Source of the DNA: a virus | Reading direction: 5' to 3' (one strand) | Virus record (IMG/VR): IMGVR_UViG_3300028585_000007 | DNA: 44,116 bases | In this document: piece after piece, positions 1 to 44,116 of the stretch | Numbering within the stretch: the stretch's first letter is position 1 | Layout of the letters: every line of letters begins with the position of its first letter | The notes under the pieces: model-generated | Seen by the model: only the letters and a program-made list of their open reading frames with translations | What the model was told of the DNA's origin: nothing | Databases searched by the model: none | Program-made: the position numbers and the translations under genes

Positions 1-127
1 GTACTGCGTCCGTCAGTTTCTCGCTGTACCGTATGACGGACTACCAGCCCGGGGCCAACGACATCATCTACGTCGACAACCTCATGCTGGTGGAGCAGGA
101 CGGTCCGACCCCACCTTACGGGGATGG
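1..127. repeat. Window-terminal overlap; 1-127 is identical to 43990-44116 (circular closure or terminal redundancy)
   Basis: The same string gtactgcgtccgtcagtttctcgctgtaccgtatgacgg...ccaccttacggggatgg is read at both ends; offset 43989. Confidence 0.95.
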
Positions 128-1034
128 GTCGATAGCGGGTTGGAACTGGGAGGGCGCGCCTAACGCTTCGCGCTCGCTGAAGCTGGAGACGGCCCCGGTC
201 GTGACCCTCGTTGAGGGTGACAACCTGGCCGGTCCCCGGGCGCGCTTGGCGTTCAACGAACTCCTGCCGGGTACGGTTCGTCTCACGGTGTACCGCAACT
301 CGGACCGCCGACTGTGGAAGGTCCGGGACGCGGTCGATGTGTCGGTCAACGGCAGTATCGAGCGCCCCGACTACGAGATTCCGTTCAACGTCGACTCGGC
401 TTACTACGCGATGCAGTACGACGCGCAGGGAGGCGAGCTGGGGTACACGGAGTCGACCACGGTCAACTTCCAGCAGGACGAAGACGTGGTGTGGTTCCAC
501 TACCCGCTCGACCCGAAGCAACGAGTCCGTACCGCATACCGGTCCACGGCTGCTCAGTCCATCGTGCGCCCGTCGCGCGGTGAAGTGGTGCAGATCGAGG
601 GCCGGTCGGTGGGCGTACTGGTGGCGCGCGGTCGCCAGGGCCTGACGGGTGTGAACCTGGACATCGTCACGGAGACGCACGCTGACGCGGACGCCTTCTC
701 TGACATGTTCGGCACGTACTCCGAGCGGCGCATTCCGATTGCCGTAGTGCGCAGCGCGGGTCCGACCCGCATCCCGAAGACCCTGTTCGCGGCGATCATG
801 TCGCCCGAGGAGCAGGACGCCACCGTCCACCTGGGTGGCGCACTGGTGAACTGGGAACTCAAGGCGGACGAGGTTACGCCACCGGCAGAGAGTCTCATTA
901 TTCCGCTGTTGACGTACAACGACTTCAACGCCTACTACGCCAACTCCAACTACGCGAAGTTCAACTCGGACTACGCAACGTACGCTCAGGCGAACGTCGA
1001 TTACTCGAAGGCAGGTACTTACAGTGCGCAGTAG
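1..1034 (+). CDS. 3' part of a wrap-around minor tail protein (Dit-like distal tail protein); the 5' part is 43017-43989, and track ORF 33-1034 begins at an internal Met
   Basis: The frame opened by ATG 43017 has no stop up to 44116. It is in frame with 33-1034 through the overlap (44022 = 33; 44022-43017 = 1005). The joined length is 2007 nt / 668 aa, and the gene lies directly after the tape measure. Confidence 0.8.
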   Translation, partial: TASVSFSLYRMTDYQPGANDIIYVDNLMLVEQDGPTPPYGDGSIAGWNWEGAPNASRSLKLETAPVVTLVEGDNLAGPRARLAFNELLPGTVRLTVYRNSDRRLWKVRDAVDVSVNGSIERPDYEIPFNVDSAYYAMQYDAQGGELGYTESTTVNFQQDEDVVWFHYPLDPKQRVRTAYRSTAAQSIVRPSRGEVVQIEGRSVGVLVARGRQGLTGVNLDIVTETHADADAFSDMFGTYSERRIPIAVVRSAGPTRIPKTLFAAIMSPEEQDATVHLGGALVNWELKADEVTPPAESLIIPLLTYNDFNAYYANSNYAKFNSDYATYAQANVDYSKAGTYSAQ

Positions 1035-2160
1035 TTCAGCACAGCTGGCTCAGGTCCTGCAGGGGTCATTCCAGACCCGCTTCTGGGCCGACGTCTACTA
1101 CGACGGAACCCGGGTCCTGGAGGACGCGCCGCTCACCGAGTGCGCGCCGTCGTTCAGCGACTCGGGGGACGTCGAGGGGTCGGCTGAGGCGACCATCGTC
1201 TACTCGTCCTCGATTGGTGAGTCGTTCTCGCCTACCGAGGTGTCGGACCTGTTCGCCCCGTTCGGCACGAAGGTCGCGATCTACGTTGAGATCTTCGTGG
1301 GGAACGAGTTCAGCGAGCGGGTGCTCGTCGGCTTCTTCCGCATCACGTCGGTCCCGCAGTCGTACGACATGGACGTCCCGTTCCTGGGGCGTTCGATCAC
1401 GATCAACTCGTCCATACAGCTCTCGTTGCAGGACTCGATGATCGGCATCATCCGTGACAAGTTCACGCGTCCGGCCCTGCCCCTCCCGGGTAACGGGGTG
1501 TACGAGGAACTCAAGCGGCTCTCGAACGGTATGTCGATCACTCGGTCGGTGCCGGACGCGGGCATCCCGATTTCGGCGGTCGTCTACGACGAGTCCCGGA
1601 TGAAGGCGGTTCAGGAGCTGGCCGAGTTGCTCGACGCCAAGCCGTACATCCTGCCGAACGACACGCTCGGGGTTCGCTCCAAGACACCGGGGGAGGTCGT
1701 GACCCGCCTGACGTTGGGCGAGTACGGCACGGTGTCGGACCTCGGTAACGCCATGGACTCAGAGGACGTCTACAATGGTGTTTACATCGTCGGCGAGAAC
1801 GACAAGAACGAAACGGTCGTTCTCGCCGAACGGTGGATCTACGGCGGGCCGCTCCGGTGCGTGAACGGGGACGGTTCGGCGTCGCCCATGGGGCGGGTGC
1901 CGTACAAGTACAAGTCCGACCGGGTTACGACGGTCGCACAGGCCGAGGCCATGATCGATGCGCTGCTCGTGCGGGTGTCGTCGGTCCGGTCCGTGGTCGT
2001 GCCGGTTACCTGCGTTCTCGACCCCCGGCTGGAGCTGGGGGACGTGGTGGAGGTCGAGAAGGACAACAAGATCGTCAAGGGCCGCATCAAGAACATCAGT
2101 TACGGTGCCGGGTCCACGATGAACCTGTCAATGGAAGTCCTGGAGGTGAGCAACAAGTGA
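1024..2160 (+). CDS. Minor tail protein (Tal-like tail tip/hub protein)
   Basis: 378-aa ORF with GTG start overlapping the upstream stop by 11 nt; second gene after the tape measure; high GC3 codon usage. Confidence 0.75.
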   Translation: MRSSSAQLAQVLQGSFQTRFWADVYYDGTRVLEDAPLTECAPSFSDSGDVEGSAEATIVYSSSIGESFSPTEVSDLFAPFGTKVAIYVEIFVGNEFSERVLVGFFRITSVPQSYDMDVPFLGRSITINSSIQLSLQDSMIGIIRDKFTRPALPLPGNGVYEELKRLSNGMSITRSVPDAGIPISAVVYDESRMKAVQELAELLDAKPYILPNDTLGVRSKTPGEVVTRLTLGEYGTVSDLGNAMDSEDVYNGVYIVGENDKNETVVLAERWIYGGPLRCVNGDGSASPMGRVPYKYKSDRVTTVAQAEAMIDALLVRVSSVRSVVVPVTCVLDPRLELGDVVEVEKDNKIVKGRIKNISYGAGSTMNLSMEVLEVSNK

Positions 2161-3062
2161 GCGACGACCTCGACCTAGTCCTCGACATGATCGGCAGTGT
2201 CGTGGACGTCGACCAGTCGGTCGGCACTTACGCCGGTATCATCGACGGCCTCCCGCGCGTCGACTACCAGGGCGTCCGGGTTCCCGCTGCACTGACCGGC
2301 ACCACGGCGCTGATCATCGGTAGCCAGGTTCGCGTGGTCCGGGTCGCGAACAAGTTCCTGGTGCTGGGCAACTCGGAGCAGAAAGAGCCGGTGGGAAAGG
2401 TCCTCTCCCCCTCCAGTGGCGGAAAGGTCTTGATCGAGAACCCGGTCGGCTCCGGCCTCCAGGTCATGCTGCTCTGCACCCCGGACATCGCGTTCAAGGC
2501 GGGCGACACGGTGGTCATCGACTGGGCGGCAGGTGGAATCGTCGGGTACCGGCTCACGGCGGCACCGCCTCCCCCGACCCCGGTCACCCCGCCCCCCGGA
2601 CCGGACACTGGGCCGAAGCCGTTCGAGTACACGTTCCAGGCCGCAGGGTCGGGGTCGTGGCGCTCGGGCCGGTGGGCGTCCGATTCCGTGTACTACGCTC
2701 AGTCGTACGGCGTGGGAATGTGGCACTACGGCGCGCAGATCCGCAACACGTTGGCCGACAACGCGCAGATCAGTTCGCTGGAAATCTTCGTCACCGTACT
2801 GGAGTCGAGCGGGTCCAACCCGGTTTTCGGCTGGCATGGGTTCGACGACAAACCTGGCGGTGACTTCGGCCTCAACGACGCGTTCACGATCAACGGGCTA
2901 ACTCGTGGGTTCAGTGGGTGGGTCGGCCTCCCGGCTTCGTGGATCAACGCGGGCCGCGAGGGTGGTTTCGGCGTCGCAGTCAAGGGCGCGGGTTATCGCG
3001 TTTTCAAGGGTAGAGGTTCAGACGGTGAGTCTGGGCGTCTCAGAGTTCGAGGAGTGGTATGA
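2157..3062 (+). CDS. Minor tail protein with an internal Pro-rich linker
   Basis: GTG 2157 overlaps TGA 2158-2160 (GTGA coupling). The upstream part of track ORF 1833-3062 lies in another frame of the preceding gene. Linker sequence is AAPPPPTPVTPPPGPDTGP. Confidence 0.7.
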   Translation: MSDDLDLVLDMIGSVVDVDQSVGTYAGIIDGLPRVDYQGVRVPAALTGTTALIIGSQVRVVRVANKFLVLGNSEQKEPVGKVLSPSSGGKVLIENPVGSGLQVMLLCTPDIAFKAGDTVVIDWAAGGIVGYRLTAAPPPPTPVTPPPGPDTGPKPFEYTFQAAGSGSWRSGRWASDSVYYAQSYGVGMWHYGAQIRNTLADNAQISSLEIFVTVLESSGSNPVFGWHGFDDKPGGDFGLNDAFTINGLTRGFSGWVGLPASWINAGREGGFGVAVKGAGYRVFKGRGSDGESGRLRVRGVV

Positions 3063-3928
3063 CCAGACAACAGCAGCTCGGCCCGTGGGGCGAGCCGGTT
3101 TACCCGAACGGCTTGGGTGCCGACTTCGGTGGTGACCTCAGCGACATCTCGACCTGGTACGCCCAACGCACGGTTCGTCGGTTCCCGACTATGCTCGCGC
3201 TGTCGCAAGCCACCACGATGCAGGACGGGTACCTCGCTCGCGTGGACACGCTCTCGGGCGGCACGTTCATCTACCTGAACAACATCTGGCAGATGGTCCA
3301 GCCCGCGACCGTGGCTACGACCGCCGCCCGAGACGCCGCGTTCTCCGGTGGCACTCGCGGGCTGGTCCAGGGTGACCGCGTGTACAACGCTCAGACCGGG
3401 CAGTACGAGACGTACTACGGCCTGTACAACGCGGCGACCAACCCCCGAGGGTTGTACACCGCTGGTTGGCTCGCAGACACGGCCACGGCCACCCTCGGCA
3501 CGGTCGGCATCTACAACAACTCCGGTGGGATCCAGGCGTGGTCGCCCCGGTGGAGCCTAAACGCCGACGACCAGAACACCCCGGACGGTTGGTGGAGCGA
3601 CGCGGGGGCACTCGTCGGCGGCGGTGACGCTTCGTCGGTTATCAAGCTCCTGCCGGGTCGGTACTCCCTGTTCTACCGAGTGGGCTTCGGCGCTCAGGCC
3701 GGTAACGACGCACGTAACATCGCGTTGCTCACGGTCCGCCGCGACCCGTCCGTTAGTTCCGCATCCACGGAGCTGATCCGGGCCACCGCTGCGAACGACG
3801 ACTCGGGAATGGCGTCGAACTTGCTCACGCTGAGCAAGGAAGCCTACCTCTGGGCGGGCATCATCAAGCAGACGACGGTGACCAACACCACCGCTCGCCT
3901 CACCCTCGCACTCCAGAGGCACTCATGA
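3059..3928 (+). CDS. Minor tail protein / tail fibre candidate
   Basis: ATGA overlap with the previous stop; 289 aa; last tail-module gene before the endolysin. Confidence 0.7.
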   Translation: MTRQQQLGPWGEPVYPNGLGADFGGDLSDISTWYAQRTVRRFPTMLALSQATTMQDGYLARVDTLSGGTFIYLNNIWQMVQPATVATTAARDAAFSGGTRGLVQGDRVYNAQTGQYETYYGLYNAATNPRGLYTAGWLADTATATLGTVGIYNNSGGIQAWSPRWSLNADDQNTPDGWWSDAGALVGGGDASSVIKLLPGRYSLFYRVGFGAQAGNDARNIALLTVRRDPSVSSASTELIRATAANDDSGMASNLLTLSKEAYLWAGIIKQTTVTNTTARLTLALQRHS

Positions 3929-4980
3929 GTAACGCGTGGGGTGGCCACCGCAACGGCCAGATCCCGTTGGGAGCCATGACGGCAGTCCCGGGCGTTCAGA
4001 AGGGCGGGTTCATCCGCTCCGACCTCGCAGCTCCGCTTGCGGCCCTGCGAGCGGCGTTCAAGGCCCGGTTCGGGTACGACGTCATCATCCTGGAAATCTA
4101 CAGGAGCTTCGCGGAGCAGACCCGACTGCACGACGGCTGGGTACGGCGCCTGCCGGGGTTCAACTTGGCGGCGATCCCGGGGTTCTCGCTCCACGGCTGG
4201 GCAATCTCGGTCGACTGGGGCGGGCGTGTCGCAATCTCGGGCACCGAAGAGAAGAAGTGGATGGACGCCAACGCTCCGGCGTACGGCTTCAAACCGACGG
4301 GTAACGGTTTCTCCCCCAGGGAGAACTGGCACTACGACGGCATCCTCTCCGTGACGGCCAACCTGGCTGGCGCGGGCAACTACACACCCATAACAGGAGG
4401 CAACGACGTGGGTACGATCGAACCGAACCAGTTCAACGCGCTGATCGCGAGGTTGGACATCACCACCGGCATCCTCGGCGGTCTGCAGAACGTGGTGAAC
4501 GACCCCGCCAAGGGCCTGTTCCCCGGGGTCAACGACCTGCGTTCCGAGCCGCGCGAGTTCCGGGTCTTCCGCAACAAGCAGACCGGCGAGACGCGCACGT
4601 TCTCGTCGGCGGGCCACTGGTGGAACACCCCCGCTGGTTACCCCGAGCTGCTCGTCTCGCTCAAGCTGTCGCGCGGCGTCGAGATCCTCGAAGAGAACGT
4701 CTTCGGCTTCATCGCGTCGAACCTGGTGACGAAGCCCCCGCTGCCCGTCGTCCTGGCCAAGCTCGAAGAGCTGAGCGCCTCCCAGGTCGAGGAGTTCCGC
4801 AAAGCCGTCGACAAGATGAACCTGGACAGCCAGGGCATCGACGCCGACGCGCTGGCCTCGTCCATCGCTCTGAGCCTGGCTCCGATGCTGGAGCAGACGG
4901 TGAACCACCTCAGCGACGAAGCACTCGCCCAGATCGCCAAGGCGACCGCCGACGAGCAGGCGGAGCGGCTCAAGTCGTGA
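3925..4980 (+). CDS. Endolysin with an N-terminal M15/VanY-type zinc peptidase domain and an unassigned ~190-aa C-terminal domain
   Basis: FSLHGWAISVD (H-x6-D) and ENWHYDG match the VanY/M15 metal-ligand motifs; ATGA overlap; membrane proteins follow. Confidence 0.8.
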   Translation: MSNAWGGHRNGQIPLGAMTAVPGVQKGGFIRSDLAAPLAALRAAFKARFGYDVIILEIYRSFAEQTRLHDGWVRRLPGFNLAAIPGFSLHGWAISVDWGGRVAISGTEEKKWMDANAPAYGFKPTGNGFSPRENWHYDGILSVTANLAGAGNYTPITGGNDVGTIEPNQFNALIARLDITTGILGGLQNVVNDPAKGLFPGVNDLRSEPREFRVFRNKQTGETRTFSSAGHWWNTPAGYPELLVSLKLSRGVEILEENVFGFIASNLVTKPPLPVVLAKLEELSASQVEEFRKAVDKMNLDSQGIDADALASSIALSLAPMLEQTVNHLSDEALAQIAKATADEQAERLKS

Positions 4981-5465
4981 TCACCGTCGACTCCACGCTC
5001 GACCGGCGTCGCCGGGCGAAAGAGCGGGTGATCTGGCTGACGGACCTCGTGGTCTACGCGGTGCTGATCGGCAACGGCGTCCTGATCGTGTTCTTCACAT
5101 CAGACTTCATCAATGAGCGGGTGAAGTGGGAGTGGGCAATCGTCCTGTGGGGACTGAGCATGTCGTTTTCCGGCGTCCTCGGCTTCACGGGGCGGTTGCT
5201 CCGCTACTGGACGATTGAAATGCCAGGGGCCGTGTTGGCTCTGGTTTCAGCCGTCGTGTATTGTGCGGTGATCGGATCAGCGGTTTCCACGGGTAGCAGT
5301 TTGGTGCTCCTGGGATACGTGATCGTCGCACTCTGCAAGCTCATCCACCGTTACATCGAGCTTCGCATCCTCGTTTCCGAGCCTGGAACCGAGCCGTTCG
5401 CGGAGCGCCTGGCTAAGTTGCTCAGGCTAAGGACCGACCTCACGGTCGAGCGTGAGTACTACTAG
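4977..5465 (+). CDS. Membrane protein with four predicted TM helices; holin candidate
   Basis: GTG 4977 overlaps TGA 4978-4980. Hydrophobic segments: LTDLVVYAVLIGNGVLIVFF, WAIVLWGLSMSFSGVLGF, GAVLALVSAVVYCAVIG, LVLLGYVIVALCKL. Confidence 0.65.
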   Translation: MITVDSTLDRRRRAKERVIWLTDLVVYAVLIGNGVLIVFFTSDFINERVKWEWAIVLWGLSMSFSGVLGFTGRLLRYWTIEMPGAVLALVSAVVYCAVIGSAVSTGSSLVLLGYVIVALCKLIHRYIELRILVSEPGTEPFAERLAKLLRLRTDLTVEREYY

Positions 5466-5480
5466 GGGGTAACGGAAAGA

Positions 5481-5843
5481 ATGGGTGACAACATCCTGCC
5501 TTGGATCGTGGCGTTGGGGGGAGCAACCGGCATTGGCCTACTGTTCAGGGAAATCACCTCCGTGGTGACTCTCCTGCGCAAGGGTGTCTCGGCCAAGGAG
5601 GATAAACGCAAGATCGATATCGTGCACCAGAGGGACCGCGCACTACGCCGGGAGGCGGAAATGTCGGTACGGTACGAGCACGAGGCATCGGGTCGGCGTA
5701 AAGTCCAGGAGTACGCGTCTCAACTGAGGCGCAAGTTGTTTGAACAGGGTATCCCGCTAAACGAGCTGGAACCCTTTCCCGAGCAGCACACGCTGTCGAG
5801 GGAAGAAGTCGACGCAATAATCAAGGAGCACAACAATGAGTGA
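5481..5843 (+). CDS. Membrane-anchored protein (N-terminal TM plus charged helical tail); lysis-associated by position
   Basis: ILPWIVALGGATGIGLLF is followed by a K/R/E-rich region; GGAAAG-type SD lies upstream. Confidence 0.6.
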   Translation: MGDNILPWIVALGGATGIGLLFREITSVVTLLRKGVSAKEDKRKIDIVHQRDRALRREAEMSVRYEHEASGRRKVQEYASQLRRKLFEQGIPLNELEPFPEQHTLSREEVDAIIKEHNNE

Positions 5844-6108
5844 CATCAACCCCGTCCCCAACACCACCGACGAGACCGACATCCCGGTCGCGACCGTGGA
5901 GCTGGTCGACGCAAGCGACATCCCCCAGACCGCCACGAAGGCGCAGGTCGCCCTCATCATCACCATCCTCGGTGGTGCGCTGTCGGTCGCAACGCAACTG
6001 ATCCCGGACGGTACCCTCGGCATCGTCCTGGCGATCATCTTCGGCGCGATCACCGCTGCCGGGGCTTCGCTCGGCGTCTACCAGGCGTCGAACTCCTTCA
6101 AGCGCTGA
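5836..6108 (+). CDS. Small membrane protein with two TM helices; holin-like
   Basis: VALIITILGGALSVATQLI and LGIVLAIIFGAITAAGASLGV; overlaps the previous gene by 8 nt; last gene before the terminators. Confidence 0.6.
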   Translation: MSDINPVPNTTDETDIPVATVELVDASDIPQTATKAQVALIITILGGALSVATQLIPDGTLGIVLAIIFGAITAAGASLGVYQASNSFKR

Positions 6109-6143
6109 CCCCAGCGCCGACCTGGTAGGAGGTAGGGCGGCTC

Positions 6144-6190
6144 CGCCCCGCCGCACGGCCCCGCAGCTCGCGGGCGGTTGCGGCGGGGCG
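6144..6190 (+). terminator. GC-rich hairpin closing the late/lysis operon
   Basis: CGCCCCGCCGCA (6144-6155) pairs perfectly with TGCGGCGGGGCG (6179-6190); there is no clear U-tract. Confidence 0.6.
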
Positions 6191-6209
6191 TCCCCCCGCA
6201 AATCTACGG

Positions 6210-6245
6210 CCCCCTGGGCGCGCATATTCCGGCGCGCTCAGGGGG
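6210..6245 (+). terminator. Second hairpin terminator
   Basis: 14-bp stem CCCCCTGGGCGCGC / GCGCGCTCAGGGGG (one G-U pair), 8-nt loop, followed by TCTTAAATCT. Confidence 0.6.
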
Positions 6246-6266
6246 TCTTAAATCTGTATCCAGTAC

Positions 6267-6296
6267 TTGACAAGCTGGTTGACTATGTGATAGGGT
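6267..6296 (+). promoter_or_regulatory. Sigma70-type promoter (class GTACTTGACA); the downstream gene appears leaderless
   Basis: TTGACA 6267-6272, 18-nt spacer, TGA-TAGGGT ending at 6296; ATG 6303 lies 6 nt after the -10. Confidence 0.7.
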
Positions 6297-6302
6297 GGTG
6301 GT

Positions 6303-6542
6303 ATGACATCCATTTTCGCTGCAAAGACACCGACCAATGAGTCGGTCGCGCGGCGGATCGGCCTCACCAACGCAGGAGTGAGCCGCATCCGACGCGGTAA
6401 CCGCATCCCCTCGAACTCGCGCATGCGTTTGATCGAGGCCGAGTACGGCTGGTCCATTGTCGACCAGTACATGGCTAAGCGCGGCGGAACCTACGCCGCC
6501 GAGTTCGAAGCGATCCTCAAGTCTGACGATGCCAAGGCCTAA
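6303..6542 (+). CDS. Small helix-turn-helix DNA-binding protein (first early gene)
   Basis: ESVARRIGLTNAGVSRIRRGNRIPS reads as an HTH; 79 aa. Confidence 0.65.
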   Translation: MTSIFAAKTPTNESVARRIGLTNAGVSRIRRGNRIPSNSRMRLIEAEYGWSIVDQYMAKRGGTYAAEFEAILKSDDAKA

Positions 6543-7929
6543 GCTTGCTAAGCACCAGGTACAGGCTGTCAGATTTGCTGAGGCTACTGAGCGGGGACTC
6601 CTCGCGGACGAACCTGGGCTGGGCAAAACCGCGTCAGCCATTACCTCGTACGACGGAGGCCGCAACCTCGTCATCGCCCCGGCCATGGTCATCGACGGCG
6701 GGACGTGGACGGACGAGCTTCACACCTGGTCGGACTTCCACGAGGGATGGACGGTAGTACCCTTCACGAGCCTATCGAAGAGAGTCTCCACCGGCAGTGG
6801 CGGAACGCGGCCTATCGCGGGTGCCGTTAACCCAGCCTATGCCGGTCCGTGGGACGCTATCGTTATCGACGAGGCGCACTACATCAAGAACCGCAACACC
6901 AACTGGACCGCGACCATCGACAAGTTGGCCAAGAATTCGGGCGCTGTGCTGGCGATGACCGGCACCCCGATCAGCCACTGGGCGTCGGACCTGTTCACTA
7001 CCCTGCGACTGCTGAACCCCAGCGAGGCTAAACCCGGGGGTAGGTTCGGGTCGTACTGGCGGTGGGTCGAAGAGTGGTTCGAGACGGAGCAGTCCAGGTT
7101 CGGCGGTGCTCACAGCAAGGACATCGGCGGGCTGTTGGCGTGCAAGCCCAAGTGCAAGTTGCGTCCGGCCCACAAGCCGTGTAAGCATTACCGCCAGTTC
7201 ATGGCGGAGAACATGGGCGACCGGTTCCTGCGTCGCCTGCGCGACGATGTGCTGGGTGACTTGCCGCCGATGACGGTCCAGCAGGTCAGCTCGGCTATGG
7301 ACCGCAATCAGTCCAAGATGTACCGGGAAATGAAGGAAGAGTACGTGGCCGACCTGTCCGACGGGTCGACGCTCGAAGCCTGGTCGGACGGCGCGCGTAT
7401 CAACTTCCTCACCAAGCTCACCACCTCCTCGTGGTTGGTCGATAAGAAGGGACCCCCCAAGGGTGGCAAGTTCGAACTACTTCGCTACGATCTACAACAG
7501 CGGTCACGGCCTACTCTCGTCTTTGGTCACTACAGAGACACTGTTGAGGCGTGTGCAGCGGTCGCGGAGTCTGTGGGCGCTTCCGCTCGCTTCATTCATG
7601 GCGGGACATCCCGCGCCGACCGAGCCGCAATCGTTGCGCAGTTCAAGGCCGGTCAGCTCGACGTTCTGGTTGGGAGCCTGGAAGTGCTCGCCGAAGGTCT
7701 TACCCTCACAGCTGCTGACATGGCAATCTTCGTCGAGCTGTCGTATAAGCCGAGCAGAAATAAGCAGGCTCGTCAGCGGGTTCACCGTTGGGGCCAGACT
7801 CGGCCCGTCACAGTCCGTGAGTACATCACTCCAAAGACCGTGGACTCCCGGCGACTCCAAAAGCTCAACACCAAGAACGACCACGAGCTAAGGATGATGA
7901 GCGCGGCTGAGTTCGCGCAGATGCTGTAG
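6529..7929 (+). CDS. SNF2-family DNA-dependent ATPase/helicase
   Basis: DEPGLGKTASAI (motif I), VIDEAHYIKN (DEAH box), LAMTGTPI, and a C-terminal helicase domain (LVGSLEVLAEGLTL, QARQRVHRWGQ). Start chosen at ATG 6529 (MPRPKLAKHQ). Confidence 0.85.
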   Translation: MPRPKLAKHQVQAVRFAEATERGLLADEPGLGKTASAITSYDGGRNLVIAPAMVIDGGTWTDELHTWSDFHEGWTVVPFTSLSKRVSTGSGGTRPIAGAVNPAYAGPWDAIVIDEAHYIKNRNTNWTATIDKLAKNSGAVLAMTGTPISHWASDLFTTLRLLNPSEAKPGGRFGSYWRWVEEWFETEQSRFGGAHSKDIGGLLACKPKCKLRPAHKPCKHYRQFMAENMGDRFLRRLRDDVLGDLPPMTVQQVSSAMDRNQSKMYREMKEEYVADLSDGSTLEAWSDGARINFLTKLTTSSWLVDKKGPPKGGKFELLRYDLQQRSRPTLVFGHYRDTVEACAAVAESVGASARFIHGGTSRADRAAIVAQFKAGQLDVLVGSLEVLAEGLTLTAADMAIFVELSYKPSRNKQARQRVHRWGQTRPVTVREYITPKTVDSRRLQKLNTKNDHELRMMSAAEFAQML

Positions 7930-7935
7930 CGGTAC

Positions 7936-7965
7936 TTGTGCGGTAGGCGACTGGTATGCTATACT
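7936..7965 (+). promoter_or_regulatory. Promoter of the same family
   Basis: GTACTTGTGC (-35 TTGTGC 7936-7941), 18-nt spacer, TGC-TATACT ending at 7965. Confidence 0.6.
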
Positions 7966-8084
7966 GGTGGTACACCGGGACGGACACCCCCCCCCCAGTC
8001 TGGACCGGTCAGCAGGGCCGGGGATACTTCCCCCCCTTGGTCCCCGGCCCTGCGATCCCATCCACACAAATAAGGAGCAAACCA
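7966..8084 (+). promoter_or_regulatory. Structured C-rich 5' leader (C10 tract plus a 12-bp hairpin with a C7 loop)
   Basis: C10 at 7987-7996; CAGGGCCGGGGA (8013-8024) pairs with TCCCCGGCCCTG (8041-8052); loop TACTTCCCCCCCTTGG; then TAAGGAGCAAACCA-GTG. Confidence 0.5.
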
Positions 8085-8525
8085 GTGCAGGACAACGACT
8101 ACAACGGCCACACCCCCGACGACTCGACGGCGGAGGACGCCCCGAAGATCAGTCCCGACACGAAGATGTCCTTCACGGACTTCGCTCAGTGGCTGTTCAA
8201 AGACCACGAGGGGGACACGCAGGTTCCTCCCCTCGAAGAGTTCATGCTGACGATGCAGCAGGTCGCCGACATGTCGACCATCACGAAGTTCAGCGTCTAC
8301 GACCTCGTCCCGACCGACGACGGCCTGGGGCTGGAGGTCCACATCTTCGAGCGCTCACTCGACGACTGGATGACGCTGGTGAGCACCGTCGCCTTCGCCC
8401 AGATCACCAAGAGCCACGAAATCCTGCGTCCCATCCTCCGCACCGACCGCGCCACCAAGGCGGAGAAGGAAGAGCAGGAGCACGCGGAGGACCTCTCGAA
8501 GGCTCTGCGCAACCTCTTCGGCTGA
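8085..8525 (+). CDS. Hypothetical acidic protein
   Basis: GTG 8085 is preceded by AAGGAG 8071-8076. The track start 7956 lies inside the promoter -10 and was therefore rejected. Confidence 0.6.
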   Translation: MQDNDYNGHTPDDSTAEDAPKISPDTKMSFTDFAQWLFKDHEGDTQVPPLEEFMLTMQQVADMSTITKFSVYDLVPTDDGLGLEVHIFERSLDDWMTLVSTVAFAQITKSHEILRPILRTDRATKAEKEEQEHAEDLSKALRNLFG

Positions 8526-8531
8526 CACACA

Positions 8532-8568
8532 CAGGGCAGGGAGGCGACCCGAACGCTTCCCTGCCCTG
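8532..8568 (+). terminator. Hairpin terminator
   Basis: CAGGGCAGGGA / TCCCTGCCCTG, 11-bp perfect stem, 15-nt loop. Confidence 0.5.
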
Positions 8569-8576
8569 ACCTGTAC

Positions 8577-8606
8577 TTGACACATACGTATACCGCATGG
8601 TAGGAT
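8577..8606 (+). promoter_or_regulatory. Promoter (class GTACTTGACA); leaderless start
   Basis: TTGACA 8577-8582, 18-nt spacer, TGG-TAGGAT ending at 8606; ATG 8612. Confidence 0.7.
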
Positions 8607-8611
8607 AGATT

Positions 8612-9214
8612 ATGCCCGCAATTAGCCAGCTTCGCATCCCCGCGCGACACCGCGCCACACTGCCCGAGCCGAAGGACGCGCGGTTCCCGTGCAACTTCTG
8701 CCGCACGAACGACCACAACCTGTGCCCTCGGGTGTACAGGAACGGGTCGGGATCCATCCACTTCTGCCCCTGCAACACTCAGCACGACCCTCGCGTGGTC
8801 CGGTGCACCGAGTGCTACAACACGAACGAGGGCGAGGTGGACACGAAGGTCTGGCTCTGCAACGACGTCGAGGCGTGCGGCGAGCGGATCATGCGCCGGG
8901 TCGAGAAGACCGAGGTGTACCAGCAGATCACGCAGGCTCAGGACTCCGCCCGCGAGAAGCAGATCGCGGAGGGCAAGCGCAAGCCCGCACGCCCGCGCGG
9001 CGAGGGTCGGCCCAAGACCGGCCAGTGCCTCTGCTGCGGCGAAACCACGGGCGGCGGCAAGTTCAAGCCCGGGCACGACGCGCGCATGGTCAGCCAGCTC
9101 GCGACCAAGGTCCAGGAGGGTGCCGACGCGGACAAGGTCAAAGCCGACTTCGCCGCGCTCGGTGTCTCCGACGCACTCCAAGCCAAACTCGCCAAGCGGA
9201 TCGGAAACCTGTGA
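8612..9214 (+). CDS. Cys-rich (multi zinc-ribbon-like) protein with a C-terminal CxCC...PGHDAR module (paralog family member 3)
   Basis: 13 Cys in the first 90 aa; C139-L-C-C...FKPGHDAR (aa 151-158). Confidence 0.7.
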   Translation: MPAISQLRIPARHRATLPEPKDARFPCNFCRTNDHNLCPRVYRNGSGSIHFCPCNTQHDPRVVRCTECYNTNEGEVDTKVWLCNDVEACGERIMRRVEKTEVYQQITQAQDSAREKQIAEGKRKPARPRGEGRPKTGQCLCCGETTGGGKFKPGHDARMVSQLATKVQEGADADKVKADFAALGVSDALQAKLAKRIGNL

Positions 9215-9474
9215 TGAACATCGAAGAGCACGAGGCCGAGTGGGCCAAGAAACGAGACGCGGAGGACGCGCAGAAGGCGGACGGCATGCTGAAATTGCTG
9301 TCGTTCCTCATGTTCGTCAGCTTCTGGATCTTCGCCGCGCTGGTCGTGAACAAGCTAGCCGACATCGTCGGTGCGAACGGCCCTGGCGTCGCCCTCATGC
9401 ACGTCCTGGCGTGCGGGTTCTCTGGCATCATCGCCTTCGCCTTCTACGCCACGCGCGCGGGTGGTGGCCGGTAA
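9214..9474 (+). CDS. Small membrane protein (2 TM)
   Basis: ATG 9214 overlaps TGA 9212-9214; LLSFLMFVSFWIFAALVV and VLACGFSGIIAFAFYA. Confidence 0.6.
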   Translation: MNIEEHEAEWAKKRDAEDAQKADGMLKLLSFLMFVSFWIFAALVVNKLADIVGANGPGVALMHVLACGFSGIIAFAFYATRAGGGR

Positions 9475-10101
9475 ATGCCCAAGATAGCAGGACGCAGGAC
9501 CTACAAGCAAGAGCGACCGTACCAGGACCTCTATGAGGCTCCCAAGGGTGACGGCCTCGACCCGCAGATCGACTACGACCACGCGGTCTACTTCGACCCG
9601 GGCAACCGGTATACCGGGGTCGCGATCTTCCAGCGTGACCCGCTCGATGACACCTGGGACTGCGTGGACGCGTTCACCTGGGACATCGAAGCCGAGGGCG
9701 CGAACATCGAGAAGCTGTGGAACTGGCTGTCGGCCTGCCTGGGTCGCGGTGAGTACGACATCGTCGGGTACGAGAAGTTCCGCCTGTTCGAGGACAAGGC
9801 CAAAGAGCAGACCGGCTCGGAGTTCGGCGCGTCGCAGCTCATCGGCGTGATCAAGTACCTTCACCACCGCAACATCACGATGAACCGGTGGCCTCGTCAG
9901 CCGGTGGAGCTGGTGCAGTTTCTCCCGGAAAACAAGAAGGCCGTCGCAGGTATAATGAAGAAGCGGGGGATCAGCTCGGAGGCCCGCCGTCGCGGCACCT
10001 TCGGTGATCACGCGTGGGACGCCGAACTCCAGGGCTACTACGACATCATCAAGAACCGAGGGTGGAACACCGCCCGCAAAGCACCGACAGAGAAGGAATA
10101 A
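9475..10101 (+). CDS. ruvC: RuvC-like Holliday junction resolvase
   Basis: VYFDPGNRYTGVAIF (catalytic Asp context), VGYEKF, and C-terminal GDHAWDAE, matching the RuvC-fold acidic residue pattern. Confidence 0.65.
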   Translation: MPKIAGRRTYKQERPYQDLYEAPKGDGLDPQIDYDHAVYFDPGNRYTGVAIFQRDPLDDTWDCVDAFTWDIEAEGANIEKLWNWLSACLGRGEYDIVGYEKFRLFEDKAKEQTGSEFGASQLIGVIKYLHHRNITMNRWPRQPVELVQFLPENKKAVAGIMKKRGISSEARRRGTFGDHAWDAELQGYYDIIKNRGWNTARKAPTEKE

Positions 10102-10130
10102 TAGCCTCCCTCTGCGGTGGCGTAACCATC

Positions 10131-10304
10131 ATGGCTTTTTCACCTCAAACACATCACACGCTGCGGGGGCAGGTTGGCCTCGCGTACCAGCCCGAGACTC
10201 AGGCTAAGACCTACGACAGCAAGTGCCGCAAGTCTTGCTGCTGGACCCCGTTCAAGTGCGCCAAAGACCTAAACTGCAACTGCCACAAGAAAGAGAGCAA
10301 CTAA
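10131..10304 (+). CDS. Small Cys-rich hypothetical protein (57 aa)
   Basis: Internal ATG of track ORF 10014-10304; the stop overlaps the next start. Confidence 0.4.
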   Translation: MAFSPQTHHTLRGQVGLAYQPETQAKTYDSKCRKSCCWTPFKCAKDLNCNCHKKESN

Positions 10305-10522
10305 TGCAAGGCACCGACACCGCCACTGACCTGCCGTCCATCAAGGACGCGCCGAACCGCCCGACTCACGCGATGCTCAAGGTGGGCAAGTCCGTGATCA
10401 AGACGAAGATCGACTGGGAGGCGTACGACCCCAAGAAGCCGGACCGGTTCACGGTGTGGGGCTTCAACAAGAAGTACGACGTCAGCCGCGCTCGCATCAC
10501 CTTCTGCAAGAAGATCAAGTGA
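10304..10522 (+). CDS. Hypothetical protein (72 aa)
   Basis: ATG 10304 overlaps TAA 10302-10304. Confidence 0.55.
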   Translation: MQGTDTATDLPSIKDAPNRPTHAMLKVGKSVIKTKIDWEAYDPKKPDRFTVWGFNKKYDVSRARITFCKKIK

Positions 10523-10911
10523 GCGCCCACGAGTCCCCGATGCCGGGGCAGGTGTACCAGACCGTCCAGGCCTTCACGTCGTACGACGCCGAGGTCGGGC
10601 GGTTTGAGACGCTCGACCTGGACAAGGCCCAGGTCATCACGTCCATGGTTGCCGGTGAAAGCGGTAACCACAAGGTGATCCTGGACATCGACCTCCCGGC
10701 ACAGTTGATCCCGTCTACGACTCCTGGCCACTTTCACCTGTACATCGACGTAGAGGTGCCCGAACCTGAGTACGTAAACATGCTGGAAGCCATGGCTAAG
10801 GCGGGCGTGATCGAAAAGGGTTACTACGGTGCCAGCAAAGAGCGTGGGTTCACTGCCGTGCGGCTCCCCTGGGTGAAGAAAGAGGCCCCGGTTGAACACC
10901 CCGGCGCCTAA
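10519..10911 (+). CDS. Hypothetical protein (130 aa)
   Basis: GTG 10519 overlaps TGA 10520-10522; ATG 10540 is an alternative start. Confidence 0.55.
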   Translation: MSAHESPMPGQVYQTVQAFTSYDAEVGRFETLDLDKAQVITSMVAGESGNHKVILDIDLPAQLIPSTTPGHFHLYIDVEVPEPEYVNMLEAMAKAGVIEKGYYGASKERGFTAVRLPWVKKEAPVEHPGA

Positions 10912-11027
10912 GGGCTGGTTCAACTGCTACTGCGGTCGCGTACACCCTTTGTCCTGGTTGGGGCGCACCGTGCCGTCCCACGAGCAGACTCTCAAATCCC
11001 AATCCCACACAATCAAGGAGATAAACC

Positions 11028-12056
11028 GTGCCAAAGAAAACCCCGGGTCCAGTCCTGCTCCCAGCGATCCCGCTGGTGAAGGACAACGTCCAACGTCTGC
11101 CTGAGTTCGCAGGGGAGGGCGGCACTCAGATCGTGTCGTACTCCGAGCTGGACTCGTACCGGCAGTGCCCGCTCAAGCACATGCTCTCGTACAAGGAGCG
11201 ATGGAAGAAACCGGTGGTCGAGGGTTCGCCCCTCCGACGCGGTTCGCTCTGGCACCTCGTGATGGAGGAGCACTACGGCGTGATCATGGCGTCGTACCCC
11301 AACGGTCGCGACCCGATCCCCGACTACCAGGTCGACCTGGTGCTGGAGAACGCCTGGGAGAAGATCAAGCCCCTGCTGTTCGACCCCCAGACCGGCAACC
11401 AGTCCCCCGACCAAGAACTCATCCAGTGGATGTACGAGGGTTACGTGGAGAAGTGGGGGGTGGACAACGACTGGCGCATCGTCGCAATCGAGTACGCCTT
11501 CGAGGTCCCACTGCCCGACAACCAGGGCCAGGTTTCGCGCTACATCCTAAAGGGCAAGATCGACATCATCGCCCAGTCCCGCGAGAACGGCGGTCTGTGG
11601 ATCTGGGACCACAAGTCGGGCAAGGACCTGCCGACCGCCATGGCCCTCGAAATCGACGACCAGTTCGGTGGCTACACCTACGCGCTGAACACCCTCGGCT
11701 ACAAGGTTCGCGGCTCGATGCACAACGCAGCGCGCACGACCCAGAACAAGGGCGACCTCCCCGGAGCGATCATCAAGGGCGCGGTCAAGAAGCAGACCCT
11801 CGAACAGCGCATGGGCCGGACCTTCCTCAACCGCACCGCGCGGGAGGCGCAGAACCTGGCCCAGGACGCGTGGGCGGTCGCGAGCAACGCGTACCCGGAG
11901 CCGGGGGCCGAACTCCCGCTGTACTCGTCGCCGGACGCCCGGTCGTGCGGGTGGAAGTGCGACTACAAGGAGATCCACATCATCGCGCGCCAGGGTCGGG
12001 ACATCCACGAACTCATGGACGAGTACGGGTTCTCCCAGGACTTCACGAGGCACTGA
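11028..12056 (+). CDS. Cas4/RecB-family PD-(D/E)XK exonuclease with Fe-S cysteines
   Basis: N-terminal QCPLKH Cys plus C-terminal CGWKCDY; IWDHKSGKD nuclease core; AAGGAG lies 7 nt upstream of GTG 11028. Confidence 0.8.
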   Translation: MPKKTPGPVLLPAIPLVKDNVQRLPEFAGEGGTQIVSYSELDSYRQCPLKHMLSYKERWKKPVVEGSPLRRGSLWHLVMEEHYGVIMASYPNGRDPIPDYQVDLVLENAWEKIKPLLFDPQTGNQSPDQELIQWMYEGYVEKWGVDNDWRIVAIEYAFEVPLPDNQGQVSRYILKGKIDIIAQSRENGGLWIWDHKSGKDLPTAMALEIDDQFGGYTYALNTLGYKVRGSMHNAARTTQNKGDLPGAIIKGAVKKQTLEQRMGRTFLNRTAREAQNLAQDAWAVASNAYPEPGAELPLYSSPDARSCGWKCDYKEIHIIARQGRDIHELMDEYGFSQDFTRH

Positions 12057-12307
12057 TGAGTCTCGCTACGAAGTTGGCGCTGAAAGACGCGATCCAAGCC
12101 CACCTGGCCGACGAGGTACCCGGTGCCCAGCTCGCGGAGTACGTCATCCAGGCGACTCACACGGACGGCACCGCCGACACGGTGGGCGCGGTCGCGTACT
12201 GGCGGGACGTGGACGCCGCCACGTTCCACTCGGTCCTCGGAATAGTGACCTACGCTTACGTGAGCGTCTCGACCGCAGCAGCGAGGAATGAGGGCTACGG
12301 TGATTAA
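12056..12307 (+). CDS. Hypothetical protein (83 aa)
   Basis: ATG 12056 overlaps TGA 12054-12056. Confidence 0.55.
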   Translation: MSLATKLALKDAIQAHLADEVPGAQLAEYVIQATHTDGTADTVGAVAYWRDVDAATFHSVLGIVTYAYVSVSTAAARNEGYGD

Positions 12308-12533
12308 GTACATCGCGGTGACGGTCTCGCACACCGGCACGACCCCGCCCAACGTGGTCCGCACCATGGCTTACGCCGAGGCCAAGCAACAGGCCAAGCG
12401 GGAGCACGCACTACTGTTGACTGACGCTGACGCGGCGAAGTCCGCCACAGTGGAGAGAATCCCTTTCATGCCGGGCGTCTCGCAAGTCACAAGCTTCACC
12501 TACGAGATTGAGATTGAGGATGGGGAAGCGTAA
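12288..12533 (+). CDS. Hypothetical protein (81 aa)
   Basis: Track ORF; 20-nt overlap with the upstream gene. Confidence 0.55.
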   Translation: MRATVIKYIAVTVSHTGTTPPNVVRTMAYAEAKQQAKREHALLLTDADAAKSATVERIPFMPGVSQVTSFTYEIEIEDGEA

Positions 12534-12681
12534 CCCGTTCTGGGTGACGTCTCATCGTGAGCGCGGGCGTGACCTGCACACGTGGCACTGCCGCCTCTGC
12601 CCCCGGCGCAAGGGCGGCTACCTCACTCAGTCCGAGGCTAACCTGAAAGCCAAGTCTCACTTCCGCTTCTCGCATCGCTGA
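12520..12681 (+). CDS. Small basic protein (53 aa), not in the ORF track
   Basis: Hand translation gives MGKRNPFWVTSHRERGRDLHTWHCRLCPRRKGGYLTQSEANLKAKSHFRFSHR. It overlaps the upstream stop and ends just before a hairpin. Confidence 0.45.
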   Translation: MGKRNPFWVTSHRERGRDLHTWHCRLCPRRKGGYLTQSEANLKAKSHFRFSHR

Positions 12682-12684
12682 ACT

Positions 12685-12738
12685 GGCGCGCGCCCCAACC
12701 CCTATGGTATACTAGCCGTAGGGCGCGGGGCGCGCGCC
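12685..12738 (+). terminator. Long hairpin with an extended -10 (TGGTATACT 12705-12713) inside its loop
   Basis: GGCGCGCGCCCC (12685-12696) pairs perfectly with GGGGCGCGCGCC (12727-12738), followed by TTT. Confidence 0.55.
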
Positions 12739-12756
12739 TTTAGAGTTAGGACAGCC

Positions 12757-12945
12757 ATGAGCAACACCAGCTACACCACGCACGAGAAGTCAGCGAGAGA
12801 GATACACGTCCTCCCGGTGGCGGATCTCATGGTCCACGAAGAAACCGAGGACTGCATCTGCGGTCCCCTGGTGCAAGTGGGTCCCGAAGGGGTGGTCGTC
12901 GGTCACCGCTCGCTCGACGGGCGAGAAGTACTTGACAAGCACTAA
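12757..12945 (+). CDS. Hypothetical protein (62 aa, HEETEDCICGP motif)
   Basis: Track ORF preceded by GTTAGGACAGCC. Confidence 0.6.
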   Translation: MSNTSYTTHEKSAREIHVLPVADLMVHEETEDCICGPLVQVGPEGVVVGHRSLDGREVLDKH

Positions 12946-12961
12946 CCCCGCATGATATACT
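12932..12961 (+). promoter_or_regulatory. Promoter (class GTACTTGACA)
   Basis: TTGACA 12932-12937 (inside the 3' end of the previous CDS), 18-nt spacer, TGA-TATACT ending at 12961. Confidence 0.7.
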
Positions 12962-12996
12962 AGTACTATCCCGCCCGATCCAGCAGAGGAAGATAT

Positions 12997-13968
12997 ATGC
13001 CAAAAGCCGCACCGACCGGGGACAAGACCCCGGCCAAGACCAAGAACGCCCAGCTCGAACTGGGAGGCGTGGAGTCCACGGCCTCCAGCCAGGACCTGTT
13101 CGGGGACATGGAAGACGTCGTCGAGTACGTCCGCGCCCTGTTCTACGGACAAGAGGGGTCGGGTAAGACCACCGCCGCTCTGCTCATGACCAAGTACGGC
13201 AAGGTGCTGGTGGTCGACGCTGAGGGTGGCCTCAAGAAGAAGGCCCTCGCGTCGCAGGGCGTGGACCTCAGCCTGGTCCGCACGTGGCCCCCCAAGGGTA
13301 CTGCGGTCACGGCAGGCGGACTCGACAAGGTGTACGACACCCTCAAGGCGGACCTCGAGAAGGACCCCGAGTCGTGGGCCGGGATCGTCATCGACTCCGC
13401 CACCGACACGGTTCAGGCGCTCACCGCCCAGGTGTCGAACAAGCGCATCGAGCGCAACCGCAATAAGGGTGCCGAAATCGAAGAGGTCGACGAGTACTTC
13501 ACTGATGTCGCCGACTACGGCACCATGTCGAAGATGTTCGTGGACAAGCTCCGCAAGTTCCGCGACCTGCCGCTCCACGTGGTCTACACGGCCCTGGAGC
13601 GCCGCGACGTCGACAAGAACACGAGTGAGGTGAGCTTCGGTCCCGCCGTCACGCCGGGTGTCGCGACTCCGCTCCTCGGCTACGTCGACATCGTGATGCA
13701 TTTCTCGGCGGACGACGGCGACGCCCCGTTCCGCTCGATCAGCAAGCAGTCGGGCAAGTACCGGACCAAGGACCGGTTCGGCACCCTGCCTCGTGTGCTG
13801 GCCTACCCGACGATGCCTCGCATCATCGACTACATCGAGTGCAACCTCGACGCAGCCACCGATCCGCTGCAAAAAGAACTTCCCGCTCCTCGGACGGGCA
13901 AGAAGAAAAAGGCGTCAGCCGACGACGCCCAGGTCGAGGAAACCACCCCGACCGACGCCACCGCCTGA
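12997..13968 (+). CDS. RecA-fold AAA ATPase (Sak4-like recombination/annealing ATPase)
   Basis: Walker A GQEGSGKTT, Walker B GIVIDSAT; followed by an SSB-like gene. Confidence 0.75.
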   Translation: MPKAAPTGDKTPAKTKNAQLELGGVESTASSQDLFGDMEDVVEYVRALFYGQEGSGKTTAALLMTKYGKVLVVDAEGGLKKKALASQGVDLSLVRTWPPKGTAVTAGGLDKVYDTLKADLEKDPESWAGIVIDSATDTVQALTAQVSNKRIERNRNKGAEIEEVDEYFTDVADYGTMSKMFVDKLRKFRDLPLHVVYTALERRDVDKNTSEVSFGPAVTPGVATPLLGYVDIVMHFSADDGDAPFRSISKQSGKYRTKDRFGTLPRVLAYPTMPRIIDYIECNLDAATDPLQKELPAPRTGKKKKASADDAQVEETTPTDATA

Positions 13969-13995
13969 TCCAGGCAACGAACAGAGAGAACCAGA

Positions 13996-14514
13996 ATGCC
14001 CAAGCTCAGCAAGAAGCTCACCAAGTCCGTCGCCAAGGCCGAGGCCCTCCAGGGGTTCAGCCTCATCGAGCCCGGCAAGTACTTCGCCAAGCTCAAAGAC
14101 GTCGAGGTCCGCGAGACGAACGCGGGCGGCACGATGTGGGTCGCGGTGTGGCACGACATCCGCCACGTCAAGACCGGCAAGAAGGTCCCCGGCCAGCAGT
14201 GGCAGAACCTCAACCTGCCCATGGACACCATGCCCGAGGGCTACACCAAGGGCGAAGAGAAGTTCAAGCAGGCCCAGGACATCTCGGCGGGTCGTCTCAA
14301 GGCGTTCTTCGAGGCGCTCGGCTACGAGGTCGACAGCGACACCGACGAGATGATCGGTGAGGTCGCGGTCATCCAGATCGCGGTCCGCACGATCAGCTCC
14401 GGCTCGCGCCAGGGTGAGAAGGCCAACGAGGTCAACGGCGTCGAGTCGGCCGAGGAGTTCGGCGACATCCCCGAGTCGGACGACGACGAGGGCGACGCCG
14501 ACAGCGACTACTGA
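13996..14514 (+). CDS. ssDNA-binding protein candidate (DUF669-like) with an acidic C-terminal tail
   Basis: The C-terminus is ESDDDEGDADSDY; the position immediately after a Sak4-like ATPase is typical. Confidence 0.55.
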   Translation: MPKLSKKLTKSVAKAEALQGFSLIEPGKYFAKLKDVEVRETNAGGTMWVAVWHDIRHVKTGKKVPGQQWQNLNLPMDTMPEGYTKGEEKFKQAQDISAGRLKAFFEALGYEVDSDTDEMIGEVAVIQIAVRTISSGSRQGEKANEVNGVESAEEFGDIPESDDDEGDADSDY

Positions 14515-14542
14515 GCGCTGACTCAGTAACACAGTAACACCC

Positions 14543-14615
14543 GGGGTGGCTACCGGTCCCAGCGTCACTCGCCCATGTGGGCTTCACCACTGGCTGGCGA
14601 ACTGGTAGCCACCCC
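14543..14615 (+). promoter_or_regulatory. Long-range inverted repeat upstream of the primase gene
   Basis: GGGGTGGCTACC (14543-14554) and GGTAGCCACCCC (14604-14615), a perfect 12 bp with 49 nt between them; tandem CAGTAACA x2 at 14524-14539. Confidence 0.4.
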
Positions 14616-14644
14616 ATCCATGTACCATCCCGATCAGGAGTCCC

Positions 14645-17344
14645 ATGAAACTGAGCGCCTCAACCACAAGCCGACTGCGGTCGGCGGAGGCTCCCACCAC
14701 TCTCACAACTTCGATGCTCGACTCAGCCCTGTCCCTCGCGGAGCAGGGCTGGAATGTTTTCCCCCTGCGACCTGGATCCAAGGTACCGCTCCTCCCGCGC
14801 GCCCACCCCAAGGGTGAGAAGTGCAAGGGTGAGTGTGGACGGGACGGTCACGGTGCCTATGACGGCACGACGGACGTCGCGAAGATCAGGCGCTGGTGGA
14901 GCGAGAACCCGCAAGCGGGCGTCGGCGCTAACCTAGGAGAAGATCGTGTCGCATTCGACATCGATATCAATCACGGAGCACCCAATCTTGCGTCCTTTCC
15001 AGACACTCGTCGCCACCTATCTGGACGGGGCAACGGCAACCACCACAAGATCTACCGAGTCGAGCCTGGCACGGCTGGCGGAGCTATTCGACCAGCTGTC
15101 GGAAGCATGTCGTTCGTGGCAGGTATCGACATTCGAGCGGGCCGTGGATCCTACATCGTCATGCCCCCCAGCCTTCACGAGGAGACGCGCCGACCGTACA
15201 CCGCCGACGCCGTTCCCGAACACACCCTCACCGACGACGAGGTCGCTGCAATCTGGGCTGAGGCGGGTGTCGAGCAGTCGGCCACGTCTAGAGCTGCCGC
15301 CCGGGGACTCAGCATCGTGGGTGGTGCTTCACGGTCAGGTCCGGGCGGTACGGGCAAGCCTGGGCACCTCTCGTCTCTGCTCGCTGACCCCCCTGCGGAG
15401 GGGGGCCGCAATGAGTGGTTGGCTCGTGTCGCCGGGCACTACGCTAAGATTTACCGCGACAAGCGCGACCTTTACGACGCCCACGTGTATCAGGCAAACC
15501 AACTCCTCAGTCCGCCACTCCCAGACGAGGAATACTCCAAAACCCTAGAGTCGATCTGGGACACGGAGGTAGTTTCCCACCCCGAGCGTGGCGCATCGCT
15601 GGAGAACGGCTGGTTGGTCGGGAACAAGCGCACCCTGTTCTGCCAGATCGTGGTTCAGGAGGGCGAGGACAAGCGAACGGACCTGGCTCCGTGGGGCGAC
15701 TTCGACATCGAGGCACTGGGTGTCGCGGTGGATGAGGTGGACAACCGCATGTACTGGGTCAGGATCTACTGGCGCGACCGGGTCATGGACACCACGCTAG
15801 ACGCCTCCGTACTGGGGGACGACCGCGCGATCCGCAAGTGGCTGGCCTCCCGTGGTCCCACCTTCGACCCGCCGTTCCAGGCCGCGCCTAAGACGCCTCC
15901 GGGCGTGCGCCTGTCGCGGTACCTTGAGAGCCAGCGTCCGCCTCAGGTTTCCATCGTGGAGACGCTGGGCTGGCACGAGGACCTCAAGAAGTTTGTGACC
16001 CACGACGGCGGCATCACGCCGGACGGTCCGATCACCAAGGAGGAGGCGGAGGTGGTGGCCGACCCGAAGCTGGTCGAGCGCGACCTCGCCCCTTACACGT
16101 ACGGTTTCGCCAAGGACTGGGATGAGGCCCAGCGCGTATTGAATGAGGTGCTGTCATTCCAGGACACGACAATCACATCGATCTTCGGAGCCTGGTGGGC
16201 GGCTTGTTTGCTCAAGCCCCAGATCCAGGAGCGAACCTCTCTGTTCCCGTTCTTCGGAGTGGAAGCGACCTCGGAGTCCGGGAAGACGAATGGCTTCTTC
16301 GACCTGATGGTGGCGATGAACGGGAACACTCGCGGACAGATCGTCCCCACCCGCCCCGTCCTGCGAGACTACGCGTCGGCGAACAAGAACGGGATCGTGT
16401 GGGCGGACGACCTGGACGACCTCAGCGCCTACGGCGAGCTATTGCGCGCCTCCACCTCGAACGGCACGGCGTCGAAGATGGACATCGACCGGTCGGGGAT
16501 CAAGAACACGCAGGTGGTCGCGCCGATCCTGATCACGGGTGAAGCCCTTGGTATGAACTCGCAGAAGGCGCTGGCCGACCGGTCGGTGGTGGTGAACGTG
16601 CCGTCGCCTAAGGGTCGCAAGTCGGTGCACGGCAACTACCCTCAGTGGGATGACGTGCTCGACCTTCAAGCAAAGTACCCCCGCCACAATGGGGGACTCT
16701 CCCAGCTCGCGGGTCATTACGTGCAGGCCGCGCTCGGGTACCGCGACGAGGTCATGTCCGCGCTGAAAATGGCGAAGCGCCAGGGCAGCGGGCGGCACGC
16801 GGACAAGCTGGCGGTACTGCGGGCGGGCGCGTGCCTGCTGGACGCCCTCTGCGGTCACGACGGGGCGTGGGAGGGCCAGGGAGAACACTACGGGCGGGTG
16901 CAGGCGTGGGCGGAGGAGGACGGCGCGCAGTCGCTCGCAGCCGACAACGCCCTCACGCTCAAGATCTTGCCGTGGGCGTGCCAGATCTTCACTGGTGACA
17001 AGCCGGTCGAGCACACGATGGGCCGGTGGCAGGGAATTGATGCCCCGGTATTCGTACGCAAGACTAAGCGTCGCACCGACGGTGGGGAGGGTCTTTCTTC
17101 TCCTGACGAGCCGACACACGAGGTGTGGTTCAGCGTGCCGCTCCTGTCCCTGGCGTGGGCGCGGGATCACGCGAACCGGATCGAGGTCCGCACGGAGTCG
17201 AAGGACGCGTTGACGCAGCAGGCGACGGCGCTGGGTGTGGATCGCGGGAAGGCGGTTATGGTGTCGGGCACGGGTCGTCGTGGTTGGTACCGGCAGTTGC
17301 CTCCTGAGTACGCGAGGGTTGTGCTGGAGCGCGCGGGGGGTTAG
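14645..17344 (+). CDS. Bifunctional primase-polymerase (AEP N-terminal domain) fused to a P-loop helicase/NTPase
   Basis: AEQGWNVFPLRPGSKVP, AFDIDINHG and SGRGNGNHHKIY (AEP motifs); central SESGKTNGF Walker A and VWADDLDD Walker B. Confidence 0.85.
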   Translation: MKLSASTTSRLRSAEAPTTLTTSMLDSALSLAEQGWNVFPLRPGSKVPLLPRAHPKGEKCKGECGRDGHGAYDGTTDVAKIRRWWSENPQAGVGANLGEDRVAFDIDINHGAPNLASFPDTRRHLSGRGNGNHHKIYRVEPGTAGGAIRPAVGSMSFVAGIDIRAGRGSYIVMPPSLHEETRRPYTADAVPEHTLTDDEVAAIWAEAGVEQSATSRAAARGLSIVGGASRSGPGGTGKPGHLSSLLADPPAEGGRNEWLARVAGHYAKIYRDKRDLYDAHVYQANQLLSPPLPDEEYSKTLESIWDTEVVSHPERGASLENGWLVGNKRTLFCQIVVQEGEDKRTDLAPWGDFDIEALGVAVDEVDNRMYWVRIYWRDRVMDTTLDASVLGDDRAIRKWLASRGPTFDPPFQAAPKTPPGVRLSRYLESQRPPQVSIVETLGWHEDLKKFVTHDGGITPDGPITKEEAEVVADPKLVERDLAPYTYGFAKDWDEAQRVLNEVLSFQDTTITSIFGAWWAACLLKPQIQERTSLFPFFGVEATSESGKTNGFFDLMVAMNGNTRGQIVPTRPVLRDYASANKNGIVWADDLDDLSAYGELLRASTSNGTASKMDIDRSGIKNTQVVAPILITGEALGMNSQKALADRSVVVNVPSPKGRKSVHGNYPQWDDVLDLQAKYPRHNGGLSQLAGHYVQAALGYRDEVMSALKMAKRQGSGRHADKLAVLRAGACLLDALCGHDGAWEGQGEHYGRVQAWAEEDGAQSLAADNALTLKILPWACQIFTGDKPVEHTMGRWQGIDAPVFVRKTKRRTDGGEGLSSPDEPTHEVWFSVPLLSLAWARDHANRIEVRTESKDALTQQATALGVDRGKAVMVSGTGRRGWYRQLPPEYARVVLERAGG

Positions 17345-17582
17345 CGGCGCTACAGCGGGCGCGGTGCTGCAGTGGCTCGGGAGCTGGGAAACCAACTCTC
17401 GGGCCACAGTAGTATATACGGTATCTAGAGATCAACCTCTGATTCCAATTACCCCTCTCCCACGGGGTATGCAGCACCCTACTCAGCACTCTCCGGCAAC
17501 CGCCGCTGTATCGCTGCCAACATTACCTTACCCCCCAATCCCCCGGAACGACGGGATCTCATAAATCATCTTCAAAAACATA

Positions 17583-17609
17583 TACAGCACTACAGCACTA
17601 CAGCACTAC
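17583..17609. repeat. Tandem octamer TACAGCAC x3 (+TAC) next to an AT-rich patch
   Basis: tacagcac tacagcac tacagcac tac read directly; preceded by tcataaatcatcttcaaaaacatat. Confidence 0.9.
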
Positions 17610-17698
17610 CTACGGCCCCCCACGTACGCCCTGGCCCGGGTACGCTCACGGGCGTGCCCGCCCAACCCCTGCCGCTCCGGGGCGCTGCTGCACCCCTA

Positions 17699-17728
17699 TT
17701 GCGGTCCTCATAACCTATATGGTATACT
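17699..17728 (+). promoter_or_regulatory. Promoter (class CTTGCGG); leaderless start
   Basis: TTGCGG 17699-17704, 18-nt spacer, TGG-TATACT ending at 17728; ATG 17735. Confidence 0.65.
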
Positions 17729-17734
17729 CGTGGT

Positions 17735-17989
17735 ATGGCAGACTACACTACACCTTGGGACCGAATTGACGACCTTGAGTCGGCTACCACCAGTGAGATC
17801 CTCACGTCGGTCCGCAAGGTGTCCAACACCCTGAACTCGATGCGTAACAAGATCGACTACGCGAACCAGACTGAGGTTCATTCTCGGCTGGGCCTGCGGC
17901 AGATCGACGAGCACAACGTTCGCGTCGCTCAGTACCGGGCGGGGTTGGTGTACATCGCGGAAATGATCCGCGAGCTGCTCGCCCGCTAA
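17735..17989 (+). CDS. Hypothetical protein (84 aa)
   Basis: Track ORF; the stop overlaps the next ATG. Confidence 0.65.
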   Translation: MADYTTPWDRIDDLESATTSEILTSVRKVSNTLNSMRNKIDYANQTEVHSRLGLRQIDEHNVRVAQYRAGLVYIAEMIRELLAR

Positions 17990-18228
17990 TGCTTCACGCG
18001 AGCCGCAGGACCTACTACGCGGGGTGCCGTTGCCAGATGTGCGTAGATGCTCACGCTTACTACAAGCGTGCAATGCGCAAGCAGCGTCGCGAGCGGCTGG
18101 CGCGGGAGGTCCCTGACCACGTGCACGGCACGGTCAACGGGTACAATAACTACAACTGCCGGTGTGATCGTTGCCTTACCGCATACTCTGAGTTCTGCAG
18201 GTCGGACACACTTGCGCCGGAGTCCTGA
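17989..18228 (+). CDS. Small protein with repeated GC(R)C-x2-C zinc-knuckle-like motifs; probable DNA binding
   Basis: YYAGCRCQMCVDAHAYY and GYNNYNCRCDRCLTAY form two copies of the same motif. Confidence 0.6.
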   Translation: MLHASRRTYYAGCRCQMCVDAHAYYKRAMRKQRRERLAREVPDHVHGTVNGYNNYNCRCDRCLTAYSEFCRSDTLAPES

Positions 18229-18240
18229 GTGTGGTAGGCT
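18212..18240 (+). promoter_or_regulatory. Promoter (class CTTGCGC); leaderless start
   Basis: TTGCGC 18212-18217, 17-nt spacer, TGG-TAGGCT ending at 18240; ATG 18247. Confidence 0.6.
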
Positions 18241-18246
18241 AGGGGT

Positions 18247-18543
18247 ATGACAGTCCGCACGGTTCCCACCGCGCTCGTGTCGAAGCAGCACCCGAATGAG
18301 GCGCAGCTGAACCCCGAGTCGGTGGCAGCATTTGAAGCTCTCCAGAAGGACCCACACACGTGGGTTGTCTGGCAGAGCGGCTTTGCCCATCACAAGGCAA
18401 GCAAGGCGCAGGCCTACAACCTGCGTAACGGCAAGCGCCAGAAGCTCCTCACGGCTGGCCACGACCTGGAGTTCAAGGCTTGGAAGGATCCCGACACGGG
18501 TGACTACCAGGTGATCGCCCGGTTCGCAGGAGGCGACGAGTAG
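18247..18543 (+). CDS. Hypothetical protein (98 aa)
   Basis: Track ORF; the stop overlaps the polymerase GTG. Confidence 0.6.
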   Translation: MTVRTVPTALVSKQHPNEAQLNPESVAAFEALQKDPHTWVVWQSGFAHHKASKAQAYNLRNGKRQKLLTAGHDLEFKAWKDPDTGDYQVIARFAGGDE

Positions 18544-20714
18544 TGCCACTCCCGATCCAGGAAGCTCGTCGCACTGGCACCATCCTTCCGTCCGAGCTGC
18601 TTGAGGCGTACGTCCACGCGTGGAACATCGAGTCCCCCGTTGCCGTCGACACTGAGACTTCTGGTCTGTTTGTGGACGACGGCGCTCGCGTGTCCACGGT
18701 CTCGCTTGCGTTCGCTGACCCGCTGGGCGTCTGGGCCAATCTCTTCGAGGGTCGCAGCTGCGAGGGCGCACTCGACGGCTGGTTCACGTACCGAGTGGAG
18801 GAGGTGGCACCTGGCTACAGTGTCCCCGTCGCGTCGTTCGCTTGGCCCTTCGACCAGGGAGTATCCTTCACGGATAAGCCCGAGGACGATGGGTATGCCA
18901 CTATGTGGCCGGACGCCGAGAACCTCAGCCGCGAAGAGTGGGCGGCGCTGTTCGAGTTCCTGAGGCTAGCGGGCCAGGAGACTGGCTTGGTGTTCCACAA
19001 TGCCAAGTTCGACCTGCACATGCTTGAGGCGGGGACCCGTCGTTGGCCCGGCCTGGGGTGGGACCTCTCCCGCCTTGTGGTGGCGGACACGCAGAACACG
19101 GTCGCGTTGCTCTACCCCACACTGGCGCTGGTTTCCCGGATGGGCAAGCTGGCCCCTACTACTTCGCTCAAGCCGAACTCGGCTGCGTTCTGGGGTGAGG
19201 CTGAGACGGACGAGCAGAAGGTGATCAAGGATTACCTCCGACGCAAGAAGCTTCCGAACGGGCGCTGGGACCTGATGCCGTGGGATGTGATAGCGAAGTA
19301 CGCTGACCAGGACCCCCGACTCACCTTGCGCATCCACCTCCGCGCCGAGCATGACATCCAGCAGGGACTGGTTGGCACGTGGCTGACGGGCACCGGCAAT
19401 AAGTTGTCGATCCAGCAGGCGCTCGACCGTCGCCTCGACACGACGAAGTTCCTGTACCGGATGGAGCGGCGCGGGTTGCCGTTCGACACCCAGGGTGCGT
19501 TGGTCGCGTCGAAGGAGTTGCGGTACCGGTCGGCGCAGATCGAGGACCTGTTGCCGTTCTCCCCTGCTACACTTCCCCGGGCCAAGCAGTACTGGTTCGG
19601 GGACCGAGACGAGGGCAACTTGGGGTTCCCGCCTTACGCGGAGACTGACAAGGGTGCCCCTAAGGTCGACGGCACCGTCGTCGATTACATGGTGCGTGAC
19701 AACATTCCGGGAGCAAAGGAATGGAAAGATTTGCAGAAGCTCGCGACCGCCGACTCCAGGTGGTACGCGGGCTACGCCGACCTCGCAGGATCCGATGGGC
19801 GCTTGAGAACCTCAGTCCGGCAGAACGGGACAGTTTCTGGTCGGTTCTCCGTCGAGCGCGTGCAACTGCAGGCGATCCCCCAGAACTACAAGTTGTCTTC
19901 GTTTACCGTATTGGACGGCGTTCCTACTCCCCGCGCCTTGATTGGCTCAGGAATATCCTCTGGCTGGAAGATGTGGGAACTGGACTTGGCTCAAGCCGAA
20001 CTCCGGGTCGCCGCGATGTACGCCAAGTGCCAGACGATGCTGGACTTGATCGATCAAGGCGCAGATTTGCACGGCGAAACCGCCAAGCAGCTGTTCGACA
20101 TTTCCCCCGACGATCCTCGCTGGGATCAGATGCGGTCCGTCGCAAAGCGATCAAACTTCAGCCTCATCTTCGGTACGGGGTGGGAGACGTTGCAGGCGGC
20201 AATCGAAGAGCAAGTCGGTATCCGGTTGTCGGACGCGGAGGCCGAGTCGCTGGTACGCGACTGGAACAGGCTGTACCCCGAGTACAAGCGGGCGATCTAC
20301 GAAACCAAGGCAGTCGTGGAGCGGCGCATGCGTTCGCCCCAACATGGCCGTGGAGTGGGCTGGATCGACACGGTCAATGGCGAACGGCGCTGGTTCGTTC
20401 CCGGCGAGGACACGCACAAAGCCTTCAACCAGCGGGTCCAGCCCAACCTCGCCCAATTCGGGATCGACTGGTGGCTCAAGGTCGAGCGACGCCTAGTCAA
20501 GAAGTTCGGCGACGATCCGGTTACCCTGGACGGCGTGTACGTCGGCAGAGTGGGCATGGTTATGACCATCCATGACTCGATGGTTCTGCTTCTGCCGGAC
20601 ACGCCTGAGTCCCTCAAGATCGTCGAGCATGCTCAGAACACGGGTCGCAAGCTCTGGGCGAAGAGGTTTCCTGGGGTCCCTGGCGACATCGACGCCAAGC
20701 CCTGGAACAAGTAG
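18543..20714 (+). CDS. polA: Family A DNA polymerase with 3'-5' exonuclease and no 5' nuclease domain (DpoZ-type candidate)
   Basis: Exo motifs VAVDTETSGL, HNAKFDLHML, KYADQD. Polymerase motifs LDLAQAELRV (A), RSVAKRSNFSLIFG (B), IHDS (C). Confidence 0.9.
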   Translation: MPLPIQEARRTGTILPSELLEAYVHAWNIESPVAVDTETSGLFVDDGARVSTVSLAFADPLGVWANLFEGRSCEGALDGWFTYRVEEVAPGYSVPVASFAWPFDQGVSFTDKPEDDGYATMWPDAENLSREEWAALFEFLRLAGQETGLVFHNAKFDLHMLEAGTRRWPGLGWDLSRLVVADTQNTVALLYPTLALVSRMGKLAPTTSLKPNSAAFWGEAETDEQKVIKDYLRRKKLPNGRWDLMPWDVIAKYADQDPRLTLRIHLRAEHDIQQGLVGTWLTGTGNKLSIQQALDRRLDTTKFLYRMERRGLPFDTQGALVASKELRYRSAQIEDLLPFSPATLPRAKQYWFGDRDEGNLGFPPYAETDKGAPKVDGTVVDYMVRDNIPGAKEWKDLQKLATADSRWYAGYADLAGSDGRLRTSVRQNGTVSGRFSVERVQLQAIPQNYKLSSFTVLDGVPTPRALIGSGISSGWKMWELDLAQAELRVAAMYAKCQTMLDLIDQGADLHGETAKQLFDISPDDPRWDQMRSVAKRSNFSLIFGTGWETLQAAIEEQVGIRLSDAEAESLVRDWNRLYPEYKRAIYETKAVVERRMRSPQHGRGVGWIDTVNGERRWFVPGEDTHKAFNQRVQPNLAQFGIDWWLKVERRLVKKFGDDPVTLDGVYVGRVGMVMTIHDSMVLLLPDTPESLKIVEHAQNTGRKLWAKRFPGVPGDIDAKPWNK

Positions 20715-20746
20715 TCCCGCACCTGCGGGCACACTAAGGAGGAATA

Positions 20747-20872
20747 ATGGCAACAGCATTCAAGGTGACGGACGAGCTGGTCGAGGTGTTCACCGAGGCC
20801 TTCATCGCGTACGACGGCGGCGGGGACCCCGCGACCCGTGCCGGACTCGAAGCGGTGTCCGCCGCACTGTAA
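20747..20872 (+). CDS. Very small ORF (41 aa), not in the track
   Basis: TAAGGAGGA SD lies 5 nt upstream of ATG 20747; the peptide is MATAFKVTDELVEVFTEAFIAYDGGGDPATRAGLEAVSAAL. Confidence 0.5.
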   Translation: MATAFKVTDELVEVFTEAFIAYDGGGDPATRAGLEAVSAAL

Positions 20873-20879
20873 CCAGTAC

Positions 20880-20909
20880 TTGACAGTATACTAAATGGTA
20901 TGCTAGACT
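20880..20909 (+). promoter_or_regulatory. Promoter (class GTACTTGACA) for the PurA-like operon
   Basis: TTGACA 20880-20885, 18-nt spacer, TGC-TAGACT ending at 20909. Confidence 0.7.
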
Positions 20910-20916
20910 GGTCACA

Positions 20917-21034
20917 GGTCCGGAGGCGAGAGGTATCACGCACTGTCGATGTGGGAGCAAACTAGCGGCTGACGAGTCGCCGTCCCTGAATCCCCCCCAG
21001 ATAGAAGTTCGCAGGTTCGAACCCTGCCTGGACC
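20917..21034 (+). ncRNA. Non-canonical tRNA-like element in the 5' leader (acceptor-like stem, D-like hairpin, consensus T-arm)
   Basis: T-arm GCAGG-TTCGAAC-CCTGC at 21011-21027. The adjacent CTGGACC (21028-21034) pairs with GGTCCGG (20917-20923). The hairpin GCG-AGAGGTATCA-CGC lies at 20926-20941. The 118-nt length and the lack of an anticodon arm exclude a normal tRNA. Confidence 0.3.
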
Positions 21035-21069
21035 CCGATACCGCAGAGTGCGGATCAAGAAGGAGCAAA

Positions 21070-22185
21070 ATGAGTATCATCGACGTGGTCGCGGGAGCGG
21101 CCTTCGGTTCGGAGGGCAAGGGCCACATCACGGCCCAGCTCGTCAAGCGTCGCCTCCGCCAGGAGCAGCGCACGGTCGTCAACGTCCGTGTCGCCGGTCC
21201 GAACGCGGGGCACACGGTCATCGACGACCGGAACCAGGCGTTCGCGCTGCGATGCGTGCCGGTGGGTGCGGCAATCGCGGCTGAGGTCTGGCTGTACATC
21301 GCGCCCGGGTCGGAGGTCGAGCTGGAGGTCCTAGCGAAGGAGGTCCACGAGCTGCGCGAGGCTGGCCACGCGGTCGGTCGGCTGTACGTGTCCGGCGAGG
21401 CCACCCTGCTCGAAGATCACCACAAGCAGGAAGAGACCGACGCAGCACTGACGCAGCGCATCGGCTCGACCGGCAAGGGGATCGGCGCGGCTCGCGTGGA
21501 CCGGCTCATGCGGTCGGCCAAGCGCATCTGCGACGACCCCGCTGCGGTGGACTTCATCGAAGCCCTCGGCGCGACGGTCGTGGACGAGGCCGAGGCCAAC
21601 TGGCTGGTGTCGTGGGCGGAGACGCGCAACGCGGCGATCATCATCGAGGGCACGCAGGGTTACGGCCTGGGCCTGCACGCGGGGATGTACCCGACCACGA
21701 CCTCGTCGGACTGCCGCGGGATCGACTTCCTGGCCATGGCGGGCATCATGCCGTGGCACCGGGGCGTCACCGAGACGAACATCGTCCTGGTCGCAAGGGT
21801 CTTCCCCATCCGTGTGGCGGGCAATTCGGGTCCGCTCAAGAACGAGCGCACCTGGGACGAGCTGGGTCTGCCCGAGGAGCGCACGACCGTCACGCAGAAG
21901 ATCCGGCGCGTCGGTGAGTGGGACGGCGAACTCGTCGCCCGCGCGGTCAAGGCTAACGGCGGCGGTCAGCGCGGCATGAGCATGGTGAACGTGGGAATCG
22001 CCCTGACCATGGTCGACCAGAAGTTCCCGTTCATGAAGGACCGCACGTCGATCCGGCTCATGTTGAAGGAGGCGGAGCAGTCGGAGCTGAACGCGATGAC
22101 GAACTTCCTCAAGCAGGTCGAGTTCGAGTCCGGCGCGGAGGTCATGGCCATGACCACCGGCCCCAACCACATCATCTGGAGGTAA
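21070..22185 (+). CDS. purZ: Adenylosuccinate synthetase-family enzyme, short form (PurZ-type candidate)
   Basis: The P-loop reads GSEGKGH where PurA has GDEGKGK; GSTGKGIG and EGTQGYGL are conserved PurA-fold motifs; 371 aa. Confidence 0.8.
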   Translation: MSIIDVVAGAAFGSEGKGHITAQLVKRRLRQEQRTVVNVRVAGPNAGHTVIDDRNQAFALRCVPVGAAIAAEVWLYIAPGSEVELEVLAKEVHELREAGHAVGRLYVSGEATLLEDHHKQEETDAALTQRIGSTGKGIGAARVDRLMRSAKRICDDPAAVDFIEALGATVVDEAEANWLVSWAETRNAAIIIEGTQGYGLGLHAGMYPTTTSSDCRGIDFLAMAGIMPWHRGVTETNIVLVARVFPIRVAGNSGPLKNERTWDELGLPEERTTVTQKIRRVGEWDGELVARAVKANGGGQRGMSMVNVGIALTMVDQKFPFMKDRTSIRLMLKEAEQSELNAMTNFLKQVEFESGAEVMAMTTGPNHIIWR

Positions 22186-22187
22186 TC

Positions 22188-22814
22188 ATGGCTGGACACG
22201 AGAACGGCAGGGAATACTCCGTCGCACCCGAGCCGTTGGAGAACGCGGCTCAGACCCCGGGTTACCAACCGCCCGAGAAGATGTACACCCTGGCGGAGGC
22301 GATTTCGATCATCGACTCCCGCCCCGTCCCCGGCGTCGCTGAGGAAATGAACGAGCGTCGGGCCGACTGGGGTGCTCAAGCCTCCGCGAAGGGCCAGTTC
22401 ATCAAGACGGCTGAGCGTCTGCTCACCAGCCGTGATGAGTTCGACGCCCGTGACTCGGCGGCGGACATCGCGGACAGTCTGCGGTCGTGGTGGCTGGACG
22501 TCGCGTCGCAGGAGGTCGAGCCGCTCATCGCGAAGATGTTCGAGTACGGCGGCGTGGGTCGGTCGAGCGACCTGGTCGAAATCGGCAAGAAGATGGTGCG
22601 GCTCGGCGTCACGAGGCAGAAGTCCTTCGGCCCGAACGACGACCACACGTCGTACGCCGAGCTGGGCATCTACTTCTACATCGAGGGCAAAATGGCGCGC
22701 TGGTCGGCTGCAATCGCGGAGGGTCGGCCCGTCTCGGACGACACCCTCCTCGACATCGGCATCTACGTTCGCATGGTTCAGCGGATCCGTACGGTCGGGG
22801 GGTGGCCGGTATGA
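22188..22814 (+). CDS. Helical protein, possibly an all-alpha NTP pyrophosphohydrolase superfamily member (MazG/DUF1599-like; MazZ analogue candidate)
   Basis: The start is 2 nt after the PurA-like stop. The pattern RRADWG ... GKMARW ... DDTLLDIGIYVRMV resembles MazG-like helices; the assignment is weak. Confidence 0.35.
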   Translation: MAGHENGREYSVAPEPLENAAQTPGYQPPEKMYTLAEAISIIDSRPVPGVAEEMNERRADWGAQASAKGQFIKTAERLLTSRDEFDARDSAADIADSLRSWWLDVASQEVEPLIAKMFEYGGVGRSSDLVEIGKKMVRLGVTRQKSFGPNDDHTSYAELGIYFYIEGKMARWSAAIAEGRPVSDDTLLDIGIYVRMVQRIRTVGGWPV

Positions 22815-23161
22815 GTCCCTCCGCCGAAACCGACGCTGAGTACGAAGAGCGTCACCGCAAAGAGTGGAACGCCCGGTACAGCCGGGCACTCGCCCAAGCG
22901 CGCCAGAGCCAGGAGTTCCTCAAGCTGCTCCAGTCCAAGCTGATCGAGGACGACCTGGACATGCTCGCGGCCCAGAACTCGCGGGCGGTCATCCTGTCGG
23001 TTACCGATCGCCTGGACGACATGACGGTCAAGGAGGTCAAGACCATGGACGGTCGGCTGATGGACGAGTTGATCCGTCTGGAGGCGCGTCGCGACCTGAT
23101 CAACCTCACACGCGAGACGATGCGCAAACACTCGGGCGTGGGTGCCCCACTCACCGACTAG
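22811..23161 (+). CDS. Hypothetical coiled-coil protein (116 aa)
   Basis: ATGA overlap at 22811-22814. Confidence 0.55.
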   Translation: MSPSAETDAEYEERHRKEWNARYSRALAQARQSQEFLKLLQSKLIEDDLDMLAAQNSRAVILSVTDRLDDMTVKEVKTMDGRLMDELIRLEARRDLINLTRETMRKHSGVGAPLTD

Positions 23162-23221
23162 TCCGGGTTACGCCTACGTCGAGCGCAACGTGCGCACGAT
23201 GTCGGCAATCGGCGGCGTATA

Positions 23222-23230
23222 TGATATGCT
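23222..23230 (+). promoter_or_regulatory. Extended -10 element without a clear -35
   Basis: TGA-TATGCT. Confidence 0.4.
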
Positions 23231-23242
23231 GACGGACCAGAT

Positions 23243-23298
23243 AGTACACGACCACGGCGAAATCCTCCGCGAGGGGGGTTTCGCCGTGGATCTGTACT
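23243..23298 (+). promoter_or_regulatory. Long leader hairpin upstream of the dUTPase gene
   Basis: CCACGGCGAAA (23252-23262) pairs perfectly with TTTCGCCGTGG (23279-23289); the stem is extended by AGTACA / TGTACT; GGAGG SD follows. Confidence 0.55.
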
Positions 23299-23312
23299 GG
23301 AGGTACCGAAGC

Positions 23313-23792
23313 ATGGGTCACACACCAGACTACACATATCGAGAGATAAGGGCAAGAATGAGCGACGAAATCCTGATCGAGCTGCTGAACGCGGACGCGA
23401 CGTTCCCCACGCGCGGGTACGACGACGACGCGGGCATCGACCTGTACACCTCCACGGACATGTGGATCAATCCGGGTGACTCGGTGGACGTGCCGACCGC
23501 CGTCGCGATGCAGTTCCCGCCCTCGGTCTGGGGCATGCTGGTCGGTCGGTCCTCGACCCTCCGCAAGCACGACCTGCTGGTGAACACGGGGATCATCGAC
23601 ACCGGCTACCGGGGCGAGCTGTTCATCAACGTGCACAACCTGGGCAAGCGGGCGTTCAGCGTCCACAAGGGTATGCGCCTGGCTCAGATCATCCCGATGT
23701 CGAACCTCGCGCCGAAGCTCCCGATGCGCATGGTCGACTTCCTCGACGAGCACGAGCGCGGTGCGCACGGGTTCGGGTCCACTGGTGTTTGA
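23313..23792 (+). CDS. dut: Trimeric dUTPase
   Basis: All five motifs are present: AGIDLY, GRSST, GIIDTGYRGE, MRLAQI, RGAHGFGSTG. Start chosen at ATG 23313 after GGAGG; ATG 23359 is an alternative. Confidence 0.85.
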   Translation: MGHTPDYTYREIRARMSDEILIELLNADATFPTRGYDDDAGIDLYTSTDMWINPGDSVDVPTAVAMQFPPSVWGMLVGRSSTLRKHDLLVNTGIIDTGYRGELFINVHNLGKRAFSVHKGMRLAQIIPMSNLAPKLPMRMVDFLDEHERGAHGFGSTGV

Positions 23793-24102
23793 GGGCGTGG
23801 TGTTCGATCCTCGGCCCGAGGACCGCGACTTCGAGCTGTACGTGAACATGTTGGCCATGGATCGCGAGGCGGAGTTGCGGGAGCGATTTGTACAGGCGCT
23901 GGAGGGCGTGTACCCGGGACGGCCCCGCGAGGTCCTGGAGAATGCCGTCGCGGAGCGCGTGCGCATGCTGGGGCGTCCGCTGTGGCTGGACGAGGTGCTA
24001 GCTATGGTGGGGGTTCTCCTGGACCGTTACTACACCTACGGCCCGCCCACCACGCCGTGCGTACTCCGGACTTGTGCCCCGGTCCCGGATGTGCTAGACT
24101 AG
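23761..24102 (+). CDS. Hypothetical protein; start uncertain (GTG 23761, 23785, 23797 or 23800)
   Basis: Track ORF overlapping the dUTPase 3' end. Confidence 0.5.
   Translation: MRTGSGPLVFEGVVFDPRPEDRDFELYVNMLAMDREAELRERFVQALEGVYPGRPREVLENAVAERVRMLGRPLWLDEVLAMVGVLLDRYYTYGPPTTPCVLRTCAPVPDVLD
24072..24100 (+). promoter_or_regulatory. Promoter of the family
   Basis: CTTGTGC (-35 at 24072-24077), 17-nt spacer, TGC-TAGACT ending at 24100. Confidence 0.6.
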
Positions 24103-24146
24103 TTCTACAAGCACCGCCCCCCTTCCCGATTCAGAAAGGCAATACC

Positions 24147-24626
24147 GTGGCTGACACCATCACCCCCGAGACCGAAGCCGAAGCCGTCGCGACCCCCGCG
24201 AAGGTCAAGGAGCCGATCAACCCCCAGGTCCCCGCCGAGTTCAAGAACGCCGAGTCCGGTCGCTACCTCCCCGGCAAGGACGCCGCCCACAAGTCGCAGG
24301 TCGCCAAGGCGATCGTCGCCGGTGGCAACCGCGACAAGCTCCTCGCCGAACTCGGGTCGGACAAGCTCCGCGAGGGCGCCCTCAAGCAGGTCGAGAACTT
24401 CTACCAGAAGATCGGCAGCAAGGGCACCGCCGGGTTCGTCAAGGTCAAGACCGACGAGTTCGAGGCCCGCAAGCTGCGCGGCGACGGCGGCGTCTGGTTC
24501 GACGGCGACAAGGGCTGGGAGCACGTCGCTTCCGACTCCAAGATCGCCAAGACCTTCGAGTCCCTCGCCGACCGTGACAAGGCCGTCGAGGCCGAGGCAG
24601 CCGCCAGCGAGGCCGACGCCAGCTGA
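24147..24626 (+). CDS. Hypothetical protein with a degenerate PGHDAR-type module (YLPGKDAAH); paralog family member 4
   Basis: GTG 24147 lies downstream of the promoter; aa 40-48 read YLPGKDAAH, followed by a helix similar to the other members. Confidence 0.6.
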   Translation: MADTITPETEAEAVATPAKVKEPINPQVPAEFKNAESGRYLPGKDAAHKSQVAKAIVAGGNRDKLLAELGSDKLREGALKQVENFYQKIGSKGTAGFVKVKTDEFEARKLRGDGGVWFDGDKGWEHVASDSKIAKTFESLADRDKAVEAEAAASEADAS

Positions 24627-24649
24627 CCTCGCCGTCAACGCGTCTGTGG

Positions 24650-24675
24650 TGCCCCGGGGCTAAGGTCCCGGGGCA
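24650..24675 (+). terminator. Hairpin terminator
   Basis: TGCCCCGGG / CCCGGGGCA, 9-bp perfect stem, followed by TTGCAGTCTCTTT. Confidence 0.7.
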
Positions 24676-24710
24676 TTGCAGTCTCTTTGAAGGACAAAGC
24701 GAGGGATACT

Positions 24711-25463
24711 GTGCTGGAGCAAATCAAGACGCAGGTGCAACTCCTGACGTCACCCATTCGTCACGCGTTTTGGCAGGACCCCGAGGTCGAGGGCGACGCC
24801 CGGGTGTTGCGTACCACGTTCGCGCCTTCGCTCATCGACCAGCTCGACGCCTCCATCGGTTCAGGTGGGGGCACAGGCGCGGGCGGTGTCGGTGAGAAGC
24901 GGACAAGAAATATCCTAGATTCCGCTGCGGTGGAACTACTGACAGAGATAAAAACAGGTATAGGTGCCCTGTGGATAGAAGAATATAGGGGTAGGGACAG
25001 AAAGATATATACTGTTCCCCCGAAGCTTCTACTGAACGACTGGTTCCGGCTGCACGCGCGTCGGTACGTTCAGGACGGGTTCGTGCCGGACCCGCACGAG
25101 GGTGAACGCCAGTTGCGTATCCTCCGAGGCTGGGTCAGTGCGATCGAGTCCAAGTTCGACCCGCCCCGCAAGATCGAGCTGCTGGTCCACTGCCCGGGCC
25201 TGATCGAGGTCGACGGTCTGTGGTACGACTGCCAGGAGCGGTTCTACTACGACCCAGCTGGAGATAGATCCTCCGCCGTTGTGGCGTCAGTGACTTCGGA
25301 CGGTCGAGTCTACGTGGCGTGCAAGGTGTGTAAGTCCTCGTGGCACGGCCCCCGTGAGCTGGGCGAGCTGGGCGGTGCTCTGGGCCTGGACGTGGCGGCG
25401 GCGCTCACGGCGGTGTCGTCGGAGGCGGACGAGAACGCAGCCGCAGCTGGGGCGGAGTCGTAA
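24711..25463 (+). CDS. Hypothetical protein with a C-terminal Cys cluster (HCPG...C...CKVC); contains an AT-rich rare-codon patch
   Basis: GTG 24711 follows GAGGGA; the track start TTG 24687 is an alternative. Confidence 0.6.
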   Translation: MLEQIKTQVQLLTSPIRHAFWQDPEVEGDARVLRTTFAPSLIDQLDASIGSGGGTGAGGVGEKRTRNILDSAAVELLTEIKTGIGALWIEEYRGRDRKIYTVPPKLLLNDWFRLHARRYVQDGFVPDPHEGERQLRILRGWVSAIESKFDPPRKIELLVHCPGLIEVDGLWYDCQERFYYDPAGDRSSAVVASVTSDGRVYVACKVCKSSWHGPRELGELGGALGLDVAAALTAVSSEADENAAAAGAES

Positions 25464-25465
25464 GG

Positions 25466-25534
25466 TGGCCCGGCTTCGAGGTGGCCCGGCTTCGACGACA
25501 TCAAAATGGCCCGGCTTCAAAATGGCCCGGCTTC
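25466..25534. repeat. Four direct copies of TGGCCCGGCTTC
   Basis: Copies at 25466, 25482, 25507 and 25523 (spacing 16, 25 and 16 nt). Confidence 0.95.
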
Positions 25535-25659
25535 GACGGACCTTCTGGTCGATCGCGTTCAGCCCTCGGTCTTGGTCAATATTCGGCTATTCGGGTATGG
25601 GCGCGTTCTGCGCATGGATATACCTCAAACTGAGTGGACTGTTATAGACATACAGATGT

Positions 25660-25683
25660 GCCCCGGCCGTTTCGGACCGGGGC
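25660..25683. terminator. Bidirectional hairpin terminator between convergent genes
   Basis: GCCCCGGCC gtttc GGACCGGGGC, flanked by T-rich sequence on the + side. Confidence 0.65.
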
Positions 25684-25689
25684 TTCTGC

Positions 25690-25974
25690 TTAGTCGTTGT
25701 ACAGCTTGGACTGGATCCCTCGCACGACCATGCTGAGGTGTCGGCGCGTTGTGACGCTGGTCGAGTGCGGGAACAGAACCATCCAGGTGCCCTCGCCGGG
25801 CGCGTCGAGGTCGGGTTGGAAGATCGCTATGACTGTGCTGTACGAGGTGACCTGCAGCTGCTCGTAGTCGGCGTCGTCGGGCGTCATCCACTCTGCCCGT
25901 AGGTTACCCGCGTCGAACGGGATGTTCTTGCGGATCAGCTCGGGGACGTCGGACTGGTACACTTTGCCGGACAT
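25690..25974 (-). CDS. Hypothetical protein (94 aa); the only minus-strand gene
   Basis: ATG at 25974 is preceded by AAGGAGCAGTAC on the minus strand; the upstream extension of the track ORF covers its own promoter. Confidence 0.65.
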   Translation of the reverse strand: MSGKVYQSDVPELIRKNIPFDAGNLRAEWMTPDDADYEQLQVTSYSTVIAIFQPDLDAPGEGTWMVLFPHSTSVTTRRHLSMVVRGIQSKLYND

Positions 25975-26022
25975 GTACTGCTCCTTGTTGTCTGCGCGCG
26001 CCGTGTGCGCGCGTCTGCCACG

Positions 26023-26052
26023 AGTATACCACACATATTGCCCGTGCCGCAA
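26023..26052 (-). promoter_or_regulatory. Minus-strand promoter of the same family
   Basis: The reverse complement reads TTGCGG - 18 nt - TGG-TATACT; a leader hairpin GCGCGC/GCGCGC lies at 25994-26012. Confidence 0.65.
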
Positions 26053-26086
26053 GCAGGTCCACGACACGCCCGGGCTGCACGGGGAC

Positions 26087-26115
26087 TTGCGGACTCAGAG
26101 AGGGCGTGGTATACT
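26087..26115 (+). promoter_or_regulatory. Promoter divergent from the minus-strand one
   Basis: ACTTGCGG (-35 at 26087-26092), 17-nt spacer, TGG-TATACT ending at 26115; leader hairpin at 26127-26143. Confidence 0.65.
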
Positions 26116-26164
26116 AGTTGTAGACAGGGTGGAGGTACCGCCCGCAGAGAACCAGGAGCACACC

Positions 26165-26557
26165 ATGACTGAGAACACCGTCACCCTCGCCAACTGCAAG
26201 TGCGGCTGCAAGCAGCAGGTCGGAAGCGTCGACAGCTTCTACCGCCCCGGCCACGACGCCCGCCACGCTGGAGACGTCGCCCGCAGCATCCTCGACGACG
26301 GCGACCGCAAGCACCTCGACGCGCTCCCCACGGACGCACTCAAGGCCAAGTCCGAGGCCCTCGCGGTGAAGTGGATGACCGCCGCCGAGGCCAAGGCCGC
26401 GAAGAAGGCCGAACGCGAGGCAGCCAAGGTCGCCAAGGAGGCCGAGGCCAAGGGCGAGCAGCCCGAGGCCCCCAACAAGACCCGCGCCCGCCGCGAGCTG
26501 GCGAGCATGAAGGAGCGGTCCGAGAAGGCAGCTGAGAAGGCCGGTGCGACCAAGTGA
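26165..26557 (+). CDS. CxCxC-PGHDAR protein with an Ala/Lys/Glu-rich tail (paralog family member 1)
   Basis: C11-K-C-G-C...FYRPGHDARH (aa 26-34); the tail is AAEAKAAKKAEREAAKVAKEAEAK. Confidence 0.7.
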   Translation: MTENTVTLANCKCGCKQQVGSVDSFYRPGHDARHAGDVARSILDDGDRKHLDALPTDALKAKSEALAVKWMTAAEAKAAKKAEREAAKVAKEAEAKGEQPEAPNKTRARRELASMKERSEKAAEKAGATK

Positions 26558-26706
26558 TGACGGTCTACGGGTACCGGTTCAACTCGACGTCCCCCGTGGT
26601 CTGGACTGACTGGACCAGCGAGGAAGCTATCGCCATGGCCAAGCAGCACAACCTGATGATCGTCGCCCAGGAGCAGGCCGCGCTCCGGATCGTGAGCATC
26701 CGATGA
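26557..26706 (+). CDS. Small ORF (49 aa), not in the track
   Basis: ATG 26557 overlaps TGA 26555-26557, and its TGA 26704-26706 overlaps the next ATG 26703. Confidence 0.55.
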   Translation: MTVYGYRFNSTSPVVWTDWTSEEAIAMAKQHNLMIVAQEQAALRIVSIR

Positions 26707-26891
26707 GGTTCCGCACAGGGTTCCAAGTCCAGGTGAAGATCAGCAGCGCCGTCTGGTGGACGGTCAAGGAGGTCGACGGTGTCGCAGCGAGTGCAAGGAT
26801 CGCAGAAGAAACAGCCCAAGACGAGCGGCGAGATGTCAGGGTGGTTAGCCGCGAGGGTAAGGTGACCCACAAGATCGTCCAGTCGAAGTAA
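26703..26891 (+). CDS. Hypothetical protein (62 aa)
   Basis: Track ORF with ATGA coupling. Confidence 0.6.
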   Translation: MRFRTGFQVQVKISSAVWWTVKEVDGVAASARIAEETAQDERRDVRVVSREGKVTHKIVQSK

Positions 26892-26900
26892 CACCCAGGA

Positions 26901-26923
26901 AGCCCCGGACTTGCGCCGGGGCT
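26901..26923 (+). terminator. Hairpin terminator whose loop carries the next promoter's -35
   Basis: AGCCCCGG / CCGGGGCT, 8-bp perfect stem. Confidence 0.65.
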
Positions 26924-26940
26924 AACCTGTGTGGTATACT
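26911..26940 (+). promoter_or_regulatory. Promoter of the family
   Basis: TTGCGC 26911-26916, 18-nt spacer, TGG-TATACT ending at 26940; leader hairpin GGGCGG-AGAG-CCGCCC at 26952-26967. Confidence 0.65.
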
Positions 26941-26988
26941 AGGTGTAGACAGGGCGGAGAGCCGCCCGCAGAGCACAAGGAGCAGAGC

Positions 26989-27240
26989 ATGGACGAGAAG
27001 CCCAACACCAAGACCAGCACCCTGATCGAGTTCATAGAAACCGAAGTGGTGCGCGAGTTCGTCGAAGTCATGGGTTACAACGAGGAAGACTTCGAAGAGA
27101 CCGACCTCATCCACGTGACCATGTTCTACACCCACCGCATGACCAAGCAGGGGTGGACCCTGGAGCAGCTGCGAGAGGTGAAGTGGGACGCGGACACCTG
27201 GAAGCAGGTGCTCAACTGGGGCGAGGGGTACAGCGCATGA
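26989..27240 (+). CDS. Hypothetical acidic protein (83 aa)
   Basis: ATG 26989 follows AAGGAGCAGAGC. Confidence 0.65.
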   Translation: MDEKPNTKTSTLIEFIETEVVREFVEVMGYNEEDFEETDLIHVTMFYTHRMTKQGWTLEQLREVKWDADTWKQVLNWGEGYSA

Positions 27241-27548
27241 CCGAGGAGCAGAAGGCAGCAGAGGTCGCGGACCGCGAGCGCCGACTCGAAGAGAACCACG
27301 GGATGATGCCCGAAGAACACGAACCGAAGGAGAAGACTCCCCCGCCTGGCCGTGGCGAAAAGGGCTACGACCCCAACCTCCAGGCGAAGCCGAAGCCATG
27401 GCCGATGGGACGGGTGCTCGCGGTCGCGGCAGTGCTGGCGGGACTGATACTGGGCCTGGCCAACTGCCAGGGATGGAACTACCAAGACACCCCGCCCGTG
27501 GGCGACACGCAACAGACCATAGATTGCGAACTGAGGGGGATGTGCTGA
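27237..27548 (+). CDS. Membrane-anchored protein (one internal TM)
   Basis: ATGA overlap; GRVLAVAAVLAGLILGLA. Confidence 0.6.
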   Translation: MTEEQKAAEVADRERRLEENHGMMPEEHEPKEKTPPPGRGEKGYDPNLQAKPKPWPMGRVLAVAAVLAGLILGLANCQGWNYQDTPPVGDTQQTIDCELRGMC

Positions 27549-27564
27549 GGGAGGGATAAAGACA

Positions 27565-27605
27565 AGGATAGATAGGGATAGAGATAGGGATAGATATAGG
27601 TATAG
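27565..27605. repeat. Tandem hexamer array NNATAG (GGATAG ATAG GGATAG AGATAG GGATAG ATATAG GTATAG)
   Basis: GATAG at 27567, 27571, 27577, 27583 and 27589, then TATAG at 27595 and 27601. Confidence 0.9.
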
Positions 27606-27633
27606 TACCCGACACGCCCGGGCTTCACGTGGC

Positions 27634-27663
27634 TTGTGCTGGGGCGAACTGATCTGATAGACT
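27634..27663 (+). promoter_or_regulatory. Promoter of the family
   Basis: CTTGTGC (-35 at 27634-27639), 18-nt spacer, TGA-TAGACT ending at 27663. Confidence 0.6.
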
Positions 27664-27720
27664 AGCTCTTGCACAGGTGACGAGTACCTCCTGGATCGGG
27701 ACGCACGGCACGACGCACGA

Positions 27721-27752
27721 CCCCCAACCCTCATTGCTCCGAGGGTTGGGGG
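27721..27752 (+). promoter_or_regulatory. Leader hairpin upstream of the HNH gene
   Basis: CCCCCAACCCTC / GAGGGTTGGGGG, 12-bp perfect stem, 8-nt loop. Confidence 0.55.
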
Positions 27753-27777
27753 TCGACCTGTACCCGGGGGTGACAAG

Positions 27778-28062
27778 ATGAGCGCCACTAGCGCCCGCAG
27801 CCGACGCTACCGCCAGATCTTCAAGGCGGAAAAGGAACGGTGCCGCACGACTGGCGGCAAGTGCTGGATCTGCCACCGCAAGATCGACTGCTCAATACCG
27901 AGCGTCGAGAAGTGGGGATTCAGCCTGGACCACGTAGACCCGACGGTGTTCGGCGGCGACCTGGAGCGACTGGCCAACCTCAAGTGGGCACACAAGCGGT
28001 GCAACAGCAGGCGAGGCGACGGTACGAACAAGAACGTACTGATCACCAGCCGCAAGTGGTAA
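27778..28062 (+). CDS. HNH endonuclease
   Basis: CWICHRKID ... SLDHVDP ... WAHKRCNSRRG (HNH His/Asn/His plus zinc Cys pairs). Confidence 0.85.
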   Translation: MSATSARSRRYRQIFKAEKERCRTTGGKCWICHRKIDCSIPSVEKWGFSLDHVDPTVFGGDLERLANLKWAHKRCNSRRGDGTNKNVLITSRKW

Positions 28063-28089
28063 GAAAAAAGAAATAATAAAAAATAAAAT
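28061..28089. other. Extreme A-rich tract
   Basis: aagaaaaaagaaataataaaaaataaaat in an otherwise GC-rich genome. Confidence 0.9.
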
Positions 28090-28115
28090 GGCCCGGCTTA
28101 AAATGGCCCGGCTTC
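28089..28115. repeat. Two more copies of TGGCCCGGCTT(C/A)
   Basis: Copies at 28089 and 28104. The surrounding AAAATGGCCCGGCTT.AAAATGGCCCGGCTTCGA nearly matches 25503-25537. Confidence 0.95.
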
Positions 28116-28154
28116 GAACGGTCTTCTTGCCAATCTCCACTCAGCCGGGTCGAG

Positions 28155-28168
28155 ACAACATATGTTGT
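28155..28168. repeat. Perfect 14-bp palindrome ACAACATATGTTGT flanked by direct CCGG(G)TCGAG
   Basis: Read directly; the flanking repeats are at 28145-28154 and 28173-28181. Confidence 0.9.
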
Positions 28169-28228
28169 TGGGCCGGTCGAGTCAGTGACTCCCAGCTGGC
28201 ATTCAGCTAAGGCTCAGCAAGCTCAGGG

Positions 28229-28257
28229 TTGCGCCGACGCCCGCGATGTGGTACAAT
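28229..28257 (+). promoter_or_regulatory. Promoter (upstream of two tandem promoters)
   Basis: TTGCGC 28229-28234, 17-nt spacer, TGG-TACAAT ending at 28257. Confidence 0.6.
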
Positions 28258-28353
28258 CGCGCGCCCGCGCCCGCTCGCGCCGCGCGGACAGAGAGGTCCG
28301 GCGACACTCAGCGAACTCACAGCAACCCGTTATCAGCTAGTTATCTCCCGGAC

Positions 28354-28382
28354 TTGCGCGGTGGTCCCCGGGGTGATAGACT
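28354..28382 (+). promoter_or_regulatory. Promoter (proximal)
   Basis: ACTTGCGC (-35 at 28354-28359), 17-nt spacer, TGA-TAGACT ending at 28382; leader hairpin CGAGGG-ACAGG-CCCTCG at 28398-28414. Confidence 0.65.
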
Positions 28383-28437
28383 GGTGGTACACCGGATCGA
28401 GGGACAGGCCCTCGGCAGGACACCACAGGAGCACACA

Positions 28438-28782
28438 ATGGCCACCACCGCCCGCACCCCCCGCAAGACCGCCGCCACCAAGACCGCCGCGAAGACCCCC
28501 GCGACCGCCCCCGCCGCCGCCCAGTGCCTGTGCGGCTGCGGCCTCCGAGTCGCCCCCCGCCGCTCGTGGCTCCCGGGTCACGACGCCCGCGCCGCTGGCG
28601 TCGCCGCCCGCGCCGCACTCACCGGGGACACAGCAGCCATTCAGGCGCTCCCCAGCGAGGCCCTCCGCACCAAGGCCGCCAACCTGGCAGCCCGCTGGGA
28701 GGCCGCTGCGAAGGACAAGGCCGACCGCGCCGCCGAGCGCGCCGCCGCCCGCGAGGCGAAGCTCGCAGCCGCCGCCAAGTAG
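28438..28782 (+). CDS. CxCxC-PGHDAR protein with an Ala/Lys/Thr-rich N-terminal tail (paralog family member 2)
   Basis: N-terminus TARTPRKTAATKTAAKTPATAPAAA, then C30-L-C-G-C...WLPGHDARA (aa 44-52); clear paralog of 26165-26557. Confidence 0.7.
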   Translation: MATTARTPRKTAATKTAAKTPATAPAAAQCLCGCGLRVAPRRSWLPGHDARAAGVAARAALTGDTAAIQALPSEALRTKAANLAARWEAAAKDKADRAAERAAAREAKLAAAAK

Positions 28783-28823
28783 ACTCACAGCTGAGTCACA
28801 GCAAGCCGTTACAGACCCGTTAT

Positions 28824-28852
28824 CGGCGGGGGGGTTGCGAGACCCCCCGCCG
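28824..28852 (+). terminator. Hairpin terminator whose loop carries the next promoter's -35
   Basis: CGGCGGGGGG / CCCCCCGCCG, 10-bp perfect stem. Confidence 0.65.
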
Positions 28853-28864
28853 GTATGGTAGACT
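28835..28864 (+). promoter_or_regulatory. Promoter of the family
   Basis: TTGCGA 28835-28840, 18-nt spacer, TGG-TAGACT ending at 28864. Confidence 0.6.
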
Positions 28865-28915
28865 GGTGTTAACAGATCGGGGGAGCCCCCCCGGCAGGAC
28901 GCAAGGAGTAAGACC

Positions 28916-29137
28916 ATGAGCCCCCAGACCATCGCGAACGCCCTGATCCACGCGATCCAGGACTACGAACGAGACGGCGGCGACAGCCCGCTCCTCGACA
29001 CGGCTGTGACGGAGCTGAAAGACCTCTGGAACGAAGCTATGGACAACCTGGACGCCGACGCCACGCGCGACGCCCACGCGACAGTGATCATGGCCCTCGG
29101 CATCGAGGCCGTCGACGCGTACGGGATCGACGCGTGA
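28916..29137 (+). CDS. Hypothetical acidic protein (73 aa)
   Basis: ATG follows AAGGAGTAAGACC. Confidence 0.65.
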   Translation: MSPQTIANALIHAIQDYERDGGDSPLLDTAVTELKDLWNEAMDNLDADATRDAHATVIMALGIEAVDAYGIDA

Positions 29138-29379
29138 GCGCCGTCCGCCGCGTCGCGGCCTCCGTCGCCGTCGCCGCCGTCCTCGCAGCCGGGATCACCG
29201 GTCTCCTCACGTCCGCTCCCGTCGAGTCCGTCGACGGGCCGTCCGCCCCCGTCTCCGAGTCGATCCCCCGATGCCACCACGACGACTACAACGACGGCAG
29301 CCAGGACCGATGCTTCACAGTCAACGTCCAGACGGGACAGATCCTCGTCATCGACAGTTCGGATGAGGTCATCAGCTAA
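29134..29379 (+). CDS. Secreted or membrane protein (N-terminal signal/anchor)
   Basis: GTGA overlap; VAASVAVAAVLAAGITGLL. Confidence 0.6.
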   Translation: MSAVRRVAASVAVAAVLAAGITGLLTSAPVESVDGPSAPVSESIPRCHHDDYNDGSQDRCFTVNVQTGQILVIDSSDEVIS

Positions 29380-29398
29380 CATACAGCGGAGACACAGC

Positions 29399-29429
29399 GA
29401 CCCCCACCCCCACTCGCGGGGTGGGGGTC
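29399..29429 (+). terminator. Hairpin terminator ending the small-gene region
   Basis: GACCCCCACCCC / GGGGTGGGGGTC, 12-bp perfect stem, 7-nt loop. Confidence 0.7.
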
Positions 29430-29539
29430 AGCCGTGTCCCATCCAGAACACAGGATACACACAGACACGACCCAGTGGACGTACAGCTAGGACTCAGTTC
29501 CCACGCTGTCCGTCCGCTGGGTCGCAGTTGTGTTCGCGC

Positions 29540-29900
29540 TGTGCGTTCGCTGGTCGTTAGCTGAACGTGAGTTGGACGTCGTACTACCGATCGGATCTGA
29601 GTCCCGACCGTACGTCACCTGAACGTGAGCTGGGCGTGGTACTACCGACCCCATCTGCACGTGGACTGTACGTTGTCTGAATGCGGGCTGTGCGTGCGGT
29701 CACTGACCGCGGACCGTACGTCCGCTGAGTGTGGGCTGTGGGTTGGCTGATTGCGAGCTGCGTTCGCTTAGCTGTGAGTTGGGTGTGTGCAGTCTGTGAA
29801 TCCCCCGTGTGGGTTCTGTGCGTTCGCTTTGCTTTTGCTGAGTTCGTTCTACTGAGTTTCCGCTGTGTGTTTGCTGAATGCGCGTTGGGTGTGACCTGGG
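29540..29900. repeat. Array of degenerate ~50-58-bp direct repeats in a GT-skewed non-coding region upstream of terS
   Basis: CTGAACGTGAGTTGGACGTCGTACTACCGA (29561-29590) matches 29619-29648 at 26/30. GACCGTACGTC occurs at 29606 and 29712. (G)TGCGTTCGCT occurs at 29541, 29759 and 29818. There are many CTGA(A/G)NGNG(A/G)GCTG cores. Confidence 0.85.
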
Positions 29901-29988
29901 TGACCCAATACCCGGGGGATAACCCGAAAAGAAGCGCGCGCGGCTGACCCCCTGGGAGGGAGCCTTTCTCTCCCCGATAGCTGTTGAA

Positions 29989-30426
29989 ATGGTTGGAGGT
30001 CAAACCTTGGCTGGTCCCAGTGCAGGTTCATTTAACCTTGGCCCCCGAGGCAAACATCTTTACAAAGAGATGCACCGAACGTACAACTTCGACCCCATCC
30101 AGCAGGAGCTGTTGGTCGAGGCTTGCCGCATCGCGGACACTCTCGAAGAACTCAATAAGATGATGACAGGCGACAAGTCGGCCTGGATGTGGATCAAGAT
30201 GCCACGCAACGCCGACGAGCTGATCCTGAACATCGACGACGTGGCCAACCAACGACGACAGTTGCAGTTGGCCTTCAAGACCATCACTGCAACCTTGACC
30301 GTGGCCGGGGAGGGAGCGGGCCGAAAGGACGTACCCAGTGACCCTGTTGATGACATCACCCGAAGGCGCGAGGCTCGCATCGCTGAGAGACGAGCAGGGC
30401 GTGCTGTGGGGGAGCCAAACTCCTAG
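29989..30426 (+). CDS. terS: Terminase small subunit
   Basis: LGPRGKHLYKEM...FDPIQQELLVEACRIADTLEELN resembles actinophage/P27-type TerS; immediately upstream of TerL. TTG 30007 after GGAGG 29995-29999 is an alternative start. Confidence 0.65.
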   Translation: MVGGQTLAGPSAGSFNLGPRGKHLYKEMHRTYNFDPIQQELLVEACRIADTLEELNKMMTGDKSAWMWIKMPRNADELILNIDDVANQRRQLQLAFKTITATLTVAGEGAGRKDVPSDPVDDITRRREARIAERRAGRAVGEPNS

Positions 30427-31870
30427 GGTTCGACTCGCTCCTGAGTACAGCTACTCGGACGGCTACGACGCAATCGAGCTGGCCGAGTCGGCTGGCTTGT
30501 TCCTCGACCCATGGCAGCAAGACGCCGTGATCGACACTCTGGCCCACGACGACAACTCGATAGCAGAGAAGTGGGCCTCCTTCGAGGTGGCGTACCTCGT
30601 CGCTCGACAGAACGGCAAGGGCTCAATTCTTGAGTGCCTGGAGTTGGCTGGACTGTTCCTCCTGGGTGAGCGTCTCATCATTCACACCGCCCACGAGTTC
30701 AAGACCGCCGCCGAGGCTTACCTTCGAGTATCGACGCTCGTCAAGAACACGCCGTCTCTAGACAAGAAGGTCAAGGGTTACCACGGCTCGCACGGTGAAG
30801 AAGGTATCACCCTCAAGAACGGGCAGCGACTGCGGTTCCTGGCCCGCTCCAAGGGTTCGGGTCGTGGCTTCACCTGTGACCGTCTGATCTACGACGAGGC
30901 GTATGAACTGCCCCGCTCGTCGGTCGCCGCGTCACTCCCGACGATGTCGGCTCGGCCGAACCCCCAGCTGATCTACGCTTCGTCGGCTCCCCTGGACTCC
31001 TCCGAGGTGCTCAAGGGCGTCCGGGACCGGGGTCACGGCAAGCAAGGCACCTCCGCCAAGCGCCTGCTGTACATCGAGTTCTCAGCCGACCCCAAGGGGT
31101 ACGACCTGGACGACGAGGGAAAAAGGATCCCTCTCGACCTGGACGACCCACGGGGACTGGCTGCGGCCAACCCGGGAATGGGTCGTCGCACCTCCGAGGA
31201 GTTCGCGGAGTCCGAGCGTGCGGCCATGGGCGACATCGAGTACGCCCGAGAGCGCCTCGGAGTGGTGGACGACGCCGAGGTCAACGCGATCCTCAAGCCT
31301 GAGAAGTGGGAGACACTCCGTGACCCCCGTTCCACGCTCCTCGATCCCGTCTCGTTCGCCTTCGACACGAACCCCGAACGAACCTGGTCCACAGTATCAG
31401 TGGCTGGTCGTCGTACTGACGGCCGCATTCATACTGAGGTGGTTGAGCGACAGCGCGGAACAGGCTGGTTGGTTGACCGGCTCGTAGAGCTGACCGACGA
31501 CTGGGAGCCTGCTAACCTGCTGGTTGATGCGATGTCCCCGGCAGCGTCGCTGATCCCGCAACTGGCCGAGCGCGGTGTCGAGGTCACCACGACCAACACC
31601 CAGCAGTACGGTCGGGCGTGCGGTAACTACTTCGACCTGTACGACCAGAACCGACTCCGCCACACCGGCCAAGCTCCCCTCACCGCCGCCTCCGAGATTG
31701 CCACCAAGCGCATCCTCGGCGACACGGGGTTGTGGGGCTGGGCGCGCAGAGATTCCACCGACATCACCCCGCTAGTGTCATCGACGCTGGCGGTTTACGG
31801 GCACGACCTAGCGCTCGCAGAACCCGATGAAGAAGAAGTCGACTCCACAGTGGTGGTGTTCCGGCGTTAA
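30338..31870 (+). CDS. terL: Terminase large subunit
   Basis: The ATPase P-loop is VARQNGKGS, with LIYDEAYE as Walker B and a C-terminal nuclease region. GTG 30401 is an alternative start. Confidence 0.9.
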   Translation: MTLLMTSPEGARLASLRDEQGVLWGSQTPRVRLAPEYSYSDGYDAIELAESAGLFLDPWQQDAVIDTLAHDDNSIAEKWASFEVAYLVARQNGKGSILECLELAGLFLLGERLIIHTAHEFKTAAEAYLRVSTLVKNTPSLDKKVKGYHGSHGEEGITLKNGQRLRFLARSKGSGRGFTCDRLIYDEAYELPRSSVAASLPTMSARPNPQLIYASSAPLDSSEVLKGVRDRGHGKQGTSAKRLLYIEFSADPKGYDLDDEGKRIPLDLDDPRGLAAANPGMGRRTSEEFAESERAAMGDIEYARERLGVVDDAEVNAILKPEKWETLRDPRSTLLDPVSFAFDTNPERTWSTVSVAGRRTDGRIHTEVVERQRGTGWLVDRLVELTDDWEPANLLVDAMSPAASLIPQLAERGVEVTTTNTQQYGRACGNYFDLYDQNRLRHTGQAPLTAASEIATKRILGDTGLWGWARRDSTDITPLVSSTLAVYGHDLALAEPDEEEVDSTVVVFRR

Positions 31871-31885
31871 CGAAAGGAGGCCGCG

Positions 31886-33325
31886 TTGGTAGACCGACTG
31901 AGCCGGGAGCTTGAATCCCTGGTCGACACTCACATGCAGCGTCTCACGACGGCACGACCGGAATACAGGCGACTCGACAAGTACTACGAGGGCCTCAACC
32001 GACTCTCCCAGCTCCAACTGGCGATCCCGCCCGAGCTGGAGCAGTTCGTGGTGTTCGTGAACTGGTGCCGCAAGGCGGTCGATTCCGTCGAGCACCGGCT
32101 CAACCTGATCGGCTTCCAGCTCCCCGGCACTTCCAAGATCGACGAGAGCCTCCAGGAAACCTGGGACTACAACAACATGGGCGCTGACGTGACCATGGCG
32201 TTCCTCGACGCGCTGTCGCTGTCCGCAGGGTACATCGCGGTCGGCGCGAACGAAGAGGACCCCGAGCACCCGTTGATCACGGTCGAGTCGCCGGATGAGA
32301 TTACTCACATCCGCGACACCCGCACTCGCAAGCTGTCGTCGGCCTTCCGGTCGTACGCACCGGTCAACGGGATCGACCAGTCCGCCACGCTCTACCTCCC
32401 GAACGAAACGTTCTGGCTGGAGCGCGACGGCAACATGCGCTGGTACATCGGCGACTACGACCAGCACAACCTCGGTCGCGTGCCGGTCGTCCCGCTGATC
32501 AACCGACCCCGGTCGCACCAGCTTCCGAACTGGAAGATCCCGGGCGTCAGCCAGATGCACGACGTCATTCCCATCGTGGATGCCGCCGCACGTGCCCTGA
32601 CCAACGCTCAGGTCGCTCAGGAGGTCATCGCGACCCCCCAGCGCGGCATCATCGGTGCTACCAAGGGTGACTTCGTCGACGAGTCGGGTCAGCCACTGCC
32701 GATGTGGGAAGCCTACTTCGGTTCCGTGTGGGCCGTCAGCAACCCCGCCGCTCGCAGCTTCGAGTTCTCCGCTGGAGACATGAAGAACTTCGAGACGATC
32801 GTCAACCTGTACGCCCGTCAGGCGTCCGGGGTGACCGGCCTCCCGCCGAACTACTTCGGTCTGGTGTCGGACGACGCGGCTTCGGACGCGGCAATCCGGT
32901 CCCGGGAGACGCAGCTCGTGAAGCTCTCGGAGCGCCAGATCGCGAACCTGTCGAACGACATCAAGTCCGTTGGACAGATCGTCGACCGGTTCAAGACGGG
33001 CGACTGGAACCCGGACCTGCGCAAGCTGACGCCGGTCTGGCTCGACGCGGGTACTCCGACCAAGGGCCAGGCGACGGACGCAGCGGTGAAGCTCTACGAG
33101 GGCGACATCCTCGACCGCGAGTCCACGTGGGAGGAGCTGAACTACTCCCCGGCCAAGATCGAGATTCTCAAGAAGCGGTTCGAGGAGCGCGACAAGCTCC
33201 AGCTCGCCCAAGCTCAGCAGATCGGCGTGAACGGCCTGCTGGACGAGGTCGGACTCGACGAGAACGGAGAGCCGCGTGCAGACGCTGGAGACACTCGCAC
33301 GGGATCACTACAGCCGACGCCTTAA
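31886..33325 (+). CDS. Portal protein
   Basis: 479 aa directly after TerL; AAGGAGG SD before TTG 31886. Confidence 0.85.
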   Translation: MVDRLSRELESLVDTHMQRLTTARPEYRRLDKYYEGLNRLSQLQLAIPPELEQFVVFVNWCRKAVDSVEHRLNLIGFQLPGTSKIDESLQETWDYNNMGADVTMAFLDALSLSAGYIAVGANEEDPEHPLITVESPDEITHIRDTRTRKLSSAFRSYAPVNGIDQSATLYLPNETFWLERDGNMRWYIGDYDQHNLGRVPVVPLINRPRSHQLPNWKIPGVSQMHDVIPIVDAAARALTNAQVAQEVIATPQRGIIGATKGDFVDESGQPLPMWEAYFGSVWAVSNPAARSFEFSAGDMKNFETIVNLYARQASGVTGLPPNYFGLVSDDAASDAAIRSRETQLVKLSERQIANLSNDIKSVGQIVDRFKTGDWNPDLRKLTPVWLDAGTPTKGQATDAAVKLYEGDILDRESTWEELNYSPAKIEILKKRFEERDKLQLAQAQQIGVNGLLDEVGLDENGEPRADAGDTRTGSLQPTP

Positions 33326-34319
33326 ACTCTCGGAGAGGGTTACGACCCACACCCTGAGGCTTTGGCAGACGGTGAACTTCAACGAGTTGGACGCGAGCTG
33401 GGATGGACTCAGCCCGAGCTTCAACGACTTGGTGAGTAACGGTGCGGTCGCTTCGGCCACACTAGCTCAGCCGTTCGTGGAGCGCGCGGCGTCCGTGCAA
33501 CAGTTCGCAGGCCAGTCCGGCGTTACCGACCCACTGCTGTACGGTGAGGTAGCGCCGGACGGGCGGGCACTGAGGCCGCTCCTGTACGGCGCGGTCACTA
33601 CCACGAAGACGGCGACCGGCGCGGGGTACTCCCTGGAGCGCGCGGCGGCTAGCGGCGCGGCCTTCTTGGCTGCAGCCGTCAAGACCGTTATTCAGGACAT
33701 GGGCCGACAGGCCGACATGGTAGCGTCGAACGCACGCGGGTTCAAGCACTACACCCGAGCTATCAGCCCGGGCGCTTGCTCCCGATGCGCCGTACTGGCG
33801 GGAATATACTCCTCCGCCGTGGCGTTCCCCCGGCATCCAAACTGCAAGTGCGTCGCGGTCCCAGTGCCCGACGACCCCAACAAGCGCGGGTCGGTCGGCT
33901 ACGAGTCCGTGGACGATTACTTCGACTCGCTGTCGCGGGCCGAGCAGAACCGGATCTTCACCAACGCAGGCGCTCAGGCGATCCGCGACGGTGCAGACCC
34001 CAACCAGGTCGTGAACGCTCGACGCGGGGCCGCTGGAATCCAGTACGGTTCCCGAGACAACCAGCCGCAACCCCCCGGGCGTCGGCTGCAGCGTTCGATG
34101 ATCGGCGTTCGCGCGGACGGCACCCCGCTCATGGTCTACACCACGGGCGAGGGTTCGACGCGGCGCAGCAGCTTCCGCCGTCAGGAAGGTCGACTCTTGG
34201 ACGAGTCGCGCCGGACGACGCGGTACCGGCTAATGCCGGAACAGATTTACGTGATGGCAGGGAACGACCCCGAGAGGGCGCGTGAACTGCTCATCAGGTA
34301 TGGGTACATCTTCCAGTAA
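33276..34319 (+). CDS. MuF-like minor capsid / head morphogenesis protein
   Basis: The FPRHPNCKCV motif is typical of the Mu F / SPP1 gp7 family; follows the portal. Confidence 0.8.
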   Translation: MQTLETLARDHYSRRLKLSERVTTHTLRLWQTVNFNELDASWDGLSPSFNDLVSNGAVASATLAQPFVERAASVQQFAGQSGVTDPLLYGEVAPDGRALRPLLYGAVTTTKTATGAGYSLERAAASGAAFLAAAVKTVIQDMGRQADMVASNARGFKHYTRAISPGACSRCAVLAGIYSSAVAFPRHPNCKCVAVPVPDDPNKRGSVGYESVDDYFDSLSRAEQNRIFTNAGAQAIRDGADPNQVVNARRGAAGIQYGSRDNQPQPPGRRLQRSMIGVRADGTPLMVYTTGEGSTRRSSFRRQEGRLLDESRRTTRYRLMPEQIYVMAGNDPERARELLIRYGYIFQ

Positions 34320-34405
34320 GATGGACCTGGGCTGGGGAGGGATTCCCCAGCCAACCCTGACTTACGGGATGTTTGTCAGGTTTCACCCTCCAAAGGAGAA
34401 GCAAC

Positions 34406-34996
34406 ATGAGCAAGCAGAACCAGCACTTCGGCCCGGAGTTCAACGACACCCCACTGTACGGACCGGCTTCGGTCTCGTTCGCCCTGCGCGGGATGCGCTT
34501 GGAGAACGGTGAGGGTGGCGACGGCACCGGGACCGGTGGAGAGCCGAAGGACGACCCCAAGGACGACCCGAAGGACGGCGAGGACCTCACCTCGCTCAAG
34601 TCGGCGTTGGCCACGGAGCGTACCGCTCGGCGTGCCGCTGAGAAGAAGATCGCGGACGACGCCAAGGAGGCCCAGAAGAAGGCCGACGCGGAGCTGTCCG
34701 AGGTCGACCGACTCAAGAAGGAGCTGGCCGAGAAGGACGGCGAACTGTCGACCTTCAAGATGGGCAAGCTCCGGGCGGATGCCGCCAAGGAGGCCAAGCT
34801 TCCGACCGAGTGGGCGAACCGCATCAGCGGCGACACCTACGAGGACATGCTGGCCGACGCGAAGGAGCTGGTGAAGCTCGTTCCGGGGGCCAAGCCCCCC
34901 AAGGCCGACCCTTCCCAGGGACGCAAGCAGGACCCGTCGGGCCTGAACAAGCGTGACCAGTTCGTCGACACCATCGACGACCTGTTCGGCAAGTAA
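34406..34996 (+). CDS. Capsid scaffolding protein
   Basis: ATG 34406 follows AAAGGAGAAGCAAC; charged coiled-coil (KDDPKDDPKDGE, AEKKIADDAKEAQKKADAEL); precedes the major capsid gene. Confidence 0.75.
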   Translation: MSKQNQHFGPEFNDTPLYGPASVSFALRGMRLENGEGGDGTGTGGEPKDDPKDDPKDGEDLTSLKSALATERTARRAAEKKIADDAKEAQKKADAELSEVDRLKKELAEKDGELSTFKMGKLRADAAKEAKLPTEWANRISGDTYEDMLADAKELVKLVPGAKPPKADPSQGRKQDPSGLNKRDQFVDTIDDLFGK

Positions 34997-35031
34997 CACC
35001 CCACTTCCCAACACTACAGAAAAGGAACAAC

Positions 35032-35916
35032 ATGGTTGACATGGCAACCACCACGAACGGCGTTCTCCTGCCGTTCGAGGTGTCGGGTGAGATCTGGCAG
35101 AAGACCCTGGAGGCCTCGGTCGTCCAGCAGCTGACGCCCCAGATCGACCTCCCTGGTGGCGGCGTGGCCGTCGACATCATCACGGGTGACCCCGTGGCCG
35201 AGTTCGTCGCGGAGACGGCCCTCAAGCCCGTCTCGAACGCGTCGGTCAGCTCGAAGCTGATGTACCCGCACACCATCGCGGTCATCGAGACGTTCTCGAA
35301 CAAGTTCAAGCGGGACAAGGGCGCGCTCTACAACGCGCTCCTCTCGCGTCTGCCCCGTGCCCTCGGTACGGCGTTCGACCGCGCGGTGCTCTTCGGTGAG
35401 GGTGCTCCCGTCACCAACTTCGACACCTTCAAGAACGTGTCGACGGTGAACATCTCGACCGACCCCTACAGCGGCCTCCTGACCGCCCTGGGTTCGGTCG
35501 TCGACGCCGAGTCGGACGTCACCGGCTGGGCGCTCAGCCCCGCCGCTGAAATCCTGCTCATGGGTGAGGTCGACAACCAGGGTCGCCCGCTCTTCATCGA
35601 CGGCGTCAACAACGCCCGAGGCGTCGGCAACCTCCTCGGTCGTCCGTCGTACAAGCAGCGCGCCGTCGGTCGTGCCGGAAGCACCGGGGTCGCTTCGACC
35701 CTCGGCTTCGGTGGCGACTGGGAGTCCGCCGCGTGGGGTGTCGCCGACGGCATCTCGATCGACATCAACGAGAAGGGTTCGGTGACGATGCCCAACGGCG
35801 ACGTCATCAACCTCTGGCAGCGGAACATGTTCGCCGTCCGGACGGAAATCGAGATCGGTTTCCGCTACCGCGACGACGACCGGTTCGTCCGCCTGACCGG
35901 CCCCGTCCCGGCCTGA
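35032..35916 (+). CDS. Major capsid protein
   Basis: 294 aa after the scaffold; strong SD (AAAGGAAC); high GC3. Confidence 0.85.
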   Translation: MVDMATTTNGVLLPFEVSGEIWQKTLEASVVQQLTPQIDLPGGGVAVDIITGDPVAEFVAETALKPVSNASVSSKLMYPHTIAVIETFSNKFKRDKGALYNALLSRLPRALGTAFDRAVLFGEGAPVTNFDTFKNVSTVNISTDPYSGLLTALGSVVDAESDVTGWALSPAAEILLMGEVDNQGRPLFIDGVNNARGVGNLLGRPSYKQRAVGRAGSTGVASTLGFGGDWESAAWGVADGISIDINEKGSVTMPNGDVINLWQRNMFAVRTEIEIGFRYRDDDRFVRLTGPVPA

Positions 35917-35931
35917 GAGAAGGAGAACTAA

Positions 35932-36465
35932 ATGGCTCCCTCGATCCTGCCCCCCAAGATGGGTACCCGCCGCGAGGCGGTTCCCATGCAGGTCAGCGAC
36001 GAGCGAGCCGCGAAGTTCCTCGGCCTCGGCTGGACCCTCAGCGACGAGGACTCGGACTGGAAGGCTCCCGAGCCGCCCAAGTCCGAGCCTCGTGAGCTGG
36101 AGGTCAAGAAGATCAACGACGGTGAGGACTCCAAGACCGGCAACGGTCTGGACCTCACCGCGTTGCCTTCGGGACACGCGGTCACCGCTCCCATCGTGCA
36201 GGACGACCGCCGCAAGGTGGCCCCTGCCGACCCCACCAACGAGAACCTCCCGGGACTCGCTGGTAAGACGCGCGAGGTCCTCCTGGGCATCGCCGCCGCC
36301 GAGGGCATCGAAGTCCCCGACGCAATCACCAAGCCGCAGCTCAAGGCGCTCATCGAGTCCAAGCGCAGCGGCGAAGAGGTCGTCCCCGACGAGTCCGACA
36401 CGGACGACGAGGACACGGACGGCCTCGAACCGATCGACGACGACGAGTCCTCGGACGACAAGTAA
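35932..36465 (+). CDS. Hypothetical protein with an HeH/Rho-N-like motif and an acidic tail
   Basis: LAGKTREVLLGIAAAEGIEVPDAITKPQLKALIE; C-terminus DESDTDDEDTDGLEPIDDDESSDDK. Confidence 0.65.
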   Translation: MAPSILPPKMGTRREAVPMQVSDERAAKFLGLGWTLSDEDSDWKAPEPPKSEPRELEVKKINDGEDSKTGNGLDLTALPSGHAVTAPIVQDDRRKVAPADPTNENLPGLAGKTREVLLGIAAAEGIEVPDAITKPQLKALIESKRSGEEVVPDESDTDDEDTDGLEPIDDDESSDDK

Positions 36466-36488
36466 CACCTAACGGAAGGACCGCTTCA

Positions 36489-36950
36489 ATGGTAGTCAAC
36501 AACCCCGCCAGCGTCGAAGACGTCAAGAAGCGGTCCTTCCGTCCCCTCACTTCCGCCGAACAGACCACGGCAACCACGCTCATCGAAGATGCGTGGTACC
36601 TGCTCATCGGCTACCGCTCCGTCGTCGTTGAGAAGCTCACCGACGAGACTCAGCCCGAGTACGCGGCATTCAAGCACAACGTCGTGCGACTGCTCGCCAA
36701 CTCGGTGCTCCGAGTGATCAACAACCCGGACGGCGTGTTCGAGGAGCAAGGCGACGACTACCGGTACCGGCGCGACCAGGCGGTGTCGTCGGGTCGGCTC
36801 TACTTCCTCAACGAGGAAATCTCGGAGCTGCTACCGACCGGCACGGACGGCGCGTTCACCATCCGACCTGCACGGGTGCCGGGCGTGCGCCCGCCCCTGC
36901 CGGACGACGCGTATTGGGACACGCTCAACGCGTACGGATCGAGGTACTAG
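36489..36950 (+). CDS. Head-to-tail adaptor (connector)
   Basis: Assigned by position and size in the head-tail joining block. Confidence 0.6.
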   Translation: MVVNNPASVEDVKKRSFRPLTSAEQTTATTLIEDAWYLLIGYRSVVVEKLTDETQPEYAAFKHNVVRLLANSVLRVINNPDGVFEEQGDDYRYRRDQAVSSGRLYFLNEEISELLPTGTDGAFTIRPARVPGVRPPLPDDAYWDTLNAYGSRY

Positions 36951-37381
36951 TGAGCCAGCGCACGACGATCATCCGGGGCCGCATCTTCAACGAGCGGCTC
37001 ATGACCTCGACCTGCATCATCGAGCGGGTCACCAGCAAGAGCCTGAACCCAGCGTCGCTCCGCAACGAGGACTCCAAGCAGTTGATCTACGGCGACCCCG
37101 ACAACCCCACTGACCTCGAAAAGGGCAAGTGCAAGATCAGGATCGCAGCTGCGTCGGCGGGCATCCAAGAGCGCGAACCCATCGGTCAGCAGATCGCGAT
37201 GCAGGAAAGAGTGCTCTCTCTGCCGGTGGCGGGAACCGAGTTGGTTCGCAAGAACGACATCGTGACTATCCTCACCAACCCTGACGACGAGGGCCTCGTC
37301 GGCCACACCTTCCGCATCAAAGGGTTCGGCACGCAGACCTCGGCCACGGCGCGGAGGTTCTCAGTCGAGGAGGCCAGCTAA
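36950..37381 (+). CDS. Head closure / head-tail joining protein
   Basis: GTG 36950 overlaps TAG 36948-36950; assigned by position. Confidence 0.55.
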   Translation: MSQRTTIIRGRIFNERLMTSTCIIERVTSKSLNPASLRNEDSKQLIYGDPDNPTDLEKGKCKIRIAAASAGIQEREPIGQQIAMQERVLSLPVAGTELVRKNDIVTILTNPDDEGLVGHTFRIKGFGTQTSATARRFSVEEAS

Positions 37382-37785
37382 TGGCAGACATCGAGTTCGA
37401 CGTCACAGAGCTTACCACGCTCGCGGCAGACATCAATACGATGTCGGTACGCGCAGTGGACAACGTCGGTAAGGCGCTGGAGGTCACGGCCAACAAGGTC
37501 AAGGCCATGGCAGCCTCGGGCTACGGCGGTGGCCACTTCAAGCACGTCGGCAGGGCGATCAACTACGACATCAAGTCGAACCGCGACGGGGTCGAGGTCG
37601 AAATCGGTGCGGACCGTGGAGCAGTACAGGGCCGGTTGGCTCACTTCGCGGAGGGTACCGGAGGCGACTGGACCGGTGCCCGCAACTTCGGCGGGTACCA
37701 CTCGCTTGAGCGGTCGTTGGCCAAGAACCTGGAAGACTTCCAGTCGGGACTAGCAAAGGCGGTACTCGGTGGGTTTGGTAGCTGA
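37381..37785 (+). CDS. HK97 gp10-like neck/tail completion protein
   Basis: The N-terminus MADIEFDVTELTTLAADI and the size are typical; assigned by position. Confidence 0.6.
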   Translation: MADIEFDVTELTTLAADINTMSVRAVDNVGKALEVTANKVKAMAASGYGGGHFKHVGRAINYDIKSNRDGVEVEIGADRGAVQGRLAHFAEGTGGDWTGARNFGGYHSLERSLAKNLEDFQSGLAKAVLGGFGS

Positions 37786-38236
37786 CGTCAACAGGGTGTT
37801 CCTGGAGCGCCTGCGGTCCGACTCGCGTCTCACCGACAAGGTGTACATGGGTCGCGCGAACGACATGGACGCCGACGAGCCGAACGACGGCGACGAGTTC
37901 CCGCCGATCCCGCTCCCGTACGTGATGGTTTTCTCGGACGACGGGGAGTTCAAGTCCGACCGGGCGAGCGACGACGCGGTAAACGCCGAGTTCACGTTTA
38001 CGGTCAACTTGGTGGGAGACACCACCATTCAGATCCAAGCCATGGCGGATGTCGTGAACGACCTGCTGCTGGACTGGCGACCGAATGTCCCCGGGCGTCG
38101 GTCGTGGAAGGCGAGAAAGAGTTTCTCGACTCCGAACAACATGCAGGACGAGCTGATGCCCGCCCTCATTTACACAGTGGCCGACTGGTCGCTCCGTTCA
38201 ACGAAGGGAAAGACCGATGTACGTCCGAGTCCGTGA
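37769..38236 (+). CDS. Tail terminator candidate
   Basis: Located before the major tail gene; GTG start overlaps the previous gene by 17 nt. Confidence 0.55.
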   Translation: MGLVADVNRVFLERLRSDSRLTDKVYMGRANDMDADEPNDGDEFPPIPLPYVMVFSDDGEFKSDRASDDAVNAEFTFTVNLVGDTTIQIQAMADVVNDLLLDWRPNVPGRRSWKARKSFSTPNNMQDELMPALIYTVADWSLRSTKGKTDVRPSP

Positions 38237-38480
38237 CAAGGAGACGCGTCACCAGTTCGACATCCTCGAAGAGAGCTTCGACGACAGCAAGCACGAGTAC
38301 GTGAAGACCGGTACCCTCAAGGGCACCCGCGCTCGACCCAAGCCGCCGAAGCTCAATCAGAGCTACCTCGGCAAAAAGACCACCTCGCCCGCCGACGCCG
38401 AACCCGACGTCGACGAGGACGAGGACGAGAACCCCGGCGAACCGTCCGGTGGCAACGAAGAGAAGAAGGAGGTCCACTAA
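38217..38480 (+). CDS. Hypothetical protein (87 aa, acidic C-terminus)
   Basis: Track ORF; the stop overlaps the major tail ATG. Confidence 0.55.
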   Translation: MYVRVRDKETRHQFDILEESFDDSKHEYVKTGTLKGTRARPKPPKLNQSYLGKKTTSPADAEPDVDEDEDENPGEPSGGNEEKKEVH

Positions 38481-38974
38481 TGGCAGGTGGAGCAATCCCG
38501 GAGAGCATGCCCTCGGACGGTACCCTCAAGGTGACGTTCGTTCCGGTGTGGGACGGCAAGGTGGCCACGCTCGAAGGCGCGACGGCGCAGGACCTGTCCT
38601 GCTACCTGACCGCTGACGGCTGGGCACCCGGCACCGACGAGGCGGTCGTGACCGACTCGCGACTCTGCACCAAGCAGGAGTTCGAGCAGCCCGGTCGCGT
38701 CACCGAGACGCTGGAAATCACCTACGTCTGGAACACGGACGTCGAGGAGGACGAGGCCCGCCAGACGCTCAAGCGCGGCACGGTCGGCTACCTCGTCACC
38801 CGATGGGGCATCGACTACCAGGACGCGTACACCGCGACCCAGGAAGTCGACGTCTACCCGATCAAGACCGGCATCGCGCGGAAGCAGCCGCCCGAGGCCA
38901 ACACCGTCCACAAGATCATGCAGAAGGCCTTCGTCACCGGCGAGGTCCTCCGCGACCAGAAGCTCGCCGCCTGA
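38480..38974 (+). CDS. Major tail protein
   Basis: 164 aa immediately upstream of the chaperone pair and the tape measure. Confidence 0.75.
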   Translation: MAGGAIPESMPSDGTLKVTFVPVWDGKVATLEGATAQDLSCYLTADGWAPGTDEAVVTDSRLCTKQEFEQPGRVTETLEITYVWNTDVEEDEARQTLKRGTVGYLVTRWGIDYQDAYTATQEVDVYPIKTGIARKQPPEANTVHKIMQKAFVTGEVLRDQKLAA

Positions 38975-38985
38975 CCTGACCGCAC

Positions 38986-39014
38986 TTGCGGTAGGCTAGC
39001 CGGTCTGCTATACT
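38986..39014 (+). promoter_or_regulatory. Promoter of the family inside the tail operon
   Basis: CACTTGCGG (-35 at 38986-38991), 17-nt spacer, TGC-TATACT ending at 39014; leader hairpin GGTGCGCG / CGCGCACC at 39019-39049. Confidence 0.55.
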
Positions 39015-39092
39015 GGGGGGTGCGCGTTTTCAGCCACGGGGCGCGCACCTCCCGCTTCACCCCTACCGTGGCACTACCCGTGGAAGGTACCA

Positions 39093-39698
39093 ATGTCATC
39101 CCTTGACGCAAAACTCGAAAAGGCGCAGTTCGCCTATCGGGACCTCAACTTCTGCCTGGACGGACGCCTGAACAAGCTCCGTGACAAGGCACTCGCGGAG
39201 CTGTCCGCCGCGACCGGTCGCGCCGCAGCGACCGACGAGCGCAAAGACCCGGATGCTCGCCTGAGCAGCAACCCGGTCGCCGCCGCCAAGAAGAAGCTCG
39301 ACCAGATCGAAGAGCAGATGAAAGACCTGCTCGTCACGATCCGCTTCACGGCGGTCAACAACGGGGTCTGGCAGAAGCTCATCATCCAGAACCCGCCCCG
39401 CAAGGGCAACGCCGTCGACCAGGGCCTCGGGTTCAACACCCAGACCTTCTTCGACCGCGTCTGCCGGGAGACGGGCAAGCTCGTCGAGGAAATCGACCTC
39501 GACAACCCCGACGACGCCACGCTCGAACCGATCAGCGACTCGCAGTGGGACAAGCTCAGCGAGTCCTTCACCGCTGGTGACTGGGACCGCGTCGACATGA
39601 CGCTCATCGAGCTGAACCAGCGCGACGGCCAGAAGGACGTCGGCCATTTCGTGCGCGCCTCAAAGGAAACCCGCGACTCCGAGCCGACCTCGGACTAG
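39093..39698 (+). CDS. Tail assembly chaperone (short form)
   Basis: 201 aa between the major tail gene and the tape measure. Confidence 0.75.
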   Translation: MSSLDAKLEKAQFAYRDLNFCLDGRLNKLRDKALAELSAATGRAAATDERKDPDARLSSNPVAAAKKKLDQIEEQMKDLLVTIRFTAVNNGVWQKLIIQNPPRKGNAVDQGLGFNTQTFFDRVCRETGKLVEEIDLDNPDDATLEPISDSQWDKLSESFTAGDWDRVDMTLIELNQRDGQKDVGHFVRASKETRDSEPTSD

Positions 39699-40069
39699 CG
39701 CGCGACCTCGGGATCGCCCCACGGCGTCTCTGGGGCTGGGAGCCGACCATCACCACCGAGTACCACTACGGTGATGATGGTCGGCTTCTGCGTACCACCT
39801 CGCAGTCCGAGCCTGAATGGGACGACGAGCAGTACAACCTGATGATCGCGTTTGTCGATTATCAGGGCAGCATCCATGAGTGTGGGCACCCGCTGGACGA
39901 GACAACGTCCATTGAGGCTGACCGTGACAACATCAACGGCGAGTATTACTACGAAGCCGGACTGCCAATTCGGTGCCACGCGTGCACCGCGATTGCGCGG
40001 AAGCAAAAAGAGTACCCGGAACATGATTCCGCCCGCCTGTGGGTGGCGAACCGGATCGAACGAGATTAA
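39093..40069 (+). CDS. Tail assembly chaperone, long form made by a programmed -1 frameshift (slip site not fixed)
   Basis: The -1 frame is open from 39581 to TAA 40067-40069 and reads ...LGIAPRRLWGWEPTITTEYHY.... The overlap window is 39581-39698. The only slippery-like string is C-AAA-G at 39661-39665. Confidence 0.55.
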
Positions 40070-40094
40070 CTAAACAGCTGGGAGGCTACCGTTC

Positions 40095-43016
40095 ATGGAA
40101 CGTACCGTCAAAGTTCGCCTCCTAGCACAGGTCAACGGCTTCGTTGGTGGCATGGCGGAAGCCAAGAGGTCCATCAGCGACGCCCGCACCGAGATGCAGA
40201 AGATGTCGGAGGAGCGCCGCGCTACCTTCACCGACATCGGCGGTGGTATGGCGGCTGTTGGTGCCGCCGTTCTCGGCGTTACCGGCCTGGCCGTCAAGAG
40301 GTTCGCGGACTTCGACGAGCAGATGTCGTACGTCGAGGCGACAACCCGAGAATCGGCGGGGGCCATGAACCTGCTGAGGGCTGCGGCCCTCCAGGCAGGT
40401 CAAGACACGGTGTTCACCGCCGTGGAGTCCGCCGCCGCCGTGAACGAGCTGGCCAAGGCTGGTGTCTCGACCGCCGACATCCTGAGCGGTGGCCTCACCG
40501 CCGCCCTCGACCTCGCGGCTTCGTCCGGCATGGGCGTCGCCCGCGCGGCTGAGGTCATGGCCGGTGGTATGGGGATGTTCCGCCTGGCGGGAACGGACGC
40601 GGCGCAAGTCGCGGACCTCCTGTCGGCGGGTGCCAACAAGTCCATCGGTGAAGTCGACGACCTCGCCCTGGCCCTCCGCCAGGTCGGCCCCGTCGCGAAC
40701 CTCACCGGCCTCTCCATTCAGGACACGGTCGGCACGCTCGCCGCGTTCGCTTCGACGGGTCGTATCGGTCTTGACGCCGGTACTTCGTTCAAGCGTATGC
40801 TCCAGCTCCTCACCCCCCAGTCGGCTGCGGCTGCTGCGGAAATGAAGCGCCTGGGGATCTCGGGTTACGACGCTGCTGGTGAGTTCATCGGTATCGTGCC
40901 TCTGGCCGAGAACCTCAAGACCTCACTCCGCGGCCTTACCGACGAGCAGCGGAACGCGGCCCTCTCGACCATCTTCGGTTCGGACGCTATCGCCGCCGCC
41001 TCGGAGCTTTACCGCCTCGGCGGTGACGGGGTCCAGGAGTGGATCAACAAGGTCAACGACACGGGCTACGCGTCCGAGAACGCTGCGCTGCGACTCGGCA
41101 ACCTCAAGGGTGACATCGAGCAGTTCGGTGGCGCGCTTGATACCGCTCTCGTCAACGCGGGTTCGAACGCTGACGGCCCGCTGCGGTCGTTGGTCCAGGG
41201 CGCAACTGACCTGGTCAACGCGTACTCGAACGCTTCGGACCAGATGCAGGGTTCGGTGTTCTGGATCGCTGCGGTCACGGGCGGTATCGCGCTGCTGGCC
41301 GGTGCGTTCTTCCTCGCGGTGCCTCGCATCGCGGCGTACAACGAAGCGGTCGGTATTCTGACCCGTTCGATGCCCCGACTCGGCTCCGCTATCTCGGCGG
41401 TCGGCAAGGTCGGCGGCTGGGTTGCGGTGTTCGTTACGGCGTTCGCGGCGATTCAGACCTGGAGTGACTCCGTTAGGGAGTCGCTGCGGATGAACGCGTC
41501 GGAGCTGAACAACCTGGTGTCGACCTCGACCTCGGGTGCCAACACGCTCAAGAACGTCCTGACTGGGATGTCCGAAATTCAGTGGACCAAGAACGACAAC
41601 AAGGACTTCCGTACGTTCAGCTACGGACAGAAGGAAGTCATCGACAATTTCGGCATGATGATCACCATGCTGGATCGCTACAACGGTACGATGGAACAGG
41701 GACAGTGGTGGAAGAAGAACAACCAGCTGGAAGACTTCAACACCCGCATTCAGGGGTTGGGCCAGTCGCTGGCCGACCTCGCCGTCTCTGACCTGCCCGC
41801 CGCTCAGAAGTCGTTCGCCCAGCTCGCAGAGCAGACGGACGGCTCCGAAGAGCAGATCATGGCGTTGCTCAACACAATGCCCGCTTACCGGGATGCAGTG
41901 GTCGACTTGGCCACCACTCTCGGTGTGGACGCCACCGACGCTCAGTCCATGATGAACCTGGCCATGGGCGAGGGAGTCGAGGGTGCCGCCGCTCAGGTGG
42001 TTTCGCTCGGTGAAGTCTCGGCTGCGGCTGAGGACACCTCGGGCAAGGTCGCCGACCTGGCGGAGCAGATCACCAACTTCGGTAAGGCTACATTCGACAC
42101 TCGCGGCGCGCAGCAGGACTTCAACTCGGCCCTGCTCAACCTGCAAGAGAACTTCGACGCCTCGACCGAAGCCGGTCTGGCCACCACGGACATGCTGGGC
42201 CTCAACACCAAGCAGGGCATCGAGAACAACGGTGCCCTCGACACGCTGGCCAACACGACCAACAAGTACGCGGCTGCAATCTGGTCGCAGACGGGTTCGT
42301 TGGAGCAGACGGGTGCGGCGCTCGACGCCGGTCGTGCTAAGCTCCGCGAGTGGGCCATTCAGATGGGTTACCCCATCGACCAGGTCGACTCGTTCGTGGA
42401 CTCGCTTATCGCGACTCCGGCCACGGTCAGCACCCAGGTGCAGGTCAACGGTATCCCCGCCGCTGAGGAAGCGATCAACAACGTTGCTCGTTCCCGCGCG
42501 GTGGCGCTCAACATCCGGGTCAACGAGTCCATCAGCGCTGAGAACCGAGCTGGTGGTGCGAAGTCGACGGTGGGTGGCGTGCCTTACGCTACCGGTGGTG
42601 CAATTTACGGCCCCGGTACCGGCACGTCGGACGAGGCGGGCCTGTTCCGGCTCTCGAACGGTGAGCACGTGCTAACCGCGAGAGAGGTCGCCGCGATGGG
42701 CGGACAGGCGGGCGTTTACGCGTTCCGCAGGTCCATCCGCAACGGCGGCTCCGTGACCGACGCCCCGCTCTCGGCTGTGGGTAGCCAGGGCCTGGGAGCG
42801 CTTGCGGCGGCAAGTCCCGTGGTGTCCTCCGGCCCGCCCATGGTGCCGGGGGGTGCCGCGCCTGTCACTACCGTCGTCCACGTCCCCGCCGCTGAGGTGC
42901 AGGTCATGATCGACGGCAAGGGTCTTCCGCTGGAGGACATGATCGACGCTCGCATCGCTAAGAACAACCAGGACCGGAAGATGGTCGTCAGTAACGGAAA
43001 GGCAAGGAACTTCTAA
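40095..43016 (+). CDS. Tape measure protein
   Basis: 973 aa; Ala/Gly-rich helical protein with TM-like segments (VFWIAAVTGGIALLAGAFFLAV) and a C-terminal GPGTGTSDEAGLFRLSNGEHVLT motif. Confidence 0.9.
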   Translation: MERTVKVRLLAQVNGFVGGMAEAKRSISDARTEMQKMSEERRATFTDIGGGMAAVGAAVLGVTGLAVKRFADFDEQMSYVEATTRESAGAMNLLRAAALQAGQDTVFTAVESAAAVNELAKAGVSTADILSGGLTAALDLAASSGMGVARAAEVMAGGMGMFRLAGTDAAQVADLLSAGANKSIGEVDDLALALRQVGPVANLTGLSIQDTVGTLAAFASTGRIGLDAGTSFKRMLQLLTPQSAAAAAEMKRLGISGYDAAGEFIGIVPLAENLKTSLRGLTDEQRNAALSTIFGSDAIAAASELYRLGGDGVQEWINKVNDTGYASENAALRLGNLKGDIEQFGGALDTALVNAGSNADGPLRSLVQGATDLVNAYSNASDQMQGSVFWIAAVTGGIALLAGAFFLAVPRIAAYNEAVGILTRSMPRLGSAISAVGKVGGWVAVFVTAFAAIQTWSDSVRESLRMNASELNNLVSTSTSGANTLKNVLTGMSEIQWTKNDNKDFRTFSYGQKEVIDNFGMMITMLDRYNGTMEQGQWWKKNNQLEDFNTRIQGLGQSLADLAVSDLPAAQKSFAQLAEQTDGSEEQIMALLNTMPAYRDAVVDLATTLGVDATDAQSMMNLAMGEGVEGAAAQVVSLGEVSAAAEDTSGKVADLAEQITNFGKATFDTRGAQQDFNSALLNLQENFDASTEAGLATTDMLGLNTKQGIENNGALDTLANTTNKYAAAIWSQTGSLEQTGAALDAGRAKLREWAIQMGYPIDQVDSFVDSLIATPATVSTQVQVNGIPAAEEAINNVARSRAVALNIRVNESISAENRAGGAKSTVGGVPYATGGAIYGPGTGTSDEAGLFRLSNGEHVLTAREVAAMGGQAGVYAFRRSIRNGGSVTDAPLSAVGSQGLGALAAASPVVSSGPPMVPGGAAPVTTVVHVPAAEVQVMIDGKGLPLEDMIDARIAKNNQDRKMVVSNGKARNF

Positions 43017-44116
43017 ATGCTGATCAACACCGTCAAGAACCCGTCTGCAGAAACCAACACCGCATCGCTCGCCCCTGGTTCGAACGGTGCAGTAGGAATC
43101 TCAACAGACGCGGTGACCGGCCTGGGTGCCAGGTCGTACTATCTGCAGTCGAACACGGCAGCGCAATCCTCGTTCGGCTTGGTCGCCTCCGACTACGGGG
43201 TGGCCAAGCCGGGCGAGCGTTGGCACTTCCGGTGCCGCGCTCGTCTCGGGGGCATGATCGGCGCTCGTCGCCTCCGAACAGACCTGATCTTCAGGAACGC
43301 TTCGGGGGCTGCGTTGGCGTACATCCCAGCTGCGGTGGACTTCATCCCTGACGGGGTGTTCCACCGTTGGCTAGGCACGGCCAACGCGTCAGCGTCGGAG
43401 CGGTTGGAAGCCGGTGCTCGCCGGGTCAACGACATCACCGACCCACTGTTCACGAACTCGAACGCGTGGTACCGCAACCCCAGCGCGACCTACGACTTCG
43501 CTTCAGTTCCGGGCGCGGTAGTCATCGGAGTCACCACCGCTTTCCCTGCTAACGGTGCCTTGGTGACGTACCCTGCACAGGGTCAGGCCGTGGGCGAGTT
43601 TGGCTCGCCGAAAGCTTCGTCCTACCGCATTACGAACAAGGGTCCCACCGCGGTCAGTTTCTACGGCAACACCCGCGCGTACGGTTCGACGGCGTCCACG
43701 GACGGTCCCTCCAGTGCGGATCTTCTGTTGGAACCGGGCGCTTCGGGCGTACTCAGGATCCCCGCTGTGGTGCCCACCGGGGACAACCTGCTGGGTTACC
43801 GACCGCTGATCCGGACGCGCAGTGTTATCCCCGCTGGGCATGTCATCCAGGTGTCCGAGGCTATAGGTGAAACCGTAGCCACTAGCAACGACATCACAGG
43901 TTCGTTCTTCTCGGGAGCATCGGCCAACACCGGCACCGGTAAGAGCACTGACGTCCTAGACCTGGTGGTTTCCGCTGTCGCGCCCGCTGGTACTGCGTCC
44001 GTCAGTTTCTCGCTGTACCGTATGACGGACTACCAGCCCGGGGCCAACGACATCATCTACGTCGACAACCTCATGCTGGTGGAGCAGGACGGTCCGACCC
44101 CACCTTACGGGGATGG
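43017..44116 (+). CDS. 5' part of the wrap-around minor tail protein (continues at 128 after the overlap); the N-terminal region looks like carbohydrate-binding jelly-roll modules
   Basis: ATG 43017 abuts the tape measure TAA. I translated the whole stretch by hand and found no stop up to the window end. It is not in the track because it has no stop in the window. Confidence 0.8.
   Translation, partial: MLINTVKNPSAETNTASLAPGSNGAVGISTDAVTGLGARSYYLQSNTAAQSSFGLVASDYGVAKPGERWHFRCRARLGGMIGARRLRTDLIFRNASGAALAYIPAAVDFIPDGVFHRWLGTANASASERLEAGARRVNDITDPLFTNSNAWYRNPSATYDFASVPGAVVIGVTTAFPANGALVTYPAQGQAVGEFGSPKASSYRITNKGPTAVSFYGNTRAYGSTASTDGPSSADLLLEPGASGVLRIPAVVPTGDNLLGYRPLIRTRSVIPAGHVIQVSEAIGETVATSNDITGSFFSGASANTGTGKSTDVLDLVVSAVAPAGTASVSFSLYRMTDYQPGANDIIYVDNLMLVEQDGPTPPYGD
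43990..44116. repeat. Second copy of the window-terminal overlap
   Basis: Identical to 1-127. Confidence 0.95.

Follow-up and report, generated by a model that had tools for sequence, protein, structure and literature searches.

PGHDAR-module proteins of a phage genome: a conserved, unnamed domain family that accompanies a 2-aminoadenine gene cassette

The window, a stretch of 44,116 nt of actinobacterial phage DNA, encodes four proteins, here named M1 to M4, which belong to a genuine and conserved but unnamed domain family, the PGHDAR-module family. In lytic actinophages the family accompanies the PurZ0-type cassette for 2-aminoadenine (Z), and the sequenced phages that have it are all ones with the genes for Z-DNA, yet it is not limited to elements with Z-DNA. 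We infer, with about even confidence, that M1 to M4 are zinc-stabilised early proteins associated with DNA or transcription. The original prediction, which had seen in them small zinc-dependent nucleic-acid-binding proteins and possibly genome-organising factors, is partly supported.

Identification of the four-member family

The four genes, their modules (delimited by HMM alignment) and an additional domain of M4 are located in the window as follows.

26165..26557, + strand: M1, 130 aa, pI 9.2; module, then long mixed-charge Ala/Lys/Glu helices
26189..26365, + strand: M1 module, aa 9-67
28438..28782, + strand: M2, 114 aa, pI 10.9; basic N-terminal tail, module, Ala/Arg/Glu/Lys helix
28519..28698, + strand: M2 module, C30-L-C-G-C34, W-L-PGHDAR-A, then LPSEALRTKA
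8612..9214, + strand: M3, 200 aa, pI 9.0; N-terminal Cys-rich region, basic linker, C-terminal module
9026..9199, + strand: M3 module, aa 139-196
24147..24626, + strand: M4, 159 aa, GTG start, pI 5.3 (acidic); Cys-less module, then beta mini-domain
24255..24398, + strand: M4 module, Y-L-PGKDAAH (40-48), then LGSDKLREGA
24429..24566, + strand: C-terminal beta mini-domain of M4, FVKVKTDEFEARKLRGDGGVWFDGDKGW...AKTF, delimited by the mini-domain HMM

A module HMM of 66 positions was built from 30 homologues outside the window and compared with the 785 six-frame ORFs of the window. M1, M2, M3 and M4 were the sole matches, with E values of 1.4e-23, 6.3e-18, 1.7e-11 and 3.9e-10, respectively, and the best other ORF gave an E value of 0.1; an iterated, broader HMM again retrieved only these four. 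By BLASTP, M1 and M2 are 46% identical over 61 aa (E 3e-10), and the E values were 8e-5 for M1-M3, 9e-6 for M1-M4 and 2e-4 for M2-M3. The G, D, A and L of the G-x-D-A core and helix 3 are invariant in 34 sequences including M1 to M4, and the G-x-D-A core together with a helix-3 L...L-x-x-K signature is found in the family, which, as delimited by the profile of independent homologues, takes in M1 to M4 and overlaps phrog_5390, phrog_5395 and phrog_5539. The similarity is significant at the profile level, and because it sits in the non-repetitive Cys/PGHDAR/LPxxAL core, the low-complexity artefact that the original prediction had named as a possible explanation is excluded. The four ORFs, the motif positions within them and their grouping as Cys-rich/PGHDAR paralogues, all of which that prediction had put forward, are confirmed.

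Architecture of the module and the putative zinc site

The consensus module comprises about 60 residues, namely C-x-C-G-C, 8-10 further residues, Y-R-P-G-H-D-A-R-H and three helices, the last of which closes with L-P-S-x-A-L-R-x-K-A. Among 137 relatives, C, C, G, H, D, R, L and K are invariant and a further C, G, Y, P, A, H, A, L and A nearly invariant; the three Cys and the PGH histidine all belong to one or the other class. The M1 module reads C11-K-C13-G-C15, Y-R-PGH30-DAR-H34 (PGHDARH being residues 28-34) and then LPTDALKAK, and that of M3 reads C139-L-C-C142, F-K-PGHDAR-M, followed by helices and LGVSDALQAK. The putative C3H site (C-x-C-x-C plus P-G-H) is present in M1 and M2 and takes the variant form C-L-C-C in M3. 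Judging from this pattern of residues, the module probably binds one zinc via three Cys and one His.

The AlphaFold2 model of the M1 module alone is confident (pLDDT 94.8, pTM 0.78) and consists of a beta-bridge knuckle and three helices, and the model of full-length M1 (pLDDT 87.5) has helices at residues 30-45, 48-53, 57-96 and 105-128. The original prediction had assigned no named domain to the module, and correctly so, as searches of Pfam, NCBIfam, PADLOC, PDB sequences and PDB folds with the module and M1 to M4 gave no match. Against the PDB, Foldseek gave best E values of 6.5 with the module model and 3.4 with the full model, a profile search (E<=10) of PDB sequences returned designed helical proteins only, at E about 0.1, and the defence and counter-defence models of PADLOC-DB matched neither M1 to M4 nor three bacterial relatives. 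The module also showed no likeness in sequence or fold to known DNA-binding or transcription-factor domains in the PDB and Pfam, a point against a role in DNA binding or transcription.

Features of the individual members

M1 matches phrog_5390 (E 4.8e-18) and shares 38% identity with gp53 of Arthrobacter phage Korra; its tail, with 16 basic and 11 acidic residues, is modelled as a long helix. M2 resembles Korra gp55 (E 3e-9). Its N-terminal tail (TARTPRKTAATKTAAKTPATAPAAA) is Thr/Ala/Pro/Lys-rich and basic, with a net charge of +5 in 28 aa, and its C-terminal tail is a mixed-charge helix with +2 in 27 aa. M3, which has no tail, is the orthologue of Korra gp31 (34% identity, E 2e-24) and matches phrog_5477 (E 1.9e-19). 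Matches to its Cys-rich N-terminal region (aa ~25-95) were confined to the PurZ-bearing phage groups in which the family occurs, and M3 and its orthologues lie within the replication gene block, adjoining a helicase gene.

The M4 module has no Cys and carries K instead of the PGH histidine, so that all candidate zinc ligands are missing, as they are in some relatives (e.g. the L021 ORF). This absence counts against the reading as zinc-stabilised proteins with a DNA- or transcription-related role, as do the net charge of only +1 on the M1 module and the acidity of M4 overall. The beta mini-domain of M4 is the sole match to its HMM in the window (E 3e-13) and is lacking in M1 to M3. It is akin to the 'KVGRWTYPA...RDGSGEW' domain of relatives; such a C-terminal 'KVGRWxYPA...G' mini-domain occurs in 81 of the 137 relatives and is optional within the family, and at loci L001-L092 the ORFs with the mini-domain also carry the module in 43 of 43 cases.

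Promoters and transcription units

The motif CTTGNNN-N14-18-TANNCT occurs at 14 sites in the window against 1.7 expected, a number reached in none of 100 shuffles, and lies 47-56 nt upstream of M1, M2 and M4. The promoter-like sites and a terminator-like hairpin are listed below, the first three from the motif scan and the M3 site as read from the sequence.

26086..26115, + strand: M1 promoter-like site, CTTGCGG-N-TGGTATACT
28353..28382, + strand: M2 promoter-like site, CTTGCGC-N-TGATAGACT
24071..24100, + strand: M4 promoter-like site, CTTGTGC-N-TGCTAGACT
8577..8606, + strand: M3 promoter-like site, TTGACA, 18-nt spacer, TG-extended TAGGAT
24644..24681, + strand: strong terminator-like hairpin with a 17-bp stem, directly 3' of M4

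A minus-strand copy of the motif (26053-26023) stands back-to-back with the M1 site. The M3 site was missed by the scan because its -10 element is TAGGAT and not TANNCT, and since its end lies 6 nt upstream of the ATG, the M3 mRNA is probably leaderless. The position of the hairpin suggests that M4 is a single-gene transcription unit. The earlier proposal that each paralogue has its own promoter holds, in that a sigma-70-like promoter is predicted for every member.

Relatives and domain fusions

At a threshold of E<=1e-3 the profile search recovered the representatives of 2,491 clusters (counted at 50% identity), and at E<=1e-10 those of 549. The family is confined to Actinomycetota phages and mobile elements, with about 1-4 module copies per genome. 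The module is the conserved part of these proteins and the tails are the least conserved; many relatives possess C-terminal segments of the AKAAAKAAK type. The net charge of the modules averages +2.6 and is positive in 80% of them. In phage contigs with a Mu-type portal, the operon that diverges from the structural genes begins with the module gene.

Of the 137 relatives, 93 are extended at the N-terminus by 75 aa or more. The profile of this extension matched winged-helix proteins in the PDB, namely eS25 (6e-6), AF2008 (3.7e-4) and, more weakly, MarR and MecI, and Pfam gave weak HTH_65, MarR_2 and IclR matches. Many relatives thus carry a winged-helix domain; M1 to M4 are not winged-helix regulators of this kind, and the N-terminal wHTH profile found nothing in the window (best E 4.5). 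In other relatives the module lies C-terminal to a WhiB domain. Four such fusions exceed the Pfam WhiB cut-off of 23.6 bits: P0156 (36.8), P0161 (32.5), the L113 ORF (40.2) and, at locus L099, the ORF at 9089-9871 (26.4). The L099 fusion gene belongs to an integrative element of ~10 kb, in which it and a stand-alone module gene immediately precede the serine integrase gene. M1 to M4 gave no Whib match (PF02467, the four-Cys Fe-S domain) and are not Wbl proteins.

Possible role in DNA binding or transcription control

In the module, a short beta-knuckle with C-x-C-x-C packs on the start of helix 1 (P-G-H-D-A-R-H) and probably holds one zinc, and two further helices follow, ending in L-P-S/T-x-A-L-R-x-K-A. 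In the mechanism that we propose, the module and its flanking basic or mixed-charge segments would contact DNA or the transcription machinery; in relatives a winged helix or WhiB joined to the module would serve for targeting, and the phage of the window would deploy the module as four separate proteins, every one of them under a host-type promoter of its own. Fusions to winged-helix and WhiB domains, which recur in the family, and the modest positive charge (M1 to M3 having pI values of 9.0-10.9) point in this direction, and they make nucleic-acid binding by the module plausible.

Fusion to a winged helix could equally make the module a non-DNA-binding partner for dimerisation, sensing or protein contact. 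The module may instead be a protein-protein interaction or oligomerisation domain and no nucleic-acid binder, an alternative that we regard as less likely. RNA polymerase or sigma A, a replication protein or the module itself would be possible partners; the winged helix or WhiB would give targeting, and the stand-alone phage forms would be small factors that modulate a protein of the host or of the phage. This would fit with the module usually being the second domain after a bona fide DNA- or sigma-binding domain, with its being unlike known DNA-binding folds, with the acidic M4, with the location of M3 and its orthologues beside the helicase gene, and with the mixed-charge helices after the modules of M1 and M2, which resemble coiled-coil or single-alpha-helix spacers. 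On the other hand, the modules and their flanks mostly carry a net positive charge, M2 and many relatives have basic Lys/Ala/Pro/Thr segments, no partner gene is conserved beside all members, and the divergent paralogues, four to five per genome, would require several partners.

Association with the 2-aminoadenine cassette

The original prediction had raised the possibility that the phage DNA is base-modified, and a 2-aminoadenine cassette is indeed present. It lies outside the family and is given for context; the roles of PurZ0 and DutZ in it are taken from PMC12884076.

18543..23792, + strand: 2-aminoadenine cassette, gene order as in Korra
18543-20714, + strand: DNA polymerase I
21070-22185, + strand: PurZ-type adenylosuccinate synthetase homologue
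22188-22814, + strand: conserved gene of unknown function
23142-23792, + strand: dUTPase-fold protein

It might be supposed that the family is tied to Z-substituted phage DNA, which it would bind, organise, transcribe or discriminate, replacing host factors that read A:T minor grooves, as the minor groove of Z has an extra amino group. Several observations agree with this. In a tblastn search (E<=10) of 50,697 phage records, the module was found in 105 Arthrobacter, 18 Microbacterium, 6 Gordonia and 1 Curtobacterium phages, and the counts of PurZ homologues in these four genera were equal to those of the module; PrimPol homologues were also present in 38 phages of Mycobacterium, 11 of Streptomyces and additional ones of Gordonia, in which the module gave no match. 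All four metagenomic contigs with enough flank, which include the phage type with the Mu-like portal, have Adenylsucc_synt, dUTPase and DNA_pol_A no more than 10 kb away. PurZ is on the same contig at 6 of 11 IMG/VR module loci, a seventh has a dUTPase-like gene at its truncated contig end, and divergent PGHDAK variants that share the architecture are present at additional loci with PurZ. The copy number of the module per genome is also in line with such a role.

Against this, 26 module loci in Actinomycetota chromosomes are without PurZ within 10 kb, among them a small but complete integrative element without Z genes; the module is therefore not Z-specific. No family member was found within 10 kb at 39 of 80 PurZ-positive IMG/VR loci, including the entire group with GC~0.54, and in the tblastn search the module was absent from Z-genome phages of Gram-negative hosts. 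Furthermore, PurZ0 phages have a common replication cassette, so that co-occurrence may reflect shared ancestry and not function. A role specific to Z-DNA is thus not supported, and we consider the tie to Z-DNA rather improbable.

Histone-like tails

The original prediction had likened the Ala/Lys tails to those of actinobacterial HU/histone H1-like proteins and had seen possible nucleoid or genome-organising factors in the family; on this reading the tails would coat DNA non-specifically. The tails do exist: only the basic N-terminal tail of M2 fits the description, its composition resembling that of actinobacterial HupB-type tails, and many relatives end in AKAAAKAAK-type segments; the strong individual promoters would also suit such proteins. 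The analogy is not supported by the M1 tail, a predicted rigid helix of mixed charge, by the mixed-charge C-terminal helix of M2, by the tail-less M3 or by the acidic M4, and conservation resides in the module rather than the tails. Pfam and PDB searches revealed in M1 to M4 no HU fold or Bac_DNA_binding domain (PF00216), histone fold or H1 globular domain, and neither Lsr2 nor HU nor histones are related to the module in sequence or fold. We consequently hold this interpretation to be very improbable, and the DNA- or transcription-associated role remains our preferred reading. The idea of four unrelated ORFs whose motif is chance or low-complexity noise of a GC-rich genome can practically be dismissed, given the gap between the HMM matches and the best other ORF, the thousands of homologues with invariant residues, the confident structure model and the confinement of low complexity to the Ala/Lys tails, with no evidence found in its favour.

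Comparison with known systems

HU/HupB and H1-like proteins share with the family the Ala/Lys/Pro/Thr-rich character of the M2 N-terminal tail and of many relatives' tails, but the module has neither the fold nor the sequence of HU, and tails are not conserved in the family. Ros/MucR C2H2 fingers offer a tentative parallel, being likewise small, with Cys on a beta-hairpin, His at a helix start and helices after the metal site. A classical or Ros finger is defined by C-x2-4-C...H-x3-5-H and a beta-beta-alpha (or beta-beta-beta-alpha-alpha) fold, and the spacing of Ros/MucR is C-x2-C-x9-H-x3-4-H, whereas the module has C-x-C-x-C...H(-x3-H). With a spacing of C-x-C-x-C-x14-H-x3-H, the last His of which is lacking from M2 and M3, the module is not such a finger, and PDB chains including Ros87 did not match it by profile or fold.

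Four PHROG families of 'unknown function' (phrog_5390, phrog_5395, phrog_5539 and phrog_5477) match M1, M2 and M3, the weakest with an E value of 0.036; the family had therefore already been clustered from phage proteomes. The PHROGs, however, split it by flanking regions, attach neither name nor function to it and do not capture M4, and they leave the shared module, the zinc-ligand pattern, the fusions and the PurZ link undefined.

The accessory genes of the PurZ0 cassette are DpoZ-1, DutZ, DmtZ and DUF5664 (PMC12884076). The module agrees with them in its phyletic pattern across cultured actinophages and lies within a few kb of the cassette, but its fold is not that of an enzyme, and PMC12884076 makes no mention of it. 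Unlike these genes, it also occurs in PurZ-less integrative elements and is missing from about half of the PurZ-positive metagenomic loci.

WhiB7 consists of a WhiB domain and a C-terminal DNA-binding AT-hook. Some relatives, in which a WhiB domain is followed by a C-terminal module, have a similar layout, and both groups are actinobacterial, including phages. M1 to M4 differ in having no WhiB domain, and the module differs from the AT-hook, a short peptide, in being a folded putative DNA-binder of ~60 aa.

A family of four paralogous proteins sharing an unnamed module

It had been predicted from the sequence alone that the window encodes four paralogous proteins which share a Cys-rich PGHDAR module. 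The four ORFs and their motifs were found at the predicted positions, with the following architectures:

26165-26557 (+): M1, 130 aa, module and mixed-charge helices
28438-28782 (+): M2, 114 aa, basic tail, module, then a helix
8612-9214 (+): M3, 200 aa, Cys-rich N-domain, basic linker, then the module
24147-24626 (+): M4, 159 aa, Cys-less module and beta domain

A 66-position HMM of the module was constructed from 30 homologues in public data, none of them from the window, and run with filters off on all 785 six-frame ORFs of the window. The results showed that exactly the four named ORFs were scored (E-values 1.4e-23, 6.3e-18, 1.7e-11 and 3.9e-10), the best value for any other window ORF being 0.1, and a broader HMM iterated three times recovered the same four window ORFs only. 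The match region consists of the Cys knuckle, the PGHDAR turn and the LPxxALRxKA helix and lies outside the Ala/Lys tails; therefore, the objection of a low-complexity artefact, which had been raised with the original prediction, was checked and ruled out. The four-member family is real and its sequence-level description is correct. Arthrobacter phage Korra has orthologues of M1 (gp53), M2 (gp55) and M3 (gp31), which suggests that the paralogy is old and has been maintained.

The module had been described as not assignable to a named domain, and database searches bore this out. No meaningful match to any of the four proteins came from Pfam, NCBIfam or PADLOC, and searches of PDB sequences with M1 as a single query and with a 28-sequence module profile returned spurious helical or designed proteins only. 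Foldseek comparison of the full M1 model and the module-only model with PDB gave no match below E 3; in BFVD, all matches were phage proteins (Gordonia, Arthrobacter and Streptomyces phages) that are uncharacterised. The PHROGs matching M1-M3 are all of unknown function. The searchable literature on the PGHDAR/PGHDA motif and on transcription of 2-aminoadenine DNA (Z-DNA) gave nothing on the module family, which is also unmentioned in two recent Z-phage papers. The family is already clustered in PHROGs, yet it is unnamed, uncharacterised and structurally unmatched.

Anatomy of the module

The consensus of the module, obtained from two alignments of 34 and 137 sequences, is C-x-C-G-C-G-E-x(7-9)-Y-R-P-G-H-D-A-R-H-A-G-x-V-A-R-x(10-20)-L-L-x-x-L-P-S-x-A-L-R-x-K-A. 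No variation is seen at the first or third Cys or at G, H, D, R, L and K, and very little at the second Cys, the glycine within C-x-C-G-C, Y, P, two Ala, the second His, a second Leu and the final Ala. The 65-residue module was modelled by AlphaFold2 from a 28-sequence alignment with a pLDDT of 94.8 and a pTM of 0.78; in the model the three Cys are placed on a small beta-bridge, and helix 1, which begins exactly at the PGH histidine, is followed by two more helices, helix 2 being short and helix 3 long. Since the three Cys and the PGH His are kept in M1, M2 and M3, whereas the second His is absent from M2 and M3, a putative C3H zinc site is the simplest reading of the conservation. All candidate ligands are missing from M4 and from a few relatives, in which the helical core is nevertheless kept, so the knuckle is probably structural rather than a functional surface.

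Family size and domain architectures

A profile search covering 1.84 billion cluster representatives recovered 2,491 family members at E<=1e-3, of which 549 also pass E<=1e-10. In 93 of the 137 best relatives the N-terminus is extended by 75 aa or more; the profile of this extension matched winged-helix (wHTH) structures in PDB, namely eS25 (6e-6) and AF2008 (3.7e-4), then MarR, MecI and TFE. A small beta-rich C-terminal domain ('KVGRWTYPA…RDGSGEW') is present in 81 of the 137, and M4 has it as well (E 3e-13). In the 92 fetched loci this beta mini-domain always occurs with the module (43/43), and its profile had no credible PDB match. WhiB-module fusions scoring above the Pfam cut-off were found in four independent proteins; the further fusions are DUF429-module-X, tandem module-module and, in bacterial chromosomes, wHTH-module followed by a C-terminal domain without known family.

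In chromosomes of Blastococcus, Modestobacter, Micrococcales and others (loci L093-L098, L101, L104 and L108), the module is accompanied by two further unnamed C-terminal domains, for which no match was found in Pfam, PADLOC or PDB. The first, '…VLVECWAHQGxxKxAQKxKLxxDAxKL…LxCVSDE…AQKRQYR', stands after a winged helix plus module or after tandem modules, and the second reads '…GGSITYEQLAxQLFDETGYRTRMLLGQWIGQVLGPV…'. A nuclease-like reading of the first was dropped, as Pfam, PADLOC and PDB lent it no support. The 1,641-aa protein P0093 from the profile search contains the module twice and gave no Pfam match at E<=0.01; it may be a giant protein of many domains or an artefact of gene calling.

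The N-terminal region of M3 (window 8612-9001) is Cys-rich (C-x2-C, C, C-x-C, C-x2-C, C, C) and represents a second unnamed domain, confined to the same PurZ-bearing phage groups as described below (Arthrobacter 88, Microbacterium 16, Micrococcus 1 and Curtobacterium 1). RefSeq labels its Korra and Wayne orthologues 'helicase', whereas GenBank records of sister phages have 'hypothetical protein'; we found no support for the 'helicase' label. A 79-aa ORF at 17989-18228 contains two copies of another Cys motif (Y-x-x-G/N-C-R-C-x2-C…A/T-x-Y); it has no Pfam match and falls outside the PGHDAR family by HMM.

The phage genome and its 2-aminoadenine cassette

The window has a GC content of about 63% and is essentially a whole phage genome of about 44 kb; no long near-identical DNA shared with it was found among phage records. 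Its gene order is common to Korra: helicase, exonuclease, Sak4-like protein, PrimPol, DNA polymerase I, PurZ-type adenylosuccinate synthetase, an unknown gene and a dUTPase-fold protein. Positions 18543-23792 hold a complete PurZ0-type 2-aminoadenine cassette, in which the PurZ homologue is about 50% identical to PurZ of the Arthrobacter phages Korra and Wayne; the cassette also encodes DNA polymerase I and a conserved 208-aa protein without assigned role, and its dUTPase-fold protein has an N-terminal extension of about 85 aa. PurZ homologues of this type mark phages that swap adenine for 2-aminoadenine, and in actinophages the PurZ0 variant is found alongside DutZ, DmtZ and DUF5664 (PMC12884076). 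Because the cassette is complete, the phage genome is probably Z-substituted, as judged from its gene content. As PurZ of this type marks 2-aminoadenine phages, the earlier aside on base-modified phage DNA was apt.

Distribution of the module and its link to PurZ

A tblastn scan of 50,697 cultured-phage records with the M1 module (E<=10) gave matches in phages of Arthrobacter (105), Microbacterium (18), Gordonia (6), Curtobacterium (1) and Streptomyces (1), plus five further matches that are evidently due to chance. PurZ homologues were found in phages of Arthrobacter (105), Microbacterium (18), Gordonia (6), Curtobacterium (1) and Streptomyces (5), and otherwise in phages of Gram-negative hosts. 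Among the matches listed, the phage names agree between the two sets. The PrimPol replicase was used as a control, and phage records of Mycobacterium (38) and Streptomyces (11), with additional ones of Gordonia, were positive for it without a module match, which rules out that the module merely tracks this replicase.

All four metagenomic module contigs with enough flank carry Adenylsucc_synt, dUTPase/DCD and DNA_pol_A within 10 kb, and one of them has a Mu-like portal; three other contigs are incomplete and lie outside this count. PurZ is on the same contig in 6 of the 11 IMG/VR module loci, and one more has a dUTPase-like gene at its cut end. Conversely, only 41 of the 80 PurZ-positive IMG/VR loci, obtained with an alignment rather than a single sequence as query, have a family member within 10 kb, as counted with the iterated HMM that recovers divergent 'FAPGHDAKLK' variants. 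In a large PurZ-positive group with GC of about 0.54, no family member was found within 10 kb. The divergent branch (PurZ-positive IMG/VR loci L040, L041, L045, L050, L075, L084 and L086) has the motif F-A-(P/Q)-G-H-D-A-K-L-K and a sparser, different Cys pattern, and still has the module followed by an Ala/Lys/Glu helix and then the KVGRWxY beta domain; this branch was invisible to the strict profile and was recovered by iteration.

A scan of one genome per bacterial species gave 26 module loci, all in Actinomycetota, and none of the 26 has PurZ within 10 kb. Locus L099 (1-16652; Microbacterium bandirmense, NZ_JBBDGM010000006.1) is a compact integrative element abutting the host prfB. Besides a WhiB-module fusion and a stand-alone module protein, it encodes a PrimPol-AAA_25 replicase, a large serine recombinase, an EcoRI-like adenine methylase and a GmrSD-HNH protein similar to type IV restriction proteins. 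PrimPol is paired with the module in a similar way in L102, L105, L106, L111, L112, L113 and L116. On the bacterial-genome scan and the dissection of L099, a strictly Z-specific module was rejected. In lytic actinophages the module and the PurZ0 cassette are linked by lineage, but the module cannot depend biochemically on Z-DNA.

Promoters and transcription units

Each of the four genes had been credited with its own promoter, and a promoter-like site was indeed found for each. The extended -10, sigma-70-like motif CTTG(C/T)G-N-TGnTAnACT occurs at 14 sites in the window against 1.7 expected:

3868-3841 (-), 23356-23327 (-) and 26053-26023 (-): motif sites on the minus strand
7935, 12931, 18211, 18841, 20879 and 24071: motif sites
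26086, 26910, 27633, 28353 and 38985: motif sites

This phage-specific motif lies 47-56 nt upstream of M1, M2 and M4. M3 is preceded by TTGACA-N18-TGgTAGGAT, which ends 6 nt before the ATG, and a terminator-like hairpin with a 17-bp stem lies 3' of M4. A generic sigma-70 scanner left the phage promoters unflagged, and it was the phage-specific motif scan that found them. Chance may account for a few of the 14 sites, e.g. 3868-3841 (-) and 18841. Should the window DNA be Z-substituted, the conserved -11 position would be a Z that the host RNA polymerase has to read.

At 26023-26115 two motif copies stand back to back, one driving M1 and the other a minus-strand ORF, 25690-26067 (-), whose real start is probably the ATG giving MSGKVYQSD…. 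This ORF has no family match and is apparently the sole minus-strand gene in that region. Positions 28060-28185, directly behind the HNH gene and ahead of M2, comprise a stretch unusually AT-rich for a 63% GC genome, taagaaaaaagaaataataaaaaataaaa, then the tandem direct repeat AAAATGGCCCGGCTT (two copies) and the palindrome caacatatgttg, which is flanked by repeated GGGTCGAG/GGTCGAG; this region may serve as a terminator, as an origin or in packaging.

Possible functions of the module

The function that we infer for the family is that of a zinc-stabilised small domain which would act at DNA or at the transcription machinery. Such a DNA- or transcription-associated role is the best supported, with domain context as the main evidence: the module is repeatedly joined to winged-helix and WhiB domains, and in the WhiB fusions it takes the C-terminal position. 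WhiB7 carries an AT-hook at its C-terminal position, the very place where the WhiB fusions of the relatives carry the module. In L099 both module genes lie just upstream of the integrase, the usual place of mobile-element regulators, and in several phages a module gene is the first gene of an early operon. Charge gives mild support (mean +2.6 per module; pI 9-11 for M1-M3). Against this role, Foldseek comparison with PDB gave no fold resemblance of the module to any DNA-binding domain, and M4 is acidic. Because of these two points and of a possible protein-contact role, we put the DNA- or transcription-associated role at about an even chance.

In a two-domain regulator the module could equally be the protein-contact or oligomerisation part; a pure protein adaptor of this kind appears doubtful to us. 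A role dedicated to Z-DNA is unlikely, considering the 26 bacterial loci lacking nearby PurZ, although the link with PurZ0 in cultured phages speaks for it. It would make the family the missing 'DNA-handling' layer of PurZ0-type Z-genome actinophages: dedicated small zinc proteins, recruited from actinobacterial integrative-element regulators and expanded to 3-5 paralogues per phage, would recognise, organise or promote transcription of 2-aminoadenine-substituted DNA, the altered minor groove of which would defeat host A:T-reading factors. HU- or histone-like nucleoid proteins are very improbable. The original interpretation is partly supported: the paralogous family is real and unnamed, but the histone-tail analogy holds for the N-terminus of M2 only and not for M1, in which 'AAEAKAAKKAEREAAKVAKEAEAK' is part of a 40-residue helix of nearly balanced charge.

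Comparison with known Z-genome systems

This analysis established the definition of the domain, including a putative C3H site, and showed that a beta mini-domain is optional, that fusions to wHTH and WhiB occur, that the family is restricted to elements of Actinomycetota and that its association with PurZ0 Z-genome phages is tight but not exclusive. Leaving Z-DNA aside, the module is widespread in actinobacterial mobile elements, with about 2,500 clusters at 50% identity; this unnamed domain pairs with WhiB and winged-helix domains, is without PDB precedent and merits a family definition and a solved structure. The family offers a testable handle on DNA handling by Z-DNA phages. To our knowledge, work on Z-genome phages has so far dealt with nucleotide-metabolism enzymes and polymerases only (PurZ, DatZ, MazZ, DpoZ, DutZ and DmtZ). 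The module family, being conserved, multi-copy, strongly promoted, structurally unmatched and, among cultured phages, confined to PurZ0 actinophages, is a concrete and cheap-to-test candidate for the layer missing from that set, namely the binding, organisation and transcription of fully Z-substituted DNA.

Follow-up and report, generated by a model that had tools for sequence, protein, structure and literature searches.

A probable PurZ0-type 2-aminoadenine module with an unannotated purZ0-linked domain family in an uncultured actinobacterial phage

IMG/VR record IMGVR_UViG_3300028585_000007 is a 44,116-nucleotide stretch of viral DNA (the window) from an uncultured actinobacterial phage that carries the PurZ0-type genes known to put 2-aminoadenine (Z) in the place of adenine (A). 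The block studied here very likely provides the DNA chemistry of a phage with a PurZ0-type Z genome, and in it a conserved domain encoded directly after purZ0 (domain X) would act as dGMP supplier or PurZ0 partner. Judging from its genes, the phage genome probably contains Z in place of A, a substitution that is invisible in the sequence since sequencing reads Z as A. The block is a divergent, new member of the known PurZ0 system without DmtZ, and identities to its relatives reach at most 55%, with the exception of domain X (76%). A preliminary description of this DNA had proposed a 2-aminoadenine module and a probable replacement of A by Z. This central claim is supported, as PurZ and DpoZ pass curated models and both diagnostic residues and clade placement agree; the ORFs that it listed are all present at their coordinates. 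Family memberships, diagnostic residues, synteny, a complementary distribution and gene fusions, all observed directly, make up the evidence.

The gene at 21070–22185 (+ strand) encodes a PurZ0-type N6-succino-2-amino-2′-deoxyadenylate synthase of 371 aa. The protein scores 345 bits against the NCBI curated PurZ model NF038379 (cutoff 300), fails every PurA equivalog model, and matches Pfam Adenylsucc_synt (1e-35) and phrog_1211 (9e-89). It is the PurA-fold enzyme with an altered P-loop that had been described: the loop reads FGSEGKGH versus WGDEGKGK in E. coli, so that Ser replaces the catalytic Asp13, and GSTGKGIG and EGTQGYGL are both found. Its best PDB match is 7VF6, the PurZ0 of Gordonia phage Archimedes (3.6e-81, 276 bits), followed by weaker matches to archaeal PurA (115 bits), PhiVC8 PurZ (103 bits) and S-2L PurZ (74 bits). 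Identity to the proteins of PurZ0 phages is 45–54% over the full length, versus at most 35% over 76% of the length for ATP-type PurZ phages. The comparison of PurZ and PurA residues suggested earlier recovered the diagnostic residues of a PurZ0-type pocket, namely Ser14, the TTVT segment and the TMVD pocket. Residues F12, S14 and T272 equal PhiVC8 F12, S14 and T262, and M314, D316 and Q317 stand in place of PhiVC8 F295, N297 and Y298. The earlier assumption of ATP as co-substrate is contradicted by the base pocket, which is of the GTP type, with LTMVDQ as in Archimedes PurZ0 and not the adenine-stacking F295/Y298 of PhiVC8. By these sequence features, the window enzyme is of the PurZ0 subtype.

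Upstream lies the gene for a Wayne-like DpoZ of 723 aa (18543–20714, +), a Klenow-like family A polymerase with a proofreading exonuclease (Pfam DNA_pol_A, 3e-28). It reaches 843.5 bits against DpoZ model NF038381 (cutoff 350) and only 39 bits against NF038380. This polymerase type is named DpoZ-1 in the literature (PMC12884076) and phage_DpoZ_2 in NCBIfam. The initial reading of a proofreading polymerase with no 5′ nuclease domain was correct: the exonuclease motifs (Exo I DTETSGL, Exo II NAKFD, Exo III YADQD) and polymerase motifs A, B and C are intact, and Exo I begins at about residue 36, with too little sequence ahead of it for a 5′ nuclease domain. Motif B is NFSLIFG, with Phe at B4, and Phe at this motif is DpoZ-specific (PMC10201439). 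The polymerase shares 53–55% identity with those of Arthrobacter PurZ0 phages, including Wayne, 52% with that of phage Parvaparticeps, and about 30% or less with all other listed phage PolA. Its placement relative to DpoZ, which had been raised as a check, is given by the curated Wayne-like model and by these close relatives, all of them DpoZ enzymes of PurZ0 phages. The replication-module context includes an 899-aa Prim-Pol/PriCT primase-polymerase at 14645–17344 (+; Pfam Prim-Pol 2e-25, PriCT_1 1.5e-9; phrog_5177, 1154 bits), whose relative position matches that of gp45 in Arthrobacter phage Wayne.

A trimeric dUTPase homologue (Dut) of the DutZ clade is encoded at 23358–23792 (+; Pfam dUTPase, 5e-26). 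Its start is probably ATG 23358 (144 aa) rather than GTG 23142 (216 aa); the 5′ extension has a GC3 of 0.68 versus 0.92 in the core, and the gene caller of another assembly picked the 144-aa form. The label of canonical trimeric dUTPase originally given to it holds in that all five canonical motifs are kept, but as a member of the DutZ clade the protein is more than a bystander, and the shorter start is the likelier one. It is 45% identical to the characterised DutZ of phage Ghobes and falls under the canonical dut equivalog cutoff (93.2 versus 103), and PurZ0-linked Duts are monophyletic (NJ bootstrap 92.5%) with a common signature, WGxxxGRSS(T/A)xRK. The DutZ enzymes of Ghobes and Wayne hydrolyse dATP, dGTP and dUTP, and dutZ is carried by 98 of 98 PurZ0 genomes (PMC12884076). 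The window homologue is accordingly annotated as a predicted dATP/dGTP/dUTP diphosphatase. The preliminary description had noted the absence of an HD-domain DatZ, and none is present among the 28 window ORFs scanned. It had also left open how dATP would be excluded, a question that is already largely answered by DutZ, since the window dUTPase falls in a clade whose members hydrolyse dATP and dGTP (PMC12884076).

Between the polymerase gene and purZ0 lies a lineage-specific 41-aa ORF (20747–20872, +) with a strong AAGGAGG ribosome-binding site and a GC3 of 0.81, for which about 100 PurZ0 modules contain no relative. Next comes a sigma-70-like promoter candidate (20880–20909, +; TTGACA, 18 nt, TAGACT, extended TG), separated from purZ0 by a leader of about 160 nt without tRNA or Rfam matches. 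The site once read as the block's own consensus promoter is present but statistically unremarkable (one found in 6.9 kb versus 0.7 expected), and as the count equals chance expectation, the candidate is supported only by its position in a non-coding gap. The 116-aa ORF listed earlier was confirmed at 22811–23161 (+) as a helical ORFan; it overlaps the stop of the preceding 208-aa gene by 4 nt and has a coding-like GC3 of 0.85; it has no Pfam, PHROG or NCBIfam match, no phage homologue and no counterpart in other PurZ0 modules.

The 208-aa gene starts at 22188, two bases past the purZ0 stop ending at 22185, and its product is predicted to be all-helical, both as first described. The MazG/DUF1599-like pattern ascribed to it was not substantiated; Pfam and hhalign searches detected no relationship to MazG, DUF1599 or DUF5664. 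Its variable, lineage-specific N-terminal half (22188–22469, +) is modelled by AF2 as helices (pLDDT about 70–79), is covered by only one metagenomic homologue, and has no relatives in other PurZ0 modules. The C-terminal domain X (22470–22814, +) of about 110 aa is a confident four-helix bundle (AF2 pLDDT 85, pTM 0.73), and its family comprises at least 882 representative clusters with widely varying N- and C-terminal extensions. Thirty-six positions are at least 90% conserved; E109, E119, D128, E158, D184, D185, D189, K116, K168, R171, R199 and R201 are invariant across 198 sequences, and the aromatic residues of WW and GGWP are invariant too. Of 26 family members, none has a Pfam match at E ≤ 10, no PHROG or NCBIfam model matches the domain, and a search of its profile against PDB sequences found nothing. 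Foldseek returned only the MazG-like DR2231, non-significantly (E 2.4, TM 0.42), and the spacing of the acidic residues departs from the classic MazG EExxE...ExxD. Nor was homology of domain X to DUF5664 detectable (hhalign probability 0.09 and 0.17). The 208-aa protein thus belongs, by sequence, to an unannotated purZ0-linked family.

Domain X lies directly 3′ of purZ0 in 66 of the 80 best-scoring of 347 IMG/VR PurZ0 loci, a partly redundant set in which the X domains fall into 18 clusters at 60% identity, and DUF5664 does so in the other 14; none of the 80 has both or neither. Among GenBank PurZ0 phages, X is found in 31/31 non-Arthrobacter and 0/105 Arthrobacter genomes, and in loci retrieved with X as the seed, PurZ0 is immediately upstream in 22/22 informative ones. 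PurZ-X fusions occur in four clusters, on phage contigs, and carry the Ser P-loop. In 48 of 63 loci, the closest start codon available to X shares 1 or 4 nt with the stop codon of purZ0. DUF5664 is a dATP/dGTP pyrophosphohydrolase, and the X family follows or is fused to purZ0 wherever this characterised enzyme is missing. In ATP-type PurZ phages, purZ invariably has as its neighbour a gene for a dGTP diphosphohydrolase, either MazZ-1 or MazZ-2 (PMC8342488), and the layout of PhiVC8 agrees, with a MazZ gene beside purZ.

By analogy, domain X is predicted to supply dGMP or to partner PurZ0. It would do the job of DUF5664-1 and MazZ and deliver dGMP to PurZ0, either as an all-alpha (d)NTP pyrophosphohydrolase or, at the least, as a stoichiometric partner of the synthase. 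In Ghobes, where gp51 is an X homologue, DutZ alone gives both dATP and dGTP hydrolysis, and a second pyrophosphatase may therefore be redundant. It is possible, though on balance doubtful, that X is no nucleotide hydrolase but a non-catalytic partner with a structural, assembly or regulatory role, for instance stabilising the PurZ0 dimer, tuning GTP use, or tethering PurZ0 to host PurB or the replisome. Subunits of a complex would be expected to show such fusions and overlapping start and stop codons, searches detected no hydrolase family, an interface could be built from the invariant WW and GGWP aromatics, and dATP and dGTP hydrolysis is already covered by Ghobes DutZ (PMC12884076). However, X strictly complements an enzyme, DUF5664-1, the equivalent position in phages with ATP-type PurZ is taken by an enzyme, MazZ-1 or MazZ-2, and at least 12 charged residues invariant across 198 sequences are more typical of an active site. 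It is improbable that X acts outside the known pathway, by inhibiting host PurA, dGTPase or polymerase, in a step not yet recognised, for instance on dZMP or dZDP, or as an anti-defence passenger travelling with purZ0. The lack of a recognisable fold family, the variable extensions, and the fact that gp51 was left uncharacterised in the study assigning DutZ and DmtZ would fit such a role, but one would not expect a passenger to sit immediately downstream of purZ0 in all 66 X loci among the 80 top-scoring of 347, to be fused with it in four clusters or to complement DUF5664 exactly. That these genes are just an ordinary cluster for nucleotide metabolism and replication (a PurA-type auxiliary gene, dUTPase and PolA) in canonical A-containing DNA is hardly credible: although the three proteins belong to superfamilies common in normal-DNA phages and the dUTPase keeps its five motifs, the PurA models fail where the PurZ model passes, the DpoZ model is passed by a wide margin, the catalytic Asp13 has become Ser, the polymerase has no close relatives other than the DpoZ enzymes of PurZ0 phages, and the module order equals that of experimentally studied Z-phages.

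Under the favoured reading of a Z-genome module, the activities of the enzymes, the presence of Z in virion DNA and the role of X are inferences, and the nucleotide flow would run as follows. DutZ would convert dATP to dAMP, removing the competitor, and dGTP to dGMP. PurZ0 would condense dGMP with aspartate to dSMP, with GTP as phosphate donor, and host PurB and host kinases would carry dSMP on to dZTP. The Wayne-like DpoZ, with active proofreading, would then replicate the genome with Z opposite T. DmtZ was not found in the window, so the dAMP-to-adenine and Z-salvage branch would be absent.

The closest sequenced relative is Curtobacterium phage Parvaparticeps (MZ357096), which shares the order polymerase, small ORF, PurZ0, X protein, small ORF and Dut, and likewise lacks DmtZ. 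Between the two phages, the polymerase is 52% identical, PurZ0 54%, domain X 76% and Dut 49%, but the Parvaparticeps X protein has 300 aa with an unrelated N-terminal part, and its intervening small ORFs are unrelated to those of the window. The cluster of Gordonia phages Ghobes and Archimedes (PurZ0, gp51, gp52, DmtZ, gp54, DutZ) resembles the window in its PurZ0 (45–49% identical, and the source of 7VF6), in the X-domain protein gp51 directly after it, and in the DutZ clade; its DutZ and DmtZ are biochemically characterised in Ghobes (PMC12884076). It differs in having DmtZ, in the lysin B and other genes between polymerase and purZ0, and, in Archimedes, in an encoded PurB-like lyase. Arthrobacter phage Wayne (Korravirus) has prim-pol, DpoZ, PurZ0, DUF5664-1, a small ORF and a DmtZ-DutZ fusion, the overall order of the window (prim-pol, DpoZ, PurZ0, slot gene, small ORF, Dut), with DpoZ 53% and PurZ0 49% identical. 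Its DUF5664-1 (PF18909) is built like the 208-aa protein, with a C-terminal domain of about 100 aa behind an N-terminal part that varies, but is unrelated to domain X, and the window Dut stands alone. The S-2L/PhiVC8 Z-cluster (datZ, mazZ and purZ, with or without a PhiVC8-like DpoZ) uses an ATP-type PurZ (F295/Y298), an HD-domain DatZ, a MazG-fold MazZ-1 or MazZ-2 and a polymerase of a different PolA subfamily, the one modelled by NF038380; none of these is in the window. Its logic is nevertheless the same: a PurA-derived synthase with Ser for Asp13, an adjacent dGMP supplier, dATP removal and a Z-preferring PolA (PMC8342488).

All five ORFs described for the block at 18543–23792 were recovered at their reported positions, and the same genes were called in other assemblies of this genome; a 44,130-bp ENA metagenome contig is 100% identical to the window across the 20.6 kb compared. 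Searches of Pfam, PHROGs and NCBIfam identified a family A polymerase (18543–20714), an adenylosuccinate-synthetase-fold protein (21070–22185; phrog_1211) and a trimeric dUTPase (Dut; 23142/23358–23792), and returned no match for the intervening 208-aa (22188–22814) and 116-aa ORFs. The earlier proposal that these genes form a module for 2-aminoadenine (Z) DNA, in a phage that probably replaces A with Z, was supported by curated models for PurZ and for the Z-linked polymerase DpoZ, together with diagnostic residues. On sequence grounds, the block is best supported as a genuine Z-genome module of the PurZ0 type, carried by an uncultured actinophage; systems of this kind are already known. In sequence data, Z is read as A. 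The closest relative of the block is Curtobacterium phage Parvaparticeps. Since megablast of the window yielded only short purZ0 segments at 72–78% identity, no named phage is close to it at the DNA level. PurZ0-type matches numbered 136 in GenBank phages and 347 loci in IMG/VR, and as a Z-genome module the block is of confirmatory value, adding one further divergent uncultured actinophage to a well-described system. The worthwhile lead is an unannotated, purZ0-linked domain at the C-terminus of the 208-aa protein (domain X; 22470–22814).

The window approximates a complete phage genome, with replication genes at about 6457–20714 and structural genes at about 30338–43016. Assemblies of this genome reach 44,130 and 43,309 bp in two ENA samples and begin at different points, and a 2,024-bp fragment (99.8% identity) was present in a third. 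This pattern suggests a genome of about 44 kb, circularly permuted or terminally redundant and recurring across samples. Three ORFs, 8612–9214 (at its C-terminus), 24147–24626 and 25922–26557, share a segment of approximately 35–50 aa centred on (F/Y)xPG(H/K)DA(R/A)H (pairwise identity 33–44%, E 1e-4 to 1e-5). This segment had no hit in Pfam, and it also matches the C-terminus of phage Ghobes gp47 and a 193-aa protein of Parvaparticeps.

The polymerase is assigned by curated model to the Wayne-like DpoZ subfamily (DpoZ-1), and its motif B carries the residue typical of DpoZ. It scored 843.5 bits against NF038381 (phage_DpoZ_2; cutoff 350) and 39.3 bits against the PhiVC8-like NF038380 (cutoff 500). 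DpoZ of phage Wayne is the type of the Wayne-like subfamily, and the two DpoZ clusters alone have Phe at position B4 of motif B, where Klenow has Tyr766 (PMC10201439). Motif B of the window polymerase is RSVAKRSNFSLIFG (NFSLIFG), with Phe at B4, as in Wayne, Parvaparticeps and Archimedes, and Exo I–III are intact. Amino acid identity is 53–55% to Arthrobacter phages, including Wayne, 52% to Parvaparticeps and 45% to Microbacterium phages; among the matches listed, its close relatives are exclusively PurZ0 phages, and other phage PolA proteins reach about 30% identity or less (≤88 bits).

The synthetase (21070–22185) is assigned from its sequence to the PurZ0 type. It scored 345.1 bits against the curated NCBIfam PurZ model NF038379 (cutoff 300), while every PurA equivalog model failed, the best at 187.9 bits against a cutoff of 368. 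The top-ranked PDB entry was 7VF6 (276 bits, E 3.6e-81), which is the PurZ0 of Gordonia phage Archimedes (PMC12884076), followed by archaeal PurA (115 bits), PhiVC8 PurZ (6FM1; 103 bits), S-2L PurZ (7ODX; 74 bits) and, lower still, bacterial PurA. In tblastn searches of GenBank phages there was a clean step between PurZ0 phages, at 45–54% identity over the full length, and ATP-type PurZ phages, at no more than 35% identity over 76% of the length. PurZ enzymes are recognized by a Ser in place of the catalytic Asp13 of PurA and by the residues surrounding dGMP's 2-amino group (PMC12884076, section 24; bioRxiv 2025.10.22.683976, section 8). The window enzyme carries this Ser, and its F12, S14 and T272 share alignment columns with F12, S14 and T262 of PhiVC8 PurZ, where E. 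coli PurA has W, D and G.

The nucleotide-base pocket is of a different kind from that of PhiVC8 PurZ, whose adenine-stacking F295 and Y298 are replaced by M314 and Q317. The corresponding motif reads LTMVDQ in the window (D being Asp316), LSMADQ in Archimedes and LNFCNY in PhiVC8. LTMVDQ resembles the guanine-binding TKLD (K331/D333) of E. coli PurA, a correspondence drawn from the motifs by eye, since MAFFT misaligns E. coli PurA in this region. Given this guanine-type pocket and the PurZ0 placement, the predicted PurZ0 should use GTP. PurZ0 reportedly does so, a result attributed to Tong et al. 2023. For PurZ0 and PurZ, PMC12884076 (section 24) lists the preferred nucleotides, ATP and GTP, in the reverse of the order indicated by the pocket residues and reportedly by the 2023 work, which is probably a slip of wording.

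The promoter described at 20880–20909 is a real site, but no more than chance would give: one such site was found in 6.9 kb, against 0.7 expected. The leader of approximately 160 nt from this promoter-like site to purZ0 (20910–21069) includes a T-arm-like tRNA element, GGTTCGAACCCTGCC. The tRNA-like GGTTCGAACCC in the leader was rejected as a tRNA candidate, since ARAGORN predicted none across the window and Rfam had no matching family. Directly after the polymerase stop, there is a perfect GC-rich hairpin (20716–20729; CCCGCA CC TGCGGG), and after it come a strong AAGGAGG ribosome-binding site and then a 41-aa ORF (20747–20872); the hairpin is not a classic terminator, because no T-run follows on the + strand. 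No homologues of the 41-aa ORF, the 116-aa ORF or the N-terminal half of the 208-aa protein were found in phages or in approximately 100 PurZ0 modules.

The preliminary description found no HD-domain dATP triphosphohydrolase (DatZ) and left dATP removal open. No DatZ was present among the 28 window ORFs scanned, and for PurZ0 phages the question is answered in the literature. In Poubanne et al. (PMC12884076), hydrolysis of dATP, dGTP and dUTP was demonstrated for the DutZ enzymes of Ghobes and Wayne only. The same study reports dutZ in 98 of 98 PurZ0 genomes and dmtZ, for an NDT-like dAMP hydrolase/deoxyribose-5-phosphate transferase, in 85 of them (absent in 13), and describes an additional protein of Arthrobacter PurZ0 phages, DUF5664-1, with activity similar to that of DutZ. 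A tblastn search of the whole window with Ghobes DmtZ returned nothing at E ≤ 0.1, and the ORFs scanned had no Pfam hit to NDT; the window therefore belongs to the dmtZ-less minority. MazG, DUF550 and PurB were likewise not found elsewhere in the window.

The Dut of the window, encoded downstream of purZ0, carries the five motifs of a trimeric dUTPase (Pfam 5e-26; DAGIDL, GRSS, GIIDTGYRGE, RLAQ and RGAHGFGSTG) and has 45% identity to Ghobes DutZ; its score of 93.2 falls short of the 103 required by the canonical dut equivalog model. In a small neighbour-joining tree of 15 Duts, the ten PurZ0-linked sequences, including that of the window, formed a clade with 92.5% bootstrap support apart from five non-Z phage Duts. 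The signature WGxxxGRSS(T/A)xRK is common to this clade. The start codon is most likely the ATG at 23358, predicting a protein of 144 aa: GC3 is 0.68 in the 216 nt upstream of it and 0.92 in the Dut core. The 196 nt that separate the 116-aa ORF from the Dut core (23162–23357; a lower GC of 0.57, GC3 0.68) contain TATATGATATGCT and are probably intergenic, with a possible internal promoter, and not an N-terminal extension of Dut.

In the 208-aa protein, only the C-terminal ~110 aa, domain X, are conserved. An AF2 model of X is a four-helix bundle (pLDDT 85, pTM 0.73). Across 198 sequences, 36 positions are conserved at ≥90%, among them W101, W102, E109, K116, E119, Y120, D128, E158, K168, R171, D184, D185, D189, Y193, R199, R201, W206 and P207. 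An exhaustive profile search retrieved at least 882 representative clusters at E ≤ 0.001. Neither the 208-aa protein alone nor 26 family members taken one by one had a Pfam hit at E ≤ 10, and X had no match in PHROGs or NCBIfam, nor its profile among PDB sequences. With the full-length model, Foldseek matches in BFVD were confined to the protein's own family, and nothing significant was found in the PDB. With the X-only model, the MazG-like DR2231 recurred among PDB matches at non-significant scores (E 2.4, probability 0.41, TM 0.42). As a candidate for the MazG/DUF1599 superfamily of all-alpha NTP pyrophosphohydrolases, X thus shows a confidently modelled bundle and invariant acidic and basic residues, next to a weak structural match and an absence of HMM hits. 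The gene after purZ0 is labelled 'hypothetical' in all records examined, and no description of X was found in the searchable literature. A Pfam-based survey (PMC12884076) and a Pfam-based metaGPA study (bioRxiv 2025.10.22.683976) were unable to detect it.

The gene for X is linked to PurZ0 as tightly as that for DutZ. The GenBank phage records that contain X comprise 18 from Microbacterium, six from Gordonia, five from Streptomyces, one from Curtobacterium and one from Micrococcus, cultured examples being Ghobes, Archimedes, Theresita and Hiyaa. This set is exactly that of the non-Arthrobacter PurZ0 phages, and X is present in 0 of 105 Arthrobacter records. In IMG/VR, the order PurZ0, X, DmtZ (where present) and Dut held in 24 of 24 X-seeded loci, with PurZ0 directly upstream of X in all 22 that had enough upstream sequence. 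Among the best 80 of the 347 IMG/VR PurZ0 loci, the slot after purZ0 held X in 66 (18 clusters at 60% identity) and DUF5664 in 14; no locus had both and none had neither. In 48 of 63 loci, the closest start available to X shares 1 or 4 nt with the purZ0 stop. Four representative clusters encode a Ser-P-loop PurZ fused to X in a single ORF, and the two fusions checked in context lie on phage contigs with an adjoining Dut, whether or not an NDT gene is also present.

ATP-type PurZ phages invariably carry MazZ-1 or MazZ-2 between purZ and datZ, two dGTP diphosphohydrolases with no relationship detectable by BLAST (PMC8342488); in PhiVC8, it is MazZ-2 (p26) that lies next to purZ. Together with DUF5664-1, the neighbour of purZ0 in Arthrobacter phages, these enzymes indicate that different dGMP-producing pyrophosphohydrolases have come to fill the position on repeated occasions. 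The same position is taken by X, which is complementary to DUF5664, is at times fused to PurZ0, and shows enzyme-like conservation on a helical bundle. Our best guess, tentatively held and somewhat short of an even chance, is that X may be another dGMP-producing pyrophosphohydrolase acting in a complex with PurZ0. A fuller version, held about as tentatively, would make X a near-universal part of the PurZ0 Z-DNA pathway and a new (d)NTP pyrophosphohydrolase family that displaced DUF5664-1 and MazZ non-orthologously, in which X, physically bound to PurZ0, would channel dGMP into synthesis of dSMP, the PurZ0 product.

The main rival explanation, that X is a non-catalytic subunit of PurZ0, is in our estimate only somewhat less likely: the occasional fusions would suit it, and the enzyme-like conservation would suit it less well. 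The reading of X as a divergent DUF5664 (PF18909) was rejected, hhalign giving probabilities of 0.09 with full-length alignments and 0.17 with alignments of the domains alone (197 and 119 sequences); a permissive pairing of EYGG with HYGxGA and of RW..EGRxVSDDT with RH..WxGEDxDxET has no statistical support. Kinship with PhiVC8 p26, which itself has no hit in Pfam, was ruled out by an HMM score of 2.3. If X turns out to supply dGMP, or to act as an obligate subunit of PurZ0, the model of the PurZ0 pathway would be complete and the confinement of DUF5664-1 to Arthrobacter phages explained, and the result could bear on the engineering of Z-DNA synthesis in heterologous hosts.

PurB-like adenylosuccinate lyases (Lyase_1) are encoded near purZ0 in two X-bearing loci, Archimedes (78–1175) and the compared locus L010 (3421–4608), so that some X-bearing PurZ0 phages have their own dSMP-to-dZMP step, unlike the window, which has no such gene. 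In Wayne, the slot after purZ0 is occupied by DUF5664-1, whereas in the window it holds X, which has no detectable homology to it; like the 208-aa protein, Wayne DUF5664-1 pairs a variable N-terminal part with a C-terminal domain, here of approximately 100 aa. A minimal actinophage set can consist of DpoZ, PurZ0, X and DutZ, without DmtZ, DatZ or MazZ.

Follow-up and report, generated by a model that had tools for sequence, protein, structure and literature searches.

Repeated promoter and hairpin-leader cassettes in front of small accessory genes in an uncultured actinophage genome

The window analyzed here, a stretch of 44,116 nucleotides, is the complete ~44-kb genome of an uncultured, high-GC actinophage. 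In its 25.97–28.92 kb region, five promoters are each followed by a leader of one and the same family, 45–52 nt in length, with leader type and downstream gene family not tracking each other. Such a unit is interpreted, with slightly better than even confidence, as a portable cassette for early-gene expression—that is, with a 5′ hairpin that would stabilize or insulate the mRNA, and with a sequence that would also provide a substrate for recombination.

Promoters, leaders, and genes of the cassette region

The cassettes lie in an accessory part of the genome that is rich in ORFans and is bordered by the Z-base/dUTPase module on one side and the packaging genes on the other. Six promoters fall within 3 kb here, and 7 of 10 neighboring proteins show no significant match in Pfam or PHROG (sub-threshold matches only). 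The region also has the appearance of a chain of very short operons with GC stem-loops between them. Over the whole genome, a strict promoter pattern (TTGCG-N16-20-TANACT) was found by sequence in seven exact matches versus 0.12 expected, and a looser pattern yielded about 16 very regular sigma-70-type promoters with the layout (g)acTTGCGn, a 14–15-nt spacer, an extended −10 TGn, and TA(T/G)ACT. The promoter part of the cassettes is this genome-wide consensus; the special part that they have in common is the transcribed leader. In four leaderless genes (promoters at 6267, 8577, 17699, and 18212), the ATG sits exactly seven nt after the −10, and because of this position the A seven nt past the −10 was predicted to be the first transcribed nucleotide (+1) of the cassettes.

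Each leader consists, in order, of a 6–7-bp GC hairpin, GCAG(A/G), a U-poor linker, an AGGAG Shine-Dalgarno (SD) sequence, and the ATG. Three are of A type (A1, A2, and A3, the last serving the single minus-strand gene) and two are of B type (B1 and B2). The features are as follows.

7963–7978, plus strand: 16-mer ACTGGTGGTACACCGG, covering −10 and +1 of the 7936 promoter; same sequence at 28380–28395 (B1)
25690–25974, minus strand: gene driven by A3; 94 aa, ORFan, the only minus-strand gene; no Pfam or PHROG match
25975–26052, minus strand: cassette A3; −35 at 26052–26047, TGG and −10 TATACT at 26028–26023, predicted +1 at 26016
25975–26016, minus strand: A3 leader; 7-bp hairpin 26013–25995 (GCGCGC-type stem), GCAGAC, AAGGAGCA at 25986–25979, ATG at 25974
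26062–26081, plus strand: 20-mer upstream of A1; 19/20 identical to 27610–27629, upstream of the 27634 promoter
26087–26164, plus strand: cassette A1; −35 TTGCGG at 26087, TGG-TATACT (TATACT at 26110–26115), predicted +1 at 26122
A1 leader, plus strand: hairpin 26127–26143 (GGGUGG/CCGCCC), GCAGAG, CAGGAGCA, ATG at 26165
26165–26557, plus strand: gene behind A1; 130 aa, Cys-rich PGHDAR protein, phrog_5390
26557–26706 and 26703–26891, plus strand: two tiny ORFs after the A1 gene
26901–26923, plus strand: GC stem-loop after the stop of the 26703–26891 ORF; loop and 3′ arm contain the A2 −35; z −4.8
26911–26988, plus strand: cassette A2; −35 TTGCGC, TGG-TATACT at 26935–26940, predicted +1 at 26947
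A2 leader, plus strand: hairpin 26952–26967 (GGGCGG/CCGCCC; fold z −3.3), GCAGAG, AAGGAGCA, ATG at 26989
26989–27240, plus strand: gene behind A2; 83 aa, ORFan, unrelated to the 26165 gene
27237–27548, plus strand: next gene after the A2 gene; 103 aa, with a hydrophobic stretch
28308–28437, plus strand: cassette B1; upstream segment in common with B2 (CACAGC repeats), −35 at 28354, TGA-TAGACT at 28377–28382, predicted +1 at 28389
B1 leader, plus strand: hairpin 28397–28415 (CGAGGG/CCCUCG), GCAGGAC, CAGGAGCA, ATG at 28438
28438–28782, plus strand: gene behind B1; 114 aa, phrog_5390, paralogue of the 26165 gene
28783–28915, plus strand: cassette B2; upstream segment in common with B1, −35 at 28835, TGG-TAGACT at 28859–28864, predicted +1 at 28871
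28817–28858, plus strand: poly-G/poly-C stem-loop with the B2 −35 (28835) in its loop; z −2.9
B2 leader, plus strand: hairpin 28877–28894 (CGGGGG/CCCCCG), GCAGGAC, AAGGAGUA, ATG at 28916
28916–29137, plus strand: gene behind B2; 73 aa, ORFan, unrelated to the 28438 gene

The A1 and B1 genes are paralogues (46% identity over 61 aa, both phrog_5390), and the other three cassette genes (behind A2, A3, and B2) are unrelated; the minus-strand gene product has a single homologue, 96% identical, in 5.8 billion proteins. Comparison of the proteins bore out the original prediction that those behind A1 and A2, and those behind B1 and B2, are unrelated. The SD sequence is CAGGAGCA in A1 and B1 and AAGGAGTA in B2. 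The context A(A/G)GGAGCA, said to precede other genes too, occurs five times, always 5–6 nt before a start codon (genes 5836, 8085, 21070, the minus-strand gene at 25974, and 26989). Stem-loops that embed the −35 are clear at A2 and B2 and weak or absent at A1 and B1, with the element at 26901–26923 forming a terminator/promoter composite at A2. Several of these observations go beyond the original prediction: the minus-strand gene leader (25975–26016) as a third A-type copy, the paralogy of the A1 and B1 genes, the genome-wide consensus of the promoter part, and the union of A and B leaders in one family.

A single leader family with a covarying hairpin

Comparison of 26106–26167 with 26931–26991 gave 85.5% identity over 62 columns for the A pair (E 2.5e-11 when searched against the genome); the stretch between −10 and ATG, for which ~80% had been claimed, is about 84% identical. 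In the B pair, similarity continues past the −35 for about 70 nt further upstream (78% over 169 columns), and the common elements are those originally listed, namely TAGACTGGTG, the hairpin, GGCAGGAC, and AGGAG. A covariance model trained on A1–A3 only, and searched against both strands of the genome, returned B2 (24 bits, E 1e-5) and B1 (19.7 bits, E 3e-4) as its next-best matches, and no other credible match beyond these two. The A and B leaders are one family.

The hairpins placed in A1, A2, B1, and B2 by the original prediction do fold (26127–26143, 26952–26967, 28397–28415, and 28877–28894). Among the five leaders, aligned by the covariance model itself, all 30 stem cells are paired, and changes on both sides are seen in 5 of 6 pairs; this level of pairing and covariation was reached by 0 of 500 shuffles, and slid registers pair only 40–60%. 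These data support a hairpin kept by compensatory changes. Folded one at a time, the leaders give modest z-scores (−0.6 to −3.3), because any GC-rich 45-mer folds. In 8 of 13 leadered transcripts, the folding of the first 30 nt surpasses that of about 90% of windows drawn at random from the genome. Minimum-free-energy folds leave the SD and AUG free in B1, B2, and A3 and place them in no more than marginal 2-bp helices in A1 and A2. Rfam 15 gave no match at gathering score over the whole window, and a single one, a chance snoRNA, for 25900–29100 up to E 1.

The similarity might be only the trace of recent local duplications together with strong-promoter and SD constraints, with the hairpin having no function of its own; indeed, all five copies lie within 3 kb, and GC-rich sequence folds easily. 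This explanation is highly unlikely, however, given that the −35 to −10 spacer of A1 and A2 is not conserved while their leaders are 82–85% identical, that A3 has exchanged its stem for another perfect stem with the flanks kept, that none of the five copies has an unpaired stem position, and that the layout recurs in phages with proteins only about 45–54% identical.

Alternatively, the inverted repeats could work at the DNA level: a dimeric repressor would bind them as operators immediately past +1 and so block RNA polymerase. They span +4 to +27 from the predicted +1, the classical operator position, and selective control of otherwise uniform promoters would need an extra site. Operators are nevertheless very improbable: the five half-sites (GGGTGG, GGGCGG, GCGCGC, CGAGGG, and CGGGGG) have no common sequence, compensatory substitutions point to pairing within a folded single strand and not to protein contacts with specific DNA bases, and no repressor-like gene was found among the ten neighboring proteins.

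Mosaic cassettes and related phages

Two of the cassettes are chimeric. A1 has the upstream 20-mer found at the 27634 promoter but matches A2 from −14 to the ATG. B1 carries the −10/+1 16-mer as at the 7960 promoter, with a hairpin and SD part as in B2. The recurrence of this 16-mer at 7963–7978 and 28380–28395, as originally reported, is exact, with precisely two occurrences in the genome versus 0 expected, and the B1 and 7936-promoter leaders diverge after it. This internal mosaicism, together with the cluster AK phages described below, suggests recombination in the phage's own lineage. Of the "mobile or recombining" module first proposed, the recombining part agrees with the chimeras and with the repetition before unrelated genes; autonomous mobility does not stand.

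Cluster AK Arthrobacter phages are syntenic with the window phage (~50% PurZ identity), and tandem cassettes of the same layout, two to three each, are present at 15 of their loci. Their leaders are 42–50 nt long, with AAGGAGCC before the start codon and a hairpin that ends at about +21 to +25. AK stems also covary (GGGCCGG/CCGGUCC, GGGCCGG/CUGGCCC, and GGACCGG/CCGGUCC), and one AK locus has a different hairpin at the same position. The covariance model of the window does not detect the AK cassettes, the likeness being one of layout. Similar leaders occur in Parvaparticeps and in the uncultured loci L039 and L041. In HunterDalle, which is without the family-1 gene, the c2 leader is joined to the family-2 gene, and gp50 and gp51 are unrelated proteins with a cassette in common, supporting recombination between leader and downstream gene in cluster AK phages. 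In the window phage's own lineage, the corresponding sign is confined to the internal chimeras.

The flanks of the hairpin behave differently from the hairpin itself: AGAC and GCAGR are strictly conserved, whereas stems and loops (AGGUA, AGAG, ACACG, ACAGG, and AGCC) have no conserved sequence. The hairpin and its single-stranded flanks could constitute a binding site for a putative trans-acting phage or host factor, such as a T4 RegA-style RNA-binding translational repressor or an Aca2-like DNA and RNA binder, by which the five cassettes would be shut off together as one co-regulated set. A3 has a wholly different stem, yet its flanks are identical to those of A1 and A2; GCAG follows the stem in all five copies; and the members lie within 3 kb and include the divergent promoter pair A3/A1, typical of a control region. 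On the other hand, the loop and stem sequences differ among the copies, neither an HTH nor a known RNA-binding domain was found in the ten neighboring proteins (Pfam, PHROG), and the cassettes of relatives keep the layout without the flank sequences. The specific RNA-binding factor of the original prediction is not supported as stated, and a trans-acting factor is a doubtful, though possible, explanation.

Known systems and a proposed role for the leader

The start-associated sequences (SAS) of mycobacteriophages, to which the module was originally compared, and their extended form (ESAS), both of Cluster K, resemble the cassettes in several ways: these too are repeats of one orientation in the non-structural arm of an actinophage genome, immediately before the start codons of genes of different families, with an AGGAG core to which ESAS adds an inverted repeat just upstream, and with a function that is likewise unproven. 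SAS, however, is a fixed 13-mer, GGGATAGGAGCCC, 3–7 nt before start codons, for which the present genome holds one two-mismatch match, away from predicted starts, versus 1.1 expected. ESAS arms are 17 bp, imperfect, and have a per-phage consensus, whereas the stems here are 6–7 bp with five different sequences; furthermore, SAS/ESAS have no tie to promoters, whereas every copy here is fused to a promoter, at the 5′ end of the transcript. Membership in the SAS/ESAS family was rejected, the 13-nt consensus being absent and the short stems having no conserved sequence.

A closer analogue is the promoter-early stem-loop (PeSL) cassette of the T4-type phages RB49 and phi1 and other T4-like myoviruses (PMC2839356, PMC4122927). 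Both combine a repeated strong host sigma-70-type promoter (recognized here by its sequence) with a GC, often poly-G/poly-C, stem-loop; both cluster in a variable part of the genome rich in small ORFans, with a separate copy for each gene or mini-operon; and recombination between PeSL copies deletes, inserts, or swaps genes, for which the HunterDalle c2/family-2 joint is the parallel and the chimeric cassettes are a probable one. The two are not related in sequence, and the host here is Gram-positive and high-GC. In addition, PeSL stem-loops precede the promoter and act as transcription terminators (PMC2839356), whereas the conserved hairpin here is downstream of the start site, in the mRNA leader and without a U-tract; a second, clear stem-loop further upstream is present at A2 and B2 only.

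The termination shown for PeSL stem-loops, and the arrangement of the region as very short operons separated by GC stem-loops, would also suit promoter-proximal attenuators, terminators, or nut/put-like antitermination signals governing read-through into the next mini-operon. Such a role is improbable. An intrinsic terminator or attenuator was rejected, with no T-run after any leader hairpin and none of them listed by the terminator scan, as was a lambda-type nut site (boxA and boxB), with five differing loops and no Rfam match. Moreover, the hairpins are confined to nucleotides 1–27 of the transcript, before the gene served, with neither a boxA-like conserved partner nor a conserved loop, and the terminator position at A2 and B2 is already filled by separate stem-loops upstream of the −35.

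In the favored reading of a portable expression cassette, host RNA polymerase with the primary sigma factor would initiate at a strong promoter built like those elsewhere in the genome, and the transcript would begin at the A seven nt past the −10. The hairpin would be under selection as a structure, not as a sequence, with the remainder of the leader—GCAG(A/G), the U-poor linker, the AAGGAGCA SD site, and the ATG—probably unpaired. The hairpin's most likely role is that of a 5′-terminal stem-loop shielding the message from 5′-end-dependent RNases (RNase E and RNase J of Actinobacteria). A further effect would be to keep the ribosome-binding site independent of upstream sequence, so that any small gene behind a cassette would be strongly expressed. 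Being alike, the cassettes may also offer patches of homology, recombination between which would duplicate, delete, or swap the genes behind them, as described for T4-type PeSLs.

A stem-loop at the 5′ terminus is a known mRNA stabilizer in both E. coli and B. subtilis (see the references in PMC3997798); as in the ompA and papA (E. coli) and aprE (B. subtilis) leaders, an accessible strong ribosome-binding site follows, and structure rather than sequence matters. In those cases half-lives were measured for individual host genes, whereas the role proposed here is deduced from anatomy only. Counted from predicted start sites, 3–7 unpaired nt precede the hairpin in the window cassettes and 0–4 in those of the AK phages, versus about 0–4 in stabilizers. 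Two points weigh against the stabilizer reading: the 6–8 nt before the B1 and B2 core hairpins exceed the limit of roughly 4 nt for 5′ stabilizers of E. coli (the extended B1 helix of the predicted fold leaves 3), and the conserved AGAC/GCAGR flanks, present even in the stem-replaced A3, have no counterpart in those leaders and are unexplained by a purely structural role. Overall, the cassettes are genuine, yet as phage regulatory modules go they are rather ordinary, related Arthrobacter phages having the same arrangement.

The leader family and its hairpin

The window spans a whole phage genome, assembled as a circle (bases 1-127 recur at 43990-44116), with a GC content of 63.6% and every gene except one on the plus strand. 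Its gene order, assigned from PHROG matches and synteny, is that of the cluster AK Arthrobacter phages, e.g., HunterDalle, with the nearest isolates showing 44% identity in the portal and 50-54% in PurZ.

Gene order in the window, from PHROG matches and synteny
6457, plus, helicase
12997, plus, Sak4
14645, plus, primase-polymerase
18543, plus, PolA
21070, plus, PurZ-like gene
23142, plus, dUTPase
25.7-29.4 kb, tiny-gene stretch of 3.7 kb between the dUTPase and packaging genes
29989 and 30338, plus, terS/terL
after terS/terL and before the capsid gene, plus, portal
35032, plus, capsid
40095, plus, tape measure
across the genome junction, plus, tail genes

Cassettes, each a promoter, a hairpin leader, and an SD site, and the genes behind them
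25975-26052, minus, A3, gene 25690-25974
26087-26164, plus, A1, gene at 26165
26911-26988, plus, A2, gene at 26989
28308-28437, plus, B1, gene at 28438
28783-28915, plus, B2, gene at 28916

The original prediction, that two pairs of leaders are duplicated and that a 16-mer recurs, was borne out: A1 (26106-26167) and A2 (26931-26991) align over 62 columns with 85.5% identity (genome-wide E of 2.5e-11), B1 and B2 are 78% identical over 169 columns, including ~70 nt upstream of the -35, and the 16-mer occurs without mismatch at 7963 and 28380 and nowhere else in the window. A third A-type leader, A3, was found on the sole minus-strand gene (25690-25974), matching the other A leaders in its AGAC start, GCAGA, ACAAGGAGCAG, and spacing, with a wholly different stem (GCGCGC instead of GGGCGG). 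A covariance model built from A1-A3 only, and run without filters on both strands of the window, gave B2 (24 bits, E ~1e-5) and B1 (19.7 bits, E ~3e-4) as its next-best matches, both aligning at full length with the hairpin in register, and its weaker matches fall within genes; with MAFFT alone, the B hairpins were misaligned against those of A. In the five-leader alignment, 30 of 30 stem cells pair and two-sided changes occur in five of six pairs, a level reached by none of 500 shuffles, with slid registers pairing just 40-60%, in a test comprising five sequences only and an alignment fitted to the model itself. The five cassette leaders form one family. No Rfam family matched the leaders.

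Other roles for the hairpin were considered. A DNA operator is unlikely, the half-sites being unrelated and changing by compensation; an intrinsic terminator is unlikely, as there is no U-tract; and a nut-like site is unlikely, as the loops differ.

Minimum-free-energy folds place the start of the hairpin 3-7 nt from the inferred 5′ end, with the SD and AUG unpaired in B1, B2, and A3, and in marginal 2-bp helices only in A1 and A2. Single-sequence fold z-scores are modest (-0.6 to -3.3), and the first 30 nt fold within the best ~10% of random windows for 8 of the genome's 13 leadered transcripts. Hairpins close to the 5′ end are a general trait of this genome. GC hairpins of unrelated sequence also occur at the start of other transcripts, at 12720-12739 (within 12704-12759) and 39022-39046 (within 39009-39095), the promoter of the former having an extended -10 only. 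A 15-bp hairpin (CCCCCAACCCUC ... GAGGGUUGGGGG) lies at 27718-27755, within the 108-nt leader of an HNH endonuclease gene (27778-28062); the fold z-score of this leader is -2.8.

Several repeats were also observed in and around the tiny-gene stretch. Clusters of AAAATGGCCCGGCTT(C) repeats at 25466-25536 and 28085-28117, 97% identical over 34 nt, flank the segment containing A3, A1, A2, and the HNH gene. An extremely AT-rich run (28060-28088) precedes the second cluster. An AT-rich, purine-rich GATAG-type repetitive stretch, unusual at 64% GC, lies at 27549-27605, past gene 27237-27548, with a comparable patch near 24990-25010. At 29530-29900, past the last small genes but ahead of terS, is an array of ~58-nt GT-rich direct repeats that may serve in packaging or as an origin.

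Promoters and transcription starts

The strict pattern TTGCG-N16-20-TANACT has seven matches in the window, versus 0.12 expected, and a looser pattern yields ~16 promoters that are built alike (acTTGnnn, a spacer of 14-15 nt, TGn, and TAnnnT). The promoter half is therefore not special to the five cassettes. A standard promoter scan missed these promoters because their -35 is TTGCGn. An extended -10 (TGn) with near-consensus hexamers was observed in all window promoters.

Leaderless mRNAs are common in Actinobacteria. At four promoters (6267-6305, 8577-8614, 17699-17737, and 18212-18249), the A of the ATG is 6-7 nt past the -10, and their transcripts are predicted to be leaderless. Since these four starts place it there, the +1 of the leadered promoters is likely the equivalent A. 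Between A1 and A2, the core promoters are 69% identical, no more than many other promoter pairs, and the leaders 82%; the duplicated unit thus extends from about -14 to the ATG. Pairwise global identity discriminates poorly here, with a background of 45-65% for short GC-rich sequences.

A further promoter of this family (TTGCGC-N14-TGG-TACAAT), within 28229-28353 and directly upstream of cassette B1, faces ~90 nt without an ORF, and its predicted transcript begins with a GC hairpin. This promoter may act in tandem with that of B1 or produce a small RNA.

Leader and gene combinations in the window and its relatives

As originally proposed, the proteins behind A1 and A2 are unrelated. Those behind B1 and B2 are unrelated too. 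The A1 and B1 genes were found to be paralogues (46% over 61 aa, both phrog_5390) carrying different leader subtypes, and A2, A3, and B2 each precede an ORFan, the three being mutually unrelated. Leader type and gene do not track each other. The cassettes are also mosaics: A1 is preceded by 20 nt that match, at 19 of 20 positions, the sequence ahead of the 27634 promoter, and the -10/+1 segment of B1 recurs at the 7960 promoter and its remainder in B2. At both A2 and B2, the preceding mini-operon would end in a strong GC stem-loop whose loop or 3′ arm holds the -35, making the intergenic unit as a whole a putative terminator, a promoter, and a leader.

Megablast and blastn searches with 25900-29100 against 50,697 phage records revealed no relatives, only low-complexity Ala/Lys-coding matches. 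In IMG/VR, the portal had a single match, of 70% identity and on a 6.5-kb contig (L001) that is not syntenic, the PurZ protein had no match, and exact cassette patterns had none; the 19 matches to these patterns in the metagenome collection were all due to chance, and none passes the covariance model. At the protein level, close homologues are P0002 (88% identical, 1320-nt contig) and P0042 (96% identical, 4363-nt contig).

More distant kin were sought through the phrog_5390 family profile; 15 loci are cluster AK phages with two to three tandem cassettes each. The AK cassette consists of TTTGACn, a spacer, TGn-TTTAAT, six nt, and A(+1), followed by 0-4 nt, a 6-9-bp GC hairpin, ~10 nt, AAGGAGCC, 4-5 nt, and ATG or TTG; its leader length (42-50 nt) and hairpin end (~+21 to +25) are both as in the window. 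AK stems covary among phages (GGGCCGG/CCGGUCC, GGGCCGG/CUGGCCC, and GGACCGG/CCGGUCC), another hairpin occupies the equivalent position in locus L031, and, in the third AK cassette, two hairpin variants precede nearly identical proteins. Copies of one cassette, 90% identical over 31 nt, precede the genes of HunterDalle gp50 and gp51, two unrelated proteins. HunterDalle also lacks the 77-aa family-1 gene, the c2 leader being fused to the family-2 gene, a joint that crossover between adjacent cassettes would be expected to produce. In Parvaparticeps, a comparable leader precedes the only minus-strand gene, which occupies the syntenic position; the proteins encoded on the minus strand at this location in the window, in Parvaparticeps, and in HunterDalle show no detectable relationship. 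The uncultured loci L039 and L041 carry similar leaders, and the TTGCGC, TGGTATACT, and AAGGAGCA elements of L039 are those of the window. The A1-A3 model gave no full-length match to the analogous leaders of Parvaparticeps, HunterDalle, L039, and L041; layout, synteny, and gene orthology, rather than a sequence score, are thus the basis for kinship.

A nearly identical leader, ACCAGGGAGGGAGAG.CCCUCC, was observed after promoters in Parvaparticeps, a Curtobacterium phage (L021, 6350-6400), and in L041, an uncultured IMG/VR contig (~2010-2080); many of these hairpins combine a G-rich 5′ arm with a purine loop that includes GGAG. In HunterDalle (L022, 40500-40610), gene 52 is annotated from a TTG (40582) that sits at the -35 of a family-type promoter (TTGACT-N14-TGG-TAAAGT), and the real start is probably the ATG ~80 nt downstream, behind a hairpin leader and GAAGGAGCC. 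The paper describing cluster AK makes no mention of promoters or stem-loops.

A proposed portable expression cassette and its implications

We favor the reading that small accessory genes, probably early ones, would be served here by a portable expression cassette, joining a strong host-type promoter to a 5′-terminal stem-loop and a strong ribosome-binding site that stays open. The stem-loop would stabilize the mRNA against 5′-end-dependent decay; Actinobacteria possess RNase E as well as RNase J. Such a role fits because the structure is kept without the sequence, its spacing from the inferred 5′ end is fixed, the SD site stays free of pairing, and the design is retained across diverged phages. 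In E. coli and B. subtilis, 5′-terminal stem-loops protect mRNAs from this decay (references in PMC3997798).

A trans-acting factor reading the leader is a serious rival, because the flanks AGAC and GCAGR are invariant even where the stem was replaced, suggesting that sequence is also read. In its fullest form, this proposal would make the hairpin with AGAC...GCAGR an RNA operator for a phage-encoded factor and the five mini-operons a post-transcriptional regulon under autoregulation, comparable in an actinophage to T4 RegA or to Aca2 binding at 5′ UTRs, with the design conserved across Z-genome, Korravirus-like phages; we consider this improbable. One candidate factor would be the Cys-rich PGHDAR / Lys-Ala-tailed paralogues expressed from two of the cassettes.

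As a portable expression cassette, the unit would, through its repetition, also supply homology for recombination. It appears closest in working to the PeSLs, the promoter/stem-loop cassettes of T4-type phages, for which recombination via repeated cassettes was shown experimentally (PMC2839356); however, the PeSL stem-loop lies upstream of the promoter, whereas the window's conserved hairpin is within the mRNA leader. The suggested likeness to the start-associated sequences (SAS/ESAS) of Cluster K mycobacteriophages holds for position and for service to genes from different families, but not for membership: both defining features are missing, the 13-mer being absent and the stems short and without consensus sequence.

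The cassette represents no new principle. It defines a compact ~80-nt part (promoter, 5′ hairpin, and SD site) that appears to give context-independent expression and could find use in Micrococcales as a portable expression element. In annotation, cassettes flag true gene starts (e.g., HunterDalle gene 52) and bound accessory-gene slots, the likely homes of anti-defence or host-takeover genes. If the favored reading is true, the idea of the cassette as a shuffling joint would extend beyond the T4-type phages of Gram-negative hosts to high-GC Z-base-genome actinophages, including the cultivable cluster AK Arthrobacter phages.
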